Positions 1 through 64,000 of a DNA stretch of 64,000 bases are shown here, piece after piece. Numbering within the stretch: the first letter of the stretch is position 1; every line of letters begins with the position of its first letter. The position numbers and the translations under genes were made by a program. Below the pieces are notes generated by a model. That model ran no database searches and was not told the DNA's origin. It saw only the letters and a list, made by a program, of their open reading frames with translations. This DNA comes from an uncultured Chloroflexia bacterium (GTDB taxonomy: Bacteria > Chloroflexota > Limnocylindria > QHBO01), in assembly GCA_963822845.1 (NCBI GenBank), contig CAWGIY010000009.1, forward strand, positions 208,902-272,901. Direction: 5' to 3'.

Positions 1-374
1 GCGAGCGCTTCCCGGCCATGACCGATGCCTACGACCCCGAGCTGTGCGCCGCGGCCCGGGAGTCGGCCGCGCGGACCGGCATCGCGCTGCGCGAAGGGGT
101 CTTCATCATGCTCCCCGGACCTTCGTACGAGACGCGAGCGGAGATGCGGATGCTCCGCGGGCTCGGGGCCGACGCGGTCGGCATGAGCACCGCCCACGAG
201 ACGATCGTCGCCCGCCACGCCGGTGCACGCGTGCTCGGCCTCAGCCTCATCACCAACAAGGCCACCGAGGACGTCGAGGAGGGCGCGACCCACGAGGAGG
301 TCATCGAGATGGGCCGCATCGGTGCCGCGCGACTGGTGACGCTGCTGGGTGACCTGCTGCCGCGCCTCGGCTGA
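1..374 (+). CDS. purine nucleoside phosphorylase, C-terminal part (5' end lies outside the window)
   Basis: ORF 18..374 is open back to position 1; ..LPGPSYETRAEMRMLRGLGADAVGMSTAHETIVARHAGARVLGLSLITN.. matches the C-terminal half of PNP/PunA-family phosphorylases. Confidence 0.75.
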   Translation, partial: ERFPAMTDAYDPELCAAARESAARTGIALREGVFIMLPGPSYETRAEMRMLRGLGADAVGMSTAHETIVARHAGARVLGLSLITNKATEDVEEGATHEEVIEMGRIGAARLVTLLGDLLPRLG

Positions 375-383
375 CCTGGACCG

Positions 384-998
384 ATGCTCCTCTTCCAGCT
401 GTCGCCCGCGGAGCTCGCCGGCATCGCGGTCGCGCTGATCGTCGGCATCACGTTCCACGAGTTCAGCCACGCGTACGTCGCCGATCTCCTCGGTGATCAC
501 CGCCCGCGCGCGCTCGGGCGCGTGAGCCTCAATCCGGTCGCCCACATCGACCCGATCGGGGCGCTCTTCTTCCTCGTCGCCGGCTTCGGCTGGGGAAAGC
601 CCGTGCCGGTCAACATCGGGGCCCTGCGGCCGGGCCGCATCGGCATGGCCTTCGTCTCGGCCGCCGGGCCGGTTGCGAACGTCGTGGTGGCCGTCGCCGC
701 GGCCATCGTGTATCGGGTGCTCGACATCGCGGGGGTGGGTGGTCTGACCCTCGACATCTTCAACGCGATCGTCTTCTTCAACCTGCTGCTCGCGATCTTC
801 AACCTCATCCCGATCCCGCCGCTCGACGGCTACAACGCGGTCCTCGCCTTTCTCTCGCCGCGGAATGCGATGACGGTGCAGCGCTACGCGCCGTACGGCA
901 TCCTCGTGCTCCTGCTGCTCGTCTTCATCCCGAACAGCCCGCTCGGGCTGCTGCTCGGGATGGCCCGCCCGCTGACCCAGGCGCTCACCGGTGCATAG
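384..998 (+). CDS. peptidase M50 (site-2 protease family) zinc metalloprotease
   Basis: 204 aa polytopic membrane ORF with an HEFSH (HExxH) zinc motif and a downstream LDG motif. Confidence 0.75.
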   Translation: MLLFQLSPAELAGIAVALIVGITFHEFSHAYVADLLGDHRPRALGRVSLNPVAHIDPIGALFFLVAGFGWGKPVPVNIGALRPGRIGMAFVSAAGPVANVVVAVAAAIVYRVLDIAGVGGLTLDIFNAIVFFNLLLAIFNLIPIPPLDGYNAVLAFLSPRNAMTVQRYAPYGILVLLLLVFIPNSPLGLLLGMARPLTQALTGA

Positions 999-1476
999 GG
1001 TCGGGCAGTTCGTCTCGCACGTGCGGGCGCGCGTCGACCCGGCCGAGGAGGCGCTGGTCGAGCGCGTCCTGCCGCCGCCGGCGCGGGAGCTGTTCGCCGG
1101 CATGCCGGTCGCCGATCGCCGGCACGGCCTCGACGTCGCCCAGCGCCTGATCTCCTCCGGCCATGACGATCCGGATCTGCTCGCCGCAGCGCTCCTCCAC
1201 GACGCCGGCAAGGGACACCGTCTCCGGCTCTGGCACCGGGTTTCGGGCGTGCTGCTCGAGGCGGTTGCGCCGGGCGGGCTGCGCCGCCTGGCCAGTCCCG
1301 ACCCGCGCTCCTGGCGTCATCCGTTCCACGTCTACCTCCACCACGACGCGATCTCGGCCGAGATGGCGGTGAGCGCCGGCTGCTCGCCCCGCACCGGCGC
1401 CTTCATTCGCCGGCAGCCAGTCGAGACCGATGCGCCGCTCCAGGCGGCACTGAAGGCGGCCGATGACGCAAGCTGA
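991..1476 (+). CDS. HD-domain phosphohydrolase
   Basis: 161 aa ORF with H..HDAGK motif; start overlaps the upstream stop. Confidence 0.6.
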   Translation: MHRVGQFVSHVRARVDPAEEALVERVLPPPARELFAGMPVADRRHGLDVAQRLISSGHDDPDLLAAALLHDAGKGHRLRLWHRVSGVLLEAVAPGGLRRLASPDPRSWRHPFHVYLHHDAISAEMAVSAGCSPRTGAFIRRQPVETDAPLQAALKAADDAS

Positions 1477-2239
1477 TCCGATGCAGCCGATCCCGGTCGA
1501 GACCGATGCGGGCGTGGCCGTTCCCATCGGCGACGCTTCGTTCTCGGTCGCGCTGCCGGTGTTCGAGGGGCCGCTGGGGCTGCTCCTGCACCTCATCGAG
1601 TCGCGCCAGCTCGACATCCTCACCGTTCCGCTGGCCGACGTGGCCGATGCCTACGTCGAGCATCTCGCCAGGCACCCGGTCGACGCGGCCGCGCTGAGCG
1701 AGTTCGTCGCGATCGCCGCGCAGCTCATCTTCCTGAAGTCGAAGCGGATGCTGCCCGCCGAGCCGCTGCCGCCCTTGCCGGACGGGACCGATGAGCCCGA
1801 CGAGGACGAGCTGCGCCGCCGCCTGCTCGAGTACCGCGCCATGCGTGACGCCGCCGCCGAGCTTGGCCGGCGCGACGGCGTGGCGCCGGTCATGCGTCGC
1901 GAGCCGCGCGAGTCGGACCTGCCCGCCGCGCCGACCGCCCCATTGGCCCCGGCGGTGCTGGCCGCGGCGCTCGAGACACTGGCGGCGATCCCGGAGCCTG
2001 CCCCGCCGCCGCCGGAGGTCGTCGCCCGCGAGATCACGATCGGCCAGCAGATCGCCGTCCTGCGCACCGCGCTTGCCGGTGGCGGTCGCGTCCTGCTCCA
2101 GACGATCCTGGCCCGCTGCCACTCCCGCACCGAGGCCGCGGTCACGTTCCTCGCCACCCTCGAGCTGGTTCGCCGTCGCGAGGTGCGCGCTGAGCAGGAC
2201 GAGCTGTTCGGCCCGATCATCGTGGAGACCGGCCCATGA
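1463..2239 (+). CDS. scpA: segregation and condensation protein A
   Basis: 258 aa; conserved ScpA N-terminus (..FEGPLGLLLHLIESRQLDILTVPLADVADAYVEHL..); directly precedes scpB with overlapping stop/start. Confidence 0.85.
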   Translation: MTQADPMQPIPVETDAGVAVPIGDASFSVALPVFEGPLGLLLHLIESRQLDILTVPLADVADAYVEHLARHPVDAAALSEFVAIAAQLIFLKSKRMLPAEPLPPLPDGTDEPDEDELRRRLLEYRAMRDAAAELGRRDGVAPVMRREPRESDLPAAPTAPLAPAVLAAALETLAAIPEPAPPPPEVVAREITIGQQIAVLRTALAGGGRVLLQTILARCHSRTEAAVTFLATLELVRRREVRAEQDELFGPIIVETGP

Positions 2240-2784
2240 CCGACGATCTCGACACGTTCTACGAGGCGCTGCTGTTCATCGCGGAGCGACCGCTCGAGAC
2301 CGATGAGCTCGCGAAGCTGGCCGAGGTCCCGCGCGGCCAGGCCGAGGGCGCGCTCTCGGCGCTGGCCGACCGCCTCGAGGAGGACGGCCGCGGGCTGCGC
2401 GTCCAGCACCACGACGGCGCATGGCAGCTCGTCACGGCGCCGGAGGTCGGGGCACGTCTCGCCGCCTATGCCGCTCGCGAGGAGGCCCGGCTCTCGGCGG
2501 CCGCGCTCGAGGCGCTGGCGGTCATCGCCTATCGCCAGCCATGCACCCGCGGGGACGTCGAGCGCGTGCGCGGCGTCGACTCCGACTACGTCATTCGCTC
2601 GCTGCTGCATCGGCGGCTGGTCGTCGAGCTCGGCCGGCGCGACACGCCGGGCCGGCCCGTCCTCTTCGGCACGAGCTTCACGTTCCTCGAGCGCTTCGGG
2701 CTGACGTCGATCGAGGATCTGCCGCCGCTGTCGAGCGACGCGGCGCAGCTCGCCGCCCTGGCCGATGCCGCCGATGGCCGGTGA
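2236..2784 (+). CDS. scpB: segregation and condensation protein B
   Basis: 182 aa; ScpB winged-helix motifs (..LEALAVIAYRQPCTRGDVERVRGVDSDYVIRSLL..). Confidence 0.85.
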   Translation: MTDDLDTFYEALLFIAERPLETDELAKLAEVPRGQAEGALSALADRLEEDGRGLRVQHHDGAWQLVTAPEVGARLAAYAAREEARLSAAALEALAVIAYRQPCTRGDVERVRGVDSDYVIRSLLHRRLVVELGRRDTPGRPVLFGTSFTFLERFGLTSIEDLPPLSSDAAQLAALADAADGR

Positions 2785-3520
2785 GCGGCTCCAGAAGCTC
2801 ATCGCGCGCGCCGGCCTCGCGTCGCGCCGCGGGGCGGAGCAGCTCATCGCCGACGGCCGCGTGCGCGTCAACGGCCGGCTCGCCGGGCTCGGCGACTCCG
2901 CGGATCCCGCGCGCGACGCGATCGAGGTCGATGGCCGTCCGCTGGCGGCCGCCCCCGCGCCGATCCACCTCGCGGTCCACAAGCCGCGCGGCTTCCTCAG
3001 CTCGGCCCGCGACGAGCGCGGCCGGCGTTCGGTGGTGACCCTCGTCGACACGGGCGGCCAGCGGCTGTGGCCGGCCGGCCGCCTCGACGTCGAGTCGGAA
3101 GGGCTGATGATCCTCACCAACGACGGCGAGTGGGCCAACCGCGTCCTCCACCCTCGCTACGGCAACGACCGCGAGTACGCCGCGCTCGTCAGCCCGCCAC
3201 CGTCGCCCTCGGCTCTCTCCCGGCTGCGGTACGGCGTCACGCTCGAGGACGGCCCCGCGCGGCTGCTCTCCGCGCGTCACGAACCGCCGCCGCGCGAGGT
3301 CGCGCGAAGCCGGACCGAGCGGGGCGAGTGGCTGCGGGTCCGGATCGGCGAGGGACGCAAGCGCGAGGTGCGACGGCTCTTCGAGGCCGTCGGCAGCGAG
3401 GTCGAGCGGCTGGTGCGCGTCCGCATCGGTTCGCTCACGCTCGCCGGCCTGAGTGAGGGCGAGTGGCGCCGGCTCCGGCGGAGCGAGGTGTCCGCGCTGT
3501 CGGGATCGCGGCCCCGGTGA
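2765..3520 (+). CDS. rluB: 23S rRNA pseudouridine synthase (RluB/RsuA family)
   Basis: S4 domain (LQKLIARAGLASRRGAEQLI) plus catalytic core (..GRLDVESEGLMILTNDGE..); conserved scpAB-rluB-cmk order. Confidence 0.85.
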   Translation: MPPMAGERLQKLIARAGLASRRGAEQLIADGRVRVNGRLAGLGDSADPARDAIEVDGRPLAAAPAPIHLAVHKPRGFLSSARDERGRRSVVTLVDTGGQRLWPAGRLDVESEGLMILTNDGEWANRVLHPRYGNDREYAALVSPPPSPSALSRLRYGVTLEDGPARLLSARHEPPPREVARSRTERGEWLRVRIGEGRKREVRRLFEAVGSEVERLVRVRIGSLTLAGLSEGEWRRLRRSEVSALSGSRPR

Positions 3521-4191
3521 CCCGGACGATCGCGATCGACGGGCCGTCGGGGGCCGGGAAGAGCACGATCGGCCACGCCCTCGCCATGCGCATCGACGCG
3601 ACCTTCGTCGACACCGGGCTGATGTATCGCGCCCTCACGCTGGCAGCGCTGGAGCGGGGGATCGACGTCGACGACGGCCCCGCCCTCGGTGTGCTGGCGA
3701 CCGAATGCCTCATCGAGGTCGAGCGACCGCGCCCGGAGCAGACCGATCGGCTGGAGACCGTCCGCCTCGACGGCCGGGACGTCACGCTCGAGGTGCGCAC
3801 GCCGCCGATCGACCGGGCCGTCAGCGCGGTGAGCCGCCACGCCGACGTCCGAGACGCGATGCTCGGCGTGCAGCGCGCGGCCGCTGAGCGCGGCGACGCG
3901 GTGATGGTCGGCCGCGATATCGGCACCGTCGTCCTGCCCGACGCGACGCTGAAGGTCTACCTCACCGCACGCGCCGACGTGCGCGCCGCGCGGCGCGCGA
4001 CGGAGATGGGGCGTCCGGATCGGTATCTCGACTACCTCGCCGAGATCGAGGGCCGCGATGCCGCCGACTCGGGACGCGAGGTGGCGCCGCTGCGCCAGGC
4101 CGGTGGCGCCCTCGTGCTCGACACCGGGGAGCTGAGCGTCACCGACTGCGTCGAGGCCATCGCGAGGCGGCTGGAGCAGATCGGTGCGTAG
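3518..4191 (+). CDS. cmk: cytidylate kinase
   Basis: P-loop IAIDGPSGAGKST and the rest of the sequence match Cmk; GTG start chosen just after rluB (track ORF 3463 overlaps rluB). Confidence 0.85.
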
Positions 4192-4834
4192 CTGGTTCTA
4201 CTGGCCCGGAACGGCGATCATCGGCTTCGTTGCTCGCCTGCTCTGGGGCGCTCGCGTCGAGAGCGGGGACGAGCACATTCCGCGCAGCGGCCCCTTCATC
4301 CTCGTGGCGAACCACTGTTCGAATGTCGACCCGCTGATCCTCGGCTGGGCGATCGGCAACCGCACCAACCGGCTGATCCATTTCATGGCCAAGGCCGAGA
4401 TGCGCGGCTGGCCCGTCCTCGGCTGGCTGGCGGGCCAGTCGGGCGTGTTCTTCGTCCGCCGCGGCGAGGGCGACCGCGCCGCCCAGCGCTACTCGCTCGA
4501 GGCGCTGGCCGAGGGCCGCCCGATCGCGCTCCACCCGGAGGGCACGCGCTCGCGAAATGGTCGCCTCCAGGCCGGCCGGTCCGGCGCGGCGTTGCTGGCC
4601 ATGCGCTCGGGCGCGCCGTTGCTGCCGGCGGGGATCGCGGGCACGCATCGCATCTTCCCGGGTCGCTCGCGGTTTCCGCATCCGACCCGGATCGTCATCC
4701 GCATCGGCGAGCCGTTCACGCTTCCGCACGTGCCCGATGGCCGGCTCGACCGGGCGGCGCTTGCCGCGGGCACGGACCAGATCATGGCCGCCATCGCCAA
4801 GCTCCTGCCGGAGGACCAGCGGCCGCTCGCCTAG
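4184..4834 (+). CDS. plsC: 1-acyl-sn-glycerol-3-phosphate acyltransferase
   Basis: 216 aa; acyltransferase motifs NHCSNVDP and ..HPEGTRS.. Confidence 0.8.
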   Translation: MRSWFYWPGTAIIGFVARLLWGARVESGDEHIPRSGPFILVANHCSNVDPLILGWAIGNRTNRLIHFMAKAEMRGWPVLGWLAGQSGVFFVRRGEGDRAAQRYSLEALAEGRPIALHPEGTRSRNGRLQAGRSGAALLAMRSGAPLLPAGIAGTHRIFPGRSRFPHPTRIVIRIGEPFTLPHVPDGRLDRAALAAGTDQIMAAIAKLLPEDQRPLA

Positions 4835-4870
4835 GCTCAGTAGCAGGGAACGAGATCGGGGCGCTCCGTC

Positions 4871-4894
4871 GGGGGTATATACGTATATACCCCC
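4871..4894. promoter_or_regulatory. perfect 24-nt AT-cored palindrome GGGGGTATATACGTATATACCCCC, 13 nt upstream of ispH
   Basis: Read directly; self-complementary; AT-rich core in a ~70% GC background; candidate operator/extended -10 element or RNA hairpin. Confidence 0.5.
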
Positions 4895-4907
4895 GAATCA
4901 CCCTAGA

Positions 4908-5793
4908 ATGAGACCGATGACCACCGCAACGCGACCCGACGTCCGCATCGCCGAGCGCGCCGGCTTCTGCTATGGGGTGCGCCTGGCGATCGACAAGGCC
5001 AAGCACGCGCGCACCGAGGGCAAGGAGGTCACCACCCTCGGCCAGCTCGTCCACAACCCCGGCATCAAGGCCGATCTGTCCGATCGCGGCATCCGCACCG
5101 CCGACCTGGCCGACCAGGTCGAGGGCGGCACGCTCGTGATCCGCGCCCACGGCGTCCCGAAGTCCGAGTTCGAGAAGGTCAAGGGCGCGGAGGGCCTCGA
5201 GGTCATCGACGCGACCTGCACGTGGGTGCTCCAGTCGCAGAAGGCCGCCCGCGAGCTGGCGGAGGCCGGCTACACGGTGTGCATCATCGGTCACGAGGAC
5301 CATCCCGAGGTCAAGGGCGTGCGCTCGTATGCCGGCGATAACCACGTCGTCGTGGACGACATGGACCGATCAACCTGGGAGCGCGTGCCGCGCACGAAGA
5401 AGCTCGGCGTGCTCTCGCAGTCGACGATCCTGCCCAACAAGCTCGAGGAGTTCGCCGCCTTCTGCCTGCGCCGATGCCACGACATGCGCGTCGTCAACAC
5501 GGTCTGTCCCGGTCACGCTGACCCGCCAGGACGACTCGGTGAAGCTGGCGGCCGAGGTCGACGCGATGATCGTGGTCGGGGGCAAGAACAGCTCGAACAC
5601 GAAGGAGCTGGCGGTGAAGTGCCGCGGCATCCAGGCCGAGACTGTGCACGTGGCCGATGCCGACGAGCTCGCCGCCGAGTGGGGCGAGTGGTTGCGGGGC
5701 AAGCCGCGGATCGGCATCACCGGCGGCACCTCCACGCCCGAGGTCGACCTCGAGGAGGTCCGCGAGCGCGTCTACGCCCTCACGGCGGCGTAG
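4908..5793 (+). CDS. ispH: 4-hydroxy-3-methylbut-2-enyl diphosphate reductase, disrupted by a +1 frameshift near 5515
   Basis: N-terminal ~200 aa (..IAERAGFCYGVRLAIDKA..HNPGIKADL..) lie in frame 0 (ORF 4557..6113). The C-terminal ..TLTRQDDSVKLAAEVDAMIVVGGKNSSNTKEL..ITGGTSTPE.. lie in ORF 5329..5793. Junction at ..NTVCP|VTLTRQ in a 'cccgg' run. Confidence 0.8.
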
Positions 5794-5922
5794 TCGCGCC
5801 GGTTGCCTCAGGGGGTAATCAACGGCCAAGATCGCGCGGATTCCGGGTCATTCGTGACCGTGGGTTGCCCCAGGAGGCAACATCCAACCATGTCGGGGGC
5901 CAAAGCCGGACCAAGTTGGCCG

Positions 5923-7203
5923 TTACTTGCTCCGCGGGGCAACCGGCGCGGCTTCGCCCGGGACAAGGTCGTCGAGCAGCCTTCGCAGACGGCGCCGCAG
6001 CACGCGGTACGAGAGGTGCTGGCGCGCGATGTCGAAGTTGTGCCGCGCGTTGGCCCGGATACGGTCGGGGCTCGCGAGCAGGGACCGCACCCTGGCGACG
6101 GTCGCATCGGTGATCTCGCCGTCGATCTCGATCAGCTTGAGCCCGAGCGGCGCGATGTCGGCGACGTACACCGAGTATCGGTTGACGAGCACCGGCACGC
6201 CGTAGAACAGCGCCTCCAGGAGCGCATTGCCGAACCCCTCGTAGAGGCTCGGATAGGTGATGAGGTCGGCGGCGAGGTACGCGTCGTGGAGCGAGTGCGC
6301 CGGCCGCAGCGGCTTGCCCTCGTGGTCCGGTGCGAAGCGATCCGCGGCATAGGCCAGCCGGACCTTGTGGCGCTCCGCCAGGCGCTCGAGCTCGACGAGG
6401 TAGTCGAGGCCCTCGTCGCCGGCGGGCGAGGTGATGAGCAGGACCGCATCGGGGTCCTCGAGGCGCCCGACGAGCTCGATGGCCAGCTCGATGCCCTTGC
6501 GCGGCACGACGCGCGTCGGCTGCACCACGAGCAACCCGCGCTCGTTCATCCCGAGCTCGTGACGCAGTCGCCGGCGGATGGCCGGGTGGCGGCGAGGCCG
6601 AGGCTGGTCGAAGTCGAAGACGTTCGGAATGACCTTCGAGCGGATGCCGCGCCGCTTCTGCAGCTCGCCCGCGGCCAGGCTGTTGATGCTGACGTGGCGC
6701 ACCCACGGCAGGTCGGGAGGGAAGGCCTCGTCGAGCATCTCCGGCACGACGCAGTTCGCGAAGCGCTCGCGCTCCCACCAGTAGTCGTGGTGATGACCGA
6801 TGGCCGGCAGCTCTGCCTCCTCCACGACCCGTCGCAGCGCAAGGCCGAGCGGCAGGTGCATCGGGATGGCCCACGCGTTCTCGACGATGAGCGCGTCGAG
6901 CGAGCTGGCGCGGACCCAGTCGTGGAGCACGGGCAGCAGCAGGTCGGCGAGGCGGTTGATCTCGGTGCGCACGGCATCGGGGTCGCTGTCCGGGTCGAAG
7001 GCGGCCGCGGTGGCGCGGGCGGCGGGCGGCCAGGTGAAGTGCATCGGCGGGACCAGGCGGGCCTGGTAGCGGAGGGCGTCGACCTCGCCGGCACAGAGGC
7101 GGAGATCGTGGCCCATCTGGTCGAGCACCGTCTCCCACTTGGCGGTCTCGAAGGTCACGCCGTCGACGCCGGCGAGGCGCGTGGCGGCGATCCCGATCTT
7201 CAC
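5923..7203 (-). CDS. GT4-family (group 1) glycosyltransferase
   Basis: 426 aa; GT-B fold and C-terminal E-x7-E-type motif (..YPSLYEGFGNALLEALFYGVPVLV..). Confidence 0.7.
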   Translation of the reverse strand: MKIGIAATRLAGVDGVTFETAKWETVLDQMGHDLRLCAGEVDALRYQARLVPPMHFTWPPAARATAAAFDPDSDPDAVRTEINRLADLLLPVLHDWVRASSLDALIVENAWAIPMHLPLGLALRRVVEEAELPAIGHHHDYWWERERFANCVVPEMLDEAFPPDLPWVRHVSINSLAAGELQKRRGIRSKVIPNVFDFDQPRPRRHPAIRRRLRHELGMNERGLLVVQPTRVVPRKGIELAIELVGRLEDPDAVLLITSPAGDEGLDYLVELERLAERHKVRLAYAADRFAPDHEGKPLRPAHSLHDAYLAADLITYPSLYEGFGNALLEALFYGVPVLVNRYSVYVADIAPLGLKLIEIDGEITDATVARVRSLLASPDRIRANARHNFDIARQHLSYRVLRRRLRRLLDDLVPGEAAPVAPRSK

Positions 7204-7240
7204 GGGGCGATCGTAGGGGATGCGCGGCTAGACTCGTCGG

Positions 7241-8674
7241 ATGTCTTCGCTGCCGGTCGTCGCCATTGTTGGCCGCCCGAACGTCGGGAAGAGCACGCTC
7301 TTCAACCGGCTGATCGGCAAGCGCACGGCGATCATCTCCGACGTGGCCGGCACGACCCGTGACCGGGTCTATGGCACCAGCGACTGGAACGGGCGCACGT
7401 TCACGGTCGTCGACACCGGTGGGCTCGAGCTCCGGCCGGGCAGCGACATCGAGGAGCGCGTCCAGGACCAGGCGCGGGTCGCGGTCGAGGAGTCGGACCT
7501 GATCCTGTTCGTCGTCGACGCCCACGCCGGGCTGGCGCCGCTCGACTACGAGGTGGCCGATCGGCTGCGCCGCGCCGATGCCCCCGTGATCCTCGTCATC
7601 AACAAGGGCGACAACCCTGCGCGCGAGGCCGATGCGGTCGAGTTCTTCGCCCTCGGCTTCGACCCCTCGATCACGATCTCCGCACAGCACGGCCGCAACA
7701 CCGGCGACCTCGCCGACCTCATCGTCGATCACCTCCCGCCGCCGAGCGAGGCTGAGGCGGCGGCATCGGTCACTCCGGAGGACCTCACCGAAGAGGAGCT
7801 GGCCGAGCTGGCCGAGACGGAGATGGGGCCGCCGCGGGTGGCGATCGTGGGGCGGCCGAACACCGGCAAGTCGACGTTCGTGAACAAGGTGTTCGGGTCT
7901 GACCGGATGATCGTGTCCGAGGTGCCGGGCACGACCCGCGACCCGATCGACACCGCCGTCGAGCTCGACGGCCAGCCGCTCGTGCTCGTCGACACGGCCG
8001 GCATCCGGCGCCGCGGCTCGATCGACCGCGGGATCGAGCGCTATTCCGTCCTGCGCAGCATGAAGGCGATCGACTCGGCCGACGTCGCGGTGGTCATGAC
8101 CGATGCGACCGAGGGCTACACGGCGCAGGACGCGCACGTCGTTGGCTACGTGCTCGAGGCGGGGAAGGGCGTCGTGCTCGTGCTGAACAAGTGGGACGCG
8201 GTCGAGAAGGACGAGTTCACCGCCGACCAGTGGCTCAAGCGCCTGCGACGCGAGGCGCCGTACCTGGCCTGGGCCGACATCGTGTTCGCCTCCGCGCTGA
8301 CCGGCCAGCGGGTCGAGCGGATCCTCAACGAGGCGCTGCGCGTCGCGGAGGAGCGCTATCGGCGCGTGTCGACCGGCGAGCTGAACCGCCTGGTCATGGA
8401 CGCGGTGCGCGAGCACCCGCCGTCACATGTCCGCAATCGCCTGCCGAAGTTCTACTACGCCGCCCAGGTCAGCGTCGCGCCACCGACGTTCGTCATCTTC
8501 GTCAACGACCCGGCGATCGTCCACTTCAGCTACAAGCGCTACCTCGAGAACCGGATCCGCGACGCGTACGGCTTCCTCGGGACGCCGATTCGCCTGATCC
8601 TGCGGCAGCGCGAGTCGGAGGAGTCGGCACGTCGGTCGGTGCGACCGCGCAAGAAGGTCCCGCGCAAGCGCTGA
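7241..8674 (+). CDS. der: ribosome-associated GTPase Der/EngA (tandem GTPase domains plus KH domain)
   Basis: Two G domains (GRPNVGKSTLFN.. and GRPNTGKSTFVN..) and a KH-like C-terminus; 477 aa. Confidence 0.9.
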   Translation: MSSLPVVAIVGRPNVGKSTLFNRLIGKRTAIISDVAGTTRDRVYGTSDWNGRTFTVVDTGGLELRPGSDIEERVQDQARVAVEESDLILFVVDAHAGLAPLDYEVADRLRRADAPVILVINKGDNPAREADAVEFFALGFDPSITISAQHGRNTGDLADLIVDHLPPPSEAEAAASVTPEDLTEEELAELAETEMGPPRVAIVGRPNTGKSTFVNKVFGSDRMIVSEVPGTTRDPIDTAVELDGQPLVLVDTAGIRRRGSIDRGIERYSVLRSMKAIDSADVAVVMTDATEGYTAQDAHVVGYVLEAGKGVVLVLNKWDAVEKDEFTADQWLKRLRREAPYLAWADIVFASALTGQRVERILNEALRVAEERYRRVSTGELNRLVMDAVREHPPSHVRNRLPKFYYAAQVSVAPPTFVIFVNDPAIVHFSYKRYLENRIRDAYGFLGTPIRLILRQRESEESARRSVRPRKKVPRKR

Positions 8675-8689
8675 AGCTGGGTGGCAGGC

Positions 8690-8880
8690 CGTTCGCTGAG
8701 CGGCGCTTATCGCGAGCGAGCGGGCTTCGGCGGTCGTACCGATCGCGCTTCGAGACGCTGGGCGACCCGAACCGCGCGCCAGAGGCGGCGTCGGGCCCTC
8801 CCGTTCGCGATAACGGTCGCTGAGCGTCGCGATCTGGCGTTCGTTCGAGGCATCTGTCGCTGAGCGGCGGTAACGCGCGC
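8690..8880. repeat. intergenic cluster of short degenerate direct and inverted repeats (TCGCTGAGCG / TTATCGCGA motifs) downstream of der
   Basis: TCGCTGAGCGGCG occurs at ~8695 and ~8848 and TCGCTGAGCGTCG at ~8819. cgctgagcggcgcttatcgcga (8697-8718) is an imperfect inverted repeat of tcgcgataacggtcgctgagcg (~8806-8827). Confidence 0.4.
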
Positions 8881-9076
8881 TATTCGTGGTGGCGGAGTTC
8901 CGGCGGGACGCGTGCTCGTCACGCCGCCGGGCGATGCGCATGAGGCCCTCGCCGTACACCAGGGCTGCGTCGACGCTCAGGCCGGTGGCGCGGTCCAGCG
9001 TCCCCAGCCGCGCGTAGTTGTCGCGCAGGACGCAGAGGGTGTCGAAGAGGTCGTAGTCACTCGGCTGTGGTTGCAT
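8870..9076 (-). CDS. hypothetical small protein (only the N-terminal ~70 aa of ORF 8423..9076 are plausible)
   Basis: ORF opens with MQPQPSDYDLFDTLCVLRDNYARLGTLDRATGLSVDAALVYGEGL.. but runs without a stop across the repeat region and into the 3' end of der, so the true end is unclear. Confidence 0.2.
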
Positions 9077-9182
9077 GATCGTGGTCCTTGACGCTCACCA
9101 ATCTCCCATCGTTGCGTGAGCGAGCGGTGAATCGAACGTGAGAATCTCCTGATCTGCCGATGACCGCTGATATCCTCGCGAC

Positions 9183-10186
9183 GTGACCGATCAGATCGGC
9201 GTCATCGGCGCCGGCGCCTGGGGAACCACCCTTGCCGTGCTCCTCGCCGACGCGCAGCGGCCGGTCAGCCTCTGGACCCACTCGAGCGAGACGGCGGAGA
9301 AGCTGGCGCACGAGCGCACGAACGAGCGGTACCTCCCCGGCGTCGTCTTCCCGCCCAACCTTCGCGTCGTGACCGATGACGCCTACCTCGCCGAGCCACA
9401 CCGCTTCTTCGTGGCCGCCACGCCATCGGCACACCTGCGCGGCACCCTGCGGCGACTCGCTCCGGTGCTCTTCGCCGATGCGGCCGTGCTCAGCGTCGTG
9501 AAGGGCATCGAGGAGGGCACGCACCTGCGCATGAGCGAGGTTGTCGCGCAGGAGCTTCCCGGACGGCGGGTCGCGGCGCTGTCGGGACCGAACCTGGCGC
9601 GCGAGATCGCGGCGGGCAAGCCGGCCGGATCGGTCGTTGCGTCGGAGGACGGCGAGCTGGCGGCGGAGCTCGCATCGGTCCTGTCGTCCGATCGGTTCCG
9701 GGTGTACACGAACCCCGATCTCGATCGGCGTGGAGCTCGCGGGCGCGCTGAAGAACGTCGTGGCACTCGCGGCGGGGACGGTCGACGGGCTCGGCTTCGG
9801 CGACTCGGCCAAGGCCGGGATCATCACCCGCGGCCTTGCCGAGATGACGCGCCTGGGCGTCGCGGCCGGCGCGCAGCCGCTGACCTTCGCCGGACTGGCC
9901 GGCGTGGGCGACCTGATCGCGACGTGCATGTCGCCGTTGTCGCGGAACCGCAGGGCCGGCGAGCTCATCGCGTCCGGTGTCCCGTGGCCGGAGGCGGGGG
10001 AGCGGCTTGGCGGGCGTCGCCGAAGGCGTGGCCACCGTCACCGGCGCGCTGGAGCTGGCGGCCGAGCACGGCGTCGAGCTGCCGATCGCCGAGCAGGTGC
10101 GCGCCGTCGTCTTCGACCACAAGCCGCCGATGGCGGCCGTCGCCGAGCTCATGTCGCGCAGCACGAAGGACGAGCTGGACGACTGA
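9183..10186 (+). CDS. gpsA: NAD(P)H-dependent glycerol-3-phosphate dehydrogenase with two +1 frameshifts (near 9725 and near 10010)
   Basis: Three consecutive frames carry contiguous GpsA sequence: [23 protein letters not shown] | [36 protein letters not shown] | [22 protein letters not shown]; junctions fall in G-rich runs. Confidence 0.8.
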
Positions 10187-11074
10187 TGGCGCGCCCGCTG
10201 CGCTTCGGGATCAACGTCGTCCCGTTGGCGGCCGCCTACGACGGCATCCTCGAGCAGGTCCGCGCGGCCGAGGAGGGCGGGCTGGACCTCGTCGGCATCC
10301 AGGACCACCCGTACCAGCGCCGCTTCCTCGACACGTACTCGCTCATCGCCGACCTGCTGGCACGGACCGATCGCCTGCGCTTCTTTCCCGACGTCACCAG
10401 CCTGGCCGATGCGCGACCCGCCGATGATCGCGAAGGCCGCGGCGTCGATGGACGTGATGAGCGGTGGCCGATTCGAGCTCGGGCTCGGTGCCGGCAACTT
10501 CTGGGACGCGGTGGCCGGCATGGGCCGGCCGAAGCGGACGAACCGCGAGGCGTTCGCCGCGCTCGAGGAGGCGATCGCGATCATCCGCGCCGCGCTCGAC
10601 GTGGGTCCGGAACGGCGGGTCGTGCGCGGCGAGGGCCCGCACTTCCCGGTGCCGGGCTACCCACCAGGCCCGCCGCCGGCGCACCGGATCGGCATCTGGC
10701 TCGGGGTCTATCGGTCACGAGGGCTCGACCTCGTCGGACGCCTCGCCGACGGCTGGGTGCCGTCGCTCGGCTACTGCCGCCGGACGGGCTGGCGCGCGGC
10801 GTCGCGAGCGATCGACGCGTCGGCGCGTGCCGCCGGGCGCGATCCCGACGACATCACCAGGGTCGTCAACCTCGGCGGCGCCATCACCGGCGGCGAGCGT
10901 GGCGACGACGAGCTCACCGGGCCGGTCGAGCACTGGGTGTCCACGCTGGCGTCGTGGGCGACCGACATCGGGATCGACTCGTTCATGTTCTGGGCGGTCG
11001 ATGGCGACGTCGACCAGGTCCGTCGGTTCGCACGTGAGGTCGCGCCCGCCGTGCGCGAGCGAGTCGGCCGCTGA
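10186..11074 (+). CDS. LLM-class F420-dependent (luciferase-like) oxidoreductase with a +1 frameshift near 10408
   Basis: [34 protein letters not shown] in frame 1, then [30 protein letters not shown].. in frame 2 (ORF 10409..11074); start overlaps the gpsA stop (TGATG). Confidence 0.7.
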
Positions 11075-11185
11075 TGGAACGAGAGCAGGTCGCCTTCCTG
11101 AACGAGTCGGACGGAACCCAGTTCCTGTCGATCCCGATCGACGGCTCCGACTGACCTCGCGGAAGGCGCCTCTCCTGCGGCAGGC

Positions 11186-11521
11186 CTACATCAGGCCGAC
11201 GACGTGGCCCTCCGGATCGGTGAAGAGCGCGATCGTGGTCTCGGGCGCGACCTCGGTCAGCGGCATGACGACGCGGCCGCCAGCCGCCTCGACCTTGGCC
11301 AGCGTGGCGTTGGGATCCTCGCTGCTGACGTAGAAGGTGACGTGTCCGTCGCCACCGTTCTGGGCGGGGCCGATGCCGGCGGTCATCTCGCCCTGGCGCA
11401 GCAGGCCGTAGCCACCGGGGTTGTTCGTGTCCAGCTCCCAGCCGAACACGTCGCTGTAGAAGCGCTGGAGCTTCGGGCCGTCCTTGCCGGCGACCTCGAC
11501 GTGAATGATCTTGGCTCCCAT
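11186..11521 (-). CDS. VOC/glyoxalase-family protein
   Basis: 111 aa; glyoxalase/bleomycin-resistance fold pattern (..[34 protein letters not shown]..). Confidence 0.65.
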
Positions 11522-11618
11522 GGAATCGGTCTCCTTCTGAGTCTGCTGTGGGGACCGATGTCCTCATCGGCCGCTCGTCTACTCGACGTTCGGGGACCGC
11601 TGAAATCGACACGCCTCG

Positions 11619-11647
11619 GTGACGCCGCCTTCGGGCGCCCGTATACT
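11619..11647 (+). promoter_or_regulatory. putative sigma-A-type promoter for tRNA-Pro (-35 GTGACG, 17-nt spacer, -10 TATACT inside the GGCGCC-cgtatact-GGCGCC palindrome)
   Basis: TATACT at 11642-11647 lies ~20 nt upstream of the tRNA 5' end and is the only AT-rich hexamer in the region. Confidence 0.4.
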
Positions 11648-11667
11648 GGCGCCGATCCTCGCTCGGT

Positions 11668-11745
<78 letters not shown>

Positions 11746-11761
11746 AGATTCTGAGCGTGAA

Positions 11762-11794
11762 GAGAGGCCCCCGGTCACGTTCCGGAGGCCTCTC
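11762..11794. terminator. bidirectional stem-loop (GAGAGGCC..GGCCTCTC) between tRNA-Pro and the convergent CHRD gene
   Basis: 8-bp GC-rich stem with a 17-nt loop, followed by GGTTTGTC on the + strand. Confidence 0.45.
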
Positions 11795-11816
11795 GGTTTG
11801 TCGGGAGCCGAGTCGC

Positions 11817-12698
11817 TTACCGGATGGTTGCGCGCCTCAGACTCGCGACGCTGGCCGCCGCGAGGATCAGCAGCAGCCCGCCAAACAACTCGGCAACCGG
11901 CAACGCCGCGGGTCGAGCCGCGGTGTTCGGGACCGTGCCCGCAGTGACCGTGAGCGCCGCCGAGTCGCCGCACTCGCTGCCCTCGATGAATCCCCACACC
12001 GTCCACGTGCCGACACTGCCGGGCAGCATCGTGATCGTCACGCTGAATGACGCTTGGTCGACGGGCGTCGTCACGACCGGCTCGCTGTCCTCGGGGACCG
12101 ACGCGTTCTCGCCTTGCACGAGGTGGACCTCCGCGCCGCCGAAGTCGCCGGAGACAGTGATCTGTCCGCCGTCCGCCACGGTGGAGGGCTCGACAGTGAT
12201 GGTGCACCCACCACCCACGACCGAGACCACCAGCTGCCCGCGCACTGCGCCATCGGGGAACTGCTCGGTGTGGATGTTCACGTAGTACGCCGCGGGATCG
12301 GCGATGATCGCAGCCACGACATCTGCGGCAACGTCCTGGACGCAGCCGGTCATCTCACCGGTCGGAGGCTCGGTGAAGAGCGGCACGACCACGTCCCCGG
12401 CGACGCCAGCTTCACCCTCGTGGATGTGTGCGGCGACAACCGTGTCCTGGCCGATCCCGTCGATCGTCAGTTCGAAGCAGACCTCGTTCGTCTCGTCGTC
12501 GACAGTGATCACCGCGGATCCGGTCGCCCCGTCGGGACCTGGATTGGGAACCTCTGCTTCGGCCGTCAGATCAGCCGTGAACGTGGTGATCGCCGCCCTG
12601 GCGACGCCGGTCGTGAAGATGGCAGCCGCCAGCATGGCGACGATCGCGACCGCAAGTGACAGCGGCCGCGAGATAGGTGTCCGTCGACTTGTGCTCAT
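11817..12698 (-). CDS. secreted CHRD-domain protein with a hydrophobic C-terminal anchor
   Basis: 293 aa; N-terminal signal peptide; CHRD-like segment (..AAYYVNIHTEQFPDGAVRGQL..); C-terminal ..LPVAELFGGLLLILAAASVASLRRATIR; strong AGGGAGG Shine-Dalgarno 7 nt upstream. Confidence 0.6.
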   Translation of the reverse strand: MSTSRRTPISRPLSLAVAIVAMLAAAIFTTGVARAAITTFTADLTAEAEVPNPGPDGATGSAVITVDDETNEVCFELTIDGIGQDTVVAAHIHEGEAGVAGDVVVPLFTEPPTGEMTGCVQDVAADVVAAIIADPAAYYVNIHTEQFPDGAVRGQLVVSVVGGGCTITVEPSTVADGGQITVSGDFGGAEVHLVQGENASVPEDSEPVVTTPVDQASFSVTITMLPGSVGTWTVWGFIEGSECGDSAALTVTAGTVPNTAARPAALPVAELFGGLLLILAAASVASLRRATIR

Positions 12699-12790
12699 GG
12701 GACGCCTCCCTGGTCGGCGACGCGTTCAGCGTCGCTCTTGGGTACGCAGGGGCTGCAAGAGCGATACCCGGAGCCGAGGGTGCGACGCGG

Positions 12791-14780
12791 TCACCTGGAT
12801 CGGCGGCGCAGGTGGTACGGGACGTCGGCGACGATCGTGTTCGGTCGCGTGAAGAGCCGCAGCTTGAGCCGGAGAGCGGTCTGGTTGTGCAGCAGGTTCT
12901 CCCACCAGTGGCGCGGCACGAACTCGGAGAGCACGACCAGCACCGGGCGCGACGGGTCGTGGCGCTGCAGGACGTCGAGGTAGGCGAGCAGCGGACCGAC
13001 GAGCGCCCGGTAGGGCGACTCGATGACGACGAGCTCGGCGCCGCCTGACCATTCCGGCCACGCGCGACGCAGCTCATCGGCGCCGTCGTTGTCGTTCGTG
13101 ACGTGGACGGCGGTCGCATCGGGCGAGATCGACGTGGCGAAGGCGATCGGCCGCGCGCGCCGGCTCGTCGAGGCGTGCGATCGGCACGATCACCATCGGT
13201 CTGGCGGCAGCGCGGACGGGCGTGCGAGCCGGCCGGACGGCGTCGTCGACGGATCGATAGTGCGCGCGGATCCCGCGCATGAGCAGGACGAGGATCGGGA
13301 TGGCCAGCACGACCATCCAGGCCCCCGCCAGGAACTTGCTCTGCACCACGATCACCGCGATCACCCCCGTCGTCAGCGCTCCGAGGCCGTTGATCGCCAG
13401 GCCGCGTACCCATCCGGCCTCGCGACGTCGCCACCAGCGCACGACCATGCTCGACTGCGAGAGCGTGAACGCGAGGAAGACGCCGAGCGTGTAGAGCGGG
13501 ATGAGCGCGGTGACGCTCGCGCCGAACGCGATGAGCAGGAGCGCCGCGAGACTCGAGAGCGCCACGATGCCGGTGGTGAAAGCCAGCCGCTCGCCGCGGA
13601 ACGCGAACTGGCGCGGCATGAAGTCATCGCGCGCGAGGAAGGAGGCGAGGCGCGGGAAGTCGGCGAAGGCCGTGTTGGCCGCGAGGGCCAGCACGAGGAC
13701 CGTCGCCACCTGGATGAGGACGAAGAACGCGCCGTCGCCGACGAGCAGGCGGGCGATCTGCGACAGGACGGTCTGCTGTTCATGCGGGTCGGGGATGACT
13801 CCGAGCGTGCTGGCCATGAAGCTGATGCCGAGGAAGAGCGCGCCGAAGATCGCGGCGGCCCACACGAGCGTGATCCGCGCATTGCGCCACTCGGGCGGCT
13901 TGAAGGCGGGGACGCCGTCCGAGATCGCCTCGACGCCGGTCAACGCCGCCGCGCCGGAGCTGAACGCCCGCAGGATGAGGAAGAGCCCGAGCGCCTCCCC
14001 ACCGGCCTCCGCGGTCAGCCACTCGGCCGGCGGCGTGTAGTCGGGGAGCGTCCCGGTCGCCAGCCTGAACAGACCGATGCCGACCATCGCCAGGATGGCG
14101 ACGATGTAGACGTAGGTCGGCGCCGCGAAGATCGTCCCGGACTCCCGCACCCCGCGCAGGTTGCCGACCATCAGCACGACGACGATCGCGACGGCGATCA
14201 GCACCCGTTCCGGGAAGAGCTCTGGGACGACCGACGTGATCGCCGCGACCGCGGCCGACACCGACACCGCGACGGTCAGCGTGTAGTCGATGAGCAGCGC
14301 ACCGCCGGCCACGAGCCCCGCGGTCGGTCCGAGGTTGTCGCTGGATACGAGATAGCTGCTGGCGCCGTTCGGGTAGGCGCGGATGGTCTGCCAATAGCTG
14401 GTGGCGACGATCGCCAGGACGACGCAGATCGCGACGGTCAGCGGCATCGTCAGGGCGATGGCGCCGATCCCGGCGAACACGAGGATCCGCATCATCTCCT
14501 CGGTCGCATATGCCGACGAGCTGATGTTGTCGCTGCTGAAGATCGCCAGCGCCTTGAGCTTGGATAGCCGCTCGTGCTCCTCCAGCTCGCTGCTGATCGG
14601 ACGGCCGATCAGGAACGTCCGGATTCGGCGGAGCGTGCGCGTCCAGCCGGGACGATCGAGCACGGTGCGCTCGGTTGCGACCAGCTCGCCTTCGTCGCCG
14701 CGCGCGAAGAGCTCGTCGTACGGGCGCACGATCCGGACGTAGGCGTCCCCGGGCCGCCGCCCGTGTCGTCTCTCGCGCAC
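12791..14780 (-). CDS. kimA: KimA-type (APC superfamily) K+/H+ symporter, frameshifted near 13165; exact start uncertain
   Basis: Closely parallels B. subtilis KimA as I recall it (LSKLKALAIFSSDNISSSAYATEE, YPNGASSYLVSSDNLGPTAGLVAGGALLIDYTLTVAVS, LRAFSSGAAALTGVEAISDGVPAFKPP, ANTAFADFPRLASFLARDDFMPRQFAFRGERL). The track ORF 13074..14963 ends early, but the conserved cytoplasmic C-terminal domain (..AVHVTNDNDGADELRRAW..VPRHWWENLLHNQTALRLKLRLFTRPNTIVADVPYHL) continues in another frame to a stop at ~12791. Confidence 0.75.
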
Positions 14781-14838
14781 CTCGAGGTGCGCGTCGATGC
14801 TCCTCCGTGGAGCCGCGTCGCGCCGGTCGCTCACTGCA

Positions 14839-16032
14839 TCACGGCCTGGGAGTTCGCTCTGGCGGCGAGTCGCTGGCGCCGATGAGATGGACTTCGAGTC
14901 CCGGAAGCTGCCGATGCAGCTCGTCGATGAACGATCGACGCAGAGGACCGCGCCGCGCGTCACCGAGCTCGCGGCTGAGGACGACCTGCGTCGTGTGGCG
15001 CTCGCGAGCCGCCTCCGCCACGCGGGCGATCGGGCTGGATGCGGCCGGACGCACGATCGTGGCGCCGAGCTCCTCGGCGAACTCGAGATGCTCGCGCGTG
15101 TCCTGAGATCGATCGCGCGGCAGCTGGGCGGAGTCGTCGTCGACGGCCGCGATCGCGATCAGCGGTGCCCGCAGCGCGGCCGCGAGGCTCGCGGCTCGGC
15201 GAGCGACCAGGCGGGACGTGGGCCGATGGTCGACGACCAGCAGCAGCCGCTCGCGGACCGGCCACGGCTCGGTCTTGCCGCTGCCCGCCATGATGCCCTC
15301 CAGCTGCGCGTCGACGCGTTCGGCCACGTACCGCAGCGCGAGCTCGCGCAGCGCGGTGAGGTTCGCTTCGGTGAAGAAGCGGTCGAGCGCCGTCTGCGCG
15401 CGGTCGGCGGCGTACACGTTCCCGTGCCGCATCCGTTGTCGCAGTGCGCGGGGGCTCATGTCGACCAGCTCGATCTCGTCCGCGGCGAGCAGCACCTTGT
15501 CGGGAAGCCGCTCGTGCACGGGTGCGCCGATGATCGTCTCGACCGCGTCGGCGACAGACTCCAGATGCTGGACGTTGCAGGTGCTGATGACGTCGATGCC
15601 GGCCGCCCTGATCAGGTCGACGTCCTGCCAGCGCTTCGTCCGCGGCGAGCCCGGGGCGTTCGTGTGCGCCAGCTCGTCCACGAGCGCGACGGCCGGCTTC
15701 CGCTCGATCACCGCATCGGTGTCCATCTCCTCCAACGCGACGCCGTGGTACTCGATTCGGCCGCGTGGAATGATCTCGAGCCCCGCGAGCAGCTCCTCCG
15801 TCCGCGGGCGGCCATGCGCCTCGACGAACCCGACGACGAGGTCGGTGCCGCGCGCCGCGCGGCGATGAGCCTCCTGGAGCATCTCGAAGGTCTTGCCGAC
15901 GCCGGGAGCCATGCCGATGTAGACGCGGAGGCGGCCCTGCTGGCGGACCTCGCCCTCGGTCTCGAGGCGCCGGAGCATCTCGTCGCCGGTCGGGCGTCCC
16001 TCGCGCACGTCGTCAGCCATCGGTGAGCGCAT
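14839..16032 (-). CDS. kdpD: stand-alone KdpD N-terminal sensor protein (KdpD domain plus USP domain; no transmembrane or kinase part)
   Basis: 397 aa; Walker-A-like GMAPGVGKT and ..VISTCNVQHLES.. are KdpD-N hallmarks, followed by a universal stress protein (Usp) family domain (USP-like region); overlaps the 3' end of kdpC by ~20 nt. Confidence 0.8.
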   Translation of the reverse strand: MRSPMADDVREGRPTGDEMLRRLETEGEVRQQGRLRVYIGMAPGVGKTFEMLQEAHRRAARGTDLVVGFVEAHGRPRTEELLAGLEIIPRGRIEYHGVALEEMDTDAVIERKPAVALVDELAHTNAPGSPRTKRWQDVDLIRAAGIDVISTCNVQHLESVADAVETIIGAPVHERLPDKVLLAADEIELVDMSPRALRQRMRHGNVYAADRAQTALDRFFTEANLTALRELALRYVAERVDAQLEGIMAGSGKTEPWPVRERLLLVVDHRPTSRLVARRAASLAAALRAPLIAIAAVDDDSAQLPRDRSQDTREHLEFAEELGATIVRPAASSPIARVAEAARERHTTQVVLSRELGDARRGPLRRSFIDELHRQLPGLEVHLIGASDSPPERTPRP

Positions 16033-16591
16033 CCAGGTCGATATTCAGCTCCAGCACGTTCACGACAGGCTCGCCGAGGAACCCGAGAATCGGGTGGTCG
16101 GTGTGCCGATCGATGGCCGCCGTTACGTCGTCGATGTCGAGCCCTCGCGCCGCGGCGACGCGTCCGGCCTGGTACGTCGCCGCGTCGACGCTGATGTGCG
16201 GGTCCAGCCCCGATGCCGACGTGGTGACCAGGTCGACCGGGATCGGCCCGTCGCCATGCGCGGCCTGCATGCGCTCGATGTCGGCAGTGATCCGCTCGAG
16301 CAACGCCGCGCTGGTCGGAGCCAGGTTCGAACCTGACGAGCTGAGGCCGTCGTACCCGTCGCCGGCGGCGGATGGCCGTGACCAGAAGTAGGCCGGGTCG
16401 TCGAATGCCTGGCCGATGAACGCCGAGCCGACCGCCTCGCCGTCGACCTCGATGATCGAGCCATTGGCCCGTTCGCTGAAGGCGACCTGGCCGACGAGCG
16501 TGACCGCGGCCGGATAGATGACGCCGGTCACGACTGTCAGCGCGAGCAGTGCGCCGATCGCGGGCCAGATCTGGGTGCGAAGCATCGTCAT
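16013..16591 (-). CDS. kdpC: K+-transporting ATPase subunit C
   Basis: 192 aa; N-terminal TM helix and conserved ..TSASGLDPHISVDAATYQ.. KdpC motifs. Confidence 0.85.
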   Translation of the reverse strand: MTMLRTQIWPAIGALLALTVVTGVIYPAAVTLVGQVAFSERANGSIIEVDGEAVGSAFIGQAFDDPAYFWSRPSAAGDGYDGLSSSGSNLAPTSAALLERITADIERMQAAHGDGPIPVDLVTTSASGLDPHISVDAATYQAGRVAAARGLDIDDVTAAIDRHTDHPILGFLGEPVVNVLELNIDLDALTDG

Positions 16592-16603
16592 CGGTTCAGT
16601 CGC

Positions 16604-18767
16604 TCAGGCCAGGCCGATTCCGGCGATCACGAGGTCGATGAGCTTGATGCCGACGAAGGGCGCGACGAGCCCGCCGAGGCCGTAGATGAGCAGGTTGCGC
16701 TTCAGCAGGTCCGCGGCCGGCGCGGCCCGGTAGCCGACGCCGCGAAGCGCGAGCGGGATGAGCGCCACGATGATCAGGGCGTTGAAGATCACCGCCGACA
16801 GGATCGCGCTCTCCGGGGTCTCCAGCCGCATGACGTTGAGCGCTTCCAGCTGCGGGATAGGCGGTGATGAACAGCGCCGGCACGATCGCGAAGTACTTCG
16901 CCACGTCGTTGGCCACGCTGAAGGTGGTGATCGCCCCGCGCGTGATCAGGAGCTGCTTGCCGATGGCGACGACCTCGATCAGCTTCGTGGGGTCCGAGTC
17001 GAGGTCGACCATGTTCGCGGCCTCCTTCGAGGCGGACGTGCCCGAGTTCATCGCCAGCCCGACGTCAGCCTGGGCGAGGGCGGGGGCGTCGTTGGTGCCA
17101 TCGCCCGTCATCGCGACGAGGTGCCCTTCGGCCTGCTCCCGCCGGATGATCGCGATCTTCTCCTCGGGCTTGGCCTCGGCAACGAAGTCGTCGACGCCTG
17201 CCTCGTTGGCGATGGTGCGAGCCGTCAGCGGGTTGTCGCCGGTGATCATGATCGTGCGGATGCCCATGCGGCGCAGCTCGGCGAACCGTTCGCGGAGACC
17301 GGGCTTCACGGTGTCCTTCAGCTCGATGACGCCGAGGACCGCGCGATCGCGTCTGAGGGCCAGAGGCGTTGCTCCCGCGGCCGCGATGCGGTCGGAGACG
17401 ACTCGCAGGTTCGGCGGCGCATCGCCGTCGACGCTGGCCGCGATCGCGTCGACCGCTCCCTTCTCGTAGCGAACGCCGCCAGCAACGACCCCGCTGGTCC
17501 GCGTCTCCGCGCTGAACGGTGTGGTCACGGTGATCGACGCGGTCGCCGCGGCGACGGCCGCATCGTCGCCACCCGTCGCGCCCAATTCCACCAGGCGTTC
17601 GCGGGCAAAGGCGACGATCGAGCGACCCTCGGGTGTGTCGTCGCCGATGGATGTGAGCAGGGCAGCCCGCACGACATCGGCCTCGGGGATCCCGTCGACC
17701 GGGGTGATGCTGGCCGCAAGGCGATTCCCGAACGTGATCGTCCCGGTCTTGTCGAGCAGGATGACGTCGACGTCGCCACAGGCCTCGACGGCCCTCCCCG
17801 AGAGGGCGAGGACGTTGAACCGCGCCACGCGGTCCATTCCCGCGATGCCGATCGCAGACAGCAGGCCGCCGATCGTGGTCGGGATCAGGCAGACGAGGAG
17901 GGAGACGAGCACCGCCACGCCGAGCGTCGCGCCGGCGAACGCACCGAACGGGCGAAGCGTGGCGACGGCGAGCAGGAACACGAGCGAGAGGCCGGACAGC
18001 AGGATCGACAGCGCGATCTCGTTCGGGGTCCGCTGGCGCTTCGCCCCCTCGACCAGCGCGATCATGCGGTCCAGGAAGGTCTCCCCCGGATCGGCGGTGA
18101 CCCGGATGACGAGCTCGTCGCTGACGAGCTGTGTGCCTCCGGTCACGCTGCTGCGGATGTCGGTCCCGGGCTCCTTGAGCACCGGAGCGGACTCGCCGGT
18201 GATGGCGGCCTCGTTGACGTATGCGACGCCCTCGATCACCTCGCCGTCCCCCGGGATGATCTCGCCGGTCCGGACAACGACGATGTCGCCACGTCTCAGG
18301 GCCGACGAACCGACCTCCTCGAAGGTGCCGTCCTCGCTGCGACGCCTGGCGATCGTCTCGGATCGGGTCCGTCGCAACGTCGCAGCCTGCGCGCGGCCAC
18401 GGGCCTCGGCGACGGCCTCCGCATACGTCGCGAAGAGGACGGTGAACCAGAGCCACACGGCGATCTGGGCCTGGAACCCGATCTCGCGGCCGAAGTCGCC
18501 GATGTCGCCGCCGATGCCGAGGAGCTCCAGCATGAGGAGGACGGTCACCAGCGCGGCGGTCAGCTCGACCACGAAGATCACGGGGTTCCGAATGAGCTGC
18601 CGCGGATCGAGCTTGCGGAACGCGTGGGGAATCGCGGCGCGGAGGAGCTCCGGATCGAAGACGCCGCGGCGCCGCGGTGGCTTGCCCGAGGCCGCGCGGA
18701 GCTCGCGATCGGCGCGCTCTTCCCGGCGGCTGAGCCGTGACGTGTCGATGATCGACAGGATCGACAT
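16604..18767 (-). CDS. kdpB: K+-transporting P-type ATPase subunit B, frameshift near 16854 (extra C in a CCC run)
   Basis: DKTGTIT phosphorylation site, [22 protein letters not shown]. The C-terminal [32 protein letters not shown].. sits in ORF 16604..16831. 'tat ccc gca gct gga' versus expected 'tat ccg cag ctg gaa' ([13 protein letters not shown]). Confidence 0.85.
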
Positions 18768-18772
18768 CGTGC

Positions 18773-20485
18773 CTACCGCAGCCTTGCGCTCTCGAGGAGC
18801 AGCTGCTCGACGATCGGTCCGAGCGCGAGCGCCGGGAAGAAGGTAAGCGCCCCGACGATCACGATCGTTGCGACGAGGAGGCCGACGAAGAGCGGCCCGG
18901 TGGTCGGGAACGTCCCAAGGGACGGGGCCACGCTGCGCTTGCCGACCATCGACCCGGCGATCGCGAGGATCGGGACAATCGTCGCAAATCGGCCGACAAA
19001 GAGGGCGACTCCGCCGGTGAGGTTGTAGAAGCCGCTGTTCGCGCTCAGGCTGCAGAAGCACGACCCGTTGTTGGCCGACTGGCTGGTGAACGCGTACAGG
19101 ATCTCGCTGAAGCCGTGCGGCCCGGAGTTGGCCGGGCCCGCCAGCCCATCGGGCGTCACCGATGCAAGCGCGCTGAACAGCAGGATGCTCGTCGCCGTGG
19201 CCAGCACCGCGAGGAGCACCATCTTCATCTCGAACGCCTCGATCTTCTTGCCGAGGTATTCGGGCGTGCGACCGACCATCAGCCCGGCGATGAAGACCGC
19301 CAGGATCACGTAGATCAGGATCCCGTACAGGCCCGCCCCGACGCCGCCGGGCGTGACCTCACCGAGCAGCATCAGCGCCATCGGGACCATGCCCGCGAGG
19401 GGCACGAAGCTCGCGTGCATCGCGTTGACCGAACCGCTGCTCGTGCCGGTTGTCGCGGCGGCGAAGGTCCCGCTCACGAAGGAGCCGAATCGGGCCTCCT
19501 TGCCCTCCATGTTTCCGGCCGCCTGGACGACCTCGCTCGGGATGAGCGTGTTGCCGCCGAGCTCGACGAACGCCGCCACACCGATGGCGACGACCAGCAC
19601 CGACATCATCGCGGCGAACAGGACCCAGCCCTGTCGTCGATCCCCGACGAGGCGTCCATAGGTGCCGGTGAGGGCGAAGGGGATCACCAGCAGCAGCAGC
19701 ATCTCGAACCAGTTGGTGAGTCCGTTCGGACTTTCGAAGGGATGCGACGAGTTGGCATTGAACGGCCCCCCGCCGTTGGTGCCGAGCTCCTTGATCGCCT
19801 CGTGCCCGGCCAGCGGGCCGACGGCGAGCGTCTGCTCGCCGCCCTGGAGGGTCGTCACGGCGAGCGGACCGGACCATGTCTGCGTGACGCCCTGCGAGAC
19901 GAGCACGATGGCGGCAACGAAGGCGATCGGCAGCAGGATGTAGAGAGTCGAGCGGGTGAGGTCGACCCAGAAATTGCCGATGGTCGCCTGGCTCCGACGT
20001 GCCAGCCCGCGCGTGAGCGCGATGGCCACGGCGATCCCGGTCGCGGCCGACAGGAAGTTCTGGACCGAGAGGCCGGCGACCTGGGTGATGTGCGCCATCG
20101 TCGATTCGCCCGAGTACGCCTGCCAGTTCGTGTTGGTGACGAAGCTGATGGCGGTGTTGAAGGCAAGGTCCGGCGCGACTCCCTCGAAGCCGGCCGGGTT
20201 GAACGGCAGCACGCCCTGCAGCCGCTGCATCAGGTAGAGGACGACGATCGAGGCCACGGCAAACAGCAGCACCGAGACCGCGTACGCGGTCCAGCGCTGC
20301 TCGCGATCCGGGTCGACCCCGAGCAGTCGGTAGGTGCCACGCTCCACGGGGGCGAGGATCGGTGTGAGCAGCGTCCGTTCCCCGGTGAGCACCCGCGCCA
20401 TGTACCCGCCCAGGGGCACGCTCAAGAGGCCGACGACGATCAGCAGGCTCGCGCTCTCGACGAGGTCGGGAAGCAACCCGGCCAT
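18773..20485 (-). CDS. kdpA: K+-transporting ATPase subunit A
   Basis: 570 aa, about 10 TM helices, KdpA selectivity-filter-like regions (..[17 protein letters not shown]..); ATG start overlaps the kdpF stop. Confidence 0.85.
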
Positions 20486-20486
20486 G

Positions 20487-20576
20487 TCAGAGCTCCTCCG
20501 CACGCAGGAGCGCGATGAGCAGATACACGAAGAGCGCGACGGCGACGACCGCCGCGACGATGTCGATCCCGCTCAC
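20487..20576 (-). CDS. kdpF: K+-transporting ATPase subunit F (29 aa, GTG start)
   Basis: Hand-translated VSGIDIVAAVVAVALFVYLLIALLRAEEL*, matching the KdpF pattern (..LF.YL..ALL.PE.F) immediately 5' of kdpA. Confidence 0.6.
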   Translation of the reverse strand: MSGIDIVAAVVAVALFVYLLIALLRAEEL

Positions 20577-20662
20577 CGTGCCAGGCGCTCGCACAGCGCG
20601 ACATAGCCCAGGAATGCGAGGCCGAGCAGCAGCGCAAGACCGATGAGCGTGAGGTCGTCCAT
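20573..20662 (-). CDS. second KdpF-like 29-aa hydrophobic peptide, tandem to kdpF
   Basis: C-terminal 29 aa of track ORF 20573..21199: MDDLTLIGLALLLGLAFLGYVALCERLAR*. ATG overlaps the stop of the upstream receiver gene (ATGA) and its own stop overlaps the kdpF GTG. Confidence 0.45.
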   Translation of the reverse strand: MDDLTLIGLALLLGLAFLGYVALCERLAR

Positions 20663-21033
20663 CACGTCTCCGTTCCGGCGAAGCGGCGAACCGTGGCGAG
20701 CAGGGTCTCGAGCGGAAACGGCTTCGGGAGGTAGCCGGCGGCTCCGGACTCGCGCAGGCGGCGAGGGTTCACGGTTCCGGCGCTGACGATGATCGCGGGC
20801 GGCGCATCGGCCGCAGCCATGCCCGCCGACCGCAGGACCGACCACCCGGTGTCTCCGGGCAGGTTGACGTCGACGAGGACCAGCGCGGGCCGATCGGTGG
20901 CGATGGCCATGCTCGCCTCCTCGGCCGTCGCCACCACGCGGGTCGGGTGCCCGTGGGCGTCGAGGTAGCGCTGCACGAGGCCGGCCAGAAGCCCGTCGTC
21001 CTCGACGAGGAGGACGGTGCCGCCCTCCTTCAC
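20662..21033 (-). CDS. stand-alone response-regulator receiver (REC, CheY-like) protein
   Basis: 123 aa; ..VLLVEDDGLLAGL..ALVLVDVNLPGDTGWSVL..KPFPLETL with no output domain. Confidence 0.7.
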   Translation of the reverse strand: MKEGGTVLLVEDDGLLAGLVQRYLDAHGHPTRVVATAEEASMAIATDRPALVLVDVNLPGDTGWSVLRSAGMAAADAPPAIIVSAGTVNPRRLRESGAAGYLPKPFPLETLLATVRRFAGTET

Positions 21034-21275
21034 CGCCCAGCCGCCCGAGGCTGCACGACGAGGTCGACGCCCGACTCGTCCATCGACCAGATCGGCTCGA
21101 CTTCCACTCCCGACGCATGGGCAAGGGCCCTGGCCGCGGAGAGGACCTGCTCGGCGGTGGCGGTGTGGACGACGACCCGTCGGGCGGCGCCGCTCGCAAC
21201 CACGTCGATCGCGGCGCGGACGGAGTTCAGCGCCTCACCGATGTGAGCGACCTGGTCGACGTGCGTATCAGCCAT
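21030..21275 (-). CDS. hypothetical 81-aa protein translationally coupled to the receiver gene
   Basis: ORF with 4-nt ATGA overlap onto the REC gene; no recognisable motif. Confidence 0.3.
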   Translation of the reverse strand: MADTHVDQVAHIGEALNSVRAAIDVVASGAARRVVVHTATAEQVLSAARALAHASGVEVEPIWSMDESGVDLVVQPRAAGR

Positions 21276-21344
21276 GAGCCCACCGTCGCATCGAGGCCCA
21301 AGAGGGAGGGGGCCGGCGACCGCCTCCGAACGCTCAAGAAGCGC

Positions 21345-22079
21345 TCAAGATCCCGTGGGCTGCTCCAGCTCGACGGCGTCGCTGACGCGATAGCCCACGC
21401 CGGGCTCGGCGGCGATCAGCCTCCGAAGCGTCCCGGTCGCGTCGGCCGCAGCGAGCTTGCGGCGAATGGCGGCGACATGCACGTGGAGGTAGTGGGCCTC
21501 GCCGACGTAGTCGTCGCCCCACACGGCTCGCAGCAGGCGTCCACGACCGACGACCCTTCCGGCGTTGGCCAGCAGCGTCTTGAGCAGCTCGTACTCGCGC
21601 GGCGTGAAGTGGACGTCACGTTCGTCGACGGTCACGCGGCGGCGCGCCGGATCGAGAGCGAGGGGCCCGATTCGGATCGTGCCGTCCGGGGTCGCCGCGG
21701 CGACGAGTGTCCGTCGCAGTGCCGCTCTCACCCGGGCATGGAGCTCTGGCATGCCGAACGGTTTCGTGAGGTAGTCATCGGCCCCCGCATCCAGGGCATC
21801 GACCTTGTCGCGCTCCTGGTTCCGTGCAGAAAGCACGATGATCGGTGTCGTCGCCTCCCGGCGCACGCGACGAACGACGGTGATGCCGTCGATGCCAGGC
21901 AGCCCCAGGTCCAGCAGGATGAGGTCGGGGCGGTTCTGCTCCCACGCGTGCATCGCCTGCTCGCCATCCGCGGCCTCCGTCACCCGGTAGGCGTGTCCGC
22001 GCAGGTTCGTCGCGACCGCGCGACGCGTCGCCTCGTCGTCCTCGACCAGCAACACCAGTGCGGATGTCGCCGTCGTCAC
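21345..22079 (-). CDS. kdpE: OmpR-family response regulator KdpE
   Basis: REC (LVLLVEDDEATRR..DLILLDLGLPGIDG..KPF) plus winged-helix output (..FTPREYELLKTLLANAGRVVGRGRLLRAVWG..GYR). GTG start at 22079; currently fused in frame to the HATPase end of kdpD-C (no intervening stop). Confidence 0.8.
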   Translation of the reverse strand: MTTATSALVLLVEDDEATRRAVATNLRGHAYRVTEAADGEQAMHAWEQNRPDLILLDLGLPGIDGITVVRRVRREATTPIIVLSARNQERDKVDALDAGADDYLTKPFGMPELHARVRAALRRTLVAAATPDGTIRIGPLALDPARRRVTVDERDVHFTPREYELLKTLLANAGRVVGRGRLLRAVWGDDYVGEAHYLHVHVAAIRRKLAAADATGTLRRLIAAEPGVGYRVSDAVELEQPTGS

Positions 22080-23668
22080 GCGCTCGTCACGGCGTTGTGC
22101 GCGGGAAGTGGTCACGGTCACGGCGAGGCCGCCCAGCTCGCTTCGATCAGCGCGCGCGCTGCCGCCCATCGCCTCGACCAGTCCACGCACGACCGCCAGG
22201 CCGAGCCCGAAGCCGCGCCGCGCTCCCTGCCCCGGCCGGTCGATCCGCGAGAAGCGATCGAAGATCGATTCGAGTGCCTCGTCCGGCACGCCGGGTCCGC
22301 CGTCCTCCACCGTGAGCGCCACGAGGTCGTCGGAGAGGCGCTCGGCCTTGACGCGGATGGCCGTGCCGTCTCCGGCGTACTTGACCGCATTGTCAAGCAG
22401 ATTGGCGACGACCTGGTCGAGGAGCGCGACGTCCGCTTGCACGTGCGGCAGGTCGACCGGCAGATCCACCTGAGATCGGTCGGCCGTGTGCCGCGGCAGA
22501 TGCCCGCTCGACGGCGGGACCGATCAGCTCGCTCAAGGGAATGACCTCGATCTCCGGGACCAGCGCCCCGCCCTGGATCCGGCTCATGTCCAGGAGATCG
22601 CCGACGAGGTGATTGAGTCGGGCTGCCTCAGCGTCGATCGACGACGCGATCGTCCGCCGCTCGCCTGCGGGCAGCTCGATGTCCGGATCGGCGAGGCTGC
22701 CGGCGGCCGCGCGAATCGTGGCGAGCGGGGTGCGCAGGTCGTGCGAGACCGAGTCGACCAGCGCCGACTTGCAGCTCGTCGCTGCGGCCTGGCGATCTCC
22801 AGCGTCGGCGGCCTGAGCGAGCAGGCGATCGCGCCGAACCGCCTGCACCGAGCTGGTCCGCCGCGGCGGCGAGCAGCCGCGTCTCCTCGAGGTGCGGTCG
22901 GCTCCTGCATTGATCGGTCGCTCCGCCCAGAGCGAGCCGATCGTCTCATCACCGGCGCGAGAGCTCGATCCGGTACGCGCTGCGGCGTCCTCCGCTCTCA
23001 TGGGTCGCCCGGCCGCGTCGGTGGGTGGATGCGCGTCCACGTGGCCTCGCCTTCCGCTCGATCGCGCTGCAGGACCCGGTACGTGCTCGCCGGCTTCGGA
23101 GCCGCGGATTCTGGATTCGAGTCGGCGGCAACCCGCTCCGAGGCGATCGTGCGTCCGATTCCGACCCAGACGCGGCTCATCTGTGCATCGTCGGCCAGCC
23201 GCTGGGTGACGCTGCGCATCGCGTCCGCGAGGCGCTCGGACCGAACCAGCTCGCGGCTGATGCCGAAGAGTGCCCGTGCCTCGCGCTCTCGGCGTACGAT
23301 TCGTGCTCGCGGGCGCGCTGGAGTCCCGCGAGGCGGCCGATCACGACGCCGACAAACAGGAGGAGGAACAGCGTCAGCAGCTCCTCGGCACGGGACACAG
23401 TGAGCGTGAACCGTGGCTCGACGAAGAGGAAGTTGTAGACGACGAATGCGCCGATCGCGGCCGCAACTGCCGGCCAGGTTCCCTATCGGATCGCGAGCAT
23501 CGCGACCGCGACCAGGTAGACGGGCGAGGCGTGGTCGATCCCGAGCACCTGCTCGAGGACGACGACGACCACGGTCGATGCCGCAAGCGCGCCGACGAGG
23601 ACCGCGAGGAGGGGGGCGCCACGAGCTTCGGATATGCATCCCGCGATTCTATGGGCTGCTACGTCGAG
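22080..23668 (-). pseudogene. kdpD: KdpD C-terminal half (4-TM / GAF / HisKA / HATPase), disrupted by an in-frame TAG, at least three frameshifts and no start codon
   Basis: TM region (..IDHASPVYLVAVAMLAIR*GTWPAVAAAIGAFVVYNFLFVEPRFTLTVSRAEELLTLFLLLFVGVVIGRL..) contains an in-frame TAG (~23476) where E. coli KdpD has Tyr (ALFYGRWP). TM->GAF (~23290), GAF->HisKA (~23020; VSHDLRTPLATI in ORF 22393..23040) and HisKA->HATPase (~22450; LLDNAVKYAG..GLGLAVV in ORF 21345..22469) are each in different frames. Confidence 0.55.
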
Positions 23669-23671
23669 CGC

Positions 23672-24001
23672 TCAGGATCCCTCGAGGACGAACAGGGGAA
23701 TGAGGCGCTCCGTGCGACGCTGGTAGGTCGCGTACAGCGGGAATTCCCGGGTCACCAGCTTCCAGAGGCGCTCGCGCTCCTCGCCGGAGGCCTCGCGTGC
23801 CGTCACCGGCCGCTGCTCGCGCCCGACGATGACGGTGGCGTTCGGATTCGCGCGCAGGTTGTGCGCCCAGGCGGGATCGCGCGCCTTCCCGCCCCACGAG
23901 CCGGTGACCACGATCGCCTCGTCCGGGGTCTCGTAGGCGTAGAGGGTCACCGTTCGTGGCTCGCCGCTGTGGCGCCCGGTCGTTGTCAGTCGCACCTGCA
24001 T
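23672..24001 (-). CDS. deazaflavin (F420)-dependent nitroreductase family protein (DUF385 / Ddn-like), short form
   Basis: 109 aa; diagnostic ..RLTTTGRHSGEPRTV..TGSWGGKARDPAWAHNLRANP.. motifs. Confidence 0.65.
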   Translation of the reverse strand: MQVRLTTTGRHSGEPRTVTLYAYETPDEAIVVTGSWGGKARDPAWAHNLRANPNATVIVGREQRPVTAREASGEERERLWKLVTREFPLYATYQRRTERLIPLFVLEGS

Positions 24002-24012
24002 CGGTCCGAAGG

Positions 24013-25140
24013 CTAGCGCGTCACGCGGATGATTCGGTCACCCGGGCCGTTCGCGGTCGAAACGTACAGCTCGCCATCGGGACCGATGACGACCGCGCGC
24101 AGCCGCCCGAACCGACCGTCAAGGAGTGTCTCCTCGACCATGATGTCGCCGGACGGCGACACGGAGAACCGCCGCACGTCCTCCTCCTTCAGGGTGCTGA
24201 CCACGAGGTCGCCTTGCCAATCGCCCCATTCCGGGCCGGTGAGGAACGTTGCGCCGGACGTCGCGAGCGTCGACGAGCCGGAGGCCCAGGCCGGCGCGAG
24301 ATAGTCGACAGCACGGCCGCAGCCGTCGGGGATCGGTCCGGTGTCCGAGGCGCCGGTGTAGCACGGATAGCCGTAGTTGCCGCCGGCGACGATGGCGTTG
24401 ATCTCGTCGTTGACATCGGTCCCGTGCTCGGCCGCGTAGATGAGGCCGTTCGGCGAGACGGCGATGCCCTGGGGATTCCGATGTCCGAGGCTGTAGACGG
24501 CGGTGCCGAACGGATTGTCGTCCGGCACCGAGCCGTCGATCGCCAGCCGCAGGATCTTGCCGTTGAGCGACCCCGGATCCTGTGCGCGGTTCTCGCCGGC
24601 GGGCAGGTTCGCATCGCCGATCGTGATCCAGAGGTGGTCGAGGGCGACTTCGACCGCGCAGCCCTGGTGCCGTGGCCCGCCGACGGCCTCGCCAACGACC
24701 GGAACGACCTCGAACGGGGCAAGCGAGCCGTTGTCGGCGAGGGTCGAGCGCAGGAGCTCGACGCGCCATGTCGCACGATCCGGATGCCGCGAGGCGCAGA
24801 CGAACACCGTGTCGGCGGCGATCGCGATGCCCATGAGGCCGGACTCGATCTCGGCGCGCACGTCAGGGACGGTCGCGGTGTGGAGGAGCGCGGCTCCGGG
24901 CTCGCCGGAGTCGAAGACGAGCACCCGTCCGGCACGCTCGGTGACGAGCATGCGGCCGTCGGACGCGAAGGCGATGTCCCACGGGTGCTCGAGCCGGTCC
25001 TGGACGACCTCTGCGCGGACCGCGTCGAATGGTCGGACGAGAAAGAGGCCACCGGCTGCTGCGCCGAGGGCGATGACGAGAGCGGCGGATACGACGAAGC
25101 GGCTGGCGAACGCCCGGTTGGACGCCGACAGCCGCCTCAT
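24013..25140 (-). CDS. PQQ-dependent sugar (glucose/sorbosone) dehydrogenase, beta-propeller, secreted
   Basis: 375 aa; N-terminal TM/signal segment and SGDH-family motifs (..LEHPWDIAFASDGRMLVTERAGRV.., ..GHRNPQGIAVSPNGLIYAAEHG..). Confidence 0.7.
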   Translation of the reverse strand: MRRLSASNRAFASRFVVSAALVIALGAAAGGLFLVRPFDAVRAEVVQDRLEHPWDIAFASDGRMLVTERAGRVLVFDSGEPGAALLHTATVPDVRAEIESGLMGIAIAADTVFVCASRHPDRATWRVELLRSTLADNGSLAPFEVVPVVGEAVGGPRHQGCAVEVALDHLWITIGDANLPAGENRAQDPGSLNGKILRLAIDGSVPDDNPFGTAVYSLGHRNPQGIAVSPNGLIYAAEHGTDVNDEINAIVAGGNYGYPCYTGASDTGPIPDGCGRAVDYLAPAWASGSSTLATSGATFLTGPEWGDWQGDLVVSTLKEEDVRRFSVSPSGDIMVEETLLDGRFGRLRAVVIGPDGELYVSTANGPGDRIIRVTR

Positions 25141-25162
25141 GCGACGAAGGAAAGGCCGAGGG

Positions 25163-25369
25163 CTACTCGGCCGCCTTCACGTTCGTTGCGCGGGGACCGC
25201 GCGGGTTGGACTCGACGTCGAAGGTCACGCTCTCACCGCCGACCAGCCGATCGAAGTCGATGGAGTCGTTCAGCCCGTCGCGATGGAAGAAGTAGTCCTT
25301 GCCATCTTCGCCAGTAATGAAGCCGAAGCCGCGATCGGCGACGACCTTCTTGATGGAACCATTGGCCAT
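25163..25369 (-). CDS. cold-shock protein (CspA family)
   Basis: 68 aa; RNP motifs GFGFI and ..VTFDVE..GPRATNV. Confidence 0.85.
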   Translation of the reverse strand: MANGSIKKVVADRGFGFITGEDGKDYFFHRDGLNDSIDFDRLVGGESVTFDVESNPRGPRATNVKAAE

Positions 25370-25435
25370 GAGTGGCCTCCTAAACGGTCGGTAGAGCCCA
25401 AGGGTACCCGGTTGTGGCCTGTAGCATCGGCGCCG

Positions 25436-26779
25436 ATGACGGCGCTACCCGCCACGCCACCCTTCGCGCTCCGCGCGCGGCTGCTCTCCCCGCTGGCCGA
25501 TGGCGGGATCCTCGACGAGTACGACGGCCTCGTCGAGGTCGATGCCAGCGGTCGAATCGCCGGTGTCGCGCCATGGCCCGGGGACGGTCCGGCGGCCGGC
25601 GTGGTCGACTTGCGGCCGATGGTCGTGCTCCCCGGCCTCGTCGACCTCCACGCCCACCTTCCCCAGCTGCCCAATGCGGGGCTCGGCAGCGGTCTCGACC
25701 TGCTGACCTGGCTGGACCGATACATCTTCCCGCTCGAACGGGCCTATGGCGAGCGCACCGCGAAGCGGACGGCACCCGAGGCATTCCGTGCCTTCGCGGC
25801 CGCAGGGACGACGACGGTCGTCGCGTACGCGGCCATCTGGGCTGAGTCGACGGACGCGGCCTTCGCAGCCGCAGAAGCTCACGGGATCCGTACGGTCATC
25901 GGCAAGGTGATGATGGACCGGATCACCTACGACTCCAGGATCGATCCGGGCGAGATCCTCGAGACGAGCCTCCGGCAGTCGGATGAGCTCGCGCATCGAT
26001 GGCATGGTCGGGACGAGGGCCGGCTCCAGTACGCGTTCACGCCGCGCTTCGCCGTGAGCTGCACCGCGGAGATGCTGCGCGAGTCCGCCGCGCTCGCCAA
26101 GCGCCACGGCGCGTATTGGCAGACGCACCTCTCCGAGGATGTCGGCGAGATCGACGAGGTGAAGCGGCTCTTCCCAGAGGCGGCGGACTACCTGGACGTG
26201 TACGACCGGGCGGGCGGGGTCGGGGAGCGGACGATCCTCGCCCACGCCATCCATCTCGGCGACCGTGAGGTGGACCGGCTCGTCGAGAGCCGTGCCGGCG
26301 TGGCGCATTGCCCGGCATCGAACCTCTTCCTGTCGAGCGGGATGATGCCGCTCGGCGCGTACCTGCGCGCCGGCGTGCGGGTCGGCCTGGGAAGCGATGT
26401 CGCCGCAGGCCCCGAGGTCTCGATGTTCACCGTCATGCGCGCCGGTGCGGTGACGCAGCGGGTGCTCGAGCTGACGGACCGAGCCGATCGGTCGCTGGCG
26501 GTGGCGCCGATCGACTGGCTGCGGCTGTGCACGCTCGGCGGTGCCGGGGTGCTCGGCCTCGAGGACGCGATCGGCTCGATCGAGGCCGGCAAGGAGGCCG
26601 ATCTCATCGCCGTCGACCCTCGCATGACCACGCCACTGCTCGGCGACCAGCCGCGGATCGCGGAGGCCATTGACGTCATCAGCCGGCTGATCTTCCGGCC
26701 GCACCCGAACATGGTGCGCGGCGCATGGGTGCGCGGGCGGTTGCTCGCAGGGCCACCGGGCGAAAGCGGAATCGGCTAG
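25436..26779 (+). CDS. amidohydrolase-superfamily deaminase, most likely guanine deaminase
   Basis: 447 aa; metal ligands VDLHAHLPQ ... HLSE ... GLGSDVAAG and the general guanine/cytosine deaminase layout; ATG at 25436 inside the longer track ORF. Confidence 0.65.
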   Translation: MTALPATPPFALRARLLSPLADGGILDEYDGLVEVDASGRIAGVAPWPGDGPAAGVVDLRPMVVLPGLVDLHAHLPQLPNAGLGSGLDLLTWLDRYIFPLERAYGERTAKRTAPEAFRAFAAAGTTTVVAYAAIWAESTDAAFAAAEAHGIRTVIGKVMMDRITYDSRIDPGEILETSLRQSDELAHRWHGRDEGRLQYAFTPRFAVSCTAEMLRESAALAKRHGAYWQTHLSEDVGEIDEVKRLFPEAADYLDVYDRAGGVGERTILAHAIHLGDREVDRLVESRAGVAHCPASNLFLSSGMMPLGAYLRAGVRVGLGSDVAAGPEVSMFTVMRAGAVTQRVLELTDRADRSLAVAPIDWLRLCTLGGAGVLGLEDAIGSIEAGKEADLIAVDPRMTTPLLGDQPRIAEAIDVISRLIFRPHPNMVRGAWVRGRLLAGPPGESGIG

Positions 26780-26788
26780 GCTGCGCGC

Positions 26789-27169
26789 GTGGACTACGCG
26801 ATCCAGATCCTCATCAACGCCGCGGCGCTGTTCGTGGCGCAGGCGCTGATCGACGGGCTGGACTTCGACTTCTCCCAGCCCGATGCCTGGTGGCAGTTCC
26901 TGCTGGTGGCGCTGATCTTCGGCCTGGTGAACACGTTCCTGAAGCCGCTGCTGCGCCTCCTGACCCTGCCGATCACGATGGTCACGCTCGGCCTCTTCCT
27001 CCTCGTGATCAACGCGTTCCTCCTGTGGCTCACCGGGGTCATCTCCGAGCAGCTCGCGCTGGGCCTGGAGATCAACGGCTTCCTGCCGGCGCTGCTCGGA
27101 GCGATCGTCATCAGCATCGTCGGTCTCCTGCTCTCGATGGTGGTCGGCGCGGGTCGGAAGGCCGTCTGA
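26789..27169 (+). CDS. phage-holin-4 (DUF360-type) family small membrane protein
   Basis: 126 aa, 3-4 TM helices, family-typical N-terminus (MDYAIQILINAAALFVAQALI..). Confidence 0.5.
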   Translation: MDYAIQILINAAALFVAQALIDGLDFDFSQPDAWWQFLLVALIFGLVNTFLKPLLRLLTLPITMVTLGLFLLVINAFLLWLTGVISEQLALGLEINGFLPALLGAIVISIVGLLLSMVVGAGRKAV

Positions 27170-27186
27170 CGCCCCCTTCCTGACCG

Positions 27187-27852
27187 ATGGAGCGCGCGCC
27201 CTGGTTCGTGGCCGCCATCCTCGGCCTGTCGCTGGCCGTCGTCATCCTGCTCGCCGGCCCGCTGCTCCTCTTCAACCCACCGTTCGTGTCCTCGCTGCAG
27301 CAGCGCCACGAGGTGGCCGCCGCGCTAAGCGCGCCGCAGGACATGGTCGACCGGGTCACGACCGAGCTGCTCGTCGACCTCTTCACCGATGGCGAGTTCG
27401 ACGCGGCCTTCATCGTCGGGCCGCCGTGGCTCGACGAACAAGAGCGGTCGCACATGTCGGACGTCTCGCGCCTCGTCCGCATCCTCGCGATCTCGGTGAT
27501 CGTCGCGGCCGTCGTCGCGGTGCTGAGCGCCCGGCGGATGCGCGGCGAGCCGCGGCGCGTGGGCGCCGTGATGCTGCGGACCGCCGCCGTCATCGGTGCG
27601 GCGGCCCTCGCCCTGGCCCTGACCTTCGCGATCGCGTTCGAGCCGGCATTCCTGGCGTTCCACGCGATCTTCTTCCCGCCGGGGACGTACCTCTTCGAGC
27701 CCGGCTCGAACCTCATCACGTTGTTCCCGGAAGGCTTCTGGTTCGACGCCTCGCTGGCGGCGGGCGCCACGATCCTCCTCTCCGCGCTGCTGTGCGCGCT
27801 GGCGGGCTATCGGCTCTGGCGGAGCGGCCCGCAGACCCCGCTGCCGGCCTGA
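27187..27852 (+). CDS. DUF1461-family integral membrane protein (lipoprotein intramolecular transacylase Lit-like)
   Basis: 221 aa membrane ORF with DUF1461-like pattern (..HMSDVSRLVRIL.. and C-terminal hydrophobic block). Confidence 0.45.
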   Translation: MERAPWFVAAILGLSLAVVILLAGPLLLFNPPFVSSLQQRHEVAAALSAPQDMVDRVTTELLVDLFTDGEFDAAFIVGPPWLDEQERSHMSDVSRLVRILAISVIVAAVVAVLSARRMRGEPRRVGAVMLRTAAVIGAAALALALTFAIAFEPAFLAFHAIFFPPGTYLFEPGSNLITLFPEGFWFDASLAAGATILLSALLCALAGYRLWRSGPQTPLPA

Positions 27853-27867
27853 TCTAGACTCCCGCCA

Positions 27868-28992
27868 ATGGGTTCCGGCTGGAAGGTCGGCCGGCTTGCC
27901 GGCATCGACATCTCGATCCATCCGTCGTGGCTGGTGATCGCGTTCCTGATCACGTACTCGCTGGCGGGCTCCCAGTTCCCGCGCGACTTTCCCGGCTGGA
28001 CCGACAGCGAATACTGGCTCGTGGCGGTTGCGACGGCGGCGCTGTTCTTCGTCTCGGTGCTGGCGCACGAGCTGTCGCACGCGATCGTCGCCCAGCGGGT
28101 GGGCCTCAAGGTCGAGGGGATCACGCTCTTCATCTTCGGCGGCGCGACGACGATCGACGCCGACTCGCGGACGCCGCGTGAGGAGGCGCTGATCGCCATC
28201 GCCGGGCCGGCGGCGAGCCTGCTGATCGGCGGGCTGATGATCGTCATCGGCATCTTCGTCAGCCAGCCACAGCTCGGCGCACTCGTGAGCTGGCTCGGCT
28301 TCGTCAACGTCGCGCTCGGGATCTTCAACCTCATCCCGGGCTTCCCGATGGACGGCGGTCGGGTCCTCCGCGCGTTCCTCTGGCGCGTGCGCGGCGACCG
28401 GCTCGTCGCGACCCGCAACGCCGCCTGGGTAGGGCGCCTGTTCGCCTATGCACTGGTCGGCCTCGGGGTCTTCATCGCGCTGCAGCCGGGCGGGATCGTC
28501 AGCGGCCTGTGGCTCGCGGTCATCGGCTGGTTCCTGTCGAACGCGGCCGAGGCGACCCTCATGCAGGCCAACGTGGAGCACAGCCTGCACGGCGTGCGCG
28601 TCCGCGACGCGATGGATCCGAACCCACCGGCGATCTCGCCGAACGAGACGGTCGCCGAGCTCGTCAACGAGCGGATGCTGCGCGGTGAGGACCGCTCGTA
28701 CCTCGTCAAGCATGACGACGGCGGCCTCGCCGGGATCGTGACGCTCAGAGACGTGCGCCGGCTGGCGCGCGACGACTGGCAGATCGCCCGCGTGACCGAC
28801 GTCATGACCCGCTTCGCTGACCTCGTGACGATCGCGCCCGACGCGCCGATGTCAGAGGCGCTGCGCCTCATCCAGGCTCGCGTCGTCGCCCAGCTGCCGG
28901 TCATCGAGCCTGACAGCCGGGTCCCGCTCGGCATGGTGACCCGGCGTGGGATCCTCAAGCTCATCGACGCCCGCACGAAGCTCGGGGCCTGA
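27868..28992 (+). CDS. site-2 protease (peptidase M50) with C-terminal CBS domain pair
   Basis: HELSHA zinc motif, ..FNLIPGFPMDGGRVLRA.., then two CBS-like repeats (..VRVRDAMDPNP.., ..VTDVMTRFADLVT..). Confidence 0.75.
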   Translation: MGSGWKVGRLAGIDISIHPSWLVIAFLITYSLAGSQFPRDFPGWTDSEYWLVAVATAALFFVSVLAHELSHAIVAQRVGLKVEGITLFIFGGATTIDADSRTPREEALIAIAGPAASLLIGGLMIVIGIFVSQPQLGALVSWLGFVNVALGIFNLIPGFPMDGGRVLRAFLWRVRGDRLVATRNAAWVGRLFAYALVGLGVFIALQPGGIVSGLWLAVIGWFLSNAAEATLMQANVEHSLHGVRVRDAMDPNPPAISPNETVAELVNERMLRGEDRSYLVKHDDGGLAGIVTLRDVRRLARDDWQIARVTDVMTRFADLVTIAPDAPMSEALRLIQARVVAQLPVIEPDSRVPLGMVTRRGILKLIDARTKLGA

Positions 28993-29003
28993 TCGACGCA
29001 CCG

Positions 29004-30197
29004 ATGCTTTCGCTCGACGACGCCCTCTCCCGCCTGCTGACGCACGCCGCTCCGGTCGCGTCGGAGCGCGTTGCCCTGGCCGATGCCGCCGGGCGGGTCC
29101 TGGCCGAACCGCGGATCGTTGCCGCGGTCGACGTGCCGGCCTTTGCCAACTCGTCCATGGACGGGTTCGCCCTCCGCGCCGCCGATGCGCCGGGGACCCT
29201 TCGCGTCGCCGGCGAGTCCGCCGCCGGTGCCGCGTCCCTTCCGGCGGTCGAGCCCGGCACGGCGATCCGCATCATGACCGGCGCGCCGATGCCGCCCGGA
29301 GCCGATGCGGTCGTGCCGGTCGAGGACGTTGCGGAGTCCAATGGCGTCGTGTCGATTCCGGGGTCGGTCTCAGCTGGCGCCTTCGTGCGGATGGCAGCCC
29401 ATGACACGCGCGCGGGAGACGAGGTGCGACTTGCGGGGCCGTTGTCGCCGGCCAAGCTCGCGGTGCTCGCTTCGATCGGTCTCGGCAATGTCGACGTGCG
29501 GCGCCGACCGGCGGTGGCGATTCTGTCGACCGGCGACGAGCTGGTGGCTCCCGGAGACCCACTCCGCCCCGGTCAGATCCACGATGCCAACGGCCCTGCC
29601 CTGGCCGCGGCGGTCACCGAGGCCGGTGGCGAGCCACTGCTCCTGCCGCGCGTCGGCGACGACCCCGAGGCGATCGAGCGCGTCCTCCGCGGCGGTGCGG
29701 CCTCCGCGGACCTCGTCGTGACCTCCGGCGGCGTGAGCGTCGGGCGCCACGACCACGTCCGGGCCGTGCTGGAGCGCCACGGGTCACTCGACTTCTGGCG
29801 GATCGCCGTCCAGCCGGGCAAGCCGCTGGCGGTGGGGGAGCTGGCAGGCACGACCGTCATCGGTCTTCCCGGCAACCCGGTCAGCGCACTCGTCACGTTC
29901 GAGCTCTTCGTCCGCCCCCTGGTCCGAGCGATGCTCGGGCTCGTCGGTGACGGCCGGGCCCGTGTTCGGGCCGTTGCCTCCGAGCGGATCCCGAAGGACT
30001 CAGGCCGTCGGGCATTCCTGCGGGTCGTGGTGGATGCATCCGACGACGGCTACGTGGCTCGGCCAGCGGGCGGGCAGCAGTCCTCGCAGCTGCGACCGAT
30101 GGCCGATGCCAACGCCCTCCTCGTCGTGCCCGAGGGCGCCGGGGCTGCCGAGCCGGGCACCGCCTACGAGGCGATCCTCCTCGAGCCGCTCTCGTGA
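29004..30197 (+). CDS. moeA: molybdopterin molybdotransferase
   Basis: 397 aa; MoeA domains (..[13 protein letters not shown].., ..[15 protein letters not shown]..). Confidence 0.85.
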
Positions 30198-31156
30198 AGC
30201 CGAGCCACCTCTCCGACGAGGGCGAGCCGCGGATGGTCGACGTGGGCTCGAAGCCGGTGACCGCGCGGCGGGCCGTGGCGGCGGCGAAGGTCCGGATGCG
30301 CCCCGAGGTCCTGGCCACGCTGGTCGACGCCGGCGGACCCAAGGGCGACGCCTTCGTCACCGCTCGCCTCGCCGGCATCGGTGCCGCAAAGCGCACCGCG
30401 GAGCTGATCCCGCTCTGCCATCCGCTGCCGCTCGACCGGGTGGAGGTGGAGGTCACGCCGGGGGCTGACGGCGTCGTGGACATCCGTGCCGAGGTGGCCG
30501 CGACGGCCCGCACCGGCGTCGAGATGGAGGCGCTGACGGCCGCATCGGTCGCCGCACTGACGCTGTACGACATGGCCAAGGCGCTCCAGCGCGACATCGT
30601 CATCGAGTCGGTGCGGCTGGTCGAGAAGTCGGGAGGCCGATCCGGGTCGTTCTCGGCCGATGCCGCCACCGAGCGAGCCACCCACGAGGCGGTCGTCGTC
30701 ACCTGCTCGAACCGATCCGCGGCGGGGGAGCGCGAGGATGCCTCCGGCCCGGCGCTCGTGGCGGCGCTGAGTGACGCCGGCTTCGACGTGGCGCCCGAGC
30801 CGCTCGTCGTCCGCGACGACGAGGCCGAGATCGCCGCGCTGCTGGCGCGCCTGGCCGATGCCGGTCATCGGCTCGTCCTGACCACCGGCGGGACCGGCCT
30901 GACGCCGACCGACGTCACCCCGGCCGCGACGCGCCGGGTGATCGAGCGCGAGGCGCCCGGGCTCGCGGAGCTGATGCGCGCGGCGGGCGTGGCGCACACC
31001 CCGATGGCGGCGCTGTCGCGCGGCGTCGTCGGCACCCGGGGGCAGACGCTGATCGCGAACCTGCCCGGCTCGCCGAAGGGCGCGGCCGAGTCGTTGGCGG
31101 CGCTGCTGCCGGTGCTGCGCCATTCGCTCGAGCAGCTCGCCGGCGGGGACCACTGA
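30194..31156 (+). CDS. moaC: bifunctional molybdenum-cofactor protein: MoaC (cyclic pyranopterin monophosphate synthase) fused to a MogA/MoaB domain
   Basis: N-terminal MoaC (..[45 protein letters not shown]..) followed by MogA/MoaB (..[42 protein letters not shown]..). Confidence 0.8.
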
Positions 31157-31193
31157 TCGGTACCATCGAGCATCGACGAGCGGGAGGGCACCC

Positions 31194-32507
31194 ATGGCAA
31201 CCGACGAGACGAGTCAGGGCAGCCTGTCGGTCCGGCAGGCCGCGTTCATCGGTGTGGCGTCGATGGTGGGGGCCGGAATCTTCTCGCTGCTCGGCGCTGC
31301 GGGCGAGGTCGCAGGGTCCGCCGTCTGGCTGTCGTTCATCCTGGCCGGCGCCGTCGCGGTCCTGCAGGGCTACTCGTTCGCGAAGCTCGGCGCCCGCTAC
31401 CCGTCGTCGGGTGGGCTGCTCGAGTACGTCGTCCGCGGCTACGGCAACGGCCATGTGACCGGCGTCATCGCCTGGCTGGTGGTGGCGGTGAACGCGATCA
31501 TCACGGCGATGGTGGCGGTCTCGTTCGGCAGCTACGTGAGCTCGGCGATCGGGGCGGAGGACGGGGCATTCGCGACGAAGGCCTTCGCGGCGCTCCTCAT
31601 CGTCGCCATGACGGCCCTGAACGCCTTCGGGTCGCAGGCGGTGGCGAGGGTCCAGTCGGTCGTCGTGGTCGTCGTCATCGGCATCCTTTCGGTGTTCGCC
31701 GTGACGACGCTCGCGAACGCCGACTTCGAGCTGCTCGCGCCGGCTGGCTACCCACCGGCGGGCGACATCGTGGCCAGCGTGGCACTGACGTTCTTCGCGT
31801 TCCTCGGCTTCGGCGTGATCACGTTCACCGCGGTGCACCTGCCCGACCCGGTGCGGCAGCTGCCACGGGCCGTGTACCTCGCCCTCGGGATTGCGACCGC
31901 GATCTACGTGGCCGTGGCGCTGGGCGTGTTCGGGACGCTGACCGTTCAGCAGGTCATCGACTCCGGCGGGACGGCCCTGGCGGTCGCCGCGGAACCGGTG
32001 CTCGGGCAGGCCGGGTATTGGCTGATGACCGTCACCGCCCTCTTCGCCACCGCCGGTGCGACGAACGCGGGCCTGTATCCCGCCGCCGGCCTGACCGAGC
32101 ACCTGGCGTCGATCGGCCAGTTTCCGCCGTTGCTCGCCCGTCGATTCGGCGGACGGGCGCCGGCCGGCCTCATCGTGACGGCCGTCGTGTCGATCGTGCT
32201 GGCGGTCGGTTTCGACCTCAACGCCATCGCGTCGATCGGGAGCGCGGTGGCGCTGGTCGTCTTCACCCTCGTCGGAGTCGGTCACCTGCGCATCCGCGCC
32301 GAGACCGGCGCGAGTGCGCCGATCCTCGTGCTCGGCATCCTGGCCGCCGCCGTCGTGCTGCTGTTGTTCGCGCCAACGCTCGCGGAGGAACCGGCGACGG
32401 CGATCGCGCTCGTGTTCGTCCTGGCCCAGAGCGTGGTCCTGGACCTCATCTGGAAGCGGGTGCGCCGGGACCGCCCGAGCACACCGAGCCCCAATCCGGC
32501 CGCGTAG
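31194..32507 (+). CDS. APC-family amino acid permease
   Basis: 437 aa, 12 TM; ..FIGVASMVGAGIFSLLG.. signature. Confidence 0.75.
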   Translation: MATDETSQGSLSVRQAAFIGVASMVGAGIFSLLGAAGEVAGSAVWLSFILAGAVAVLQGYSFAKLGARYPSSGGLLEYVVRGYGNGHVTGVIAWLVVAVNAIITAMVAVSFGSYVSSAIGAEDGAFATKAFAALLIVAMTALNAFGSQAVARVQSVVVVVVIGILSVFAVTTLANADFELLAPAGYPPAGDIVASVALTFFAFLGFGVITFTAVHLPDPVRQLPRAVYLALGIATAIYVAVALGVFGTLTVQQVIDSGGTALAVAAEPVLGQAGYWLMTVTALFATAGATNAGLYPAAGLTEHLASIGQFPPLLARRFGGRAPAGLIVTAVVSIVLAVGFDLNAIASIGSAVALVVFTLVGVGHLRIRAETGASAPILVLGILAAAVVLLLFAPTLAEEPATAIALVFVLAQSVVLDLIWKRVRRDRPSTPSPNPAA

Positions 32508-32574
32508 GGGTCCCTGCCGCCGATCCACGTCCTGATGGGACACACCGATATCCGCCAGGGGAGAGGCGCTGCGC

Positions 32575-34830
32575 GTGACCCGGCGGGCCGCGCATGCGTC
32601 GCGGCTACCATTCGCGCCACGCATGGAACCCACGATTCCGCTCTATCCGCTGATCGTCGTGCCCGTGGCCGCGGCGATCATCGCCCTCTGGCGTCGCGGT
32701 CGATGGCACCTGGCGGTCCTGCGCAGCGGGAGGCCGCTGAACCGCACCGATCGGCCGTTGGAGCGCATCAAGGCGCTCGGGGTCTTCGTCTTCGGGCAGC
32801 GGCGACTGCTCCAGGACCCCGGACCGGGGCTGGCGCATGCATTCGTGTTCTGGGGCTTCGTCGTTCTGCTGGCGACGACCGGCAACTACATCACCAACGG
32901 CCTGGTGGAGACGATCGTCGGCTGGCCGCTTGGCGGCTTCTTCTGGAGCATCGTCGTCGTATTCGCGAACGTCTTCGTCGGGCTGGTGCTGGCATCGGTC
33001 ATCTACTACGTCGTGCGGCGGACGATCACCAGGCCAGCGAGGCTGGCGCTGACCCGCGATGCGTTCGTGATCCTGGGCCTGATCTTCTTCATCGTCCTGA
33101 CCGAGCTCATCGGTGATGCCTTCGCCTACGTCGTCGAGCCCGACCACCCGTCACGGACCTGGGCGGTGCTGGCCGGGCCGTTGAGCCTGGCGCTGGAGGG
33201 CATCGGTCAGGAGGCGGCGCAGATCGGCTTCGGCGCGATGGGGTGGGCGCACATCCTGCTCGTGCTCGCGTTCCTCGCGTACCTGCCGTTCAGCAAGCAC
33301 CTCCACATCATCAGCAGCGAGCCGAACGTCTATACCAAGAGCCTCGAGCCGCGAGGCGCGCTGCGGCTCATGGACCTCGAGGCCGAGCCCGAGGAGGGTG
33401 AGCCCGAGCCGGTATTCGGCGCGAAGGGCCTCAAGGACCTGACCTGGCGGCACCTGCTCGATCCGTTGGCCTGCACGGAGTGCGGACGGTGCATGGAGTT
33501 CTGCCCGGCATCGGTCACCGGCAAGACCCTCTCGCCGAAGCATCTGATGGAGGGGATGCGCGACCAGATCCTGGTCGCGGAGACGGCGCTGGCGGCGGCC
33601 GCATCGGCCCAGCGCGCCTGGAAGGGCGGAGCGAACGGCGGCGCGGCGGCCTCGGAGGAGGCGCTGAATCTCGCGCACCAGCGCGCGGAAGAGGCGCTGA
33701 GCCTGCCGCTCATGGACAACGCGATCCCGGAGGAGGCGGTCTGGCAGTGCACCACCTGCGGCTGGTGCGTCGAGGGCTGCCCGGTCCTCATCGAGCACGT
33801 CGACACGATCGTCGAGATCCGCCGCAATGCCGTCCTCGAGGAGTCGCGGTTCCCGAAGGAGCTCAACACGGCCTTCCGCAACATGGAGAACGCGGGCAAC
33901 CCGTGGGGCCAGCCGCGCTCCGCGCGACTGGACTGGGCGAAGGGGCTGGACGTCTCCGTCCTCGGCGAGACCGATACGCGCCTGGCGGTCGCCGACGGCA
34001 ACGGCGACGGTGCGCCATGGCGCACGATCTTCTCCTCCACGCCGATGACCGATGCGCTCGCCGGCAGCGTCCTGCTGTGGATCGGCTGCGCCGGCGCGTT
34101 CGACGATCGCAATCGCAAGGTCGTGCGGGCGATGGCCCAGCTCCTCAGGCAGGCCGAGGTGCCGTTCTCGGTCCTCGGGCCGCGCGAGACCTGCACCGGC
34201 GATCCCGCGCGGCGGGCCGGCAACGAGTACCTGTATCAGATGCTCGCCGAGGAGAACGTCGCGACGCTGTCATCGGTCCATGCCGAGCATGGGATCGGCA
34301 CGATCGTCGCGACCTGCCCGCACTGCTTCAACACGATCCGCAACGAGTACCCGCAGATGGGCCTCGCCGGCGTGCAGGTCATCCACCACACGCAGCTGCT
34401 CGACCGGCTGGTGGCGGAGGGGCGCCTGGTGCCGACCGAGCACCACGAGGCGCTCGTCGCCTACCACGACGCCTGCTACCTCGGGCGCTACAACCAGGTC
34501 TACGACGAGGGCCGTCGCGTGGTCGAGTCGGTGCCGGGCCAGTCGATCGTCGAGATGGACCTCCATCACCGCAAGGGCATGTGCTGCGGCGCGGGCGGCG
34601 CACGGATGTGGATGGAGGAGCGCGAGGGCACGCGGATCAACCACAAGCGCGTCGAGCAGGCGCTCGAGAAGTCGCCGGACGAGATCGCGACCTCGTGCCC
34701 GTTCTGCCTGATCATGCTCCGCGACGGCACGACCGACCTCGACCGGACCGATGTCGCCGTCCGCGACGTTGCGGAGCTGCTGGCCGACGCCACCGGCGCC
34801 TGGAATCGCGACGTGGGAGGCTCCGCCTAG
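32575..34830 (+). CDS. etfD: membrane-bound (Fe-S) oxidoreductase, EtfD / heterodisulfide-reductase-like (NarI-like cytochrome b domain, two 4Fe-4S motifs, CCG domains)
   Basis: N-terminal 5-6 TM with conserved His residues; CTECGRCMEFCP and CTTCGWCVEGCP ferredoxin motifs; C-terminal cysteine-rich CCG domains (..CPHCFNTI.., ..CYLGRYN.., ..CCGAGG.., ..CPFCLIML..). Matches the architecture of mycobacterial EtfD (Rv0338c) and sits upstream of ACAD-etfBA. Start may be the internal ATG ~32623. Confidence 0.7.
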   Translation: MTRRAAHASRLPFAPRMEPTIPLYPLIVVPVAAAIIALWRRGRWHLAVLRSGRPLNRTDRPLERIKALGVFVFGQRRLLQDPGPGLAHAFVFWGFVVLLATTGNYITNGLVETIVGWPLGGFFWSIVVVFANVFVGLVLASVIYYVVRRTITRPARLALTRDAFVILGLIFFIVLTELIGDAFAYVVEPDHPSRTWAVLAGPLSLALEGIGQEAAQIGFGAMGWAHILLVLAFLAYLPFSKHLHIISSEPNVYTKSLEPRGALRLMDLEAEPEEGEPEPVFGAKGLKDLTWRHLLDPLACTECGRCMEFCPASVTGKTLSPKHLMEGMRDQILVAETALAAAASAQRAWKGGANGGAAASEEALNLAHQRAEEALSLPLMDNAIPEEAVWQCTTCGWCVEGCPVLIEHVDTIVEIRRNAVLEESRFPKELNTAFRNMENAGNPWGQPRSARLDWAKGLDVSVLGETDTRLAVADGNGDGAPWRTIFSSTPMTDALAGSVLLWIGCAGAFDDRNRKVVRAMAQLLRQAEVPFSVLGPRETCTGDPARRAGNEYLYQMLAEENVATLSSVHAEHGIGTIVATCPHCFNTIRNEYPQMGLAGVQVIHHTQLLDRLVAEGRLVPTEHHEALVAYHDACYLGRYNQVYDEGRRVVESVPGQSIVEMDLHHRKGMCCGAGGARMWMEEREGTRINHKRVEQALEKSPDEIATSCPFCLIMLRDGTTDLDRTDVAVRDVAELLADATGAWNRDVGGSA

Positions 34831-34910
34831 GCCACGGAATCCGCAAGATCAGGCCAGCGAATCTGCGGAATTGTTGACCACGCAATCCGTCGCACCCTAG
34901 ACTTCGGCGC

Positions 34911-35396
34911 GTGGCCGTGAGCACGATCGCGCAGTCGGGCAAGCGCCCGGCCCTCGATGACCTCGACAAGGCGATCATCCGCTGCCTCCAGCTCGACGGG
35001 CGGCGCCCGTATGCGCAAATCGGGCGAGAGCTGAAAGTCCCCGAGGCGACGGTCCGCCAGCGAGCCGAGCGGCTGATCAGCCGCGGCGTGGTGCAGGTCG
35101 TCGGCGTGACCGATCCGCTGGCGATGGGCTTTCAGCAGCCGGCACTCATCGGCCTGAGAGTCGACGCCGCAAAGCTCGAGCAGATCGCCACGAAGATCGC
35201 CGCGCTCGACGAGGTGACCTACCTCGTCGTCACCGCCGGACGGTTCGACCTGATGTGCGAAGTCGTGTGCGAGGACAACGAGCACCTGATGCGGGTGCTG
35301 ACCCAGGACCTCGCCAAGATCCGCGGCATCCGATCCAGCGAGACGATGGTCGAGCTGCGGTTCGTCAAGGAGAGCTACCAGTGGGGGACACGCTAG
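34911..35396 (+). CDS. Lrp/AsnC-family transcriptional regulator
   Basis: 161 aa; HTH (..LDKAIIRCLQLDGRRPYAQIGRELKVPEATVRQRAERL..) and RAM domain. Confidence 0.8.
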   Translation: MAVSTIAQSGKRPALDDLDKAIIRCLQLDGRRPYAQIGRELKVPEATVRQRAERLISRGVVQVVGVTDPLAMGFQQPALIGLRVDAAKLEQIATKIAALDEVTYLVVTAGRFDLMCEVVCEDNEHLMRVLTQDLAKIRGIRSSETMVELRFVKESYQWGTR

Positions 35397-35406
35397 GAGG
35401 ACGGAC

Positions 35407-36837
35407 GTGACGGTCACTGGTCGGGGAGTGAATCGGGCACGCGTGGCCGAGATCGGCGCGCGCGAGGAGGAGGAATACCGCCGCCGCACCCGTCGCAGCG
35501 CCGACCTGTTCGAGCGCGCGGGTCGGTCCCTGCCGCTCGGCGTGGCCAGCTCGTTCCAGGCCTACGACCCCTACCCGCTGTTCATGACCGATGCCCGTGG
35601 CAGCCGCATCACCGATGCGGACGGAAACGAGTACATCGACTTCGACATGGCCTTCGGCGTGCTGGCCGCCGGGCACTCGCACCCGATCCTGGCCGAGGCG
35701 CTCCAGCACCGGGTGGCCAATGGGACGTGCTACACGTTCCCCGTCGAGGACGGCATCGCGCTGGCCGAGGAGATCAAGCAGCGCTTCGGCTGCGACCTCG
35801 TGCGCTTCAGCAACTCCGGCACCGAGGCGACGATGGACGCGATCCGCGTCGCCCGCGGCTACACCGGCCGCGAGAAGATCATCAAGTTCGAGGGCGGCTA
35901 CCACGGCCACCACGACGACGTCCTCGTCAGCATCCAGCCGCCGCGCGAGGCCATGGGGCCGATCGAGCAGCCGGCGACGGTGCCGGCCTCTGCGGGCATC
36001 CCGCGCTCCCGGATCGCGGAGACGGTGATCGCGCCGTTCAACGAGCCCGAGATCCTCGCGGGCATCCTCGAGGCCAACCGCGACGAGATCGCCGCGATCA
36101 TCGTCGAGCCGGTGCAGTTCAACATCGGCGTCGTGCCGCCGAAGCCCGGCTACCTCGAGCGGGTGCGCGAGCTCGCCACCGAGCATGGCGTCGTGCTCAT
36201 CTTCGACGAGGTGAAGACCGGCGTCGTGCTGGCCTGGGGCGGCGCCTTCGAGTACTTCGGCGTCCAGCCCGACCTCTTCTGCCTCGCCAAGAGCATCGGC
36301 GGCGGGATCCCGATCGGTGCCTTCGGCGGCCGCGGCGAGGTGATGCGGGTCATCGAGACGCTCGAGGGCAGCGGCGCGCCCGGTTCGGGCATCGACCGCT
36401 CGACGATCCCCGGTGGCGCCACGCGCGTCGCGCACCTGGGGACGTTCAATGGCAATCCGCTGTCGATGACGGCAGGGCTCGTGACGCTGACGCGGATCCT
36501 CACGAAGGACGCGTACCCCCGGCTGCACGCGATGGCCGATACCCTCACCGCGGGCTGCCAGGCGGTGCTCGACGAGTTCGAGCTGCCCGGCTACGCGATC
36601 AACGTCGGCCCGAAGGGCTGCGTGATGTTCACGCCGGAGCGCGTGACGAACTACCGCGACTTCATCGGCCTCGACGCCGAGCTGTGGGGAGCGTTCTTCC
36701 TGTTCCTGGCGAACCGCGGCATCCTCCTGCCGCCGGGACCAGACGACCAGTGGACGCTATCGGTCCAGCACACCGAGGCCGAGGTCGAACGCCACGTCGC
36801 GGTCTTCCGCGAGTTCGCCGCCGAGCTGACCGCCTGA
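35407..36837 (+). CDS. class-III (PLP-dependent) aminotransferase
   Basis: 476 aa; ..RFSNSGTEATMDAIRVARGYTGR.. and the ..LIFDEVKTGV.. lysine motif. Confidence 0.75.
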   Translation: MTVTGRGVNRARVAEIGAREEEEYRRRTRRSADLFERAGRSLPLGVASSFQAYDPYPLFMTDARGSRITDADGNEYIDFDMAFGVLAAGHSHPILAEALQHRVANGTCYTFPVEDGIALAEEIKQRFGCDLVRFSNSGTEATMDAIRVARGYTGREKIIKFEGGYHGHHDDVLVSIQPPREAMGPIEQPATVPASAGIPRSRIAETVIAPFNEPEILAGILEANRDEIAAIIVEPVQFNIGVVPPKPGYLERVRELATEHGVVLIFDEVKTGVVLAWGGAFEYFGVQPDLFCLAKSIGGGIPIGAFGGRGEVMRVIETLEGSGAPGSGIDRSTIPGGATRVAHLGTFNGNPLSMTAGLVTLTRILTKDAYPRLHAMADTLTAGCQAVLDEFELPGYAINVGPKGCVMFTPERVTNYRDFIGLDAELWGAFFLFLANRGILLPPGPDDQWTLSVQHTEAEVERHVAVFREFAAELTA

Positions 36838-36907
36838 CGTCGTGCCTCGTGGCACGACGATTGATGCGCAAGTGGAACGCGGGGCGTATGGGGGATGAGG
36901 AGGTAGG

Positions 36908-37780
36908 GTGATGCTCGAGCGCTGGGCGCTTCCGCTTCGCGGCCTGTCGAACGGGATCGCGTCGGCGATGCGGGGCTTCTACGGGGTCCTCGGCGGTCCG
37001 GGCAGGCTGCTCCAGGACTTCCTCAACGGCTCGTGGCTCGGGCACTCGCTGCATGCCGTGCTCGTCGACATCGTCATCGGCGGCGCGACCGTGGCGGTCC
37101 TTCTCGACGTGCTGCGGATCCTGTTCGGGGTGACCGGGCTCGAGGACGCGGCGTCCTGGACGGTTGGCCTCGTCTTCCTGTCAGCGCTCGGGGCCATCGT
37201 CACCGGCCTCACCGATTACAAGGACACGAACCACGACACGCCGGCGCGTGACGTCGCCGGACTGCACGGGCTCGTCAACATCGTGGCGACCGTCGGCTTC
37301 GGGATCTCCCTCTGGCTGCGCCTGGTCGACGCGCACGACGCCGGCTTCTGGGTGCTGCTCGTCTCGTACCTGGTCGTGAGCTTCGGCGGCTACATCGGCG
37401 GCCACATCGTCTTCAAGTACGGCTACATGGTGAACTTCAATGCCTTCGCGCGCGGGAAGAAGGCGGCCGAGTTCACGCCGGTCGTGCCCGCGGCCGAGGT
37501 GCCCGAGAACACGCCCACGAAGGTGACCTTCGGCGCCACGTCGGTCATGCTCGTCCGCCGCGGCGAGGTGGTGCACGCACTGAAGGAGAGCTGCTCGCAC
37601 CTGGGCGGACCGCTCTCGCAGGGTGAGCTCGACGGGGACCACATCAGCTGTCCGTGGCACTTCTCGGTGTTCCGCATCACCGATGGGGCCGTCGTGCACG
37701 GGCCGGCTTCGTCGCGCCAGGTGTCGTATCGAGCCCGTGTCAACGCCGGGCAGGTGGAGCTCCAGGGCCCGCACGACTGA
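36908..37780 (+). CDS. DUF2231-like membrane domain fused to a C-terminal Rieske [2Fe-2S] domain
   Basis: N-terminal 4 TM; C-terminal CSHLGGPL ... CPWHFSVF (CxH...CxxH Rieske ligands). Confidence 0.65.
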   Translation: MMLERWALPLRGLSNGIASAMRGFYGVLGGPGRLLQDFLNGSWLGHSLHAVLVDIVIGGATVAVLLDVLRILFGVTGLEDAASWTVGLVFLSALGAIVTGLTDYKDTNHDTPARDVAGLHGLVNIVATVGFGISLWLRLVDAHDAGFWVLLVSYLVVSFGGYIGGHIVFKYGYMVNFNAFARGKKAAEFTPVVPAAEVPENTPTKVTFGATSVMLVRRGEVVHALKESCSHLGGPLSQGELDGDHISCPWHFSVFRITDGAVVHGPASSRQVSYRARVNAGQVELQGPHD

Positions 37781-37790
37781 GCTCCTCGGC

Positions 37791-37815
37791 TGCGTATATA
37801 CATATATACCCCGAC
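37791..37815. promoter_or_regulatory. AT-rich near-palindrome CGTATATACATATATACCCC upstream of the acyl-CoA dehydrogenase gene
   Basis: Same GGGGTATATA(C/T)GTATATAC core as the ispH palindrome; intergenic, ~75 nt upstream of the ACAD start. Confidence 0.45.
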
Positions 37816-37887
37816 TGCCTCGACCGGCGCATCGTCTAGACTTCACGGCCCCGAGCCCGCACCCGAACTTCGCCGCGAGGAGTCCGC

Positions 37888-39054
37888 GTGACCTACCTGC
37901 CCAGCGCCGAGCACGACGAGCTGCGCGCCGTCGTGCGCGAGCTGGCCACCGAGCGCATCGCGCCGCGGGCCGCCGAGATCGACGAGAAGGGCGAATTCCC
38001 GCACGACCTCAAGGATCTGCTGGCCCAGCAGGACCTGCTCGGAACGTGCTTCGAGGAGCGCCACGGCGGGACGAACCTGGACACGGTCGCGCAATGCATC
38101 CTCGTCGAGGAGATCGCCCGGGCCGACGCGACCACCAGCCTCATCCCGATCGTCCAGAAGCTCGGTGCGCTGCCGATCCTGCTGGCCGGGACGGACGAAC
38201 AGCAGGACCGATACCTCCCTCGGCTGGCCTCGGGCGAGTGGCTCGTCGCCTTCGCGCTCACCGAGGCCGCCGCCGGCAGTGACGTGGCATCGAACCGGAT
38301 GCGGGCGACCCGAGACGGCGACGAGTACGTCCTCAACGGCTCGAAACGTTTCATCACGCACGGGAGCGTCGCGAACCTGCTGACGGTCTTCGCCCTCACC
38401 GACCCGGCGGCCGGCGGCCGGAAGGGGATGAGCGCCTTCATCGTCGAGGCCGACAGTCCCGGCTTCGCCGCTCCGCGGGTCGAGCACAAGATGGGCATCC
38501 GCGGCTCGCCGACCGCCGAGCTGACCTTCGACGACGTCCGCGTGTCCGGCGGCAACCGGCTCGGCGATGAGGGGGAGGGCTTCCGGATCGCGATGGAGAC
38601 GCTCGATCGGTCCCGGCTGAGCATCGCGGCCCAGGCCGTCGGGATCGCGCAGGGGGCATTGGACACATCGGTCTCGTACGCGGCCGACCGGACGCAGTTC
38701 GGCGAGCGCGTGGCCGACTTCCAGGGCATCCAGTTCATGCTGGCCGACATGGCCTCGCAGACCGAGGCCGCACGCCAGCTCACCTATGCCGCCGCGGCGA
38801 TGGTCGACGCGAAGGCACACGACCTGCCGTACTGGACCAGCAGCGCGAAGCTCGTCGCCGGCGACACCGCCATGCGGGTCACCACCGACGCCGTCCAGGT
38901 GCTGGGCGGATACGGCTACATCACCGAATACCCCGTCGAGCGGATGATGCGTGACGCAAAGATCACCCAGCTCTACGAGGGGACCCAGCAGATCCAGCGC
39001 CTCATCGTCGCGCGCCAGCTCCTCCAGCGGGCAGGCGCGGGGCGGCGGGGCTGA
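37888..39054 (+). CDS. acyl-CoA dehydrogenase
   Basis: 388 aa; ACAD N-, middle and C-terminal domains (..AFALTEAAAGSDVAS.., ..YEGTQQIQRLIVAR..). Confidence 0.85.
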   Translation: MTYLPSAEHDELRAVVRELATERIAPRAAEIDEKGEFPHDLKDLLAQQDLLGTCFEERHGGTNLDTVAQCILVEEIARADATTSLIPIVQKLGALPILLAGTDEQQDRYLPRLASGEWLVAFALTEAAAGSDVASNRMRATRDGDEYVLNGSKRFITHGSVANLLTVFALTDPAAGGRKGMSAFIVEADSPGFAAPRVEHKMGIRGSPTAELTFDDVRVSGGNRLGDEGEGFRIAMETLDRSRLSIAAQAVGIAQGALDTSVSYAADRTQFGERVADFQGIQFMLADMASQTEAARQLTYAAAAMVDAKAHDLPYWTSSAKLVAGDTAMRVTTDAVQVLGGYGYITEYPVERMMRDAKITQLYEGTQQIQRLIVARQLLQRAGAGRRG

Positions 39055-39077
39055 ATGAGGAGCGAAGCCGCGAACCG

Positions 39078-39860
39078 ATGAAGATCGTCGTCACCATCAA
39101 GCAGGTCCCGGCCACCGGCGCCGACAAGCGCTACACCGATGACCTGCGCCTCGACCGCGCCGGCGTCGAGGCCATCATCAACCCGCTCGACGAGTACGCC
39201 ATCGAACAGGCACTGCGCCTGGCCGATGCGGGCTCCGTCGACGCGATCACATATCTGTCGATGGGGCCGGCCACCGCGGCCGAGGCGCTGCGGCGCGCGC
39301 TCGCGATGGGCGGTGACGACGCCGTGCTCGTGACCGATGACGCCCTGGCTGGCGCCGACGAGTGGGCGACCGCTCGCGTCCTTGCCGCCGCGCTCGACAA
39401 GCTTGCCCCGGACGTCGCGCTCATGGGCATGGCCTCCGACGACGCGCGCGGCTCGCTCGTACCGGGCGCGGTCGCCGCGATTCGCAACCTCCCGCTGCTG
39501 TCGTACGGGTCGGAGCTGGCCCTCGCCGATGGCGAGGCCCGCATTCGCCGCCTGTCGGCGACCGGGTTCGACTGGATCAGCGCCCCGCTGCCGGTCGTCG
39601 CGACCGTCACCGACCAGGTGGGCGAGCCGCGCTACGCCAGCCTCAAGGGCATCATGGCCGCCAAGCGCAAGCCGCTCGAGACATGGTCGCTCGCCGATGT
39701 CGAGCTGTCGGCCGACGACCTCAAGGGCGCGGCGCTGACGCAGGTCACCGATGCCCGTCCCCCGGAGGCCAAGGGGCCGACGGAGCGGATCGAGAACCTC
39801 CCCGCCGCCGATGCCGCGACGAAGATCGCGGACTGGCTGGCCGCACGGAAGCTGATCTGA
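39078..39860 (+). CDS. etfB: electron transfer flavoprotein beta subunit
   Basis: 260 aa; [11 protein letters not shown].. and the rest are typical EtfB/FixA. Confidence 0.85.
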
Positions 39861-40840
39861 TGAGCACCGACATCCTCTTCCTCGCCGAGTTCGCTGGCGG
39901 CTCGCCGGCCCGATCGGCCCTCGAGCTCGCCGCCGGCGCGTCGGATCTGGCGTCGCAGTCCGGCGGCTCGGCGGTCGCCCTCGCCTACGGCCCGGGCGCC
40001 GCGTCCGGCGCGGCTGGCCTCGGGGCGGCCGGTGCCGCGCGCGCCATCGTCCTCGGCGACGAGGAGCGGCCGGCGATCACGTACGCCCCCGCCGCCATCG
40101 CCGCCGCGCGCGACGCCGGCCTGGCAGTGCTGGCCCCGGCGACGCCGAACGGCCGGGACCTCGCCGCCGCGCTCGTCGGTAGCCTGCACCTGCCGGCCTT
40201 CGGGCCGGTCCGCGCCGCGCGCGTCGTGGACGGAACCATCGAGCTCGAGCAGTCGACCCTGCAGGGCAGCGTCGTCACGACCTCGCGACCCGTGGACGGG
40301 GCGCCGGCGCCGGCGGTCGTGCTCGTCCTGGCGAACACGTTCACCCCGGGCGACGGCGGGTCCGGCACGGCGGAGATCAGCGAGGCACCCGCGGCGGAGG
40401 ATTCGGCGCTCACCAAGGTGGCCGTCGCGGAGAGCCACCCGGCCGACGCGAAGGTCGTCGACCTCGAGGAGGCGACGATCATCGTGGCCGGCGGCCGCGG
40501 CGTGGGCGGCGAGGAGGGCTTCGCGCCGCTGCGCGAGCTGGCGGCTGCCCTCGGCGGCGCCGTCGGCGCCAGCAGGGCGGCCGCGGACGCGGGCTGGATC
40601 CCGTATCAGCTCCAGATCGGCCAGACCGGCAAGGTGGTGAAGCCCTCGCTCTACATCGGTGCCGGAATCAGTGGTGCGATCCAGCACCGGGTGGGGATGC
40701 AGACCGCCGAGCACGTGATCGCGATCAACAAGGATCCCGACGCTCCGATCGGCGAGTTCGCCGATTTGTTCGTGGTGGGCGACCTGTTCCAGATCGTGCC
40801 CGCGCTCACCGCAGAGATCCGGAAGCGCAAGGGTTCGTAG
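39860..40840 (+). CDS. etfA: electron transfer flavoprotein alpha subunit
   Basis: 326 aa; ATG overlaps the etfB stop (TGATG); FAD-binding C-terminus (..[15 protein letters not shown]..). Confidence 0.85.
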
Positions 40841-40855
40841 GGTAGGATCGGGCCG

Positions 40856-41374
40856 ATGCGCGGACTGTTCGGCGGTCGACGGAGGAGCGTGTTCAGGCCC
40901 GGCAAGGAGCTGGGCCAGTACCGCAACGAGCTGCACGAGCGCACGCAGCGCATCGACACGCGCCTCGGGCAGGTGGCCGACGAGATCGAGGCGCTCCGCC
41001 GGCGCGACATCGAACCCGACACGGCGATCGAGCGGCTGACCATCCACGAGGAGGCACTCGAGGAGGAGTCCGAAGGGCTCCAGGAGATGCTGGCGCCCGA
41101 GGAGCTCCACGGGCTGCACATGGAGTACGAGGCGAACCTCGAGCGGTCGCTGCGCGGCATCCTCGTCGTCGAGCGCGGCTGCGCCATCACCCGCATGCCC
41201 CACCGACCGCCCGAGGACGAGGAGCCGTACACGTACTACAAGCGGGGCTCCGGCAACGTGACCCACGCGCGGATGCGGATGGTGGAGATCGTCCAGGTGC
41301 TCCTCACCTGGGAGCCCGGCCTGCCGGCCGACGCGACGGTGGCGACGCGGATGGAGCGCGCCAAGAAGGCATAG
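40856..41374 (+). CDS. hypothetical protein (charged / coiled-coil-like)
   Basis: 172 aa ORF with no recognisable motif. Confidence 0.35.
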   Translation: MRGLFGGRRRSVFRPGKELGQYRNELHERTQRIDTRLGQVADEIEALRRRDIEPDTAIERLTIHEEALEEESEGLQEMLAPEELHGLHMEYEANLERSLRGILVVERGCAITRMPHRPPEDEEPYTYYKRGSGNVTHARMRMVEIVQVLLTWEPGLPADATVATRMERAKKA

Positions 41375-41377
41375 CCT

Positions 41378-42442
41378 TCAGCGGGTCAGCGTCACCTTGC
41401 CGAGACCGTCCGGCGCGTCGGGATTGACCCCGCGCTTCGTGGCGACGGCCTCCACCAGGAGCTGGCCGGGCACGACGAACAGCAGCGGGGTGAGCGCCTC
41501 CGGCAGCGAGTGGGGGAGCGAGAGTGCCTCGGGCCGCCCCGAGGTCTCACCGCCGCCGAACACGGTGGTTCGTCCGCCGCGCGCCGCGACTGCGGCCAGG
41601 GTCGCGTCGACGTCGCCACCCATCAGGCCGTCCGGCCGGATGGCCAGCGTCGGTACGCCCGCCTGTGCCAGCACGAGCGGGCCGTGCATGAAGTCCGCGG
41701 TCGAGTACGCCTCGGCGAAGAGGCCGCACGTCTCTTTGAGCTTGAGGGCCAGCTCGAGGGCGGTGGCCAGGTTGAAGCCACGCGACACGAGCAGTGCCCG
41801 ATCCCCGGCGGCGAACGTGTCGACCGCGGGCGCGCCCGGCCCGGTCAGCCAGTCGCGGGTTCGCGCGATCGTGACGCGCAGCGCGCCGGGCAGCGCGGCA
41901 AGGCCGTCGCCGAGCGCCGGCGTGGGCCGGATCGCGTTCGTCAGGGCACCGACCACGGCGAGCTCGGTCACGTAGGTCTTCGTGGCCGGCACCGCCAGCT
42001 CGCGTCCGGCGTGGATGTGGAGCGCCAGCTCAGCCGCGGCCGCCAGCGGCGAGGTCGGTTCGTTCGTGATCGCCACGGTCAGCGCACCGCTGCGGCGCGC
42101 GGCCTCGACCACGGCGACGACGTCTGGGCTCTGGCCCGACTGCGAGATCGCGACGACGAGCCCGCCGCGCCAGTCGAGCCTGGCGCCGTAGACGGTCGTG
42201 ACGGACGGCTTGACGAGCCCGGTCGGGAGCCCGAGGTGCGTCTCGAACAGGTACTGCGCGTACACGGCGGCGTGGTCCGAGGTCCCGCGGCCGGCGATCA
42301 TGATCCAGCGCGGGTTCGCTCGACCGATGGCCGAGGCGACGGTCGCGAGCTGGTCGGGCTCGTCGATGACGCGCTGAACGGCGGCGGGGATCTGGCCGAT
42401 CTCGCGGCCCATCCGCGTCTGGGAGCGGGCCGCTTCGATCAT
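41378..42442 (-). CDS. SIS-domain (double) sugar-phosphate isomerase/deaminase, GlmS-C-terminal-like
   Basis: 354 aa; two SIS modules (..IMIAGRGTSDHAAVYAQYL.., ..VVAISQSGQSPDVV..); no glutaminase domain. Confidence 0.7.
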   Translation of the reverse strand: MIEAARSQTRMGREIGQIPAAVQRVIDEPDQLATVASAIGRANPRWIMIAGRGTSDHAAVYAQYLFETHLGLPTGLVKPSVTTVYGARLDWRGGLVVAISQSGQSPDVVAVVEAARRSGALTVAITNEPTSPLAAAAELALHIHAGRELAVPATKTYVTELAVVGALTNAIRPTPALGDGLAALPGALRVTIARTRDWLTGPGAPAVDTFAAGDRALLVSRGFNLATALELALKLKETCGLFAEAYSTADFMHGPLVLAQAGVPTLAIRPDGLMGGDVDATLAAVAARGGRTTVFGGGETSGRPEALSLPHSLPEALTPLLFVVPGQLLVEAVATKRGVNPDAPDGLGKVTLTR

Positions 42443-43716
42443 GTCACCGCGCCGAACTGCGGCAGGTACGGTCGGTTTGCCTCCAGCAGCGCGTCGAGCA
42501 ACGGATCGACGTCATCGATCCGCCCACCGACCAGCGGATGCGCCTCGAGCGCCTGCCGGACGTCGGTGCGCTCCCCGGAGAGCGCGGCACGGATCGCCAG
42601 GCGCTCGTACGCCTTCACGGCGCGGACGAGGTCGCGCATCGCCGGCGTCATCGCGGGCTGCCCGATCGGGTGGGCGCCGTCGCGGTCGATGTGCGACGGG
42701 ACCTCGACGACGTCGTCGGGCTCGAGCTCGGCCATCGCGTGATCGTTGCGGACGTCGACCACCTGGACGTCCCCGGCGCCGTCGTGGAGCGACGCGAGCA
42801 GCTGCGCGGCGGCCTCGCTGTACCACGCGCCCCCGCGATCGGCGAGCAGCGCCGGCTTCGTGTCGAGTGCCGGGTCGGCGTACATCGCGAGCAGGCGGCG
42901 CTCGAGGTCCATCACCTCCTCGGCGCGGTGGTGCCCGCCGTTCTGCTCGGCGAGGACGTCGTCGAAGGCGTAGTAGTAGCGCAGGTAGTACGACGGAATC
43001 GCACCGAGGTCGCGGACGATGGCCTCCGGCATGCGCAGCTCGGCGGCGACCTCGGCGCCGTGTCGATCGAGCACCTCCGGAAGCCGATCGATGCCGTCCA
43101 CGCGGGCGGCTGTGATCCAGCTCAGGTGGTTGAGGCCGACGTGCTCGAGCTCCAGCCGATCGGGGTCGATGCCCAGCCGCGCGGCGATCGAGCGCTGCAG
43201 GGTGATGGCGACGTTGCACAGCCCCAGCGCGCGGTGGCCGCGATCGACGAGGGCCTGGGACACGATCCCGACCGGATTCGTGAAGTCGACGATCCACGCC
43301 CCCGGCGCGGCGTGGCGCTCGGCCAGCTCGGCCAGGTCCAGGACCACCGGCACCGTGCGCAGCGCCTTGGCCAGGCCGCCGGCGCCTGTCGTCTCCTGGC
43401 CGATGGTGCCGAAGCGAAGGGGGAGCGTCTCGTCGAGCAGCCGCGCGGCCTGCCCGCCGATCCGGAGCTGGATGAGGACGAACGAGGCGCCGTCGATGGC
43501 GGCGCGCGCGTCATCGGTGAGGGTGAGGCGGCCGCCCCAGCCGAGGCGGGTCAGCATCCGCTGTGCGAGCCCACCGACGACGTCGAGCCGCTCGGCGTTG
43601 ATGTCATGGAGCACCAGCTCGTCGATCGGCAGGCGTGCATGCCGGCTCGCGAGACCGTCGATGAGCTCGGGCGTGTAGGTGCTGCCGCCGCCGATGACCG
43701 CGACCTTGAGGCCCAT
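42439..43716 (-). CDS. glycoside hydrolase family 4 (NAD+/Mn2+-dependent) 6-phospho-glycosidase
   Basis: 425 aa; MGLKVAVIGGGSTYTPELI Rossmann motif and ..NHLSWI.. region typical of GH4. Confidence 0.75.
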   Translation of the reverse strand: MGLKVAVIGGGSTYTPELIDGLASRHARLPIDELVLHDINAERLDVVGGLAQRMLTRLGWGGRLTLTDDARAAIDGASFVLIQLRIGGQAARLLDETLPLRFGTIGQETTGAGGLAKALRTVPVVLDLAELAERHAAPGAWIVDFTNPVGIVSQALVDRGHRALGLCNVAITLQRSIAARLGIDPDRLELEHVGLNHLSWITAARVDGIDRLPEVLDRHGAEVAAELRMPEAIVRDLGAIPSYYLRYYYAFDDVLAEQNGGHHRAEEVMDLERRLLAMYADPALDTKPALLADRGGAWYSEAAAQLLASLHDGAGDVQVVDVRNDHAMAELEPDDVVEVPSHIDRDGAHPIGQPAMTPAMRDLVRAVKAYERLAIRAALSGERTDVRQALEAHPLVGGRIDDVDPLLDALLEANRPYLPQFGAVT

Positions 43717-43791
43717 CCGGCCCTCCAGGGTATTGACAGATTGCTTATAACGTTATGAGCAGACATTGGTCAAGGCCGTAACGAGGACGGA

Positions 43792-44631
43792 ATGGCTCGA
43801 TTCCAGCTCGAGCGCGGGCCCATCCCACTGCATCACCAGGTCTTCCGGGACCTGAAATCGGCTCTCGACGCCAACGAATGGCGGCCGGGCGAGCGAATGC
43901 CCACCGAACGTGAGCTCGCCGAGCGCTACGGGTGCAGCCTGATCACCGTGCGTCACGCGCTCAGCGAGCTCGTGCGCGAGGGGCGGATCGAGCGCACCCG
44001 CGGGCGCGGCACGTTCGTCCTCCAGCCGCGGATCGATCGCGACATCGCCGGCGCGATGAGCTTCTCCGATGAGATGCAGCGACGCGGCCTCGACCCGACG
44101 ACGCGCGTCGTGACGGCGCGCATCGAGCCCGCCGGCGAGTCGGTCGCCGGGTTGCTGGGCGTCGCGGCCGATGCGCCGGTCGTGTATCTCGAGCGCGTGC
44201 GTCTCGGGGGTGGCGAGCCGCTGCTGCTCGAACAGGCTCGGCTCCCATCCGAACGATTCCCCGGCCTGCTCGCCTTCGACCTCGAGCGGCGCTCCCTGTA
44301 CGACATCCTCTCGGAGCGGTACTCGACACGGATCGTGCGTGCGCGCGAGGCCGTGGAGCCGGTCGTCCTCAAGCGTCGAGAGGCCGAGCTGCTCGACCTG
44401 CCGACGCGCTCACTGGCACTGCAGATCGATGGCGTGGCGTTCGCTGCCGACGGTTCGGCGGTCGAGGCGGCGCGCAGCTTCGTGCGGGGCGATCGCACCC
44501 GCTACTACCTCGAGCGGGACGTCGTTCGCGCTCACTGGCTCGACAGCACCGATCGGATGCGCGTGGCGGTGGCCGGAGTCGGCCGCCGTGACGGGGGCGC
44601 CGCGGTTGGGGGAGAGGAGGGAAGCGGCTGA
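43792..44631 (+). CDS. GntR-family (HutC/UTRA subfamily) transcriptional regulator
   Basis: wHTH (..PTERELAERYGCSLITVRHALSELVREGRI..) plus UTRA effector domain. Confidence 0.8.
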   Translation: MARFQLERGPIPLHHQVFRDLKSALDANEWRPGERMPTERELAERYGCSLITVRHALSELVREGRIERTRGRGTFVLQPRIDRDIAGAMSFSDEMQRRGLDPTTRVVTARIEPAGESVAGLLGVAADAPVVYLERVRLGGGEPLLLEQARLPSERFPGLLAFDLERRSLYDILSERYSTRIVRAREAVEPVVLKRREAELLDLPTRSLALQIDGVAFAADGSAVEAARSFVRGDRTRYYLERDVVRAHWLDSTDRMRVAVAGVGRRDGGAAVGGEEGSG

Positions 44632-44648
44632 ACGACTCCGTTTCCGGA

Positions 44649-46133
44649 TTGTGGAGGATTTACCGGTTTGGAGGGTACAGGTTCATGAGGAGCACATTCC
44701 TTCGGTTCGGCATCTTGATGGTCATCCTGGGCCTCGTCCTCGCGGCGTGCGGCACCCAGACCGGCCAGACCGATGCGCCGGACCCCAGCGAGCCCGCGGC
44801 GAGCGGCGAGCCCGAAACGGGCGAGCCGGTCGAGATCCGCTGGTTCTGCTGCCTCGGGGCAGGCGACAACGCTGAGACGCAGATTCCCACGGAGGAGCGA
44901 ATCGTCGAGGAGTTCAACGCCAGTCACGACAATATCGAGCTCGTCCTCGAGGTGATCGATTACGACCTGGCCTACGACGCGCTGGCGGTCCAGATCGCCG
45001 GCGGGAACGCACCGGACATCCTCGGCCCGGTCGGCGGCACGGGAGCCGCGGCGTTCGAGGGTCAGTGGCTCGACCTGACGAGCCTCATCGAGTCGACCGG
45101 CCACGACCTGAGCCAATATTCGGAGGGATCGGTCGAGTTCTACCAGGTGGAGGGCCAGGGGCAGATCGGTCTGCCGTTCGCCATCTTCCCGTCGATGCTG
45201 TTCTACCAGCGCTCGATGTTCGACGAGGCCGGCCTCGAGTATCCGCCCCAGGTGTACGGTGACCCGTACGTCCTCGACGGCGAGGAGGTCGAGTGGAACT
45301 TCGACACCCTCAGGGAGGTCGCCAAGCGCCTCACCGTCGACGTCAACAACAACGATGCCAACAGCCCGGACTTCGATCCAACTCAGATCGAGCAGTACGG
45401 CTACGATCCGATCTTCCAGGATGCCCGGGCGATCGGCTCCTACTTCGGGGCCGGCCGGCTGGTCGCCGAAGACGAGACCACCGCACAGGTTCCGGATCCA
45501 TGGCGCGAGGCCTGGGTCTGGCACTACGAGAACATCTGGGAAGAGCACATCACGATGGACATCGCACTGCGCGACGCGCCGGAGTTCGGCAACGGGAACC
45601 CGTTCAATGCGCTGCGTGCTGCCATGGCCCTCTCGCACACGTGGTACACGTGCTGCGCCAATGCGGTCGACGAGGACAACAACCCGATCGATCCCGATTG
45701 GGACGTCGCCGTCGTGCCGTCACACAACGGCGTGACAACGGCGAACTTCAACGCCGACACCTTCCGGATCTGGGGCGACACCGAGCATCCGGAAGAGGCG
45801 TTCGAGGTCCTCACCTACCTCATCGGTGATGCGTCGCAGGACCTGCTCGGCATCTACGGCGGCATGCCCGCCCGAACGGCCGACCAGGACCAGTTCTTCG
45901 CGGACCTCGAGGAGCGCTGGACGCAGGGCGTCAACTGGCAGGTCGCCAGGGATGGCGTCGAGTTCGCGGACAACCCGAGCTTCGAGGCCTGGATGCCGAA
46001 CTACCAGGAGGCGTTCGCGTCGATCGTGACGTTCGGCGACACGATGCGCACCGATGACAGCCTCGAGATCGAGGCCGCCATCGACGACTTCACCGAAGAG
46101 CTACAGGCCATCTTCGATGCTGCCGAGGAGTAG
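44649..46133 (+). CDS. ABC transporter substrate-binding lipoprotein (family-1 sugar SBP)
   Basis: Lipobox LVLAAC; extracellular SBP fold; start may be the internal ATG ~44685. Confidence 0.7.
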   Translation: MWRIYRFGGYRFMRSTFLRFGILMVILGLVLAACGTQTGQTDAPDPSEPAASGEPETGEPVEIRWFCCLGAGDNAETQIPTEERIVEEFNASHDNIELVLEVIDYDLAYDALAVQIAGGNAPDILGPVGGTGAAAFEGQWLDLTSLIESTGHDLSQYSEGSVEFYQVEGQGQIGLPFAIFPSMLFYQRSMFDEAGLEYPPQVYGDPYVLDGEEVEWNFDTLREVAKRLTVDVNNNDANSPDFDPTQIEQYGYDPIFQDARAIGSYFGAGRLVAEDETTAQVPDPWREAWVWHYENIWEEHITMDIALRDAPEFGNGNPFNALRAAMALSHTWYTCCANAVDEDNNPIDPDWDVAVVPSHNGVTTANFNADTFRIWGDTEHPEEAFEVLTYLIGDASQDLLGIYGGMPARTADQDQFFADLEERWTQGVNWQVARDGVEFADNPSFEAWMPNYQEAFASIVTFGDTMRTDDSLEIEAAIDDFTEELQAIFDAAEE

Positions 46134-46172
46134 CCCGGCATAGGTCAACGGGCCCGCCCGCCTCCGTGGCGG

Positions 46173-47168
46173 GTGGGCCTACCCCTACACTCTCGATCGA
46201 GGTTCGATCAGCTCATGTCGATCGCGGAGCTCGAGTCAACCCGGGCGACCGATCCCGGGCATCCCCGGTTCAGCCTCGCGCGCATGGAGGCGATCTGGGG
46301 ATACCTGTTCATCTCGCCCTGGATCCTCGGGTTCGTGCTCCTGACCGCGATCCCGATGATCGCCACCTTCGTCTTCACGTTCACCAACATCACGCTCGCC
46401 GGTGACGAGCCGCTGCGATTCGTCGGCCTGGAGAACTGGTCCCAGATGTTCGGCGACCCGCGCACCTGGGACGCGCTGCTCGTCACCTTCCGCTTCGCAG
46501 CGTTCGCGCTCCCCCTCGGGCTGCTGGTGCCGTTCGCCGTCGCGCTGCTGCTCAACAGCAAGTCGCTGCGCGGCACGCGCTTCTTCCAGGCGCTGTTCTT
46601 CATGCCGTTCGTCATCCCCTTCGTCGCGGCGCTGTTCGCCTGGGCCGGCATGCTGAACCCGGCCACGGGATGGATCAACGGCCTCCTCGGACTGTTCGGC
46701 GTCGAGGGGCAGGACTGGCTCAACGATCCGGGCTGGATCTATCCGTCGCTCGTCCTCATCGGCATCTGGGGCATTGGCAGCGCCATCATCATCAACATCG
46801 CGGGGCTCCAGAACGTCCCGAGCGAGCTCTACGACGCGGCCCGCGTCGACGGAGCCGGATGGTGGGGCCAGCTACGGCACGTCACCCTGCCACTCATGTC
46901 GCCGGTGATCTTCTACAGCATCACGCTGGGGACGATCGGGGTGCTTCAGTACTTCCTGGTGCCGCTGGTCCTCAATACCGGCGACGGCCGGCCGGCCGGG
47001 ACGACGTATTTCATGAACGTCCATATCTACAAAACGTTCTTCACCTTCCAGGACATGTCGGCCGGCGCGACGCTGGCGTGGTTCCTCTTCGTGATCATCC
47101 TGGCGGTCACGCTCCTCCTCTTCTGGAGCGCGCGTCACTGGGTCTACTACGCCGGGGACACGAAGTAG
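46173..47168 (+). CDS. ABC sugar transporter permease (MalF-like)
   Basis: 331 aa, 6 TM, EAA-like loop (..YDAARVDGAGWWGQLRHVTLPLMSPV..). Confidence 0.8.
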   Translation: MGLPLHSRSRFDQLMSIAELESTRATDPGHPRFSLARMEAIWGYLFISPWILGFVLLTAIPMIATFVFTFTNITLAGDEPLRFVGLENWSQMFGDPRTWDALLVTFRFAAFALPLGLLVPFAVALLLNSKSLRGTRFFQALFFMPFVIPFVAALFAWAGMLNPATGWINGLLGLFGVEGQDWLNDPGWIYPSLVLIGIWGIGSAIIINIAGLQNVPSELYDAARVDGAGWWGQLRHVTLPLMSPVIFYSITLGTIGVLQYFLVPLVLNTGDGRPAGTTYFMNVHIYKTFFTFQDMSAGATLAWFLFVIILAVTLLLFWSARHWVYYAGDTK

Positions 47169-48272
47169 ATGGCCACCGAAACCAACGTCCTCGACGCGCC
47201 GCCGATCCCCGTCGCCACCGTCGAGGAGGTGAAGCCACGGCGCGGCGTGCAGCGCCCGACGTTCAAGTCGTTCGCCGTCACGTTCTTTGCGGTCGTGGTC
47301 CTGGCGGCCTTCCTGTCGCCCCTGCTGCGGACGACGATGGTGGCCTTGAAGACGCCGCAGCAGATCGGGGCGACGAACGCGCCGCTGTGGCCCGCGACAC
47401 CTGGGACGTTCGAGTACGAGGGAGAGGAGCTCGACGTCTACATCGTCCCGATGCCGGACGGCTCCGCACCTGAGCTCGCGCTCCTGGAGCCCGGAAGGCA
47501 GTCGAGCGTCTTCGTCGACCCGGCAAACCCGGAAGGTGAGCTGATCACGTGGGAGGGCTCGTGGCGAGCGCTCGAGCGTCCGTGGGAGCTCGACCCCCAC
47601 TGGGAGAACTTCGGCGAGGCCTGGACGATCATCGATTTCCCGCGCCTTCTCTTCAATACCGCGATGCTGGCGCTGATCGGGACGGCCGGCACGCTCCTGT
47701 CGTGCGTCACCGTCGCCTACGGCTTCTCGCGGTTCCGCTTCCGTGGGCGCAACCTGCTGTTCCTCCTCCTTCTCTCCACGATCTTCCTCCCGGCAGCGGT
47801 GACGCTGATCCCGACGTACACGATCTTCGTCAAGCTCGGCTGGGTCGGCACCTGGCTGCCGCTGCTCGTGCCGGCGTTCTTCGCCAACGCCTACGACGTG
47901 TTCCTGCTGCGCCAATACTTCATGACGCTGCCCCGCGAGCTCGACGACGCCGCGAAGATCGACGGGGCCGGACCGGTGCGCATCCTCACCTCGGTGATCA
48001 TCCCCCAGTCGTGGGCCGTCATCGTGGCGGTGGCCGTGTTCCACATCGTCTACACCTGGAACCTGTACTTCGAGCCGCTGCTCTACCTGTCATCGAAGCC
48101 CGACCTCCAGCCGATCGCCACCGGTCTCGCGCAGTTCAACAGCATCTACAGCGAGCAGGTCGAGCTCGTCCAGGCGGCGACGCTGATGACGATCGTGATC
48201 CCGATGGTGATCTTCTTCATGGCCCAGCGGTTCTTCATGCGCGGCATCGTGATCACCGGGGTCGAGAAGTGA
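47169..48272 (+). CDS. ABC sugar transporter permease (MalG-like) with long N-terminal extension
   Basis: 367 aa; EAA loop (..DDAAKIDGAGPVRILTSVIIPQS..). Confidence 0.8.
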   Translation: MATETNVLDAPPIPVATVEEVKPRRGVQRPTFKSFAVTFFAVVVLAAFLSPLLRTTMVALKTPQQIGATNAPLWPATPGTFEYEGEELDVYIVPMPDGSAPELALLEPGRQSSVFVDPANPEGELITWEGSWRALERPWELDPHWENFGEAWTIIDFPRLLFNTAMLALIGTAGTLLSCVTVAYGFSRFRFRGRNLLFLLLLSTIFLPAAVTLIPTYTIFVKLGWVGTWLPLLVPAFFANAYDVFLLRQYFMTLPRELDDAAKIDGAGPVRILTSVIIPQSWAVIVAVAVFHIVYTWNLYFEPLLYLSSKPDLQPIATGLAQFNSIYSEQVELVQAATLMTIVIPMVIFFMAQRFFMRGIVITGVEK

Positions 48273-48931
48273 GCGACGGCCCGCGGGTCGCCCTCACCTT
48301 CGACGCCGAGCACCCGGACCGCCCGCACCACGGCACCCACGCGAGCTGGGTCCTCGACGAGCTCAAACGGCTGGACGTGCGCGCATCGGTCTTCCTTCAG
48401 GGCCGATGGGTGGAAGCGTTCCCCGAGATGGCCCGGCGCGTGGCGGCCGAGGGGCATCTCGTCGGCCACCACTCCTTCTATCACGCGCGGATGCCGCTCC
48501 TCAGCGCAGATGGCTTCACGGAGGACGTCCGCGAGGCCGAGCGGGTGATCACCGAGGTGACCGGCACCGATCCGCGGCCCTGGGCGCGCTTCCCGTTCGG
48601 CGCCGGCGCCGACCGCGCCGACCTCGTCGCCCGCCTGGCCGATCTGGGCTACCGGCACGTCGGCTGGGACGTCGAGGTCTACGAGTGGGATCCCGGTCGT
48701 ACGGCCGATGAGATCGCGTCGCGCGCCGTCCACGGCGTGCTGAGCCACGGCGACGGGGCGATCGTCCTGCTCCACACCTGGCCGGACCCGGTCGCCCCCG
48801 CTCTGGGCGAGATCGTCGAGCGGCTGCGCGGCGAGGGCGCTCGCTTCGTCGGCGTCGACGAGCTCGACCTGCCGGCCGACCTTTCACCAGTCGCCAACCC
48901 GCGGCCTCCGGTCGCGGCGCCGATGGGGTGA
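48269..48931 (+). CDS. polysaccharide/carbohydrate deacetylase (CE4, NodB homology domain)
   Basis: GTG start overlapping the permease stop; NodB motifs (..LTFDAEH.., ..GHHSFYH..). Confidence 0.7.
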   Translation: MSDGPRVALTFDAEHPDRPHHGTHASWVLDELKRLDVRASVFLQGRWVEAFPEMARRVAAEGHLVGHHSFYHARMPLLSADGFTEDVREAERVITEVTGTDPRPWARFPFGAGADRADLVARLADLGYRHVGWDVEVYEWDPGRTADEIASRAVHGVLSHGDGAIVLLHTWPDPVAPALGEIVERLRGEGARFVGVDELDLPADLSPVANPRPPVAAPMG

Positions 48932-49917
48932 CCCGGCGCGGCGCGGCCGTCCTCGCCGTCGATGGCGGCAACTCGAAGATCGATCTTGCCCTCGTCTCGC
49001 GCTCCGGTGAGCTGCTGGCGCTCGTCACCGGCCCGACGATCTCGCACCAGCAGGTGCCGATGGAGGTGGCGATGGACCGCCTCGCCGGCCTCAACGCCCG
49101 CGCCGCGCAGGAGGCCGGGGTCGCTCCCACGTCCTCCATCGGCGTCTTCTGCGTCGCCGGCGCCGACTTTCCGGCGGACGTCCGGGCGCTGACCGGCGCC
49201 TTCGCGGGATCCGGCGTCTCGGAACGCGTGTCGGTCCACAACGATGCCTTCGCGGCGCTGCGCGCCGGTGCGCCGGAGGGCTGGGGCGTCGTCGTCGTGT
49301 GCGGTGCCGGTGTCAACGCGGCCGGGGTCGGTCCCGACGGACGGACGGCACGGCTGGCCGGGATCGGTGACCTGTCGGGGGACTGGGGCGGCGGTGAGGG
49401 GATCGGGCGCGAGGCGCTCGGCGCGGCAGTGCGGGCGCGAGACGGACGCGGGCCGGCGACGGGGCTTGCCCGGCGTGTGCCGGAGCGTCTCGGCGTCCGG
49501 CGGCCGATCGACGTTGCCCGCCGGATGTACGAGGGCACGATGAGCAGCCGCCGTCTCGAGGAGCTGGCACCGCTCGTCTTCGAACTCGCCGGCGGCGGTG
49601 ACGCGGTCGCGCGGGGGATCGTCGACCGTCTCGCCGACGAGCTTTCCGTCATGGCTGTCGCCATTGCCCGCCAGCTGCGCCTCGCTCGCCGGCCGGTCGA
49701 CGTGGTGCTGACCGGCGGCGTCTTCCGGGCCACCGACCGACCGTTCTACGAGCGACTCGAGGCGGGGGTGCACGCGGCGGTACCCCAGGCCAGGATCCAC
49801 CGGCTACGCGACCGCCCGGTTCTCGGGGCGGCCCTCATCGGCCTCGACGAGCTGGGCGTGAAGCGCGGCGGGGCGGCCGAACGTCGACTGCGACGGGAGT
49901 TTCAGGCGCGCACCTGA
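48928..49917 (+). CDS. BadF/BadG/BcrA/BcrD-type ATPase (N-acetylglucosamine-kinase-like sugar kinase)
   Basis: 329 aa; actin-fold ATPase motifs (..LAVDGGNSKIDLAL.., ..VVCGAGVNAAG..). Confidence 0.65.
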   Translation: MTRRGAAVLAVDGGNSKIDLALVSRSGELLALVTGPTISHQQVPMEVAMDRLAGLNARAAQEAGVAPTSSIGVFCVAGADFPADVRALTGAFAGSGVSERVSVHNDAFAALRAGAPEGWGVVVVCGAGVNAAGVGPDGRTARLAGIGDLSGDWGGGEGIGREALGAAVRARDGRGPATGLARRVPERLGVRRPIDVARRMYEGTMSSRRLEELAPLVFELAGGGDAVARGIVDRLADELSVMAVAIARQLRLARRPVDVVLTGGVFRATDRPFYERLEAGVHAAVPQARIHRLRDRPVLGAALIGLDELGVKRGGAAERRLRREFQART

Positions 49918-49943
49918 TCCACCACGGGGCTAGGCTGTTCGCG

Positions 49944-51079
49944 ATGACCTCCGAGGAGACCCGCGACGGCGTCCCGCTGACGAACCTCGACCAGCCGCTG
50001 TTCGAAGGGGCGGAAGCGACAAAGCGCGACCTGGTCGACTACCTCGACGCCGTCCGCGACCGGATCCTGCCCGAACTGGCGGACAGGCCGCTATCGGTGA
50101 TCCGGGTGCATCGGGGCCAGGAGGCCTTCATGCAGAAGAACGTGCCGCGCTCCACGCCGGAGTGGGTGCGCACGGTCAGCCTCTGGTCGGAGAGCTCGCG
50201 CCGTGACGTCGCCTACGCGCTGTGCAACGACCGACGCACGCTCGTCTGGTTCGCCAACCAGCGGGCGGTCGAGTACCACCCGACCCTCGTGCGCGTGGAG
50301 CGCTTCGAGAGCCCGACGCACCTCGTCATCGACCTCGATCCGCCCGACGCCGGTGCCTTCGCCATGGCGGTGAGTGCCGCCCACCTGGTGCGGGCGGCGC
50401 TCGCCGAGGTGGGCATGGCGGCGCCGTGAAGACGAGCGGCGCGAAAGGCCTGCACGTGTACGTCCCGGTGGAGGGCGAGCCGTCCATGGCCGATGCGGCC
50501 GCCGCCACCCGGGCGATCGCCGAGCGGGCGACGCGCCTCGACCCATCGATCGCCACGACGGCATTCATGAAGGAGGACCGCGACGGGAAGGTCTTCATCG
50601 ACGCGACGCGCGTCGGCTGGGCCTCGGTCATCTCTGCGTACAGCCCACGAGCCCGGCCCGGCACGCCCGTGTCGTTTCCGGTCGCATGGGATGATCTCGA
50701 CGACGTGTCGCCGACGGAGTTCACGATCCACACCGCGGTCGGGCATCTCGGCGACCGTGACCCGTGGGCCGAGGCGATGCCGACCCCCCAGGCGCTGAGT
50801 CCCTCGCTGATCGAGGAGGGCGCATCGATCCCGGGGGGCCGCGTCCAGGCCATGCACGAGGGGAAGCGGCGCGCGCGTGCGCCGTCGCGCGTCCGGGACC
50901 TCCGTGACGAGCGGGTGCCTGCCGGGAGCGGGGCGTCCGCCCGTCAGCGATTAAGGCATTGGGTGCTATATCGGCTGACACCAGTGGGAGGGGGGAGAGT
51001 CGGTCCGTATATCCGGTATATACCCTCGGCGCCCCAACAGGTTGTGGTATCGTTCGCGGGGGTACCACCACTGGTATAG
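49944..51079 (+). CDS. stand-alone LigD-type NHEJ polymerase/primase domain (PolDom), frameshift near 50425, with low-complexity C-terminal extension
   Basis: ..LVWFANQRAVEYHP..LVIDLDPPD.. (ORF 49944..50429) continues as ..VKTSGAKGLHVYVPV..FIDATR.. in ORF 50222..51079. Confidence 0.7.
51005..51025. promoter_or_regulatory. AT-rich GTATAT-CCG-GTATATAC motif ~70 nt upstream of nrdR
   Basis: Third occurrence of the GTATATAC family; lies inside the unusual C-terminal tail of the PolDom ORF. Confidence 0.4.
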
Positions 51080-51094
51080 GAGCGCCGAGACAGC

Positions 51095-51571
51095 ATGCGC
51101 TGTCCCCGTTGCGAGGCAACCGGCACCCGCGTCATCGACTCGCGGGACCTCGACAGCGGCAGCACGATCCGTCGTCGCCGCGAGTGCGAGGCCTGCAGCT
51201 ATCGGTTCACCACCTACGAGCGACCCGAGGGCGCGCGCCTCGTCGTCGTCAAGCGCGACGGCGCCCGCCAGGACTTCGACCGCGAGAAGCTGCGCGCCGG
51301 CCTGCTCAAGGCGCTCCAGAAGCGGCCGGTCACGCTCGACCGGGTCGAGGCGGCCGTGGAGGAGATCGAGGCCACACCTGCGCGCGCGCGGCGATGCGGA
51401 GGTCCCCTCGACCGAGATCGGACGCCTGGCGACCGATGCGCTCGCGAGCTCGACCAGCTGGCCTACATCCGGTTCGCATCGGTCTATCACGCCTACGACG
51501 ACATCGAGACGCTGCAGCGCGAGGTCGATCGGCTCATCCGCGGCGCTCGGAGTAACATCGGCGCCGAATGA
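51095..51571 (+). CDS. nrdR: transcriptional repressor NrdR, with a compensating +1/-1 frameshift pair (~51375 and ~51445)
   Basis: Zinc ribbon [21 protein letters not shown]; ATP-cone. Residues ~95-118 read as garbage in-frame, while the conserved [24 protein letters not shown] is in the +1 frame (ORF 51042..). Confidence 0.8.
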
Positions 51572-52153
51572 TCCTGTCCGACCGCGACATCCGCGCCGAG
51601 ATCGAGGCCGGCCGGATCGTCATCGATCCGTTCGTGCCCGACGCGGTCCAGCCGTCGAGCGTCGACCTCCATCTCGGCAACCGGTTCCGCGTGTTCCGGA
51701 ACAACCGCACCGCGGTCATCGACCCGCGCGAGGAGCAGCCGGAGCTGACCGAGCTGGTCGAGATCGCCGGCGACGAGCCGTTCATCCTCCATCCCGGCGA
51801 GTTCGTGCTCGGCGCCACGTTCGAGCGCGTCGGCCTGCCCGACGACCTCGTCGCGCGCCTCGAAGGCAAGTCGAGCCTCGGACGCCTCGGGCTGCTCATC
51901 CACTCGACCGCCGGCTACGTGGACCCCGGCTGGGAGGGGACCCTGACCCTCGAGCTATCGAACGTCGCCAACCTGCCGATCAAGCTGTACGACGGCATGA
52001 AGATCGGCCAGATCAGCTTCCAGCGCCTCAGCTCGCCGGTCGAGGTCGGCTACGGCGACGCGCGCATCGGCTCGCAAGTACCGCGGACAGACCGATCCGA
52101 CCGCCAGCCGCTACCACGCCGATTTCGAGCGCGGGCGGGTCGTGCGCCGATGA
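51568..52153 (+). CDS. dcd: dCTP deaminase, frameshift near 52078
   Basis: [45 protein letters not shown]..; the conserved C-terminus [25 protein letters not shown] is in another frame. Confidence 0.8.
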
Positions 52154-52228
52154 CCGCCCGGCGAGCCGCGCCGCTGCCACGAGATCGGTCCGGCCAGGCC
52201 GTTCGCCGGCGGGATCACCGTCCGCGTC

Positions 52229-53044
52229 GTGCGCGCCGGATGGTTCCGGCCCGATGCCGGCGGCTTCTTCGGCGTCGTCCCGCAGCCGCTGTGGGTCGCG
52301 CTTCGTGACGACCGACGAGCGCGGCCGCATCCTGTGCCGCCTGAACCTGCTGCTGATCGAGGCCGCGGGCAGCGGCTGCTCGTCGAGACCGGCACCGGCG
52401 TGCGGATGAGCGACAAGGACCGCGACATCAAGGGCGTCGAGGGCGGCGACCCGGTCGCGGCGCTGCGGGCGGTGGGGGAGGATCCGGCGTCGATCGACTA
52501 CGTCGTCGTCACCCATCTCCACTACGACCACGCCGGCGGCATGCTCGGACCGATGGGTCGCCCGGCCTTCCCGAACGCCCGCTACGTCGTGCAGCGCGAC
52601 GAGGCCGAGGCCGCCCACGGCGACGAGCTGCGGCTGCAGGGGATCATGGAGGTCGAGCAGCTCGACGCCGTCCGCGCCGCCGGCCAGCTGGCCGAGGTCA
52701 ACGGCGAGGTCGAGCTCGTCCCCGGCGTTCGCGTGCTCCGCACCGGCGGGCACACGCGCGGCTCGCAGGCGGTGCTGATCGGCGTCGATCGGCCCGGCGG
52801 CCGCTCGGCGACCCGACCGGATCGCGCGATCTTCTGGGGCGACCTGATCCCGACGCGCTGGCAGGTGCCGGTGCGCTGGACGAGCGCCTACGACGACTAC
52901 CCGATCGACGCGATCGAGGTGCGCAACGAGCTCGTCGCCCGCGCCGCCGCCGAGGGCTGGTGGTGCTACTTCACCCACGATCCGGGCGAGATGCCGGTGC
53001 GCCTCGAGGCCACGGAGCGCGGGTACCGAGCGCTGGAGGGCTGA
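52229..53044 (+). CDS. MBL-fold metallo-hydrolase, with compensating frameshift pair (~52300 and ~52375)
   Basis: HxHxDH motif ([12 protein letters not shown]). The N-terminal ..[23 protein letters not shown].. segment is in a different frame, between in-frame flanks ..PLWVAL.. and ..[13 protein letters not shown].. Confidence 0.65.
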
Positions 53045-53206
53045 CGCGGAGCGCGCGGTAGATCGAGCCGATTCGCACCGCGAGCGCGGTCTTGCGGGGC
53101 ATCGGCATACACGTTCGACGCGAGCGCGGCACTCCGGATACCATGATCGGGCCACCTTCGAGCGCCCTGGATGTCGACCCCCACGTCGAAAGGACGCACT
53201 TCACGA

Positions 53207-53634
53207 ATGAACCTTCCCTCGTTCGCGCTGCGCCGCGGCGCGCTCATCACCCTCATCCTCGTCCTCGGGCTCGCGCTGGCCGCATGCGGCGGCGGCTCCG
53301 AGAGCGAGCCTGCTGACGGCGGCACCGGAGGCGGCACCGCCACCGTCGCGGACGGTGAGGTCGCGATCATCGCCGACAACCTCGAGTTCAACGCGACCAC
53401 CATCGAGGCGCCGGCCGGCGAGGAGTTCACGATCACGCTCGTCAACAACGACTCCCCGCCGCACAACATCAGCATCTACACCGAGGAGGGCGGCGAGGAG
53501 ATCGTGCTCGGCGACGTGATCACCGGGCCGGCCAGACGGTCGACACCGTCGTTCCGGCGCTCGAGCCGGGCACGTACTACTTCGAGTGCGACATCCACCC
53601 GGAGATGAACGGGACGGTCGTCGTCGGCGGCTGA
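53207..53634 (+). CDS. blue-copper (cupredoxin, plastocyanin/halocyanin-like) lipoprotein, frameshift near 53525
   Basis: Lipobox LALAAC; ..FTITLVNNDSPPHNISIY.. then the type-1 Cu ligands YYFECDIHPEMNGTVVV in the next frame. Confidence 0.65.
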
Positions 53635-53746
53635 GCCTTGCCCCACCAGACCGATGACGGGGCGCGGCCATCGCGCCCGCGCTCCTCCGCGTCCGCCAGC
53701 AGCTCGTCGACGATCTCGACCATGCGGGCCGGGTCGAGCGGACCGA

Positions 53747-54245
53747 TCACCTCGCGCAGGACGGTCCCGACTCGCCGATGAAGTAGTGGCGCGGCAGCCC
53801 ATCGGTCCCGGCCCAGTCGTAGTAGATGTCGAGGCCGGGGTCGAGCAGGATCGGGTAGGTCACGCCGTAGCGGTCGGCGAAGTCCGCGACGGCGGCGTCC
53901 TCCTCGCCCCAGTTGACGCCGAGGATCAGCAGCTCGTCGGCGTACTCCTCGGCGATGCGCTGCATGGCCGGCATCTCGGTCCGGCACGGCTCGCAGCTGG
54001 TGGCCCAGAAGTTGACCCAGGTGATGCGGCCGTCCGCATCGGCCGAGCGACCAGTCGCGACCGTCGAGGTCCGTCGCGTCCAGCGACGGAGCGCGGCCTG
54101 GCCGACGAGCGTGCCGGATCGGCCATCGGGCGCGCCTCGCAGGAGCGGCACGCTGACGAGCCAGGCGAGCAGCGCGCCGAGGAGGACGATCGCGGTGAGC
54201 CAGAGCAGGCTGTATCGGCGCCGCCGCAGGACCGGATGGGATCAT
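53747..54245 (-). CDS. TlpA/ResA-like membrane-anchored thiol-disulfide oxidoreductase (thioredoxin fold, CxxC), with frameshift near the 5' end
   Basis: ..ITWVNFWATSCEPCRTEMP.. redoxin motif and TM anchor LLWLTAIVLLGALLAWLV upstream. The only ATG (overlapping the upstream stop, ATGA) is in a different frame from the body. Confidence 0.6.
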
Positions 54246-54487
54246 CGGTCCGCGAAGATCTCGTCGAGGTCGGGGCGGGTGATGACGAGCTCGGCGCGCT
54301 CGGTGCCGTCGACGACGAGCACCGGGATGCGGTGCGCGTAGCGCAGGAGGAGGTCGTCATCGGTGCCGATGTCGATGGCGTCCCAGCCGTCGGTTCCGAG
54401 CATGTCGTCGAGCAGGACGCTCGCCTCGGCGCAGAGGTGGCAGCCCTCGCGGACGTAGAGGGTGGCTCGGGGCATGGCCGGGATCAT
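54242..54487 (-). CDS. glutaredoxin-like small redox protein (CxxC)
   Basis: 81 aa; ..TLYVREGCHLCAEA.. thioredoxin-fold motif. Confidence 0.6.
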   Translation of the reverse strand: MIPAMPRATLYVREGCHLCAEASVLLDDMLGTDGWDAIDIGTDDDLLLRYAHRIPVLVVDGTERAELVITRPDLDEIFADR

Positions 54488-54510
54488 AGGGTAGGATCGG
54501 CGCGAGCGCC

Positions 54511-54586
54511 GCCCGCGTAGCTCAGTGGATAGAGCGCCGCCGTCCTAAGGCGGGCGTCGGGGGTTCGAATCCCTCCGCGGGCGCCA
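54511..54586 (+). tRNA. tRNA-Arg (anticodon CCU)
   Basis: Hand-folded: acceptor GCCCGCG/CGCGGGC, D-arm GCTC/GAGC, anticodon stem CCGCC/GGCGG with loop GUCCUAA, T-loop GGGGGTTCGAATCCCTC, 3' CCA. Confidence 0.8.
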
Positions 54587-54688
54587 CGATCATCCTCGCG
54601 ATCATCGTCACACGCATGGGGCCAGCCCGGTGTCTGGACCTCGGCGTGTAACGCTGACGCGCTGATTCACACGTGAGGTTCGCCCAAC

Positions 54689-55400
54689 ATGCCGCGACTG
54701 TCGTCCGCCCTCGTTGCCGAGGCGATCGGCACCTTCCTCTTCTTCTTCCTCGGAATGGGTGCCGTCGTGCTCGGCCAGCACACCGGGGATACGAGTGGGG
54801 GCCTCATCGGCGTCGCGCTGGCCCACGGCCTCGCGCTGGCGGTGCTCGTCTCCGCGTTCGGCGCGGTGTCGGGCGGCCACTTCAACCCGGCGGTGACGTT
54901 CGGCGTCTGGATCACCGGCCGGATCGATCCCGCTCGCGCGGCGATGTACGTCATCGCCCAGCTGCTCGGCTGCCGTCGCCGCGGGCTTCGCGCTGCGGTT
55001 CGTGTTCCCGGAGACGTCCTGGGAGCCGGTCGATCTCGGGACGCCGGCCCTCGGCGAGGGCATCGACGTCACGCAGGGCATCGTCATCGAGGCGGTCCTG
55101 ACGATGGTGCTGCTCGTCGCGGTGTTCGGCACGGCCATCGACCCGCGCGCGCCGAAGATCGGTGGCCTGGCCATCGGCCTGGCGGTCGCGGCCGACATCT
55201 TCATGGGCGGCCCGCTGACCGGTGCGGCGATGAACCCGGCGCGCTGGTTCGGGCCGGCGGTCGCATCGGGCACGTACGACGACTGGTACGTGTGGTGGAT
55301 CGGTCCGCTGGTCGGTGCGGCGATCATCGCGCTCGTGTACCGGTTCGTGTGGGAGGAGTCCGCGGAGCCCGAGGTGACGCCGGCCACGCCGCAGGGCTGA
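54689..55400 (+). CDS. MIP-family channel (aquaporin / glycerol facilitator), frameshift near 54967
   Basis: First NPA (..SGGHFNPAVTFG..) in ORF 54689..; second NPA (..GAAMNPARWFGPA..) in ORF 55002..55400; junction ..AQLLG|AVAAGFALRF. Confidence 0.75.
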
Positions 55401-55404
55401 CGCC

Positions 55405-56112
55405 CTAGAGGGCGAACGGGAAGAGGCCTGCCAGCGTGGCGAAGGCGTTCAGGTAGATCAGGACGCCGATCGCCACGATGAGCAGGCCCGTCACGACCTG
55501 CACGATGCGGTGGTTGCGCCGCAGGAAGGCGACGAGCGGGCGGATCGCCGGGAAGGCGAAGGCGGCCACGAGGAAGGGGATCGCCAGGCCGATCGAGTAG
55601 GCCGTCAACAGCAGGGCGACCGCGGGGGCGGACCCGCTCGACGCACCCATCGTGAAGATCGCGCCGAGCACGGGACCGATGCACGGCGTCCAGCCGATCG
55701 CCACGAGCCCGCCGAGCGCGAGCGCCCGCGTCGAACGCGCCGCTGGCAGCCACTCGGGGCTGACGCCCACCTGGAGCCGATCGAAGACAGGGCCGAAGAC
55801 GCCGGTCGTCAGCACGCCGATGACGATGACGAGCACGCCGACGACCATGCGCGCCTCGGGGATCCGGAACAGCGGACCGCCGAGGAGGCCGATCGCGGTC
55901 CCGAGCACGATGAAGAGGACGCTGAAGCCGGTCACGAACAGCAGCGCCTGCGGCAGCACCTGGGCGCGGGTGGCGGCGACGGTGCCGGAGTCGTCGGCGA
56001 CCGCGGCATTGCCGAGGAAGGCCAGGTAGACCGGCAGCAGCGCGAGCACACACGGCGAGATGAAGCTGAGGACCCCGGCCGCGAAGGCGACCGCGATGCT
56101 GACCTCGGTCAT
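55405..56112 (-). CDS. ccdA: cytochrome c-type biogenesis / thiol-disulfide transporter CcdA (DsbD beta-domain family)
   Basis: 235 aa, 6 TM, the two conserved Cys (..FISPCVLALLP.. and ..GWTPCIGPVLG..). Confidence 0.8.
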   Translation of the reverse strand: MTEVSIAVAFAAGVLSFISPCVLALLPVYLAFLGNAAVADDSGTVAATRAQVLPQALLFVTGFSVLFIVLGTAIGLLGGPLFRIPEARMVVGVLVIVIGVLTTGVFGPVFDRLQVGVSPEWLPAARSTRALALGGLVAIGWTPCIGPVLGAIFTMGASSGSAPAVALLLTAYSIGLAIPFLVAAFAFPAIRPLVAFLRRNHRIVQVVTGLLIVAIGVLIYLNAFATLAGLFPFAL

Positions 56113-56122
56113 GGCGCCGAGC

Positions 56123-57631
56123 CTAGCGGAAGGCCGCCGGTTGGACGCCGGGCTCGACGACGATCGGCTGGGCGATGATCCACAGGCTCAGCACCGTGTA
56201 GCCGATCATCAGCGCCACCATCGGCAGGCCGGCGACGGTCGCGCGCCTTGGCGCGTCCCGGAGCGTGAGCCGATGGGCGAGCACGATGCCCGCGATGTGG
56301 CCGCCAACGATGGCCGCGACGCTCAGGTACCAGATCGCGTCGACCGGGATCCAGCCGATGTCCGGCGCCAGGCTCATCAGCGGGTCGACGATCAGGGCCG
56401 GCAGCCAGATCGCGCCGCGGATGACGAGCGTCAGGTAGTGGGCGATGAGATAGCCGGCGGCGATCGGCAGCAGGGTCGAGGCGTAGGCCGCCGGTCGCAT
56501 CGGCGCGCCCGGCGCGAGGGCGCGCGTCAGGGCGAGGGCAGCGCTGAACGCGAGGATGAAGGTCGCGACGACGACGGCGAGGGTGGCCGTCTCCGCGAGG
56601 AGAAAGGCGGCCGAGGTCGGGCCCAGGGCGCCGAGGAGTGGCGTCAGCAGCGCCTCGAGCAGCGCGCCGCCGAACGCGGTCTCGCTCAGGCCGTCGTAGG
56701 TGACCCCGGCAAGGACGAGGACGATGAAGGCCGCATCGGACCACCCGGGTGGGGCCGGCTCGGTGAGCCCGACGAACCACGTCCGCAGCTCCGCTCGGCG
56801 CTCGCCGTCGTCGGCCGCGGTCGCGCACTCGGGGCAGTCGATGCACCGATCCGCGTTGCATGCCTCGGCGCAACCGGCGCAGAGCTCACGGTCGACGGAG
56901 CGGCGCGCGACAGGACCGATGCGCCCGAACCAGCCGAGGAGGACCTCGAAGAGCTCAGCGTGTCGCAGCCAGGCCACCGGCCCGAACAGTGCCATGCCGA
57001 CGACGGTGATCACGGTGTAACCGACCAGCAGGCCGGCGACGGTCGTCGCAACGTCGCTGCCCGGCAGGATGAGCTCGCACCACACGCCGACCGCGAGCAG
57101 CGCGACGGCCGGCCAGCGCGCCAGCCATGGCGGGTAGGGGAGACCCGCGTCGAGGCGCTCCGCCCCGACGCGGCGCGCGGTCCATTCGAGAGCCGCGTAG
57201 GTCGTGTGGAACGGGCTCATCGACGGCCATGGGTTGCCGGCGACCGCCGCGATCATCGGCAACGCGACCCAGATCCCGATCCACAGCAGCACCGCCGGGA
57301 GCGGCGAGATGTCGGCGACGACGAACCCGACGACGATTGCGCCGTACCACCACGCCACGCCGACGACCCGCAGCAGGATCCGCAGGACGTTGGAGAGGGT
57401 GGCTGAGACCGGCGTGGTCGCGTAGTCCGGGGCGCCCGCGCTACGGGTGGCGACGACGGTGACGACGAACGAGGCAGCGACCGCCACGGCCGCCCCGAGC
57501 AGGTAGAGCCAGAGCGGGACCGGGAGCTGGACCGCGCCGTCGATGGCGTGGGCCGATACCGCCTGCGGGAGCGCGAGGGCGAGCGCGGCCGCCATGATGG
57601 CGGCCAGCGACCGCCGGCGGTCAGCGCTCAT
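56123..57631 (-). CDS. polytopic membrane protein with signal peptide and a ferredoxin-like Cys cluster (CxxCxxxCx4CxxCxxC) in a soluble loop
   Basis: Start taken at the internal ATG (MSADRRRSLAAIMAAALALALPQAVSA) 5 nt after the upstream lipoprotein stop; about 12 TM; ..CAGCAEACNADRCIDCPEC.. Confidence 0.5.
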   Translation of the reverse strand: MSADRRRSLAAIMAAALALALPQAVSAHAIDGAVQLPVPLWLYLLGAAVAVAASFVVTVVATRSAGAPDYATTPVSATLSNVLRILLRVVGVAWWYGAIVVGFVVADISPLPAVLLWIGIWVALPMIAAVAGNPWPSMSPFHTTYAALEWTARRVGAERLDAGLPYPPWLARWPAVALLAVGVWCELILPGSDVATTVAGLLVGYTVITVVGMALFGPVAWLRHAELFEVLLGWFGRIGPVARRSVDRELCAGCAEACNADRCIDCPECATAADDGERRAELRTWFVGLTEPAPPGWSDAAFIVLVLAGVTYDGLSETAFGGALLEALLTPLLGALGPTSAAFLLAETATLAVVVATFILAFSAALALTRALAPGAPMRPAAYASTLLPIAAGYLIAHYLTLVIRGAIWLPALIVDPLMSLAPDIGWIPVDAIWYLSVAAIVGGHIAGIVLAHRLTLRDAPRRATVAGLPMVALMIGYTVLSLWIIAQPIVVEPGVQPAAFR

Positions 57632-58001
57632 GCACGGTGAAGATGCCGACGCTGACGCCCTGCGGGTCGGCGGCCGGATGCAGCTCGATCGGGAACTGGC
57701 CGCTGCGCTCGGCGGCGAACTCGAGCACGAGCTCCTCGCCGGCGGTGATGGTCGTGGCCGGCACCAGCGCGTCGAGGCCATGAACGTGGATGACCCCGTC
57801 GACCTCCGAGCGGACGAGGAGGGTGACGACCTGGTCGAGGCAGGCGGCCGGGTCATTGGGCTCGAGCGCCGTCGCGGTGACCGTCAGCTCGATCGTCTTC
57901 TCGGGCTCGTCGCAATCAGCGGGCCGGTTCTCCGTCACGCACCCGGAGATGGCGACGGCCAGGGCGACGATGAACGGGAGCATGGCTCGCCGGCGGTGCA
58001 T
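57621..58001 (-). CDS. cupredoxin-like periplasmic lipoprotein
   Basis: Lipobox AISGC; beta-rich ~100-aa domain with His/Cys/His candidates (..IHVHGLD.., ..ELHP..); directly upstream of the Cys-rich membrane protein. Confidence 0.45.
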   Translation of the reverse strand: MHRRRAMLPFIVALAVAISGCVTENRPADCDEPEKTIELTVTATALEPNDPAACLDQVVTLLVRSEVDGVIHVHGLDALVPATTITAGEELVLEFAAERSGQFPIELHPAADPQGVSVGIFTVHER

Positions 58002-58084
58002 GACGGCCGAGTATACGGAGGCCATCTGGTGCGGGCCTTGCAAGGCGATCCCGGCACGCGCACCATGCCGCAGGAGGAGCAATC

Positions 58085-58549
58085 ATGGCTTCGGTTGTCG
58101 AGAGCATCGACGTCAACGTGCCGTTGAGCGTCGCCTACAACCAATGGACTCAGTTCGAGGAGTTTCCGCGTTTCATGGAGGGCGTGACGTCTGTCACCCA
58201 GACCGATGACACCCACCTTCACTGGGTCGCCGAGGTCGGCGGCGTCGAGCGTGAGTGGGACTCCGAGATCACCGAGCAGCACCCCGACGAGCGCGTCGCA
58301 TGGCGCGCGACCTCGGGCGCACAGAACGCGGGCGTTGTCACGTTCCACCGGATCGACGACACCACGACCCGGGTGACACTTCAGCTGGACGCCGACCCCG
58401 AGGGGTTCGTCGAGAACGTTGGCACGGCGCTCGGATTCCTGGATCGGCGCGTGAAGGGCGACCTCCAGCGCTTCAAGGAGTTCATCGAGAGCCGTGGCTC
58501 GGAGACCGGCGAGTGGCGCGGCGAGGTGGAGGTCCCATCGGGACGATGA
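58085..58549 (+). CDS. SRPBCC (polyketide-cyclase/dehydrase, START/Bet v1-like) family protein
   Basis: 154 aa; ..SVAYNQWTQFEEFPRFMEGV.. typical of cyclase/dehydrase-family proteins. Confidence 0.6.
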   Translation: MASVVESIDVNVPLSVAYNQWTQFEEFPRFMEGVTSVTQTDDTHLHWVAEVGGVEREWDSEITEQHPDERVAWRATSGAQNAGVVTFHRIDDTTTRVTLQLDADPEGFVENVGTALGFLDRRVKGDLQRFKEFIESRGSETGEWRGEVEVPSGR

Positions 58550-58830
58550 CACGGCGAGATCAGTCGGGCGGAGGGATGACCGGTGCGACCGGTGACCTGA
58601 CGCCCGACGACATCCAGCGCGACTTCGAGCCCGGCGAGTGGCGCGAGGCGAGCGACCCCGCGCACCACGCGGACGTCACCCGCTCGCAGGGCTCACATGC
58701 CCACGAGCACGTCACCCGGAGCGAGCCCGAGGGCGAAGACGAGGCGCCGCCGGACGCCCACGAGACGCATGAGGCGCGCGAGTCCCGGATCGGCGGTGAC
58801 GAGAGCGCCGACCAGGAGGAGCACTTCTAG
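58546..58830 (+). CDS. hypothetical acidic His/Glu-rich small protein
   Basis: 94 aa ORF with ATGA overlap onto the upstream gene. Confidence 0.3.
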   Translation: MTRRDQSGGGMTGATGDLTPDDIQRDFEPGEWREASDPAHHADVTRSQGSHAHEHVTRSEPEGEDEAPPDAHETHEARESRIGGDESADQEEHF

Positions 58831-58836
58831 GGTCGG

Positions 58837-59100
58837 TCAGCCGACCGGCTGCTTGACGTTGGCGTCGTCGTCGACCTCGATCCCGTGGCGCTCGGCGGCC
58901 CGGAGGATCTTCCTGCGCGCCTCTTCCTTGGCGGTCTTGCTCTCGAAATCGGTCTGGTTGAAGCGCGCGATCGCGTTGCGGACGTGTGACTCGTCGTTGA
59001 TCGGCAGGTGCTCGCCCCCGTCGCTGTCGACGTAGGCGAACTGGTCCCTCCGCAGCTTGTCGCGGTCGTCGGCGTCGAGCTCAGCCATGGCCATCCCCAT
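58837..59100 (-). CDS. hypothetical small protein (..HLPINDESHVRNAIARFNQTDFESKTAKEEARRKI..)
   Basis: C-terminal ~87 aa of track ORF 58837..59439; the upstream part is an antisense artefact. Confidence 0.4.
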   Translation of the reverse strand: MGMAMAELDADDRDKLRRDQFAYVDSDGGEHLPINDESHVRNAIARFNQTDFESKTAKEEARRKILRAAERHGIEVDDDANVKQPVG

Positions 59101-59194
59101 TCGTTGCGTGGTCTGCCTCCGAGATCGCAGATCGCGTGCCGGGAGCGGCAAGCGCTTGCTCGGCACACGGCATGGCTCTTGCGTTGAGCGCCGC

Positions 59195-60163
59195 GTGACC
59201 CAGCCAACCGAGGCGATCATCGCGGCCCGCGACGTGACGCGCGCGTTCGACGGGCGCATCGTCGTGGACGACCTCAGCTTCGACGTCAGCCCCGCGACGA
59301 TCCTCGGCGTGATCGGGCCGAGCGGCTCGGGCAAGACGACGACGATCCGCATGCTCACCGGCACCCTCGGCCGGACGAAGGGCGACATCACGGTCATGGG
59401 CGAGGACCCGATGCGGTTCAGCCGCCGGGTCCGGGGCAAGCTCGCCTACATGCCCCAGCTCTTCAGCCTCTACGAGGACCTCTCCGCGCAGGAGAACGTC
59501 GGCTTCGTGGCCGCCCTGTACGGGATCGGTCCATTCAAGCGAACCGGGCGCATCAAGCGAGCGCTCGAGGTCGTCGATCTGCTCGACGCGCGCCACGTCT
59601 TCGCCCGCGACCTCTCGGGAGGGATGCAGCGACGGCTCGAGCTGGCATGCGCGCTGGTCCACGACCCCGAGATGCTCTTCATCGACGAGCCGACGGCGGG
59701 GATCGACCCGATGCTGCGCCAGGCGGTCTGGGACGAGCTGCGCCGGCTGCGCTCGGATGGACGGACACTGGTCGTCACCACCCAGTACGTCTCCGAGGCG
59801 GAGTACTGCGACCGGGTCGCGCTGATCCTCGACGGCGAGCTGGTCGCCCTTGACACGCCCGACGCCCTGCGCCAGATGGTCTTCGGTGGCGATGTGCTCG
59901 AGATCGCGGCCGATCGGGCTGTCGACCCTGACTTGCTGGCGAACGTGGCCGGCGTCAAGAACGTGCGCCAGCACGGGCCGCTGACCCTGACTGCCACCGT
60001 CTCGGATGCAGGGGCCCTGACGCCGCGCATCGTCGAGGCGATGCGCACCGCCGGCGTCGGCGTCGTGGGGATCGAGGAGCACCAGCCGACCTTCGACGAG
60101 GTCTTCACCGAGCTCGTCGGGCAGCGCCGTGCCGAGCGCAATGGCGACGCGTCCGATGGGTAG
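59195..60163 (+). CDS. ABC transporter ATP-binding protein (ABC-2 / DrrA-like)
   Basis: GTG start; Walker A GPSGSGKTT, signature LSGGMQRR, Walker B LFIDEPT. Confidence 0.85.
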   Translation: MTQPTEAIIAARDVTRAFDGRIVVDDLSFDVSPATILGVIGPSGSGKTTTIRMLTGTLGRTKGDITVMGEDPMRFSRRVRGKLAYMPQLFSLYEDLSAQENVGFVAALYGIGPFKRTGRIKRALEVVDLLDARHVFARDLSGGMQRRLELACALVHDPEMLFIDEPTAGIDPMLRQAVWDELRRLRSDGRTLVVTTQYVSEAEYCDRVALILDGELVALDTPDALRQMVFGGDVLEIAADRAVDPDLLANVAGVKNVRQHGPLTLTATVSDAGALTPRIVEAMRTAGVGVVGIEEHQPTFDEVFTELVGQRRAERNGDASDG

Positions 60164-61340
60164 CCTCGTCCGCATCGGCTCCTTCACCGGCAAGGAGCTC
60201 CGAGAGGTCATCCGCAGGCCCGGCGTGCTGTTCACCACGATCATCGGTCCCTTCGCGGTCATGCTCGTCTTCGGCCTCGGCTATTCGGGCTATCGCGCCC
60301 CGTTCACGACCGAGATCGTCATCCCCGAGGGCGTCGGCCTTCCGAGCGATCCGGAGTACTACGCCCAGCTCGCGCCCGGACGGCTGGTGGTCGAGGAGAT
60401 CGGGACCGATGCGGCCGCGGCCGAGCAGCGCCTCCGCGACGGAGAGATCGACCTCGTCATCGTCGCGCCCGAGGATGCCGTCGAAGAGCTGCGCAGTGGC
60501 CGCCAGACGACGATTCGTGTGATGTGGAACCAGGTCGACCCGGTGTACGACCAGCTCGCCGGGCTGGCGACCTCGATCCTCGTCAGCAGCCTGAACGCCG
60601 AGATCATCGAGTCCGCGGCGGCAGAGGGCATCGCGTTCGTCGAGGGTGAGGTCGGGGAGGAGGTCCCCGAGGTCCCGCCAGAGGTCGTGGCCCGTCCGAC
60701 GACCGCCGAGACCGAGAACCTCGCACCGAGCGAGCCGAGCGTCGTCAGCTACTTCGGCCCGGCGGTCTTCGCGCTCGTCATCCAGCATCTCGCGATCACG
60801 CTCACCGCCCTCTCGCTCGTGCGCGAGCGGCTCAGCGGCCAGCTGGACCGCTTCCGGGTGGCGCCGGTGACCTCCAGCGAGCTGCTCATCGGCAAGTACG
60901 TCGCTTACGCCGCGCTGAGCCTCGCGGTCGGCGGAGCCGTCGCAGCGCTCCTCGTCGGTGTCCTTGGCGTCCCGCTGCTCGGCGGCTGGCTGCCGCTCAT
61001 CGGCATCGTGCTGCTGCTGACGTTCGCGTCGCTCGGCGTCGGTCTCCTGATCTCGCTCGTCGCCGACTCCGAGCGCCAGGCCGTGCAGCTGTCGATGATC
61101 GTGCTGCTCGCGAGCGTCTTCTTCTCCGGCTTCGTCCTGCCGGTCACCGACTTCGCGGAGTGGACGCAGTACCTGGCCTACTCGCTGCCGGTGACGCACG
61201 GCATCGCGCTGCTCCAGGACATCATGTTGCGCGGCGAGGTGACCGCGCTGTGGATGGTCGCGGCGCTGGCCGTCATCGGGCTGGTGCTGTACGTCGGCTC
61301 GCTGCTGCGCCTGCGGCGGATCATGCGACAGGCGGATTGA
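60129..61340 (+). CDS. ABC-2 family transporter permease
   Basis: 403 aa; N-terminal TM, large extracytoplasmic loop, 5 C-terminal TM; partner of the preceding ATPase. Confidence 0.75.
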   Translation: MPSAMATRPMGSLVRIGSFTGKELREVIRRPGVLFTTIIGPFAVMLVFGLGYSGYRAPFTTEIVIPEGVGLPSDPEYYAQLAPGRLVVEEIGTDAAAAEQRLRDGEIDLVIVAPEDAVEELRSGRQTTIRVMWNQVDPVYDQLAGLATSILVSSLNAEIIESAAAEGIAFVEGEVGEEVPEVPPEVVARPTTAETENLAPSEPSVVSYFGPAVFALVIQHLAITLTALSLVRERLSGQLDRFRVAPVTSSELLIGKYVAYAALSLAVGGAVAALLVGVLGVPLLGGWLPLIGIVLLLTFASLGVGLLISLVADSERQAVQLSMIVLLASVFFSGFVLPVTDFAEWTQYLAYSLPVTHGIALLQDIMLRGEVTALWMVAALAVIGLVLYVGSLLRLRRIMRQAD

Positions 61341-61344
61341 CCGA

Positions 61345-61966
61345 TCAGGCCGGCGGCCCCTCCTGGGCCGCCCGCTGAGCGCGCAGCAGCAGCGAACCGG
61401 CCACCAGCGCGGCGACCGCCGGCAGGGTGAGGTAGGCCAGCAGCAGTGCGACGAGCCCCCGAACCGGGATCGGGTTATCGGGCACTGCGTCGCGGAGCGC
61501 CTCGAGCTCGTTCGGCGAGCGCGTCCAGCTCGACGCCGATCGCCTCGGCATCCGTGCGCACGTCGGAGACCGATCCCGACGAGACCTCGAGCGTCGCGGC
61601 CAGCTCCCCGGCCTGGTCGGCGGCATCGGCGAACTCGTCGGCGAGCGGCTGGAGCGGCTGGGTGCCGAAGATCGACAGGTTCATCGCCGCCGAGAGCGCG
61701 TCGAGCGTGGCACCCGCATCCGCGGACAGCGTGGCCGCCTGGGCGATCGAGCCCTCCGCGTTCACGAGGGAGGCGTCGATCGAGTCGAACGAGTCGGCGG
61801 CCGCCGCGGTGGAGCGTGCCGCCGCCTCCAGCGTCGTGTCGGTTGCCGCCGTGAGCCGCTCGAGCTGCCCGGCGGCGTCGAGGCCGAACGTGAAGCCGAC
61901 GATCGAGAGGGCCAGGCCGACGAGGCCGTAGGCGACCAGTCCCCATGCCAGCGTGGAGCGTCCCAT
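61345..61966 (-). CDS. hypothetical membrane protein with Ala-rich coiled segment, frameshift near 61500
   Basis: ORF 61475..61966 (N-terminal TM, ..LDALAERA) continues as ..LEALRDAVPDNPIPVRGLVALLLAYLTLPAVAALVAG.. in ORF 61345..61626. Confidence 0.4.
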
Positions 61967-61971
61967 GATCC

Positions 61972-62497
61972 TCAGTCCTCGGCGAAGAAGGGGTCGTCGC
62001 CGTACAGCTCGAGCCAGCGACGGCGCATCTGTCGGATCGTGGCGGCCACGGCGGCGTCGGGCGTTCCGGGCGGCAGGAGGCTCCCGATCGCGGCGCGCAC
62101 GCGGTCGCTGTTCTCCATGCCGAGCAGCGCCAGGTAGTCGGCCACGCGCTGCGCCGCGCCCTTGCCACGCGCCCGCTCGCGGACGAGGACGTCGGCCTCG
62201 TGGTCGAGGGCGCCGGCGTAGTCCGCGTCGGTGCGCTCGATCTCGGCGAGGAGGAGCGGGATGTCCTCCAGCCGCGGGTCGGAGTATGCCCAGCGCAGGA
62301 AGCTGTCGTTCGGGCCGGCCTGGCGGTCGTGATGGCCGGCGTGGAACTGCTGGAGGTACTGCCGGCGTTCTGCCTCGGTGCGTGTCAGCGCGATCTGGAC
62401 GAGGTGGCGCATCTCCGGCGTCCAGCGTCGGAGGGATTCGACGAACTGGCGCAGCGTGAGGCTGCCGGCGGGCTGGGGTTGAAATCGATGCTCATGA
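61972..62497 (-). CDS. hypothetical protein (His-rich motifs HVHEHRF / HAGHHD)
   Basis: C-terminal ~175 aa of track ORF 61972..63147; putative GTG start just downstream of a GTATAC motif. N-terminal part of the track ORF is antisense to the SBP gene. Confidence 0.35.
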
Positions 62498-62574
62498 ACA
62501 TGCTGCACGGGCGACCGTATACTAGCCGCCGTGCGCCGAGCCCTGTCCCTGGCCCTCCCCATGGCGTGGGCCGC

Positions 62575-64000
62575 ATGAGGCGCGCGAGGGGGGTCTTCGC
62601 GGTCGTCTTCGCGGTCCTGCTCGCCCTCGTGGCGACCACTGCCGGTGCGCCGATTCAGGCGGCGGGGCCGCCGCTGCGCTTCCTGGCCGGACCCGCCGGC
62701 ACGCTCGATCCGGCGTTCATCGCCGATGCCGCCGACGTCCAGCTGCTGCTCCAGCTCTACGCCGGGCTGACGCGCCTCGACGAACGCGGCGAGGCGTATC
62801 CATCCCTCGCCTCGGGCTGGGAGGTGAGTGACGACGGGCTGACCTACCGCTTCACCCTGCGCGACGACCTCGTGTTCAGCGACGGCTCGCCCCTCGTCGC
62901 CGAGGACGTCCGCCGCTCGTGGCTGCGGCTGCTCGACCCGGCCACCGGCGCGAGCGCGCCCGACGTGCTCACCGTGATCGAGGGCGCCAGCTGAGCGCCA
63001 CGCCGGCGCGGTGGGCGATGACGAGGTCGGCATCGAGGCGCCGGACGACACCACGCTCGTCGTGCAGCTGCGCCATCCGGCGTCGTACTTCGTCGAGATC
63101 ACCGCGACGCCGGCGACGTTCGTCGTCCCGCCGGCCGCGGACGCCACCCCGACCTGGCAGACGCCGGACGCATTCGTCGGCAGCGGCCCGTACGTCGTCG
63201 CCGAGACCGATGGCGCCGACCTCGTGCTGCGGGCGAACGAGCACTACGTCGCCGGACCGCCGCCGATCGACGAGATCCGCTGGATCGCGACGATCGAGAG
63301 CAACGGCACCACGGCCTTCGCGAACGACGAGGTCGATCTCGTGCAGGTACCCGGCTGGGACGCCACGTGGATCGCGTTCGACGCGGATCTCGGCCCATCC
63401 CTGCACGCCGCCGAGCCGCTATCGGTCAGCTACTTCGGCTTCGACACGGCCAGGCCGCCGTTCGACGACGAGCGGGTCCGCCGCGCCTTCGCCCTCGCGA
63501 TCGAAGGAGAGCGCCTGGTCGCGCTGGCCGAGGGTGCGTCGGCGACGGCAGCCGACAGCCTCGTCCCGCCGGCGATCTGGCCGGACGGCTTCTCGCCGGC
63601 GTCGGACCACGATCCCGACGAGGCGCGCCGCCTGCTCGACGAGGCAGGGTATGGCGACCGCTCCGACCTCGGCACGATCGTCGTGAGCGGCGCCGGGCTC
63701 GGCGTCGGCCCGGCCGTCGAGATCTGGCGCGAGGAGCTCGGTGCCGACATCGAGATCGAGGTGATGGACTTCGCGGAGTACCTCGCCGTGCTCGACTCGC
63801 GGCCGCCGGGCATCTTCACGGTCAACTGGATCGCCGACTACCCGTCGCCGCACGCGATCTACGGCCTCCTCCTCGAGCCGGGCGCCGGGAGCAACTACGG
63901 CGACTGGCGCGACGATCAGTTCGTCGAGCTGCTCGAGGCGGCGGCGCGTGCGCCGGAGGCCGAGGTCGGGGCCGCATACGACGCGGTGGACGCGTACGTC
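62575..64000 (+). CDS. ABC transporter substrate-binding protein, family 5 (peptide/nickel/opine type), frameshift near 62988, 3' end outside the window
   Basis: Signal peptide MRRARGVFAVVFAVLLALVATTAG; ..DVQLLLQLYAGLTRLDE.. then, after VIEGA|, ..VGDDEVGIEAPDDTTLVVQLRHPASYFVEITATPATFVV.. in another frame, open to the window end. Confidence 0.75.

Follow-up and report, generated by a model that had tools for sequence, protein, structure and literature searches.

Frameshifts in a Candidatus Limnocylindria contig segment most likely reflect long-read consensus errors

Bacterial genomes that have become rich in pseudogenes by reductive evolution, such as that of Mycobacterium leprae, contain many frameshifted genes, housekeeping genes included. 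In programmed frameshifting, as in prfB (+1), dnaX (−1) and IS transposases, a protein continues in another frame past one site. Assemblies and metagenome-assembled genomes (MAGs) built from Nanopore reads alone carry indel errors that shift frames or truncate genes, a problem gauged by IDEEL scores or coding density (PMC9262707, PMC12313526). According to Sereika et al. (2022, PMC9262707), polishing is required for Nanopore bins below 40x, and the Microflora Danica (MFD) MAGs, which are Nanopore-only and were made with Flye and one round of Medaka, have been noted by their authors to carry Nanopore-associated errors at lower coverage (PMC12313526).

We analyzed a 64,000-nucleotide stretch (the window) of a soil-bacterium contig. 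It resembles the Nanopore-only MAGs in that single-nucleotide indels fragment conserved genes and single-nucleotide edits mend them, in that these errors are missing from short-read assemblies of the lineage, and in that sister MFD loci are likewise insertion-biased and patchy. Published accounts describe such errors as worse at low coverage and stress homopolymers of at least four bases, whereas those in the window fall mostly outside such runs, with insertions exceeding deletions. Their confinement to strain-divergent blocks suggests an origin in microdiversity or local coverage more than in homopolymer chemistry. The window shares with M. leprae-type decay many frameshift-interrupted genes, housekeeping genes among them, but differs in lacking nonsense mutations and deletions, in the purifying selection on its genes, in having near-identical relatives that are intact, and in a pattern that follows sequencing technology. 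As in programmed frameshifting, proteins go on in another frame past a site; however, no slippery site is conserved, orthologues do not keep the shift, and single genes have several shifts of mixed direction. Judging from sequence comparison, it is very probable that the frameshifts are consensus errors in a noisy-long-read metagenome assembly of a Candidatus Limnocylindria (Chloroflexota) population, most likely a Nanopore-only assembly of the Flye/Medaka type.

Frame breaks and their repair

Comparators were 5–25 related Ca. Limnocylindria loci, some on contigs 98–99.8% identical to the window. An event was called only if at least 80–85% of the 5–25 comparators, which included short-read MAGs, agreed. 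The comparators at 85–92% identity are long-read MAGs too; short-read MAGs and database proteins agree with them. A scan of JGI metagenomes with KdpA returned relatives at no more than 60% identity, usable for kdpB and kdpD and not for nucleotide-level comparison. Exact look-ups of five window proteins gave no match.

An earlier note on this DNA had described dense frameshifts, about 20 events in at least 15 genes. All 15 genes that it listed have broken frames, with junctions no more than about 20 nt from the positions it reported when these are re-located against the 98.4% identical locus L001, locus L163, the 5–25 loci and protein references. The density is also real, but the number of events was too low: we count 29 or more small indels (some 21 insertions and 8 deletions), nearly all of 1 nt. 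About 15 of about 62 genes, a quarter, are broken, and indels unique to the window and not a multiple of three (non-3n) occur at 1.27/kb, whereas the median for short-read relatives is about 0.2/kb, so breakage is far beyond chance. Against some 29 indels of 1–2 nt there are no nonsense mutations and no large deletions; frame segmentation and the comparator loci revealed no in-frame stop splitting any window gene. Five pairs of neighboring events lie at most 70 nt apart, several of them compensating +1/−1 pairs (simulated mean 0.88, P = 0.001).

The first affected gene is ispH (4908..5795, + strand), with a +1 shift at ~5507–5511 (TGTCCCGGTCACG; expected TGTCC(C)GTCACG). The extra base lies in CCCGG at ~5509, with which the Viterbi frame switch at 5505/5506 and a three-frame reading agree, and the repaired protein matches LYTB over 1–266 of 267 positions. 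Two private indels (−1 at 8885, +1 at 9083) fall in the der–gpsA spacer or small-ORF region (8884..9083, unstranded). Compared with L001, gpsA (9183..10186, +) has +1 shifts at 9722 and 10007; the L001 gene is intact at 333 amino acids, and repaired window gpsA matches the N- and C-terminal domains fully. The Luciferase-like monooxygenase (LLM) gene (10186..11074, +) has a +1 at 10406, followed by a −1 at 10774 and a +1 at 10800 that compensate each other; this pair was absent from the earlier list and was found against L001. In the kimA-like APC permease gene (12791..14852, − strand), with a +1 at 13149, the 688-aa L001 ORF matches the window in frame −3 and then in frame −1, crossing 13148. 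An extra C at ~16854–16857 turns CC into CCC on the coding strand of kdpB (16596..18760, −); 84 KdpB references change frame at 16834–16889, a three-frame reading was made, and the repaired protein has 720 amino acids. The KdpD-type histidine kinase gene (22100..23639, −) has two +1 shifts. The one at ~22480 is seen as a frame jump at 22455–22503 in 23 KdpD references, with HSPs in frames −1, −2 and −3, and the other lies within 22998–23040, limits set by ORF overlap.

Frame breaks resume in the LigD primase-polymerase domain gene (49944..50900, +; −1 at ~50411–50418), which once repaired matches LigD_Prim-Pol over 1–254 of 254. In nrdR (51095..51571, +), a +1 at 51375–51378 is compensated by a −1 at 51442–51444; both are supported by 25 comparators and L163, and the repaired protein matches the ATP-cone over 2–86 of 88. 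Correcting the +1 at 52075 in dcd (51568..52153, +) gives a protein of 194 amino acids that aligns along its whole length (100%) with more than 100 dCTP deaminases in the database at 97% identity, many of them also of 194 amino acids. The MBL-fold hydrolase gene (52150..53044, +) has N-terminal indels at 52159–52176 that add up to a net +1, a +1 at 52293–52296, a −1 at 52364 and an ambiguous −1/−2 at 52805/52816, which may be a true 3-nt codon deletion in an indel-variable spot. A −1 at 53526 breaks the cupredoxin-domain protein gene (53171..53634, +), and the TlpA/AhpC-like thiol-disulfide oxidoreductase gene (53688..54249, −) has a −1 at 53765, a +1 at 54045, a +2 at 54089–54090 and a +1 at 54234. 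LigD, NrdR, Dcd, MBL, cupredoxin and TlpA are all intact in L163. Thirteen aquaporin (MIP) references jump frame at 54965–55001 in the window gene (54689..55400, +; +1 at 54971), which after repair matches MIP over 9–222 of 222. The last two events are a +1 at 61511 in a membrane protein gene (61345..61966, −) and a +1 at 62991 in an SBP5 solute-binding protein gene that runs off the window (62572..64000, +), where 11 references jump frame at 62986–63002. In all, 10 proteins regain end-to-end Pfam matches after repair.

Some candidate lesions were rejected. An extra jump at 62.49–62.54 kb is seen at the equivalent position in almost every locus, short-read loci included, and is therefore a gene-boundary or upstream artefact of stop-to-stop ORFs; a jump at 58,000 was dismissed as an artefact too. 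Overlapping ORFs at 0.4–4.8 kb, suspected of being one shifted gene, look from their translations like distinct, intact genes for an M50 protease, ScpA, ScpB, an RluB-like protein, Cmk and a PlsC-like protein.

Distribution, sequence context and sequencing technology

The region 23100..50400 (unstranded) has no frame-breaking indel. Viterbi segmentation gives single ORFs throughout, Pfam matches are full-length over 24–37.8 kb, and a search for junctions against relatives over 36–50 kb found none. Outside the SBP gene, this region is 99.7–100% identical to L162/L163. The stretches 0–5.5 kb and 55.0–61.5 kb are also clean. Uniform placement of events did not yield a gap of 27 kb in any of 20,000 simulations. 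The earlier division of the window into dense and clean zones thus stands, with two corrections: the first dense zone reaches ~23 kb rather than 17 kb, and 55.0–61.5 kb is clean, not error-dense.

In 1-kb bins compared with the strain in ERZ25039550, no indels occur in the 12 bins below 0.7% mismatch and 23 occur in the 15 bins at or above it. Mismatch and indels per bin are correlated (rho 0.55, p = 0.003; Mann–Whitney U p = 0.0009), with adjacent 1-kb bins being non-independent. The association is not monotonic, since the blocks of SBP (14% mismatch) and kimA (12–16%) carry 0–1 window indels. The second dense zone sets in at 49.9 kb, where identity drops from ~99.8% to 86–91%. Restriction of indels to strain-divergent blocks suggests low per-haplotype coverage as the likely cause of the zones, a pattern that would fit locally low or mixed read support.

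Only about three events lie in 3-base runs (ispH CCC, kdpB CCC, MBL GGG) and none in longer ones (no homopolymer in the window exceeds 6), which led us to reject the classic long-homopolymer Nanopore error. Nine of the 19 listed insertions were scored as run length 1, two of which (kdpB and MBL 52296) sit in 3-base runs on inspection. An error linked to a methylation motif was also rejected: several insertions are near GATC, but this motif occurs 687 times in the window and shows no significant enrichment (p = 0.08–0.48). No other motif tested stands out near events after multiple testing.

Rates of unique non-3n indels differ by sequencing technology. They range from 0.12 to 2.89/kb in 13 MFD long-read loci and from 0 to 0.71/kb in 12 short-read loci (Mann–Whitney p = 0.0009). 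Insertions outnumber deletions by 91:24 in the MFD loci, where they are patchy, and by ~21:8 in the window, compared to 6:12 in short-read loci. Protein-level frame jumps number 0–2 per short-read locus and up to 14 in MFD loci. The indels of the sister Nanopore-only MFD loci are at other positions, non-homologous to those of the window. L162/L163 itself has frame-breaking indels in its SBP gene, which is unbroken in the window. All six of six window proteins looked up lie on a single 706,766-bp contig, a contiguity typical of long-read assemblies; NCBI and ENA both carry this contig, as they do the MFD MAGs.

Weighing the explanations

If the lesions were real, the strain would very recently have pseudogenized about a quarter of its block genes, whether in a mutator or indel-prone episode, by relaxed selection under a lifestyle of host dependence or cross-feeding, or by decay of recombined DNA. 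Decaying genomes do hold many frameshifts, and the clustering of lesions in strain-specific blocks could in principle perhaps reflect recently imported DNA. However, the broken genes have dN/dS of 0.11–0.39 in the repaired frame, with dS of 0.18–0.38, similar to intact neighbors and not near 1 as relaxed selection on pseudogenes would give. We see neither the mixed lesion spectrum nor the lineage-shared lesions expected of genome decay: nonsense mutations and large deletions are lacking, and no window lesion is shared with L001 (98.4% identical), L163 or the 5–25 other loci, relatives being intact even on contigs 98–99.8% identical. The normally essential ispH, gpsA, nrdR and dcd are among the affected genes, four lesions fall in a single gene of 560 nt, compensating pairs exceed expectation by far, and the signature recurs elsewhere in sister long-read MAGs and in none of the short-read MAGs. 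We therefore hold recent pseudogenization to be very unlikely. Even less likely is the specific version in which real, insertion-biased frameshifts were quickly gained in recombined strain-specific blocks and inactivated ispH, gpsA, nrdR, dcd and others; if true, this would call for a mutator or an indel-prone process linked to recombination tracts, together with a dependent lifestyle.

Alternatively, the window could be correct and the apparent indels could be errors in the comparators or misalignments in GC-rich divergent sequence. Several comparators are indeed error-prone long-read MAGs, and alignment is ambiguous at 52805/52816, at 52550/52555 and, in the comparison with L163, over a large part of the cupredoxin gene. 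The agreement demanded across comparators, short-read MAGs included, argues against this, as does protein-level evidence, which is independent of nucleotide alignment and yields the same junctions. The window's own GC3 periodicity changes frame at the junctions, and its unedited reading frames do not encode the conserved proteins, leaving this explanation a very slim chance. We give the least credence of all to biological decoding of the shifts, be it through programmed ribosomal frameshifting, through transcriptional slippage or at phase-variable contingency loci. The three events in short C/G runs would suit it, but runs at shift sites reach at most 3 bases, with no long homopolymer or SSR tract of the phase-variable kind and no common slippery heptamer in the heterogeneous contexts. 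Insertions and deletions both occur, with as many as four shifts in one gene; all orthologues are plainly in frame, with no shift site conserved; and the affected genes are not among known recoding targets.

Consensus error, which the earlier note had favored over biology, accords with lesions that are private, with one-base edits that restore proteins under purifying selection, with the lack of nonsense mutations, and with the same patchy, insertion-biased signature elsewhere in sister Nanopore-only MAGs and in no short-read MAG. Single bases would have been wrongly added (about 70% of events) or lost in the consensus, so that a gene caller or translating reader would meet a conserved protein jumping frame. 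The errors probably sit where the assembled haplotype departs from near-identical strains that co-occur with it. In such blocks, few supporting reads, along with reads of foreign strains in the pile-up, may cause polishing to fail, while blocks shared among strains would pool coverage and give a clean consensus.

Consequences for gene content

The gene breaks are almost certainly single-base errors with no true gene loss, and the organism most likely has intact copies of all the named genes, among them ispH, gpsA, nrdR, dcd and kdpB. The finding is mainly a quality flag. About 25% of window genes would be annotated in error as pseudogenes or split ORFs, and metabolic reconstruction would falsely conclude that the MEP pathway (ispH), glycerol-3-phosphate synthesis (gpsA), Kdp potassium uptake and dCTP deaminase had been lost. 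Where long-read MAGs come from strain-rich soil, indel errors can gather in strain-specific blocks rather than homopolymers, so checks of coverage or coding density over a whole MAG can overlook them. Before gene loss is claimed, annotation must take frameshifts into account or the sequence must be polished with short or HiFi reads.

Locating and repairing the frameshifts

The window has a GC content of 70% and very strong GC3 periodicity (~0.9). Exact look-up of six of its proteins placed them all on a single 706,766-bp contig in NCBI and ENA. Frame breaks were sought by three independent routes: codon-position Viterbi segmentation, near-identical contigs, and ORFs and alignments of relatives. 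The segmentation, with seven states based on codon-position composition and in-frame stops disallowed, switched frame on the same strand, with no gene boundary in between, at 5505, 9718, 10002, 10409, 13146, 16857, 22506, 50421, 52069, 53525, 53771, 54971, 61511 and 62989; there were no switches at 0–4.9 kb or 23.6–50.4 kb.

Near-identical contigs were obtained through exact protein look-up in one ENA metagenome assembly, ERZ25039550. One, contig_56599, matches window 5806–11079 at 98.4% and has whole gpsA, luciferase-like monooxygenase (LLM) and kimA-like genes; relative to it, the window has an extra base at 9083, 9722, 10007, 10406, 10800 and 13149 and lacks one at 8885 and 10774. The other, contig_55237, aligns to window 37780–49921 and has whole LigD, NrdR, Dcd, MBL-fold hydrolase (MBL), cupredoxin and TlpA genes.

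The 502-aa membrane protein at 56.1–57.6 kb, used as query against species-representative genomes, gave 80 loci. The nearest are ‘uncultured Chloroflexia’ MAGs (MFD#####.bin; 85–92% nucleotide identity, contigs of 0.2–2.2 Mb), followed by short-read (k141/NODE) Candidatus Limnocylindria MAGs at 70–85% identity. By tblastn of short-read-locus ORFs and MAFFT alignments against 5–25 relatives, we placed window-unique indels at 50418 (−1), 51375 (+1), 51442 (−1), 52075 (+1), 52176 (+1), 52296 (+1), 52364 (−1), 52805/52816 (a pair), 53526 (−1), 53765 (−1), 54045 (+1), 54089 (+2), 54234 (+1), 54971 (+1), 61511 (+1) and 62991 (+1). The kdpB shift is backed by 84 KdpB references (CC has become CCC, one C too many), the KdpD-type kinase has two +1 shifts (~22480 and inside 22998–23040), and ispH has one surplus base within TGTCCCGGTC.

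Single-base edits give complete proteins with Pfam matches running end to end across the junctions: LYTB 1–266/267, LigD_Prim-Pol 1–254/254, ATP-cone 2–86/88, MIP 9–222/222 and both domains of GpsA. Repaired Dcd (194 aa) aligns along its entire length, at 97% identity, with over 100 database entries for dCTP deaminases of 193–195 aa. All 15 genes named in the earlier note are therefore confirmed as broken. The lesions outnumber those it listed: the count is 29 or more, and a single 560-nt gene holds as many as four.

One apparent jump, upstream of the SBP5 gene (62490–62545), recurs at homologous positions (for example ~5479 in locus L002 and ~5299 in L010) in almost every relative, short-read MAGs among them. 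The jump is probably no error but a by-product, at the gene boundary or in the upstream region, of translating ORFs from stop to stop.

Indel zones and strain variation

The division into error-dense and clean zones described in the earlier note holds: the longest event-free gap is 27.4 kb, compared with a maximum of 24.5 kb in 20,000 simulated trials. Identity to contig_55237 is 99.7–100% at 37.8–44 kb and 46–49.9 kb, drops to 86–91% over 49.9–54.6 kb, precisely from the start of the dense zone, and is back at 98% by 55.4 kb. Across every 1-kb bin alignable to the two ERZ25039550 contigs, mismatch correlates with indel count (Spearman rho 0.55, p = 0.003): 12 bins below 0.7% mismatch have 0 indels, and 15 bins at or above it have 23 (Mann–Whitney p = 0.0009). 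Sequence common to co-occurring strains would pool read depth and polish cleanly, and strain-specific blocks with low or mixed read support would retain draft-level indels. The association of mismatch and indels is non-monotonic: two divergent blocks, SBP_bac_1 and kimA, are almost indel-free in the window.

The SBP_bac_1 gene (44649–46133) is hypervariable between contigs otherwise ~99.8% identical, with 14% mismatch and dS 0.35 between flanks at ≤0.3%; the contig_55237 copy is frame-broken. The mosaic identity of this block, the 50–55 kb block and the kimA block suggests recombination among co-occurring strains.

Gene content also varies. Between the kimA-like gene and the two-component system, window 14800–21300 encodes kdpFABC, several small proteins and a KdpD N-terminal/Usp protein that stands alone, none of which occurs at the corresponding 11005–11330 of the 98%-identical contig_56599 locus. 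Conversely, 5266–7900 of that locus encodes a chromate transporter and a 207-aa protein that window 11079–11720 lacks. Between the Glrx-like and CcdA genes, the aquaporin (54600–55400) is swapped in contig_55237 (L163 17487–19719) for genes of a carbonic anhydrase and a DJ-1/PfpI protein together with small ORFs, which makes this a further variable islet. KdpD appears split across the operon, with an N-terminal KdpD/Usp-domain protein downstream of kdpC (14839–16032, minus strand) and a DUF4118-HisKA-HATPase part upstream of kdpE at the opposite end (22100–23639, minus strand). An ORF at 30194–31156 (plus strand) with a full MoaC domain and a MoCF_biosynth (MoaB/Mog-like) domain looks like a fusion gene in a molybdenum-cofactor cluster, adjoining moeA.

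Origin of the indels

The MFD MAGs belong to the Microflora Danica long-read catalogue, assembled from Nanopore reads only with Flye and then one Medaka round; its authors associate lower coverage with Nanopore errors (PMC12313526). Nanopore consensus indels give rise to frameshifted gene calls, and bins below ~40x need polishing (PMC9262707). The indel signature tracks sequencing technology. Lineage-unique non-3n indels number 1.27 per kb in the window, 0.12–2.89 in 13 MFD loci and 0–0.71 in 12 short-read loci (Mann–Whitney p = 0.0009 by technology), with insertion:deletion counts of ~21:8, 91:24 and 6:12, respectively. In MFD loci they are insertion-biased, patchy and at non-homologous positions, a pattern matched by the window. 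Protein-level frame jumps reach 14 per MFD locus, compared with 0–2 per short-read locus, where most are a single recurring boundary artefact. The SBP gene of the ERZ25039550 contig carries its own frame-breaking indels, and the window copy is intact.

The events do not fit classic long-homopolymer error: about three events lie in 3-base runs (ispH, kdpB and MBL 52296) and none in longer ones, the longest homopolymer of the window being 6. No methylation-type motif enrichment was found around the events. The errors are probably low-support consensus noise.

Very recent mass pseudogenisation, which would make the indels real, is very unlikely, being contradicted by privacy, selection, lesion spectrum and technology. 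All lesions are private to the window, shared by none of the comparators. In repaired frame, dN/dS against contig_55237 is 0.14 for LigD, 0.17 for NrdR, 0.11 for Dcd, 0.21 for MBL, 0.39 for cupredoxin and 0.11 for TlpA (dS 0.18–0.38), and against contig_56599 it is 0.20 for gpsA, 0.17 for LLM and 0.15 for kimA. The ratios show that the broken genes evolved under purifying selection, and intact neighbouring genes give similar ones. The spectrum comprises ~29 small indels and, by Viterbi segmentation, no nonsense mutations. Five pairs of neighbouring events are separated by ≤70 nt, where uniform placement predicts 0.9 (P = 0.001), and several of these five are compensating +1/−1 changes (in nrdR, MBL, LLM and TlpA).

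That the window is correct and the comparators wrong or misaligned is even less probable: it conflicts with short-read MAGs and database proteins, which agree with each other and with the codon periodicity of the window itself. Programmed recoding or phase variation, the least credible of these explanations, fails because there is no conserved site or repeat tract.

The frameshifts are thus almost certainly, on this comparative evidence, an assembly artefact and not a biological feature, and the sequencing or assembly error favoured by the earlier note is supported by privacy, selection, spectrum and technology alike. Dense patches of private single-base insertions also occur in public GTDB-representative MFD loci (L046 10504–11306; L019 13484–19255; L017, L018, L036 and L043), including nine within 800 nt, inside the 502-aa membrane-protein gene of L046; deposited species representatives therefore share the artefact. 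The finding calls for caution in annotation and in inferring gene loss.

Follow-up and report, generated by a model that had tools for sequence, protein, structure and literature searches.

Eleven consecutive minus-strand genes in this stretch of DNA were read in an earlier note as one potassium-uptake supra-operon, in which two importers are combined with a split KdpD sensor. This reading raises two questions: whether the cluster is a single transcription unit, and whether it is functional, the frames of kdpD-C, kdpB and kimA not being intact in this assembly. The window, i.e. the whole stretch of 64,000 nucleotides that was analysed, belongs to a soil Chloroflexota lineage of the class Limnocylindria. 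Its closest relatives are Limnocylindria as well, which makes the Actinobacteria the wrong frame of reference for the layout. We consider it likely that this is a Kdp regulon of the Limnocylindria type, functional but recorded in an indel-rich assembly, with three layers of control in which we infer every biochemical step. The potassium-uptake cluster is real, and its undescribed extras, i.e. a small protein, a lone receiver, a second mini-peptide and a shared promoter module, are conserved. In other words, the system is of a known kind and its clade-specific variant is undescribed.

Genes of the cluster and their conservation

All eleven co-directional genes are present, and Pfam and homology searches place them in the families that had been named for them. 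The Pfam assignments across the cluster are AA_permease_2/KimA, KdpD with Usp, KdpC, KdpB, KdpA, a receiver (REC), HATPase_c with REC and Trans_reg_C, and HisKA, together with Potass_KdpF. All features described here lie on the minus strand. The comparison of loci defines a conserved core of orf81, REC, a 29-aa peptide, kdpFABC and kdpD-N. The position of the kdpD-C/kdpE pair varies between related loci: it is upstream in 41 of the 59 assessable Limnocylindria loci, i.e. the layout that had been regarded as unusual is standard in the clade, and it is convergent and downstream in 19/72. The tiny gaps and overlaps described between the genes hold from orf81 to kdpD-N (overlaps, or gaps of at most 12 nt) but not for kdpE/orf81 (69 nt) and kdpD-N/kimA (58 nt), the lengths being taken after start codons were corrected against the related contig L161. 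Directly upstream of kdpD-C is an F420H2 quinone reductase-like gene (23672..24001), and beyond it, on the same strand, a GSDH gene (24013..25140).

All four pump subunits, KdpF, KdpA, KdpB and KdpC, are encoded together. The 29-aa form of kdpF (20487..20576; Potass_KdpF, E = 1e-6) overlaps the preceding stop by 4 nt, as it does in L161. It is followed by kdpA (18773..20485; KdpA, 772 bits in Pfam), which has no frameshift and a dN/dS of 0.11, by kdpB (16604..18767; E1-E2_ATPase and Hydrolase in Pfam) and by kdpC (16013..16591; KdpC, 237 bits in Pfam). KdpB, the P-type ATPase subunit, has the catalytic DKTGT motif and, in the A-domain, the TGES motif with the regulatory serine.

KdpD is indeed split between the Usp and the membrane domain, with a KdpD/Usp chain after kdpC and a DUF4118-GAF-HisKA-HATPase chain beside kdpE. 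The first of these, kdpD-N (14839..16032, alternative start 16020), is directly 3' of kdpC in 75/79 loci and encodes a putative atypical serine-kinase chain of 397 aa without a membrane or kinase part. Its product is KdpD plus Usp-like and not of an unrelated family (Pfam KdpD E = 1e-90; Usp 23.7 bits against a cut-off of 24). The NCBIfam model NF038185, 'KdpD-like non-kinase potassium sensor', is matched over its whole length (positions 5-370 of 373, E = 1e-100), but with 337 bits the cut-off of 550 is missed, so KdpD-N is a subfamily distinct from the seed sequences of that model. A Walker A-like motif, GMAPGVGKT-F with the aromatic F after GKT, is found at residues 40-49 and a Walker B motif, VALVDE, at 115-120 (definitions G-x5-GKT, D-E and aromatic-after-GKT from PMC11018627); these motifs are kept in 79-80 of 80 homologs. 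The functional criterion for such a chain is phosphorylation of KdpB Ser162, and for KdpD-N this activity is a prediction. The Firmicute c-di-AMP motif of USP domains, (A/G/C)-x-S-x-S-x2-N-(Y/F) or S-x-S-x20-FTAxY (PMC8214093), is absent from KdpD-N of the window and from 80/80 homologs.

The histidine-kinase chain, kdpD-C (22076..23639), consists of a DUF4118 membrane domain, a GAF-like region, HisKA and HATPase_c, and its frame is broken here. The L161 ortholog is an intact ORF of 520 aa with DUF4118, HisKA and HATPase_c, and the ortholog of another relative, L001, has the same domains. The best NCBIfam match is KdpD PRK10490 (positions 405-884, E = 2e-65; next family 4e-41), and the corrected frame of the window contains the phospho-His box SVSHDLRTPL. 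The neighbouring kdpE (21345..22079; Response_reg and Trans_reg_C in Pfam) encodes an OmpR-family response regulator that is 98 % identical to its L161 counterpart (dN/dS 0.09). Read directly, the junction sequence GTGA contains both its GTG start and the corrected stop of kdpD-C. We note that in NCBIfam the KdpE model scores no better than MtrA and RpaB (E = 3e-52, below cut-off); it is the gene context that identifies the protein as KdpE.

Three small genes separate kdpE from kdpF. The conserved small protein orf81 (21030..21275) is the first gene of the conserved core operon and adjoins REC in at least 54/63 loci; its fold gave no functional lead. A diverged paralog lies 5' of kimA in three loci (L023, L038 and L051), behind the same type of repeat. 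The stand-alone receiver (20662..21033; Response_reg only in Pfam) has a complete phospho-acceptor site, i.e. equivalents of DD, D55, S84 and K104. It is immediately 5' of kdpF/kdpA in 63/63 assessable loci, and among NCBIfam models it is closest to the receiver domains of OmpR-family regulators. The gene previously called kdpF-like (20573..20662) encodes a single-span membrane peptide of 29 aa, MDDLTLIGLALLLGLAFLGYVALCERLAR, with no family match in Pfam. In nearly all loci the interval from REC to kdpF encodes homologous peptides ending in LCDRVR, and in L161 the peptide is called as a gene.

The last gene, kimA (12791..14780; AA_permease_2 in Pfam, dN/dS 0.085), encodes a KUP/APC-type K+/H+ symporter with a C-terminal cytoplasmic domain. 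The proposal that it is a KimA-type importer proved right, and its orthology to KimA is genuine: with 78-89 % identity to the window protein, the ortholog in L001 aligns with residues 4-605 of 607 of B. subtilis KimA (PDB 6S3K) at E = 8e-142. Only in this lineage is kimA directly after kdpD-N (6/72 loci). Outside it, kimA is often accompanied by a separate copy of the repeat described below, and 14/19 kimA genes are placed after kdpD-N, come with a repeat of their own or have the repeat region in common with orf81.

Frame breaks in kdpD-C, kdpB and kimA

The earlier note presented kdpD-C and the 12791..14780 product as continuous frames. The former had silently been read across frameshifts and a stop codon, the latter spans two frames, and the start of kdpD-C, placed at 23668, is corrected to the ATG at 23639. 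Relative to L161, kdpD-C has 13 frame-breaking indels and a TAG at 23485 (TAT in L161), and Pfam finds HisKA and HATPase_c in two different frames. About 10 frame corrections are needed relative to the 532-aa L001 ortholog, with which a frameshift-aware alignment runs end to end. An extra base at 22109 is the sole reason why HATPase_c and kdpE share one frame. The single break in kdpB, near 16852-16856, is a 1-nt insertion when compared with L161 (KdpB intact, 720 aa) and puts the last 83 residues of the protein into another frame. In kimA, where the tail is in another frame, one break near 13147-13154 makes one frame correction necessary. The density of indels is uneven, i.e. 13 in the 1.56 kb of kdpD-C as against 0-2 per other kdp gene and 3 in kimA. 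A uniform error rate does not account for the value of kdpD-C.

The L161 contig is collinear over 20 kb with 94.4 % nucleotide identity, and its kimA carries a frameshift of its own, different from that of the window. Judging by comparison of the sequences, we take the frame breaks in the three genes for assembly artefacts and not gene decay, because kdpD-C and kdpB are intact in L161, the dN/dS of the kdp genes and kimA against L161 is 0.07-0.19 (0.18 for kdpD-C), which shows purifying selection, and three other genes of the window, i.e. ispH, gpsA and that of a MIP channel, are split between frames too. It is very improbable that kdpD-C, perhaps with kdpB and kimA, is a genuine recent pseudogene in a locus that is decaying or whose kdp expression is now independent of the kinase. 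Such decay would fit the concentration of the indels and a nonsense codon in kdpD-C, outside long homopolymers, and the coding regions of kdpA, kdpC, kdpD-N, kdpE and REC, which are free of such indels. However, the indel-corrected kdpD-C protein is 94.9 % identical to that of L161, and its nucleotide differences (5.3 %) are only slightly above those of its neighbours (3.4-4.5 %), whereas 13 real indels should bring many more substitutions. Moreover, 10 of the 13 are 1-nt insertions, contrary to the usual deletion bias, the frame-shifted ispH and gpsA are essential genes, and long-read assemblies of relatives (L008 and L161) carry random frameshifts of their own.

The putative promoter module and the proposed transcripts

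A module 5' of orf81, composed of a KdpE-box-like repeat, an invariant 8-mer and a -10-like element, aligns without gaps in 60/62 related loci, including 14 without kdpE upstream. The direct repeat, CTTGAG-N5-CTTGAG with an 11-bp period (21333..21349), overlaps the kdpE stop codon and has a fixed position in the 60 loci; in 1.44 Mb it has 43 strict matches, 33 of them in front of orf81/REC and 4 in front of kimA. The 8-mer CCTCTTGG (21298..21305), between the repeat and the -10-like element, forms the highest-information columns of the 60-locus alignment and matches no standard promoter element. It has a single copy in the window, and in 1.44 Mb there are 46 exact copies beside orf81 and 23 elsewhere, the latter being at chance level. 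The A and T columns of the -10-like hexamer GACGGT (pattern nAnnnT; 21282..21287) are kept at a fixed distance in 60 loci, and clearer TAnnnT versions occur in kimA-linked modules. Since the hexamer ends 7 nt before the A of the orf81 ATG, a leaderless orf81 transcript is suggested.

In the three-layer scheme, KdpD-C would sense K+ and phosphorylate KdpE, and KdpE~P would bind the direct repeat as its putative site and activate the promoter just 5' of orf81, probably yielding the leaderless transcript. From the repeat architecture alone we infer that KdpE may bind there. In the second layer, the core transcript would comprise orf81, the receiver, the 29-aa peptide, kdpF, kdpA, kdpB, kdpC and kdpD-N, and in this lineage would read on into kimA. 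In the third, KdpD-N, made together with the pump, would phosphorylate the TGES serine of KdpB, by analogy with the work on E. coli and D. geothermalis, and would thereby shut the pump off at sufficient K+. Most simply, KdpD-C would phosphorylate the receiver as well as KdpE, and the receiver would exert negative feedback, either as a phosphate sink or by being an inactive partner for KdpE.

The claim that both importers belong to one transcription unit is unlikely as it was stated, with a conserved promoter-like module between kdpE and orf81, and the cluster is probably not one obligate transcript. We regard as unlikely a single supra-operon with a promoter 5' of kdpD-C, in which the KdpD halves re-associate non-covalently into one sensor. 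The co-directional genes, the mostly overlapping junctions and the layout kept in the majority of loci would agree with it, and a fusion of Anabaena KdpD-N to the C-terminal half of the E. coli protein is reportedly a working sensor. No terminator-like sites or hairpins were found between the genes of the cluster, so read-through from kdpE into orf81 is possible. On the other hand, loci without kdpE in front of orf81 still keep the module of the kdpE-orf81 gap, 19/72 loci have the kdpD-C/kdpE pair downstream and in the opposite orientation, kimA is rarely adjacent, and published work gives the N-terminal chain a catalytic role of its own, as a serine kinase by which KdpB is inhibited (PMC11018627, Silberberg 2024). 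Read-through and physical contact of the two KdpD chains are both compatible with an internal promoter.

We are likewise doubtful that the receiver, possibly with orf81, is more than a feedback sink and relays what KdpD-C senses of K+ to KdpD-N, the pump or KimA. A REC-only gene in every assessable locus and orf81 in nearly all would favour this, as would the orf81 paralog 5' of kimA and the c-di-AMP motif missing from all Usp homologs, which leaves room for another input to the serine kinase. But the link is drawn solely from co-occurrence, the fold of orf81 offers no functional clue, and c-di-AMP could bind via a different motif, the D. geothermalis protein being c-di-AMP-responsive (PMC11018627). 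Such a relay would replace the in-cis coupling of full-length KdpD. Only tentatively do we propose an extended K+ regulon in Limnocylindria, with KdpE-type control of Kdp and KimA and an orf81/receiver signalling branch. If true, the pump and KimA would have a common promoter design (repeat, CCTCTTGG, -10), perhaps also in neighbouring lineages, and two undescribed proteins, the orf81 family and a receiver phosphorylated by KdpD-C, would be a new signalling branch. Through it the K+ sensor in the membrane would be coupled to the transporters themselves or to the serine-kinase chain, which is physically separate.

Comparison with known systems

A split KdpD, i.e. a KdpD/Usp atypical serine-kinase chain and a separate TM/GAF/DHp-CA histidine kinase, is known from Deinococcus, Anabaena and Alicyclobacillus and is said to be most common in Acidobacteriota and Chloroflexota (PMC11018627, Silberberg et al. 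2024). The split as such is thus already reported in Chloroflexota and not new. The present system has in common with the published ones the split point (Usp / membrane domain), the KdpD/Usp chain directly downstream of kdpC, the Walker A-like and Walker B motifs, the KdpB TGES motif and the separate kinase beside a KdpE-type regulator. It differs in that the kinase/regulator pair is usually immediately upstream on the same strand, that orf81, the stand-alone receiver and the 29-aa peptide lie between kdpE and kdpF, and that the Usp domain is without the Firmicute c-di-AMP motif.

The likeness to B. subtilis KimA is full-length and includes the cytoplasmic C-terminal domain, as judged from the L001 ortholog. 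B. subtilis KimA is under the control of the c-di-AMP ydaO riboswitch, whereas here kimA is joined to the kdp operon and an Rfam scan of the whole window at gathering thresholds found no ydaO riboswitch (only two tRNAs matched). A KdpE-box-like repeat precedes kimA in related genomes, which suggests two-component rather than riboswitch control.

In E. coli, KdpD is one polypeptide, kdpDE lies downstream of kdpC, and the kdpFABC-kdpDE locus has no receiver-only gene, orf81 or kimA. The E. coli KdpE site is TTTATA-N5-TTTACA (PMC3264566). The repeat found here is of the TTnAG type in a G+C-rich context, and CCTCTTGG has no E. coli counterpart, but the 6+5+6 repeat architecture and the TT core are common to both (PMC3264566).

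Gene content and order of the locus

The G+C content of the window is 70 %. Pfam searches on the translations bore out the family assignments that had been made from the sequence alone for the minus-strand genes between 12.8 and 23.7 kb. The matches, all on the minus strand, are an AA_permease_2 transporter ORF (13074..14963), a KdpD-domain and Usp-like protein (14839..16032), KdpC, KdpB and KdpA, a receiver-only protein (20662..21033), an 81-aa ORF assigned to no family (orf81), an ORF with HATPase_c, Response_reg and Trans_reg_C in one frame (21345..22469), and a HisKA domain in a different frame from HATPase_c (22393..23040). The identity of KdpF was likewise confirmed. The earlier gene list had the right content, but three of the eleven "genes" lack an intact reading frame in the sequence as given, and the kinase start, placed at 23668, is corrected to the ATG at 23639. 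The transporter gene is truly orthologous to kimA of B. subtilis. Its start is uncertain (14780..14838, minus). The first in-frame GTG is at 14780, but kimA of the related locus L001 begins with an ATG five codons before that point (MDPHLEV...); the window and the 94.4 %-identical contig L161 both have ATC in place of this ATG (I-D-A-H-L-E-V).

A scan of species-representative genomes with KdpD-N, the chain that carries the KdpD and Usp domains, matched 80 loci, nearly all in MAGs labelled Chloroflexota or Candidatus Limnocylindria (56-64 % identity, one at 84 %), and the comparison with Actinobacteria drawn in the earlier note is therefore misplaced. An exact look-up of the window KdpD-N protein found no record, and a search of metagenome contigs with the HATPase and KdpE ORF returned distant kinases and regulators only, at most 50 % identical. 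Gene order in the KdpD-N homolog loci was counted by tblastn of the window proteins. kdpD-N lies directly after kdpC in 75/79 loci, and the receiver-only gene is directly upstream of kdpF/kdpA in all 63 of 63. kdpE and kdpD-C, the membrane and kinase half of KdpD, are found upstream on the same strand in 41/59 loci and downstream in convergent orientation in 19/72; kimA follows kdpD-N directly in 6/72. Among Limnocylindria loci the gene order of the window is the most frequent one, and the invariant block of the locus runs from the receiver through kdpD-N.

We note several features of the flanks. Directly upstream of kdpD-C, after a gap of 32 nt, is an F420H2-dependent quinone reductase-like gene (23672..24001, minus), and 11 nt beyond it a PQQ/GSDH-type sugar dehydrogenase gene (24013..25140, minus). 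The two have the same order in L161, so that the co-directional run exceeds eleven genes; in L001 neither is conserved at that position. Downstream of kimA lies a gene for a CHRD-domain protein (11817..12698, minus) with 78.7 % protein identity to L161 and a dS of 0.43; the kdp genes are far less diverged (95-98 % protein identity). Just past it is a tRNA gene (11668..11741, plus), which together with a second one (54511..54583, plus) makes up the only Rfam matches in the window.

Broken reading frames and comparison with near relatives

The GC3 frame plot and three-frame translation showed that the coding phase shifts in kimA, in kdpB and, several times over, in the kinase gene, which also has an in-frame stop within its membrane part. 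The window-wide frameshift search relied on GC3 and open-frame analysis plus Pfam checks, which replaced a codon-usage HMM segmentation that was too noisy on strand. In L001 every gene of the locus is intact, and when its proteins were aligned to the window with frameshifts allowed for, 10 corrections were required in kdpD-C, one in kdpB (~16856), one in kimA (~13154) and none elsewhere. Once its frames are corrected, the window KdpD-C aligns end to end with the L001 protein and has all motifs present.

The decisive comparison was with L161, a close relative found through an orf81 homolog (P0001, 93 % identity) and collinear with window positions 31192..11183 at 94.4 % nucleotide identity. Both KdpD-C (520 aa) and KdpB (720 aa) are intact there, the kdpD-C stop overlapping the start of kdpE. 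The TAG at 23485 of the window is TAT (Tyr) in L161, and the 1-nt insertions of the window kdpD-C, including that at 22109, are all absent there. The L161 kimA is also frameshifted, at another place than the window gene, with its N-terminus in another frame (16440..16900 of L161). The dN/dS ratios between window and L161, calculated with indels ignored, were 0.18 for KdpD-C, 0.09 for KdpE, 0.11 for KdpA, 0.07 for KdpB, 0.19 for KdpC, 0.14 for KdpD-N and 0.085 for KimA. Given the L161 comparison and these ratios, we conclude that the frame breaks in the window are probably assembly errors, or at most very recent, which leaves their clustering in kdpD-C unaccounted for.

Four genes outside the locus, ispH/LytB, gpsA, a luciferase-like gene and an MIP channel gene, are likewise divided over more than one frame, the Pfam model coordinates running on from piece to piece (at 4557..6113 and 5140..5793, 9183..11074 and 54677..55408, all plus strand), which indicates that the window assembly is rich in indels. 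For ispH/LytB, one frame covers model positions 1-182 and a second frame 184-266; the N- and C-terminal domains of gpsA are in different frames, the luciferase-like gene is without its first 80 model positions, and the MIP channel gene breaks at model position 97-99. L008 (CAWFCQ010000008.1), which with L161 makes up the two closest relatives, has kdpA and kdpB in six pieces each (5500..9300). The window, L008 and L161 assemblies have one common kind of error. Within kdpD-C, the segment 22771..23009 has eight frame-breaking indels in ~240 nt relative to L161 (six 1-nt insertions, one 4-nt insertion and one 1-nt deletion); none is in a long homopolymer and several are beside GATC sites. This cluster may reflect local low coverage or methylation-linked miscalls.

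Two further readings of the sequence were considered. HATPase_c and kdpE share one frame with no intervening stop in the window, and likewise in L008 (3532..4000), as a natural kinase-KdpE fusion would have it; this reading was rejected for the window only, where the apparent fusion is due to the one extra base at 22109 relative to L161, the true stop overlapping the kdpE start. At five places in the window the coding signal runs up to an in-frame stop; reassignment of a stop codon, considered as the cause, was rejected because the contexts are those of ordinary gene ends, with TGA and TAG mixed. Apparent pseudogenes and gene fusions at loci of this kind in long-read metagenome assemblies should be compared with a near relative before any interpretation.

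Putative promoter module and accessory genes

The 105 nt upstream of orf81 align free of gaps in 60 of 62 loci. The module consists of two TTnAG half-sites 11 bp apart, 26 nt, the invariant CCTCTTGG, about 10 nt, an nAnnnT hexamer, 6 nt and the ATG. The repeat has in common with the E. coli KdpE site (PMC3264566) the 6+5+6 design and the invariant TT; in the window (21333..21349) it overlaps the kdpE stop codon. The distance from hexamer to ATG would be that expected of a leaderless transcript. CCTCTTGG was considered as a -35 or sigma-54 element and rejected, as the spacings in the alignment of loci do not fit. A promoter and terminator consensus scan gave nothing above shuffles, and the three intergenic gaps, when folded, showed no more structure than shuffles did.

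Nineteen kimA genes in the fetched loci have their N-terminal end present. Six directly follow kdpD-N, six have a repeat of their own 105-477 nt upstream, and three are divergent from orf81 with a common repeat region. In L023, L038 and L051 a diverged orf81 paralog stands between repeat and kimA, preceded at the expected positions by the repeat (GTTGAG-N5-GTTGAG), a box resembling CCTCTTGG and a TAnnnT hexamer. The paralogs (L023 269..670, L038 1604..2074 and L051 518..940, all minus; E ~1e-7 to the orf81 HMM) are 5-17 nt upstream of kimA. orf81 represents a new family of small proteins, found at the head of both K+ uptake operons.

The stand-alone receiver has a complete phospho-acceptor site, its nearest relatives being OmpR-family receivers. 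The ORF earlier called kdpF-like is a conserved 29-aa membrane peptide ending ...LCDRVR/LCERLAR, which precedes kdpF in nearly all loci. Literature searches on a receiver-only gene in kdp operons or on K+ transport in Limnocylindria found nothing relevant; the receiver, the 29-aa peptide, the orf81 promoter module and the kimA-linked repeat seem to be undescribed before.

Proposed control and comparison with known systems

By the promoter module and E. coli precedent, KdpD-C and KdpE would control a promoter before orf81, and the overlaps and small gaps suggest that orf81 through kdpD-N would be translated from one message. Eleven genes in a single transcription unit, as the earlier note proposed, are therefore improbable, and there are probably at least two units. 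In this lineage kimA may be read through, since it lies after a 58-nt gap with no notable hairpin and no repeat of its own. The broader part of the claim, a single control system for two different K+ importers, does gain support in the form of a regulon. The receiver, whose gene is within the operon under the proposed induction by KdpE, would most simply compete or serve as a sink in feedback; that it connects the kinase chain to the serine-kinase chain is a possible but unsupported role. All in all, the original observation is partly confirmed and its interpretation partly supported, the functions being proposed from sequence and analogy.

KdpD contains an atypical serine kinase with a G-x5-GKT Walker A-like motif and a Walker B D-E, which phosphorylates Ser162 in the TGES of KdpB and switches the pump off at high K+ (Silberberg et al. 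2024, PMC11018627). Both Walker motifs are present in the window KdpD-N, as are TGES and DKTGT in KdpB, and KdpD-N could shut KdpB down in the same way. The window protein matches NF038185, the NCBI curated model of stand-alone KdpD-N, over its full length with a score below the cut-off. With split chains already published, this model and these motifs, the split sensor is a further example of a described arrangement and adds nothing new there. An Rfam scan found no c-di-AMP riboswitch in the window, and the motif for c-di-AMP binding defined for the Usp domain of Firmicute KdpD (PMC8214093) is absent from the window KdpD-N and all 80 homologs.

The part of lasting value is the accessory set conserved around the split KdpD in this abundant uncultured soil and freshwater class, i.e. 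a receiver-only protein at each locus, a new small-protein family, a second mini-peptide before kdpF and a rigid promoter module with an unexplained invariant 8-mer. It bears on a question from the 2024 work, namely how the serine-kinase chain, as a separate protein, is informed of K+ status in the absence of the known c-di-AMP motif. The set also suggests that two-component control, in place of a riboswitch, is possible for KimA.

What the first reader, a model, noticed from the sequence alone, without database searches (positions are those of the whole stretch)
32575..40840. Membrane EtfD-like Fe-S oxidoreductase clustered with Rieske fusion, ACAD and etfBA
The 751-aa product has a NarI-like di-haem membrane domain, two 4Fe-4S motifs and CCG domains. 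This is the architecture of the mycobacterial ETF:menaquinone oxidoreductase EtfD (Rv0338c). In Mycobacterium tuberculosis EtfD is encoded far from etfBA. Here it is 3 kb upstream of an acyl-CoA dehydrogenase-etfB-etfA block, with an Lrp regulator, a class-III aminotransferase and a DUF2231-Rieske fusion in between. A physically linked ACAD -> ETF -> EtfD -> quinone chain, possibly with an extra Rieske electron carrier and amine substrate input, would be a compact module worth testing.
Basis: partly seen in the sequence, partly recalled or inferred. Interest (0 to 1): 0.55.

Follow-up and report, generated by a model that had tools for sequence, protein, structure and literature searches.

The report
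EtfD beside ACAD-etfBA in Limnocylindria
The 751-codon gene is a genuine EtfD/EMO-type membrane enzyme next to the genome's only electron-transfer flavoprotein genes, but this linkage is common and already described, so the finding is a correct, ordinary annotation with one family-specific insertion of unknown meaning.

Summary
Observation confirmed. All seven genes are present on the + strand with the stated domains. Three starts need correcting: EtfD ATG 32623 (735 aa), Rieske fusion ATG 36911, etfA ATG 39860.

The large protein aligns end to end with the solved M. smegmatis EtfD (9OJN, E 1e-129). It keeps every haem, [4Fe-4S], linear-[3Fe-4S] and non-cubane-cluster ligand.

The organism is not an actinobacterium. 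Its nearest relatives are Chloroflexota MAGs, mostly labelled class Limnocylindria.

The genome holds one EtfD, one etfBA pair, four ACADs and no ETF-QO, so this is the housekeeping ACAD→ETF→EtfD chain.

EtfD lies beside ACAD-etfBA in other Limnocylindria families. It lies within 10 kb of etfB/A in 36 of 80 species-representative loci from many phyla. Linkage was published for Syntrophomonas wolfei in 2013.

Lrp, the HemL-like aminotransferase and the DUF2231-Rieske gene were found between EtfD and the ACAD only in this family. Each is lost individually in some members. Distant Rieske-fusion homologues are never near ETF genes. Promoter-like boxes suggest separate transcription units in this genome.

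"Di-haem", an extra Rieske carrier and amine input are not supported. The quinone acceptor is unresolved, because no MenB or MqnA/D was found in the genus.

Verdict: new member of a known kind, low interest.

The parts
32623..34830 (+). etfD / EMO-type ETF:quinone oxidoreductase. N-terminal membrane cytochrome-b domain, two cubane [4Fe-4S] sites and two CCG domains. The mechanical ORF starts at GTG 32575; the probable start is ATG 32623 (735 aa).
   Evidence: PDB 9OJN_A matches at E 1.2e-129 over residues 26-738 against 10-743. All cofactor ligands were verified. Pfam finds CCG x2 and Fer4. The start Met is conserved in relatives.
32606..32611 (+). -10-like box TACCAT, 11 nt before the ATG of etfD (possible own promoter with a short leader)
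   Evidence: Read from the sequence. The nucleotides upstream of the ATG are conserved in relatives. This is an inference, not a mapped promoter.
34874..34903 (+). Sigma-70-like promoter candidate TTGACC-18-TAGACT, directly before the Lrp gene
   Evidence: It is the only promoter-like hit in 31000-41600. A consensus match only.
34911..35396 (+). Lrp/AsnC-family regulator. Absent from this position in several sister-genus loci.
   Evidence: Pfam HTH_AsnC + AsnC_trans_reg. No Lrp match in L051, L056, L057 and L150-L153.
35407..36837 (+). GSAM (HemL)-like class-III aminotransferase paralogue. It is not the canonical HemL. An SD-type AGGAGG lies 5 nt after the Lrp stop.
   Evidence: Pfam Aminotran_3. 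TIGR00713 scores 373.7 bits against a cut-off of 527.3. Congeners carry a separate canonical hemL next to hemB as well as this orthologue. The best PDB matches are GSAMs, then beta-transaminases.
36838..36859 (+). 9-bp perfect hairpin (CGTCGTGCC-TCGT-GGCACGACG) immediately after the aminotransferase stop. There is no T-run, so its role is unknown.
   Evidence: Read from the sequence. The terminator scan did not call it.
36911..37780 (+). DUF2231 four-helix membrane domain fused to a Rieske [2Fe-2S] ferredoxin domain that is probably cytoplasmic (289 aa)
   Evidence: Pfam DUF2231 + Rieske. CxH and CxxH boxes are present. AF2 model: pLDDT 94.5, four long helices followed by a Rieske domain. The Rieske domain matches dioxygenase-type Rieske ferredoxins at Z 17.8. 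H45, H48 and H119 are nearly invariant in the membrane part.
37837..37842 (+). -10-like box TAGACT about 45 nt upstream of the ACAD start. An equivalent box is conserved upstream of the ACAD in nearly all relatives.
   Evidence: Inference only.
37888..39054 (+). Short/medium-chain-type acyl-CoA dehydrogenase, the conserved partner of etfBA across the class
   Evidence: Three Pfam ACAD domains. The best PDB matches are 8I4P/7W0J ACADs at E 1e-131. Orthologues at 60-64% identity sit next to etfBA in another family.
39078..39860 (+). etfB (ETF small subunit). It lacks the DGDTAQ signature of bifurcating ETFs.
   Evidence: Pfam ETF. The zipper region reads S-D-D-A-R-G where Bf-ETFs have D-G-D-T-A-Q.
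39860..40840 (+). etfA (ETF large subunit), translationally coupled to etfB (TGATG)
   Evidence: Pfam ETF_alpha. Start read. This is the only ETF pair in the genome.
40856..41374 (+). Conserved 172-aa protein of unknown function that follows etfA throughout the family and, weakly, in other families. It has its own TAGGAT box 7 nt before the ATG.
   Evidence: Synteny. No Pfam or NCBIfam family. Box read.

Best explanation
This locus encodes the organism's single, general-purpose route for electrons from acyl-CoA dehydrogenases into the respiratory chain.

Proposed path:
- The ACAD at 37888, and the three other ACADs elsewhere in the genome, reduce the non-bifurcating EtfBA.
- Reduced ETF docks on the cytoplasmic CCG domains of EtfD.
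- Electrons then run through the linear [3Fe-4S] / non-cubane [4Fe-4S] pair, two cubane [4Fe-4S] clusters and a b haem to a membrane quinone. This is the path seen in M. smegmatis EtfD.

Shown here:
- Homology to the solved EtfD, with every cofactor ligand conserved.
- EtfD and ETF are each single-copy in the genome.
- No ETF-QO is present.
- The linkage is conserved in the class and common in other phyla.

Inferred: the electron path, the ETF partnership and the quinone acceptor.

The three genes between etfD and the ACAD are Lrp, a HemL-like aminotransferase and a DUF2231-Rieske membrane protein. They are best read as an insertion specific to this Limnocylindria family at a variable junction. 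In this genome they probably have their own promoter. No functional tie to the ETF chain is demonstrated.
For: Identity as EtfD:
- Match to 9OJN_A at E 1.2e-129 over the full length.
- Ligands conserved: H88/H244; C300, C303, C306, C402; C310, C392, C395, C398; C505, C540, C581, C584 plus T541; C634, C670, C671, C708, C711 plus H583. Quinone-site F95/F233 are also present. Verified and invariant across seven Limnocylindria sequences, except T541 (T/N) and F95 (F/S).
- NCBIfam GlpC, LdhH, TfrB, DsrK and HdrC hits cover only the C-terminal half and fall far below their cut-offs.

Genome content: one EtfD, one etfBA pair, four ACADs, no ETF-QO domain, and a haem-copper oxidase is present.

Synteny:
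- Every genus member examined has the same order.
- Family f3 has MoeA-MoaC-EtfD-[0.4-5.7 kb]-ACAD-EtfB-EtfA; unrelated or unidentified genes were found in the larger gaps examined.
- Family f2 has ACAD-EtfD-EtfB-EtfA-ACAD.
- 36 of 80 species-representative EtfD loci have etfB/A within 10 kb, 15 of them within 400 bp. Of the 42 loci with at least 8 kb on both flanks, 23 are linked.

Literature:
- EtfD function and ETF partnership: PMC8593149.
- EtfD structure: PMC13083937.
- EMO is the same family as EtfD: bioRxiv 10.64898/2026.08.18.745454.
- etfBA + DUF224 are clustered and co-expressed in S. wolfei: PMC3582634.

ETF type: EtfB lacks the DGDTAQ signature of bifurcating ETFs.

The intervening genes are an insertion:
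- Lrp has no match in L051, L056, L057 and L150-L153. The Rieske gene is absent in L057. AT3 is absent in L150.
- Families f2 and f5 carry the Rieske fusion on contigs other than the one holding EtfD.
- Fifteen distant Rieske-fusion homologues have no EtfD, ACAD, Etf or AT3 within 8 kb.
- -10-like boxes lie before etfD, Lrp, the ACAD and orf172.
Against: - No expression, biochemical or cofactor data exist for this uncultured lineage.
- The acceptor quinone is not established. No MenB or MqnA/D was found in 19 genus genomes. The only MenA-like hit is below cut-off and lies about 16 kb from the cox genes, so it may be a haem O synthase.
- hemA and hemB were not found in this genome, although EtfD and the oxidase need haem.
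- In sister genera the Rieske gene ends 9-32 nt before the ACAD start with no -10 box (L051, L151). There the inserted genes are probably co-transcribed with ACAD-etfBA, and the arrangement is kept across at least five genera. A functional link is therefore not excluded.
- The EtfB 'zipper' also differs from the canonical group-1 motif DDDxNQ, so the ETF subgroup is not settled.
Confidence: 0.75

Rival explanations
1. The inserted genes belong to the module. The HemL-like aminotransferase feeds an amine-derived substrate towards the ACAD. The membrane-tethered Rieske protein is an additional electron carrier, either a second entry or exit between ETF/EtfD and the membrane, or an alternative acceptor in a lineage with no recognisable menaquinone pathway.
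For: - The EtfD-AT3-Rieske-ACAD-EtfB-EtfA order is kept across at least five genera of the family, at 55-60% Rieske identity.
- Gaps are only 9-50 nt in sister genera, which suggests co-transcription there.
- The Rieske domain is probably cytoplasmic, judged by the positive-inside rule on the sequence and the helices. It could therefore meet ETF.
- The DUF2231 part has three nearly invariant His residues.
- Families without MenB (f1, f2, f5) mostly carry the fusion.
- Earlier notes from this scan place DUF2231 in other redox modules. These are unchecked leads.
Against: - The association was found in only one family. In f2 and f5 the fusion lies on other contigs than EtfD.
- 15 of 15 distant homologues have no ETF, ACAD, EtfD or AT3 within 8 kb, and their neighbours are heterogeneous.
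- AT3 and the Rieske gene are each lost separately (L150, L057).
- Three of ten family genomes lack the fusion.
- No dehydrogenase, CoA ligase or CoA transferase is present that could turn a transamination product into an acyl-CoA.
- This genome has its own promoter-like boxes before Lrp and before the ACAD.
- The MenB pattern rests on a few related genomes.
Confidence: 0.13
2. The 735-aa protein is not an ETF oxidoreductase. It is another HdrD/GlpC/LutA-type CCG enzyme, such as a membrane lactate, glycerol-3-phosphate or disulfide reductase, that merely lies near etf genes.
For: - The CCG and Fer4 domains are shared with GlpC, LdhH, TfrB, DsrK and HdrD.
- Earlier scan notes report EtfD-like proteins coupled to non-ETF partners in other genomes. 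These are unchecked.
Against: - All of those NCBIfam hits are 3- to 20-fold below their cut-offs and cover only residues ~380-740.
- The match to EtfD is full length, membrane domain included, with the EtfD-specific Thr (linear 3Fe-4S) and His583 ligands.
- Adjacency to etfBA recurs across phyla.
- No other ETF acceptor (ETF-QO) is present.
Confidence: 0.05
3. ACAD-EtfBA is a bifurcating Bcd/Etf-type complex (NADH + ferredoxin + enoyl-CoA), with EtfD serving some other function.
For: - The best PDB matches of EtfB and EtfA include bifurcating ETFs: CarD 6FAH at 133.6 bits, 5OL2, 7KOE.
- The best NCBIfam match of the ACAD is AcrC, below cut-off.
Against: - The EtfB zipper is SDDARG, not DGDTAQ. 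Thr is 100% conserved in 216 bifurcating ETFs (PMC8958531).
- Scores to non-bifurcating ETFs are nearly as high: 1O94 at 110.6 bits, 1EFP at 97.5 bits.
- The organism has a haem-copper oxidase.
- EtfA has no ferredoxin domain.
Confidence: 0.03

Closest known systems
Mycobacterial EtfD (M. tuberculosis Rv0338c; M. smegmatis EtfD, PDB 9OJN; PMC8593149, PMC13083937)
   Same: - Full-length homologue (E 1e-129).
- Same domain order: membrane haem-b domain, two cubane [4Fe-4S] sites, two CCG domains.
- Every ligand of haem b and clusters D1-D4 is kept, including the Thr that dictates a linear [3Fe-4S] cluster and the His that completes the non-cubane cluster.
- Quinone-site Phe85/Phe230 equivalents are present.
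- It co-occurs with a single EtfBA.
   Different: - It lacks the ~265-residue disordered C-terminal tail (735 aa against 1042 aa).
- It comes from Chloroflexota, not Actinomycetota.
- It is encoded next to ACAD-etfBA, whereas the mycobacterial, Pseudonocardia and Frankia genes are unlinked.
- No menaquinone pathway markers were found in the genus.
- The Arg137 equivalent is Tyr in the printed alignment.
EMO, the ETF:(methyl)menaquinone oxidoreductase (DUF224 protein) of syntrophs: S. aciditrophicus EMO and S. wolfei Swol_0698 with etfBA Swol_0696-0697 (PMC3582634; bioRxiv 10.64898/2026.08.18.745454)
   Same: - Same protein family.
- The gene is clustered with etfBA, as it is here.
- The three haem-ligand His residues conserved across EMO membrane domains are present (H88, H226, H244).
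   Different: [quoted passage not shown]
- This protein carries the MsEtfD-type Thr at the D1 site and comes from an organism with a haem-copper oxidase.
- Its haem number could not be determined here.
HdrDE heterodisulfide reductase, and GlpC/LutA/LdhH-type CCG proteins
   Same: CCG and ferredoxin-like domains, and a NarI/HdrE-like membrane haem domain.
   Different: - This protein is a single polypeptide.
- NCBIfam scores are far below every cut-off.
- Its cluster ligands are of the shielded, non-catalytic EtfD type (Thr and His in place of the Hdr cysteines).
Soluble Rieske ferredoxins of ring-hydroxylating dioxygenases (CarAc 3GCE, NdoA 2QPZ, TodB 3DQY). This comparison concerns the neighbouring DUF2231-Rieske gene.
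   Same: - Fold match at Z 17-18, rmsd 1.4-1.6 A over ~102 residues.
- CxH / CxxH ligands are present.
   Different: - The domain is fused to a four-helix DUF2231 membrane domain with conserved His residues.
- No oxygenase or reductase partner lies in the locus.
- The fusion is widespread: 134 representative clusters at E <= 1e-30, and 52 of 151 Chloroflexota genomes.
- I found no paper on its function. The only paper in the library that holds the word DUF2231 is a database survey of DUF proteins.

Membership tests
EtfD / EMO (ETF:menaquinone oxidoreductase) | Full-length sequence homology to an experimentally characterised member, membrane domain included | tested here: met
   9OJN_A matches at E 1.2e-129 and 436.9 bits, residues 26-738 against 10-743.
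EtfD / EMO (ETF:menaquinone oxidoreductase) | Proximal haem b axial His pair (Ms His78/His241) and the third His conserved in EMO membrane domains (Ms His223) | tested here: met
   H88, H244 and H226 are present and invariant in seven Limnocylindria sequences. Haem occupancy itself cannot be tested with these tools.
EtfD / EMO (ETF:menaquinone oxidoreductase) | Eight Cys ligands of the two cubane [4Fe-4S] clusters (D3, D4) | tested here: met
   C300, C303, C306, C402 and C310, C392, C395, C398 are all present and invariant.
EtfD / EMO (ETF:menaquinone oxidoreductase) | CCG-domain ligands of D1 (four Cys, with Thr in place of the Hdr Cys) and D2 (five Cys + His583) | tested here: met
   C505, C540, C581, C584 and T541; C634, C670, C671, C708, C711 and H583. 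T541 is Thr or Asn across the class.
EtfD / EMO (ETF:menaquinone oxidoreductase) | Co-occurrence with an EtfBA partner and absence of another ETF acceptor | tested here: met
   A single etfBA pair lies 4.2 kb downstream. No ETF-QO domain was found.
EtfD / EMO (ETF:menaquinone oxidoreductase) | A menaquinone-type acceptor is available in the organism | tested here: inconclusive
   MenB (TIGR01929) and MqnA/D (PF02621) were not found in G000 or in 18 congeners. The MenA-like hit scores 81 bits, below the 102-bit cut-off. The genomes are MAGs and other routes were not examined.
EtfD / EMO (ETF:menaquinone oxidoreductase) | ETF-dependent quinone reductase activity | not testable with these tools
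   Needs biochemistry.
Bifurcating (group 2) ETF | EtfB 'zipper' signature D-G-D-T-A-Q (Thr 100% conserved; PMC8958531) | tested here: not met
   In HMMER alignments to 6FAH_B, 5OL2_B and 4KPU_B the query reads S-D-D-A-R-G at that place.
Canonical (group 1) ETF | EtfB zipper D-D-D-x-N-Q (PMC8958531) | tested here: not met
   The query reads S-D-D-A-R-G. Only the acidic pair is shared, so the ETF subgroup is left open.
HemL (glutamate-1-semialdehyde 2,1-aminomutase) | Score above the TIGR00713 cut-off and a role as the genome's hemL next to the hem genes | tested here: not met
   373.7 bits against a cut-off of 527.3. Congeners G014, G017 and G002 have a separate hemL (513-533 bits) next to hemB, in addition to this orthologue.
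GlpC / LutA / LdhH / HdrD-type CCG enzymes | Score above the family cut-off over the full family model | tested here: not met
   TfrB scores 138 against 385, LdhH 97 against 800, GlpC 76 against 278, DsrK 36 against 400. All hits cover only the C-terminal half.
Rieske [2Fe-2S] ferredoxin (applies to 36911-37780) | CxH...CxxH ligand boxes and the Rieske fold | tested here: met
   CSH and CPWH boxes. Pfam Rieske at 64.8 bits. Z 17.8 to 3GCE.
Single etfD-to-etfA operon | No internal promoters or terminators; tight or overlapping gene junctions | tested here: inconclusive
   Only etfB/etfA overlap. Other gaps are 10-107 nt. -10-like boxes lie before Lrp and the ACAD, and the one before the ACAD is conserved in relatives. 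No transcript data exist.

The most novel reading that the evidence does not exclude
In one Limnocylindria family, a DUF2231-anchored cytoplasmic Rieske protein and a HemL-like aminotransferase have been recruited into the etfD-ACAD-etfBA cluster. The Rieske protein would act as a previously undescribed membrane electron entry or exit for the ETF system. It might compensate for the lack of any recognisable menaquinone pathway in these aerobes.
Probability: 0.1. Interest if true: 0.6.

Novelty: new member of a known kind. Interest (0 to 1): 0.22.

Why it matters
This is mainly a clean annotation. It extends a structurally defined EtfD, with its unusual linear [3Fe-4S] signature intact, to an abundant uncultured soil and freshwater class of Chloroflexota.

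It also shows that the unlinked mycobacterial layout is the exception. In more than half of the well-flanked species loci sampled, etfD lies within 10 kb of etfBA.

That gene neighbourhood is independent support for the ETF-EtfD partnership. In mycobacteria the partnership was inferred from co-occurrence and pull-downs.

The open questions are side issues:
- what DUF2231-Rieske proteins do;
- which quinone, and which haem supply, this genus uses.

Tried and rejected
- The aminotransferase as the genome's real HemL, which would link it to the haem need of EtfD. Rejected: congeners carry a separate canonical hemL beside hemB as well as this paralogue, and G000 lacks hemA and hemB altogether.
- The GTATATAC palindrome upstream of the ACAD as a conserved operator. 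Rejected: it is absent from the same spacer in the 95%-identical relative G010 and in all other relatives.
- A known fold for the DUF2231 domain. Foldseek and VIA-wide returned only generic four-helix bundles, designed proteins and CoxIII-like segments at Z 11-14. That is within the noise for helical bundles.
- Genomic context of distant Rieske-fusion homologues through the look-up of encoding contigs. I used the genome search and the fetch from genomes instead.
- Motif definitions from Garcia Costas et al. 2017. The paper is not held. I used the zipper signature from PMC8958531 instead.
- Terminator scan. It found nothing meaningful between the genes.
- Haem number (one as in MsEtfD, or three as in SaEMO). 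It could not be decided, because no SaEMO sequence or structure was available to align.

Full report
**What is there**

The window has 70% G+C and lies on contig 9 of a 2.55-Mb, nine-contig genome that is 93% complete. On the + strand it carries, in order:
- an M50-CBS peptidase, MoeA and a MoaC-MoaB fusion;
- an APC-type amino-acid permease (31194-32507);
- the 751-codon ORF (32575-34830);
- an Lrp/AsnC regulator (34911-35396);
- a class-III aminotransferase (35407-36837);
- a DUF2231-Rieske fusion (36908-37780);
- an acyl-CoA dehydrogenase (37888-39054);
- etfB (39078-39860) and etfA (ending at 40840);
- a 172-aa ORF with no family.

A GH4/SIS sugar locus follows on the opposite strand.

Three starts need adjusting.
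- EtfD most likely begins at ATG 32623. That Met is conserved in every relative, and the alignment to the mycobacterial protein then starts at the same residue number.
- The Rieske fusion begins at ATG 36911, giving the 289 aa that all its homologues have.
- etfA begins at ATG 39860 and overlaps the etfB stop as TGATG.

**Identity of the large protein**

It aligns over its whole length (residues 26-738 against 10-743) with the cryo-EM-solved M. smegmatis EtfD, PDB 9OJN, at E 1.2e-129. I took the cofactor ligands from the structure paper (PMC13083937) and checked each one in the alignment and in the sequence.
- Haem His78/His241 correspond to H88/H244.
- Cluster D4 corresponds to C300, C303, C306 and C402.
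- Cluster D3 corresponds to C310, C392, C395 and C398.
- The linear [3Fe-4S] cluster D1 corresponds to C505, C540, C581 and C584, with T541 at the position where Hdr enzymes have Cys.
- The non-cubane cluster D2 corresponds to C634, C670, C671, C708 and C711, plus H583.
- The quinone-site Phe85/Phe230 correspond to F95/F233.
- Arg306 and Arg150 correspond to R305 and R156.

All the Cys and His ligands are invariant in seven Limnocylindria homologues. NCBIfam models for TfrB, LdhH, GlpC, DsrK and HdrC hit only the C-terminal half and score far below their cut-offs.

The protein lacks the roughly 265-residue disordered tail of the mycobacterial enzyme.

'Di-haem' is not established. MsEtfD holds a single b haem. 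The syntroph enzyme SaEMO holds three. The third His shared by all EMO membrane domains is present here as H226 (bioRxiv 10.64898/2026.08.18.745454). I could not decide which state applies.

**Whose genome it is**

The nearest loci, with 71-86% EtfD identity, come mostly from MAGs labelled Candidatus Limnocylindria or 'uncultured Chloroflexia'. The host is therefore a Chloroflexota bacterium, not an actinobacterium as the comparison with M. tuberculosis implied.

**A housekeeping chain, not a dedicated module**

The genome has:
- one EtfD, plus one unrelated CCG protein;
- one etfB/etfA pair, the pair in this window;
- four ACADs on three contigs;
- no ETF-QO domain;
- a haem-copper oxidase.

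EtfB lacks the DGDTAQ 'zipper' that marks bifurcating ETFs. It reads SDDARG at that place in alignments to 6FAH, 5OL2 and 4KPU. The most economical reading is the general ACAD → ETF → EtfD → quinone route established for mycobacteria (PMC8593149).

**How unusual the linkage is**

It is not unusual.
- All same-genus genomes with enough contig show the same gene order.
- Another Limnocylindria family (f3) has MoeA-MoaC-EtfD-[0.4-5.7 kb]-ACAD-EtfB-EtfA.
- A third family (f2) has ACAD-EtfD-EtfB-EtfA-ACAD.
- Among 80 species-representative loci recovered with an EtfD profile, 36 carry etfB or etfA within 10 kb, and 15 of those are within 400 bp.
- Of the 42 loci with at least 8 kb on both flanks, 23 are linked.

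The linked loci come from Ktedonobacteria, Acidobacteriota, Gemmatimonadota, Sericytochromatia, Desulfobacterota, Thermoleophilia, Acidimicrobiales and a Bacillus. The Mycobacteriales, Pseudonocardia and Frankia loci are unlinked. The clustering and co-expression of etfBA with the DUF224/EMO gene was reported for S. wolfei in 2013 (PMC3582634). Beites et al. argued from co-occurrence, not from neighbourhood.

**The three genes in between**

They were found at this junction only in this family (f1), and each can be missing.
- Lrp has no match in L051, L056, L057 and L150-L153.
- The Rieske gene is missing in L057.
- The aminotransferase is missing in L150.
- Three of ten family genomes have no Rieske fusion at all.

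In family f3 the same junction holds unrelated or unidentified genes. The ORFs I scanned gave a methyltransferase, an ABC ATPase and an FtsX permease; the rest had no Pfam family. In families f2 and f5 a full-length Rieske-fusion homologue exists, but on a different contig from EtfD.

The fusion architecture is widespread. It forms 134 representative clusters at E <= 1e-30 and occurs in 52 of 151 Chloroflexota genomes. Fifteen distant homologues (32-40% identity) have no EtfD, ACAD, Etf or AT3 within 8 kb. The neighbours I scanned in five of these loci are heterogeneous: a PucR regulator, a P450-BM3-like fusion, luciferase-like monooxygenases, an isocitrate/isopropylmalate dehydrogenase, ArsR and SRPBCC proteins, and an M24 peptidase.

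The aminotransferase is a HemL-like paralogue, not HemL itself. It scores 374 bits against the 527-bit cut-off. Congeners carry a separate canonical hemL beside hemB in addition to this gene. The locus has no dehydrogenase, CoA ligase or CoA transferase that could convert a transamination product into an acyl-CoA.

**The Rieske fusion itself**

An AF2 model (pLDDT 94.5) gives two N-terminal helices, four long helices (47-170) and a Rieske domain. The Rieske domain superposes on dioxygenase-type Rieske ferredoxins at Z 17-18. Basic residues flank the bundle at both ends (sequence), which places the Rieske domain in the cytoplasm. This is an inference.

The membrane part has nearly invariant H45, H48 and H119, but it has no significant structural relative. 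Its function remains unknown. Earlier notes from this scan that place DUF2231 in other redox modules are leads only.

**Transcription units (inferred)**

In this G+C-rich DNA, TANNNT boxes stand out:
- 11 nt before the etfD ATG (TACCAT);
- as TTGACC-18-TAGACT before Lrp, which is the only hit of the promoter scan;
- about 45 nt before the ACAD start (TAGACT);
- 7 nt before orf172.

The box before the ACAD is conserved in nearly all relatives, including family f3. The aminotransferase, Rieske and etfB genes have only Shine-Dalgarno-type sequences. In this genome that suggests the units etfD | Lrp-AT3(-Rieske) | ACAD-etfBA | orf172.

In sister genera the Rieske gene ends 9-32 nt before the ACAD start and there is no box (L051, L151). 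Co-transcription is likely there. For that reason I keep a 10-15% chance that the inserted genes are functionally tied to the ETF system.

**Loose ends**

- MenB and MqnA/D were not found in this genome or in 18 congeners, whereas family f3 has adjacent menA-menB.
- hemA and hemB were not found here. hemB was not found in 8 of 18 congeners, including near-complete assemblies with few contigs.
- The quinone acceptor and the haem supply of EtfD in this lineage are therefore open.

**Provenance caveats**

- Genus tallies include the unpublished genome G006, and phylum tallies include G068 and G170. No conclusion rests on these genomes alone.
- This scan has noted EtfD-type proteins many times on other DNA. 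None of the notes shown describes this Limnocylindria arrangement.

**Verdict**

This is a new member of a known kind, and the interest is low.

Noticed in passing
whole genome G000 and its genus (not in the window): No classical (MenB) or futalosine (MqnA/D) menaquinone marker was found in G000 or in 18 congeners, nor in family f2. Family f3 has adjacent menA-menB. G000's only MenA-like hit scores 81 bits (below cut-off) and lies ~16 kb from coxI, so it may be a haem O synthase. These aerobes encode a quinone-dependent EtfD and a haem-copper oxidase but have no recognised quinone pathway.
   Followed up: partly
whole genome G000 and its genus: hemA (GlutR) and hemB (ALAD) were not found in G000, which is 93% complete in 9 contigs. 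hemB was not found in 8 of 18 congeners, including G009 and G018 (94-95% complete). Other congeners have a hemB-hemL cluster. This could be haem auxotrophy in a subclade or a recurrent assembly gap.
   Followed up: partly
window 40856-41374: A 172-aa protein with no Pfam or NCBIfam family follows etfA in every family member. Weak homologues (24-30% identity) follow etfA in another Limnocylindria family. It has its own TAGGAT box 7 nt before the ATG.
   Followed up: partly
window 37793-37812 (also 4875-4900, 51016-51030): The GTATATAC-type AT-rich palindrome upstream of the ACAD is absent from the same spacer in the 95%-identical relative G010, which has a GGATCCGCGCTCGCGGATCC palindrome there. 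It is also absent in all other relatives. The element is strain-specific and not a conserved operator of the ACAD-etfBA unit.
   Followed up: partly
window 31194-32507: The APC-family amino-acid permease directly upstream of etfD is present only in some genus members (G000, G010, G018). In the others MoaCB abuts etfD.
   Followed up: yes
G008:C2:274378-275245 and G009:C10:454581-455448 (relatives): In two congeners the DUF2231-Rieske gene is matched in two pieces that break near residues 116-126. This may be a frameshift or an assembly indel.
   Followed up: no
G000:C7:94652-95398 (outside the window): A second CCG-domain protein (31% identity to the EtfD C-terminus, ~424-aa frame) lies ~2.5 kb from another ACAD-domain gene in an unusually long 816-aa open frame (C7:97943-98371).
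   Followed up: no
L058:12125-13210 (family f3 relative): In one f3 genome the gene between etfD and the ACAD is a UbiE/COQ5-like methyltransferase (Pfam Ubie_methyltran, 41.6 bits). It is a possible quinone methyltransferase next to the quinone reductase.
   Followed up: no
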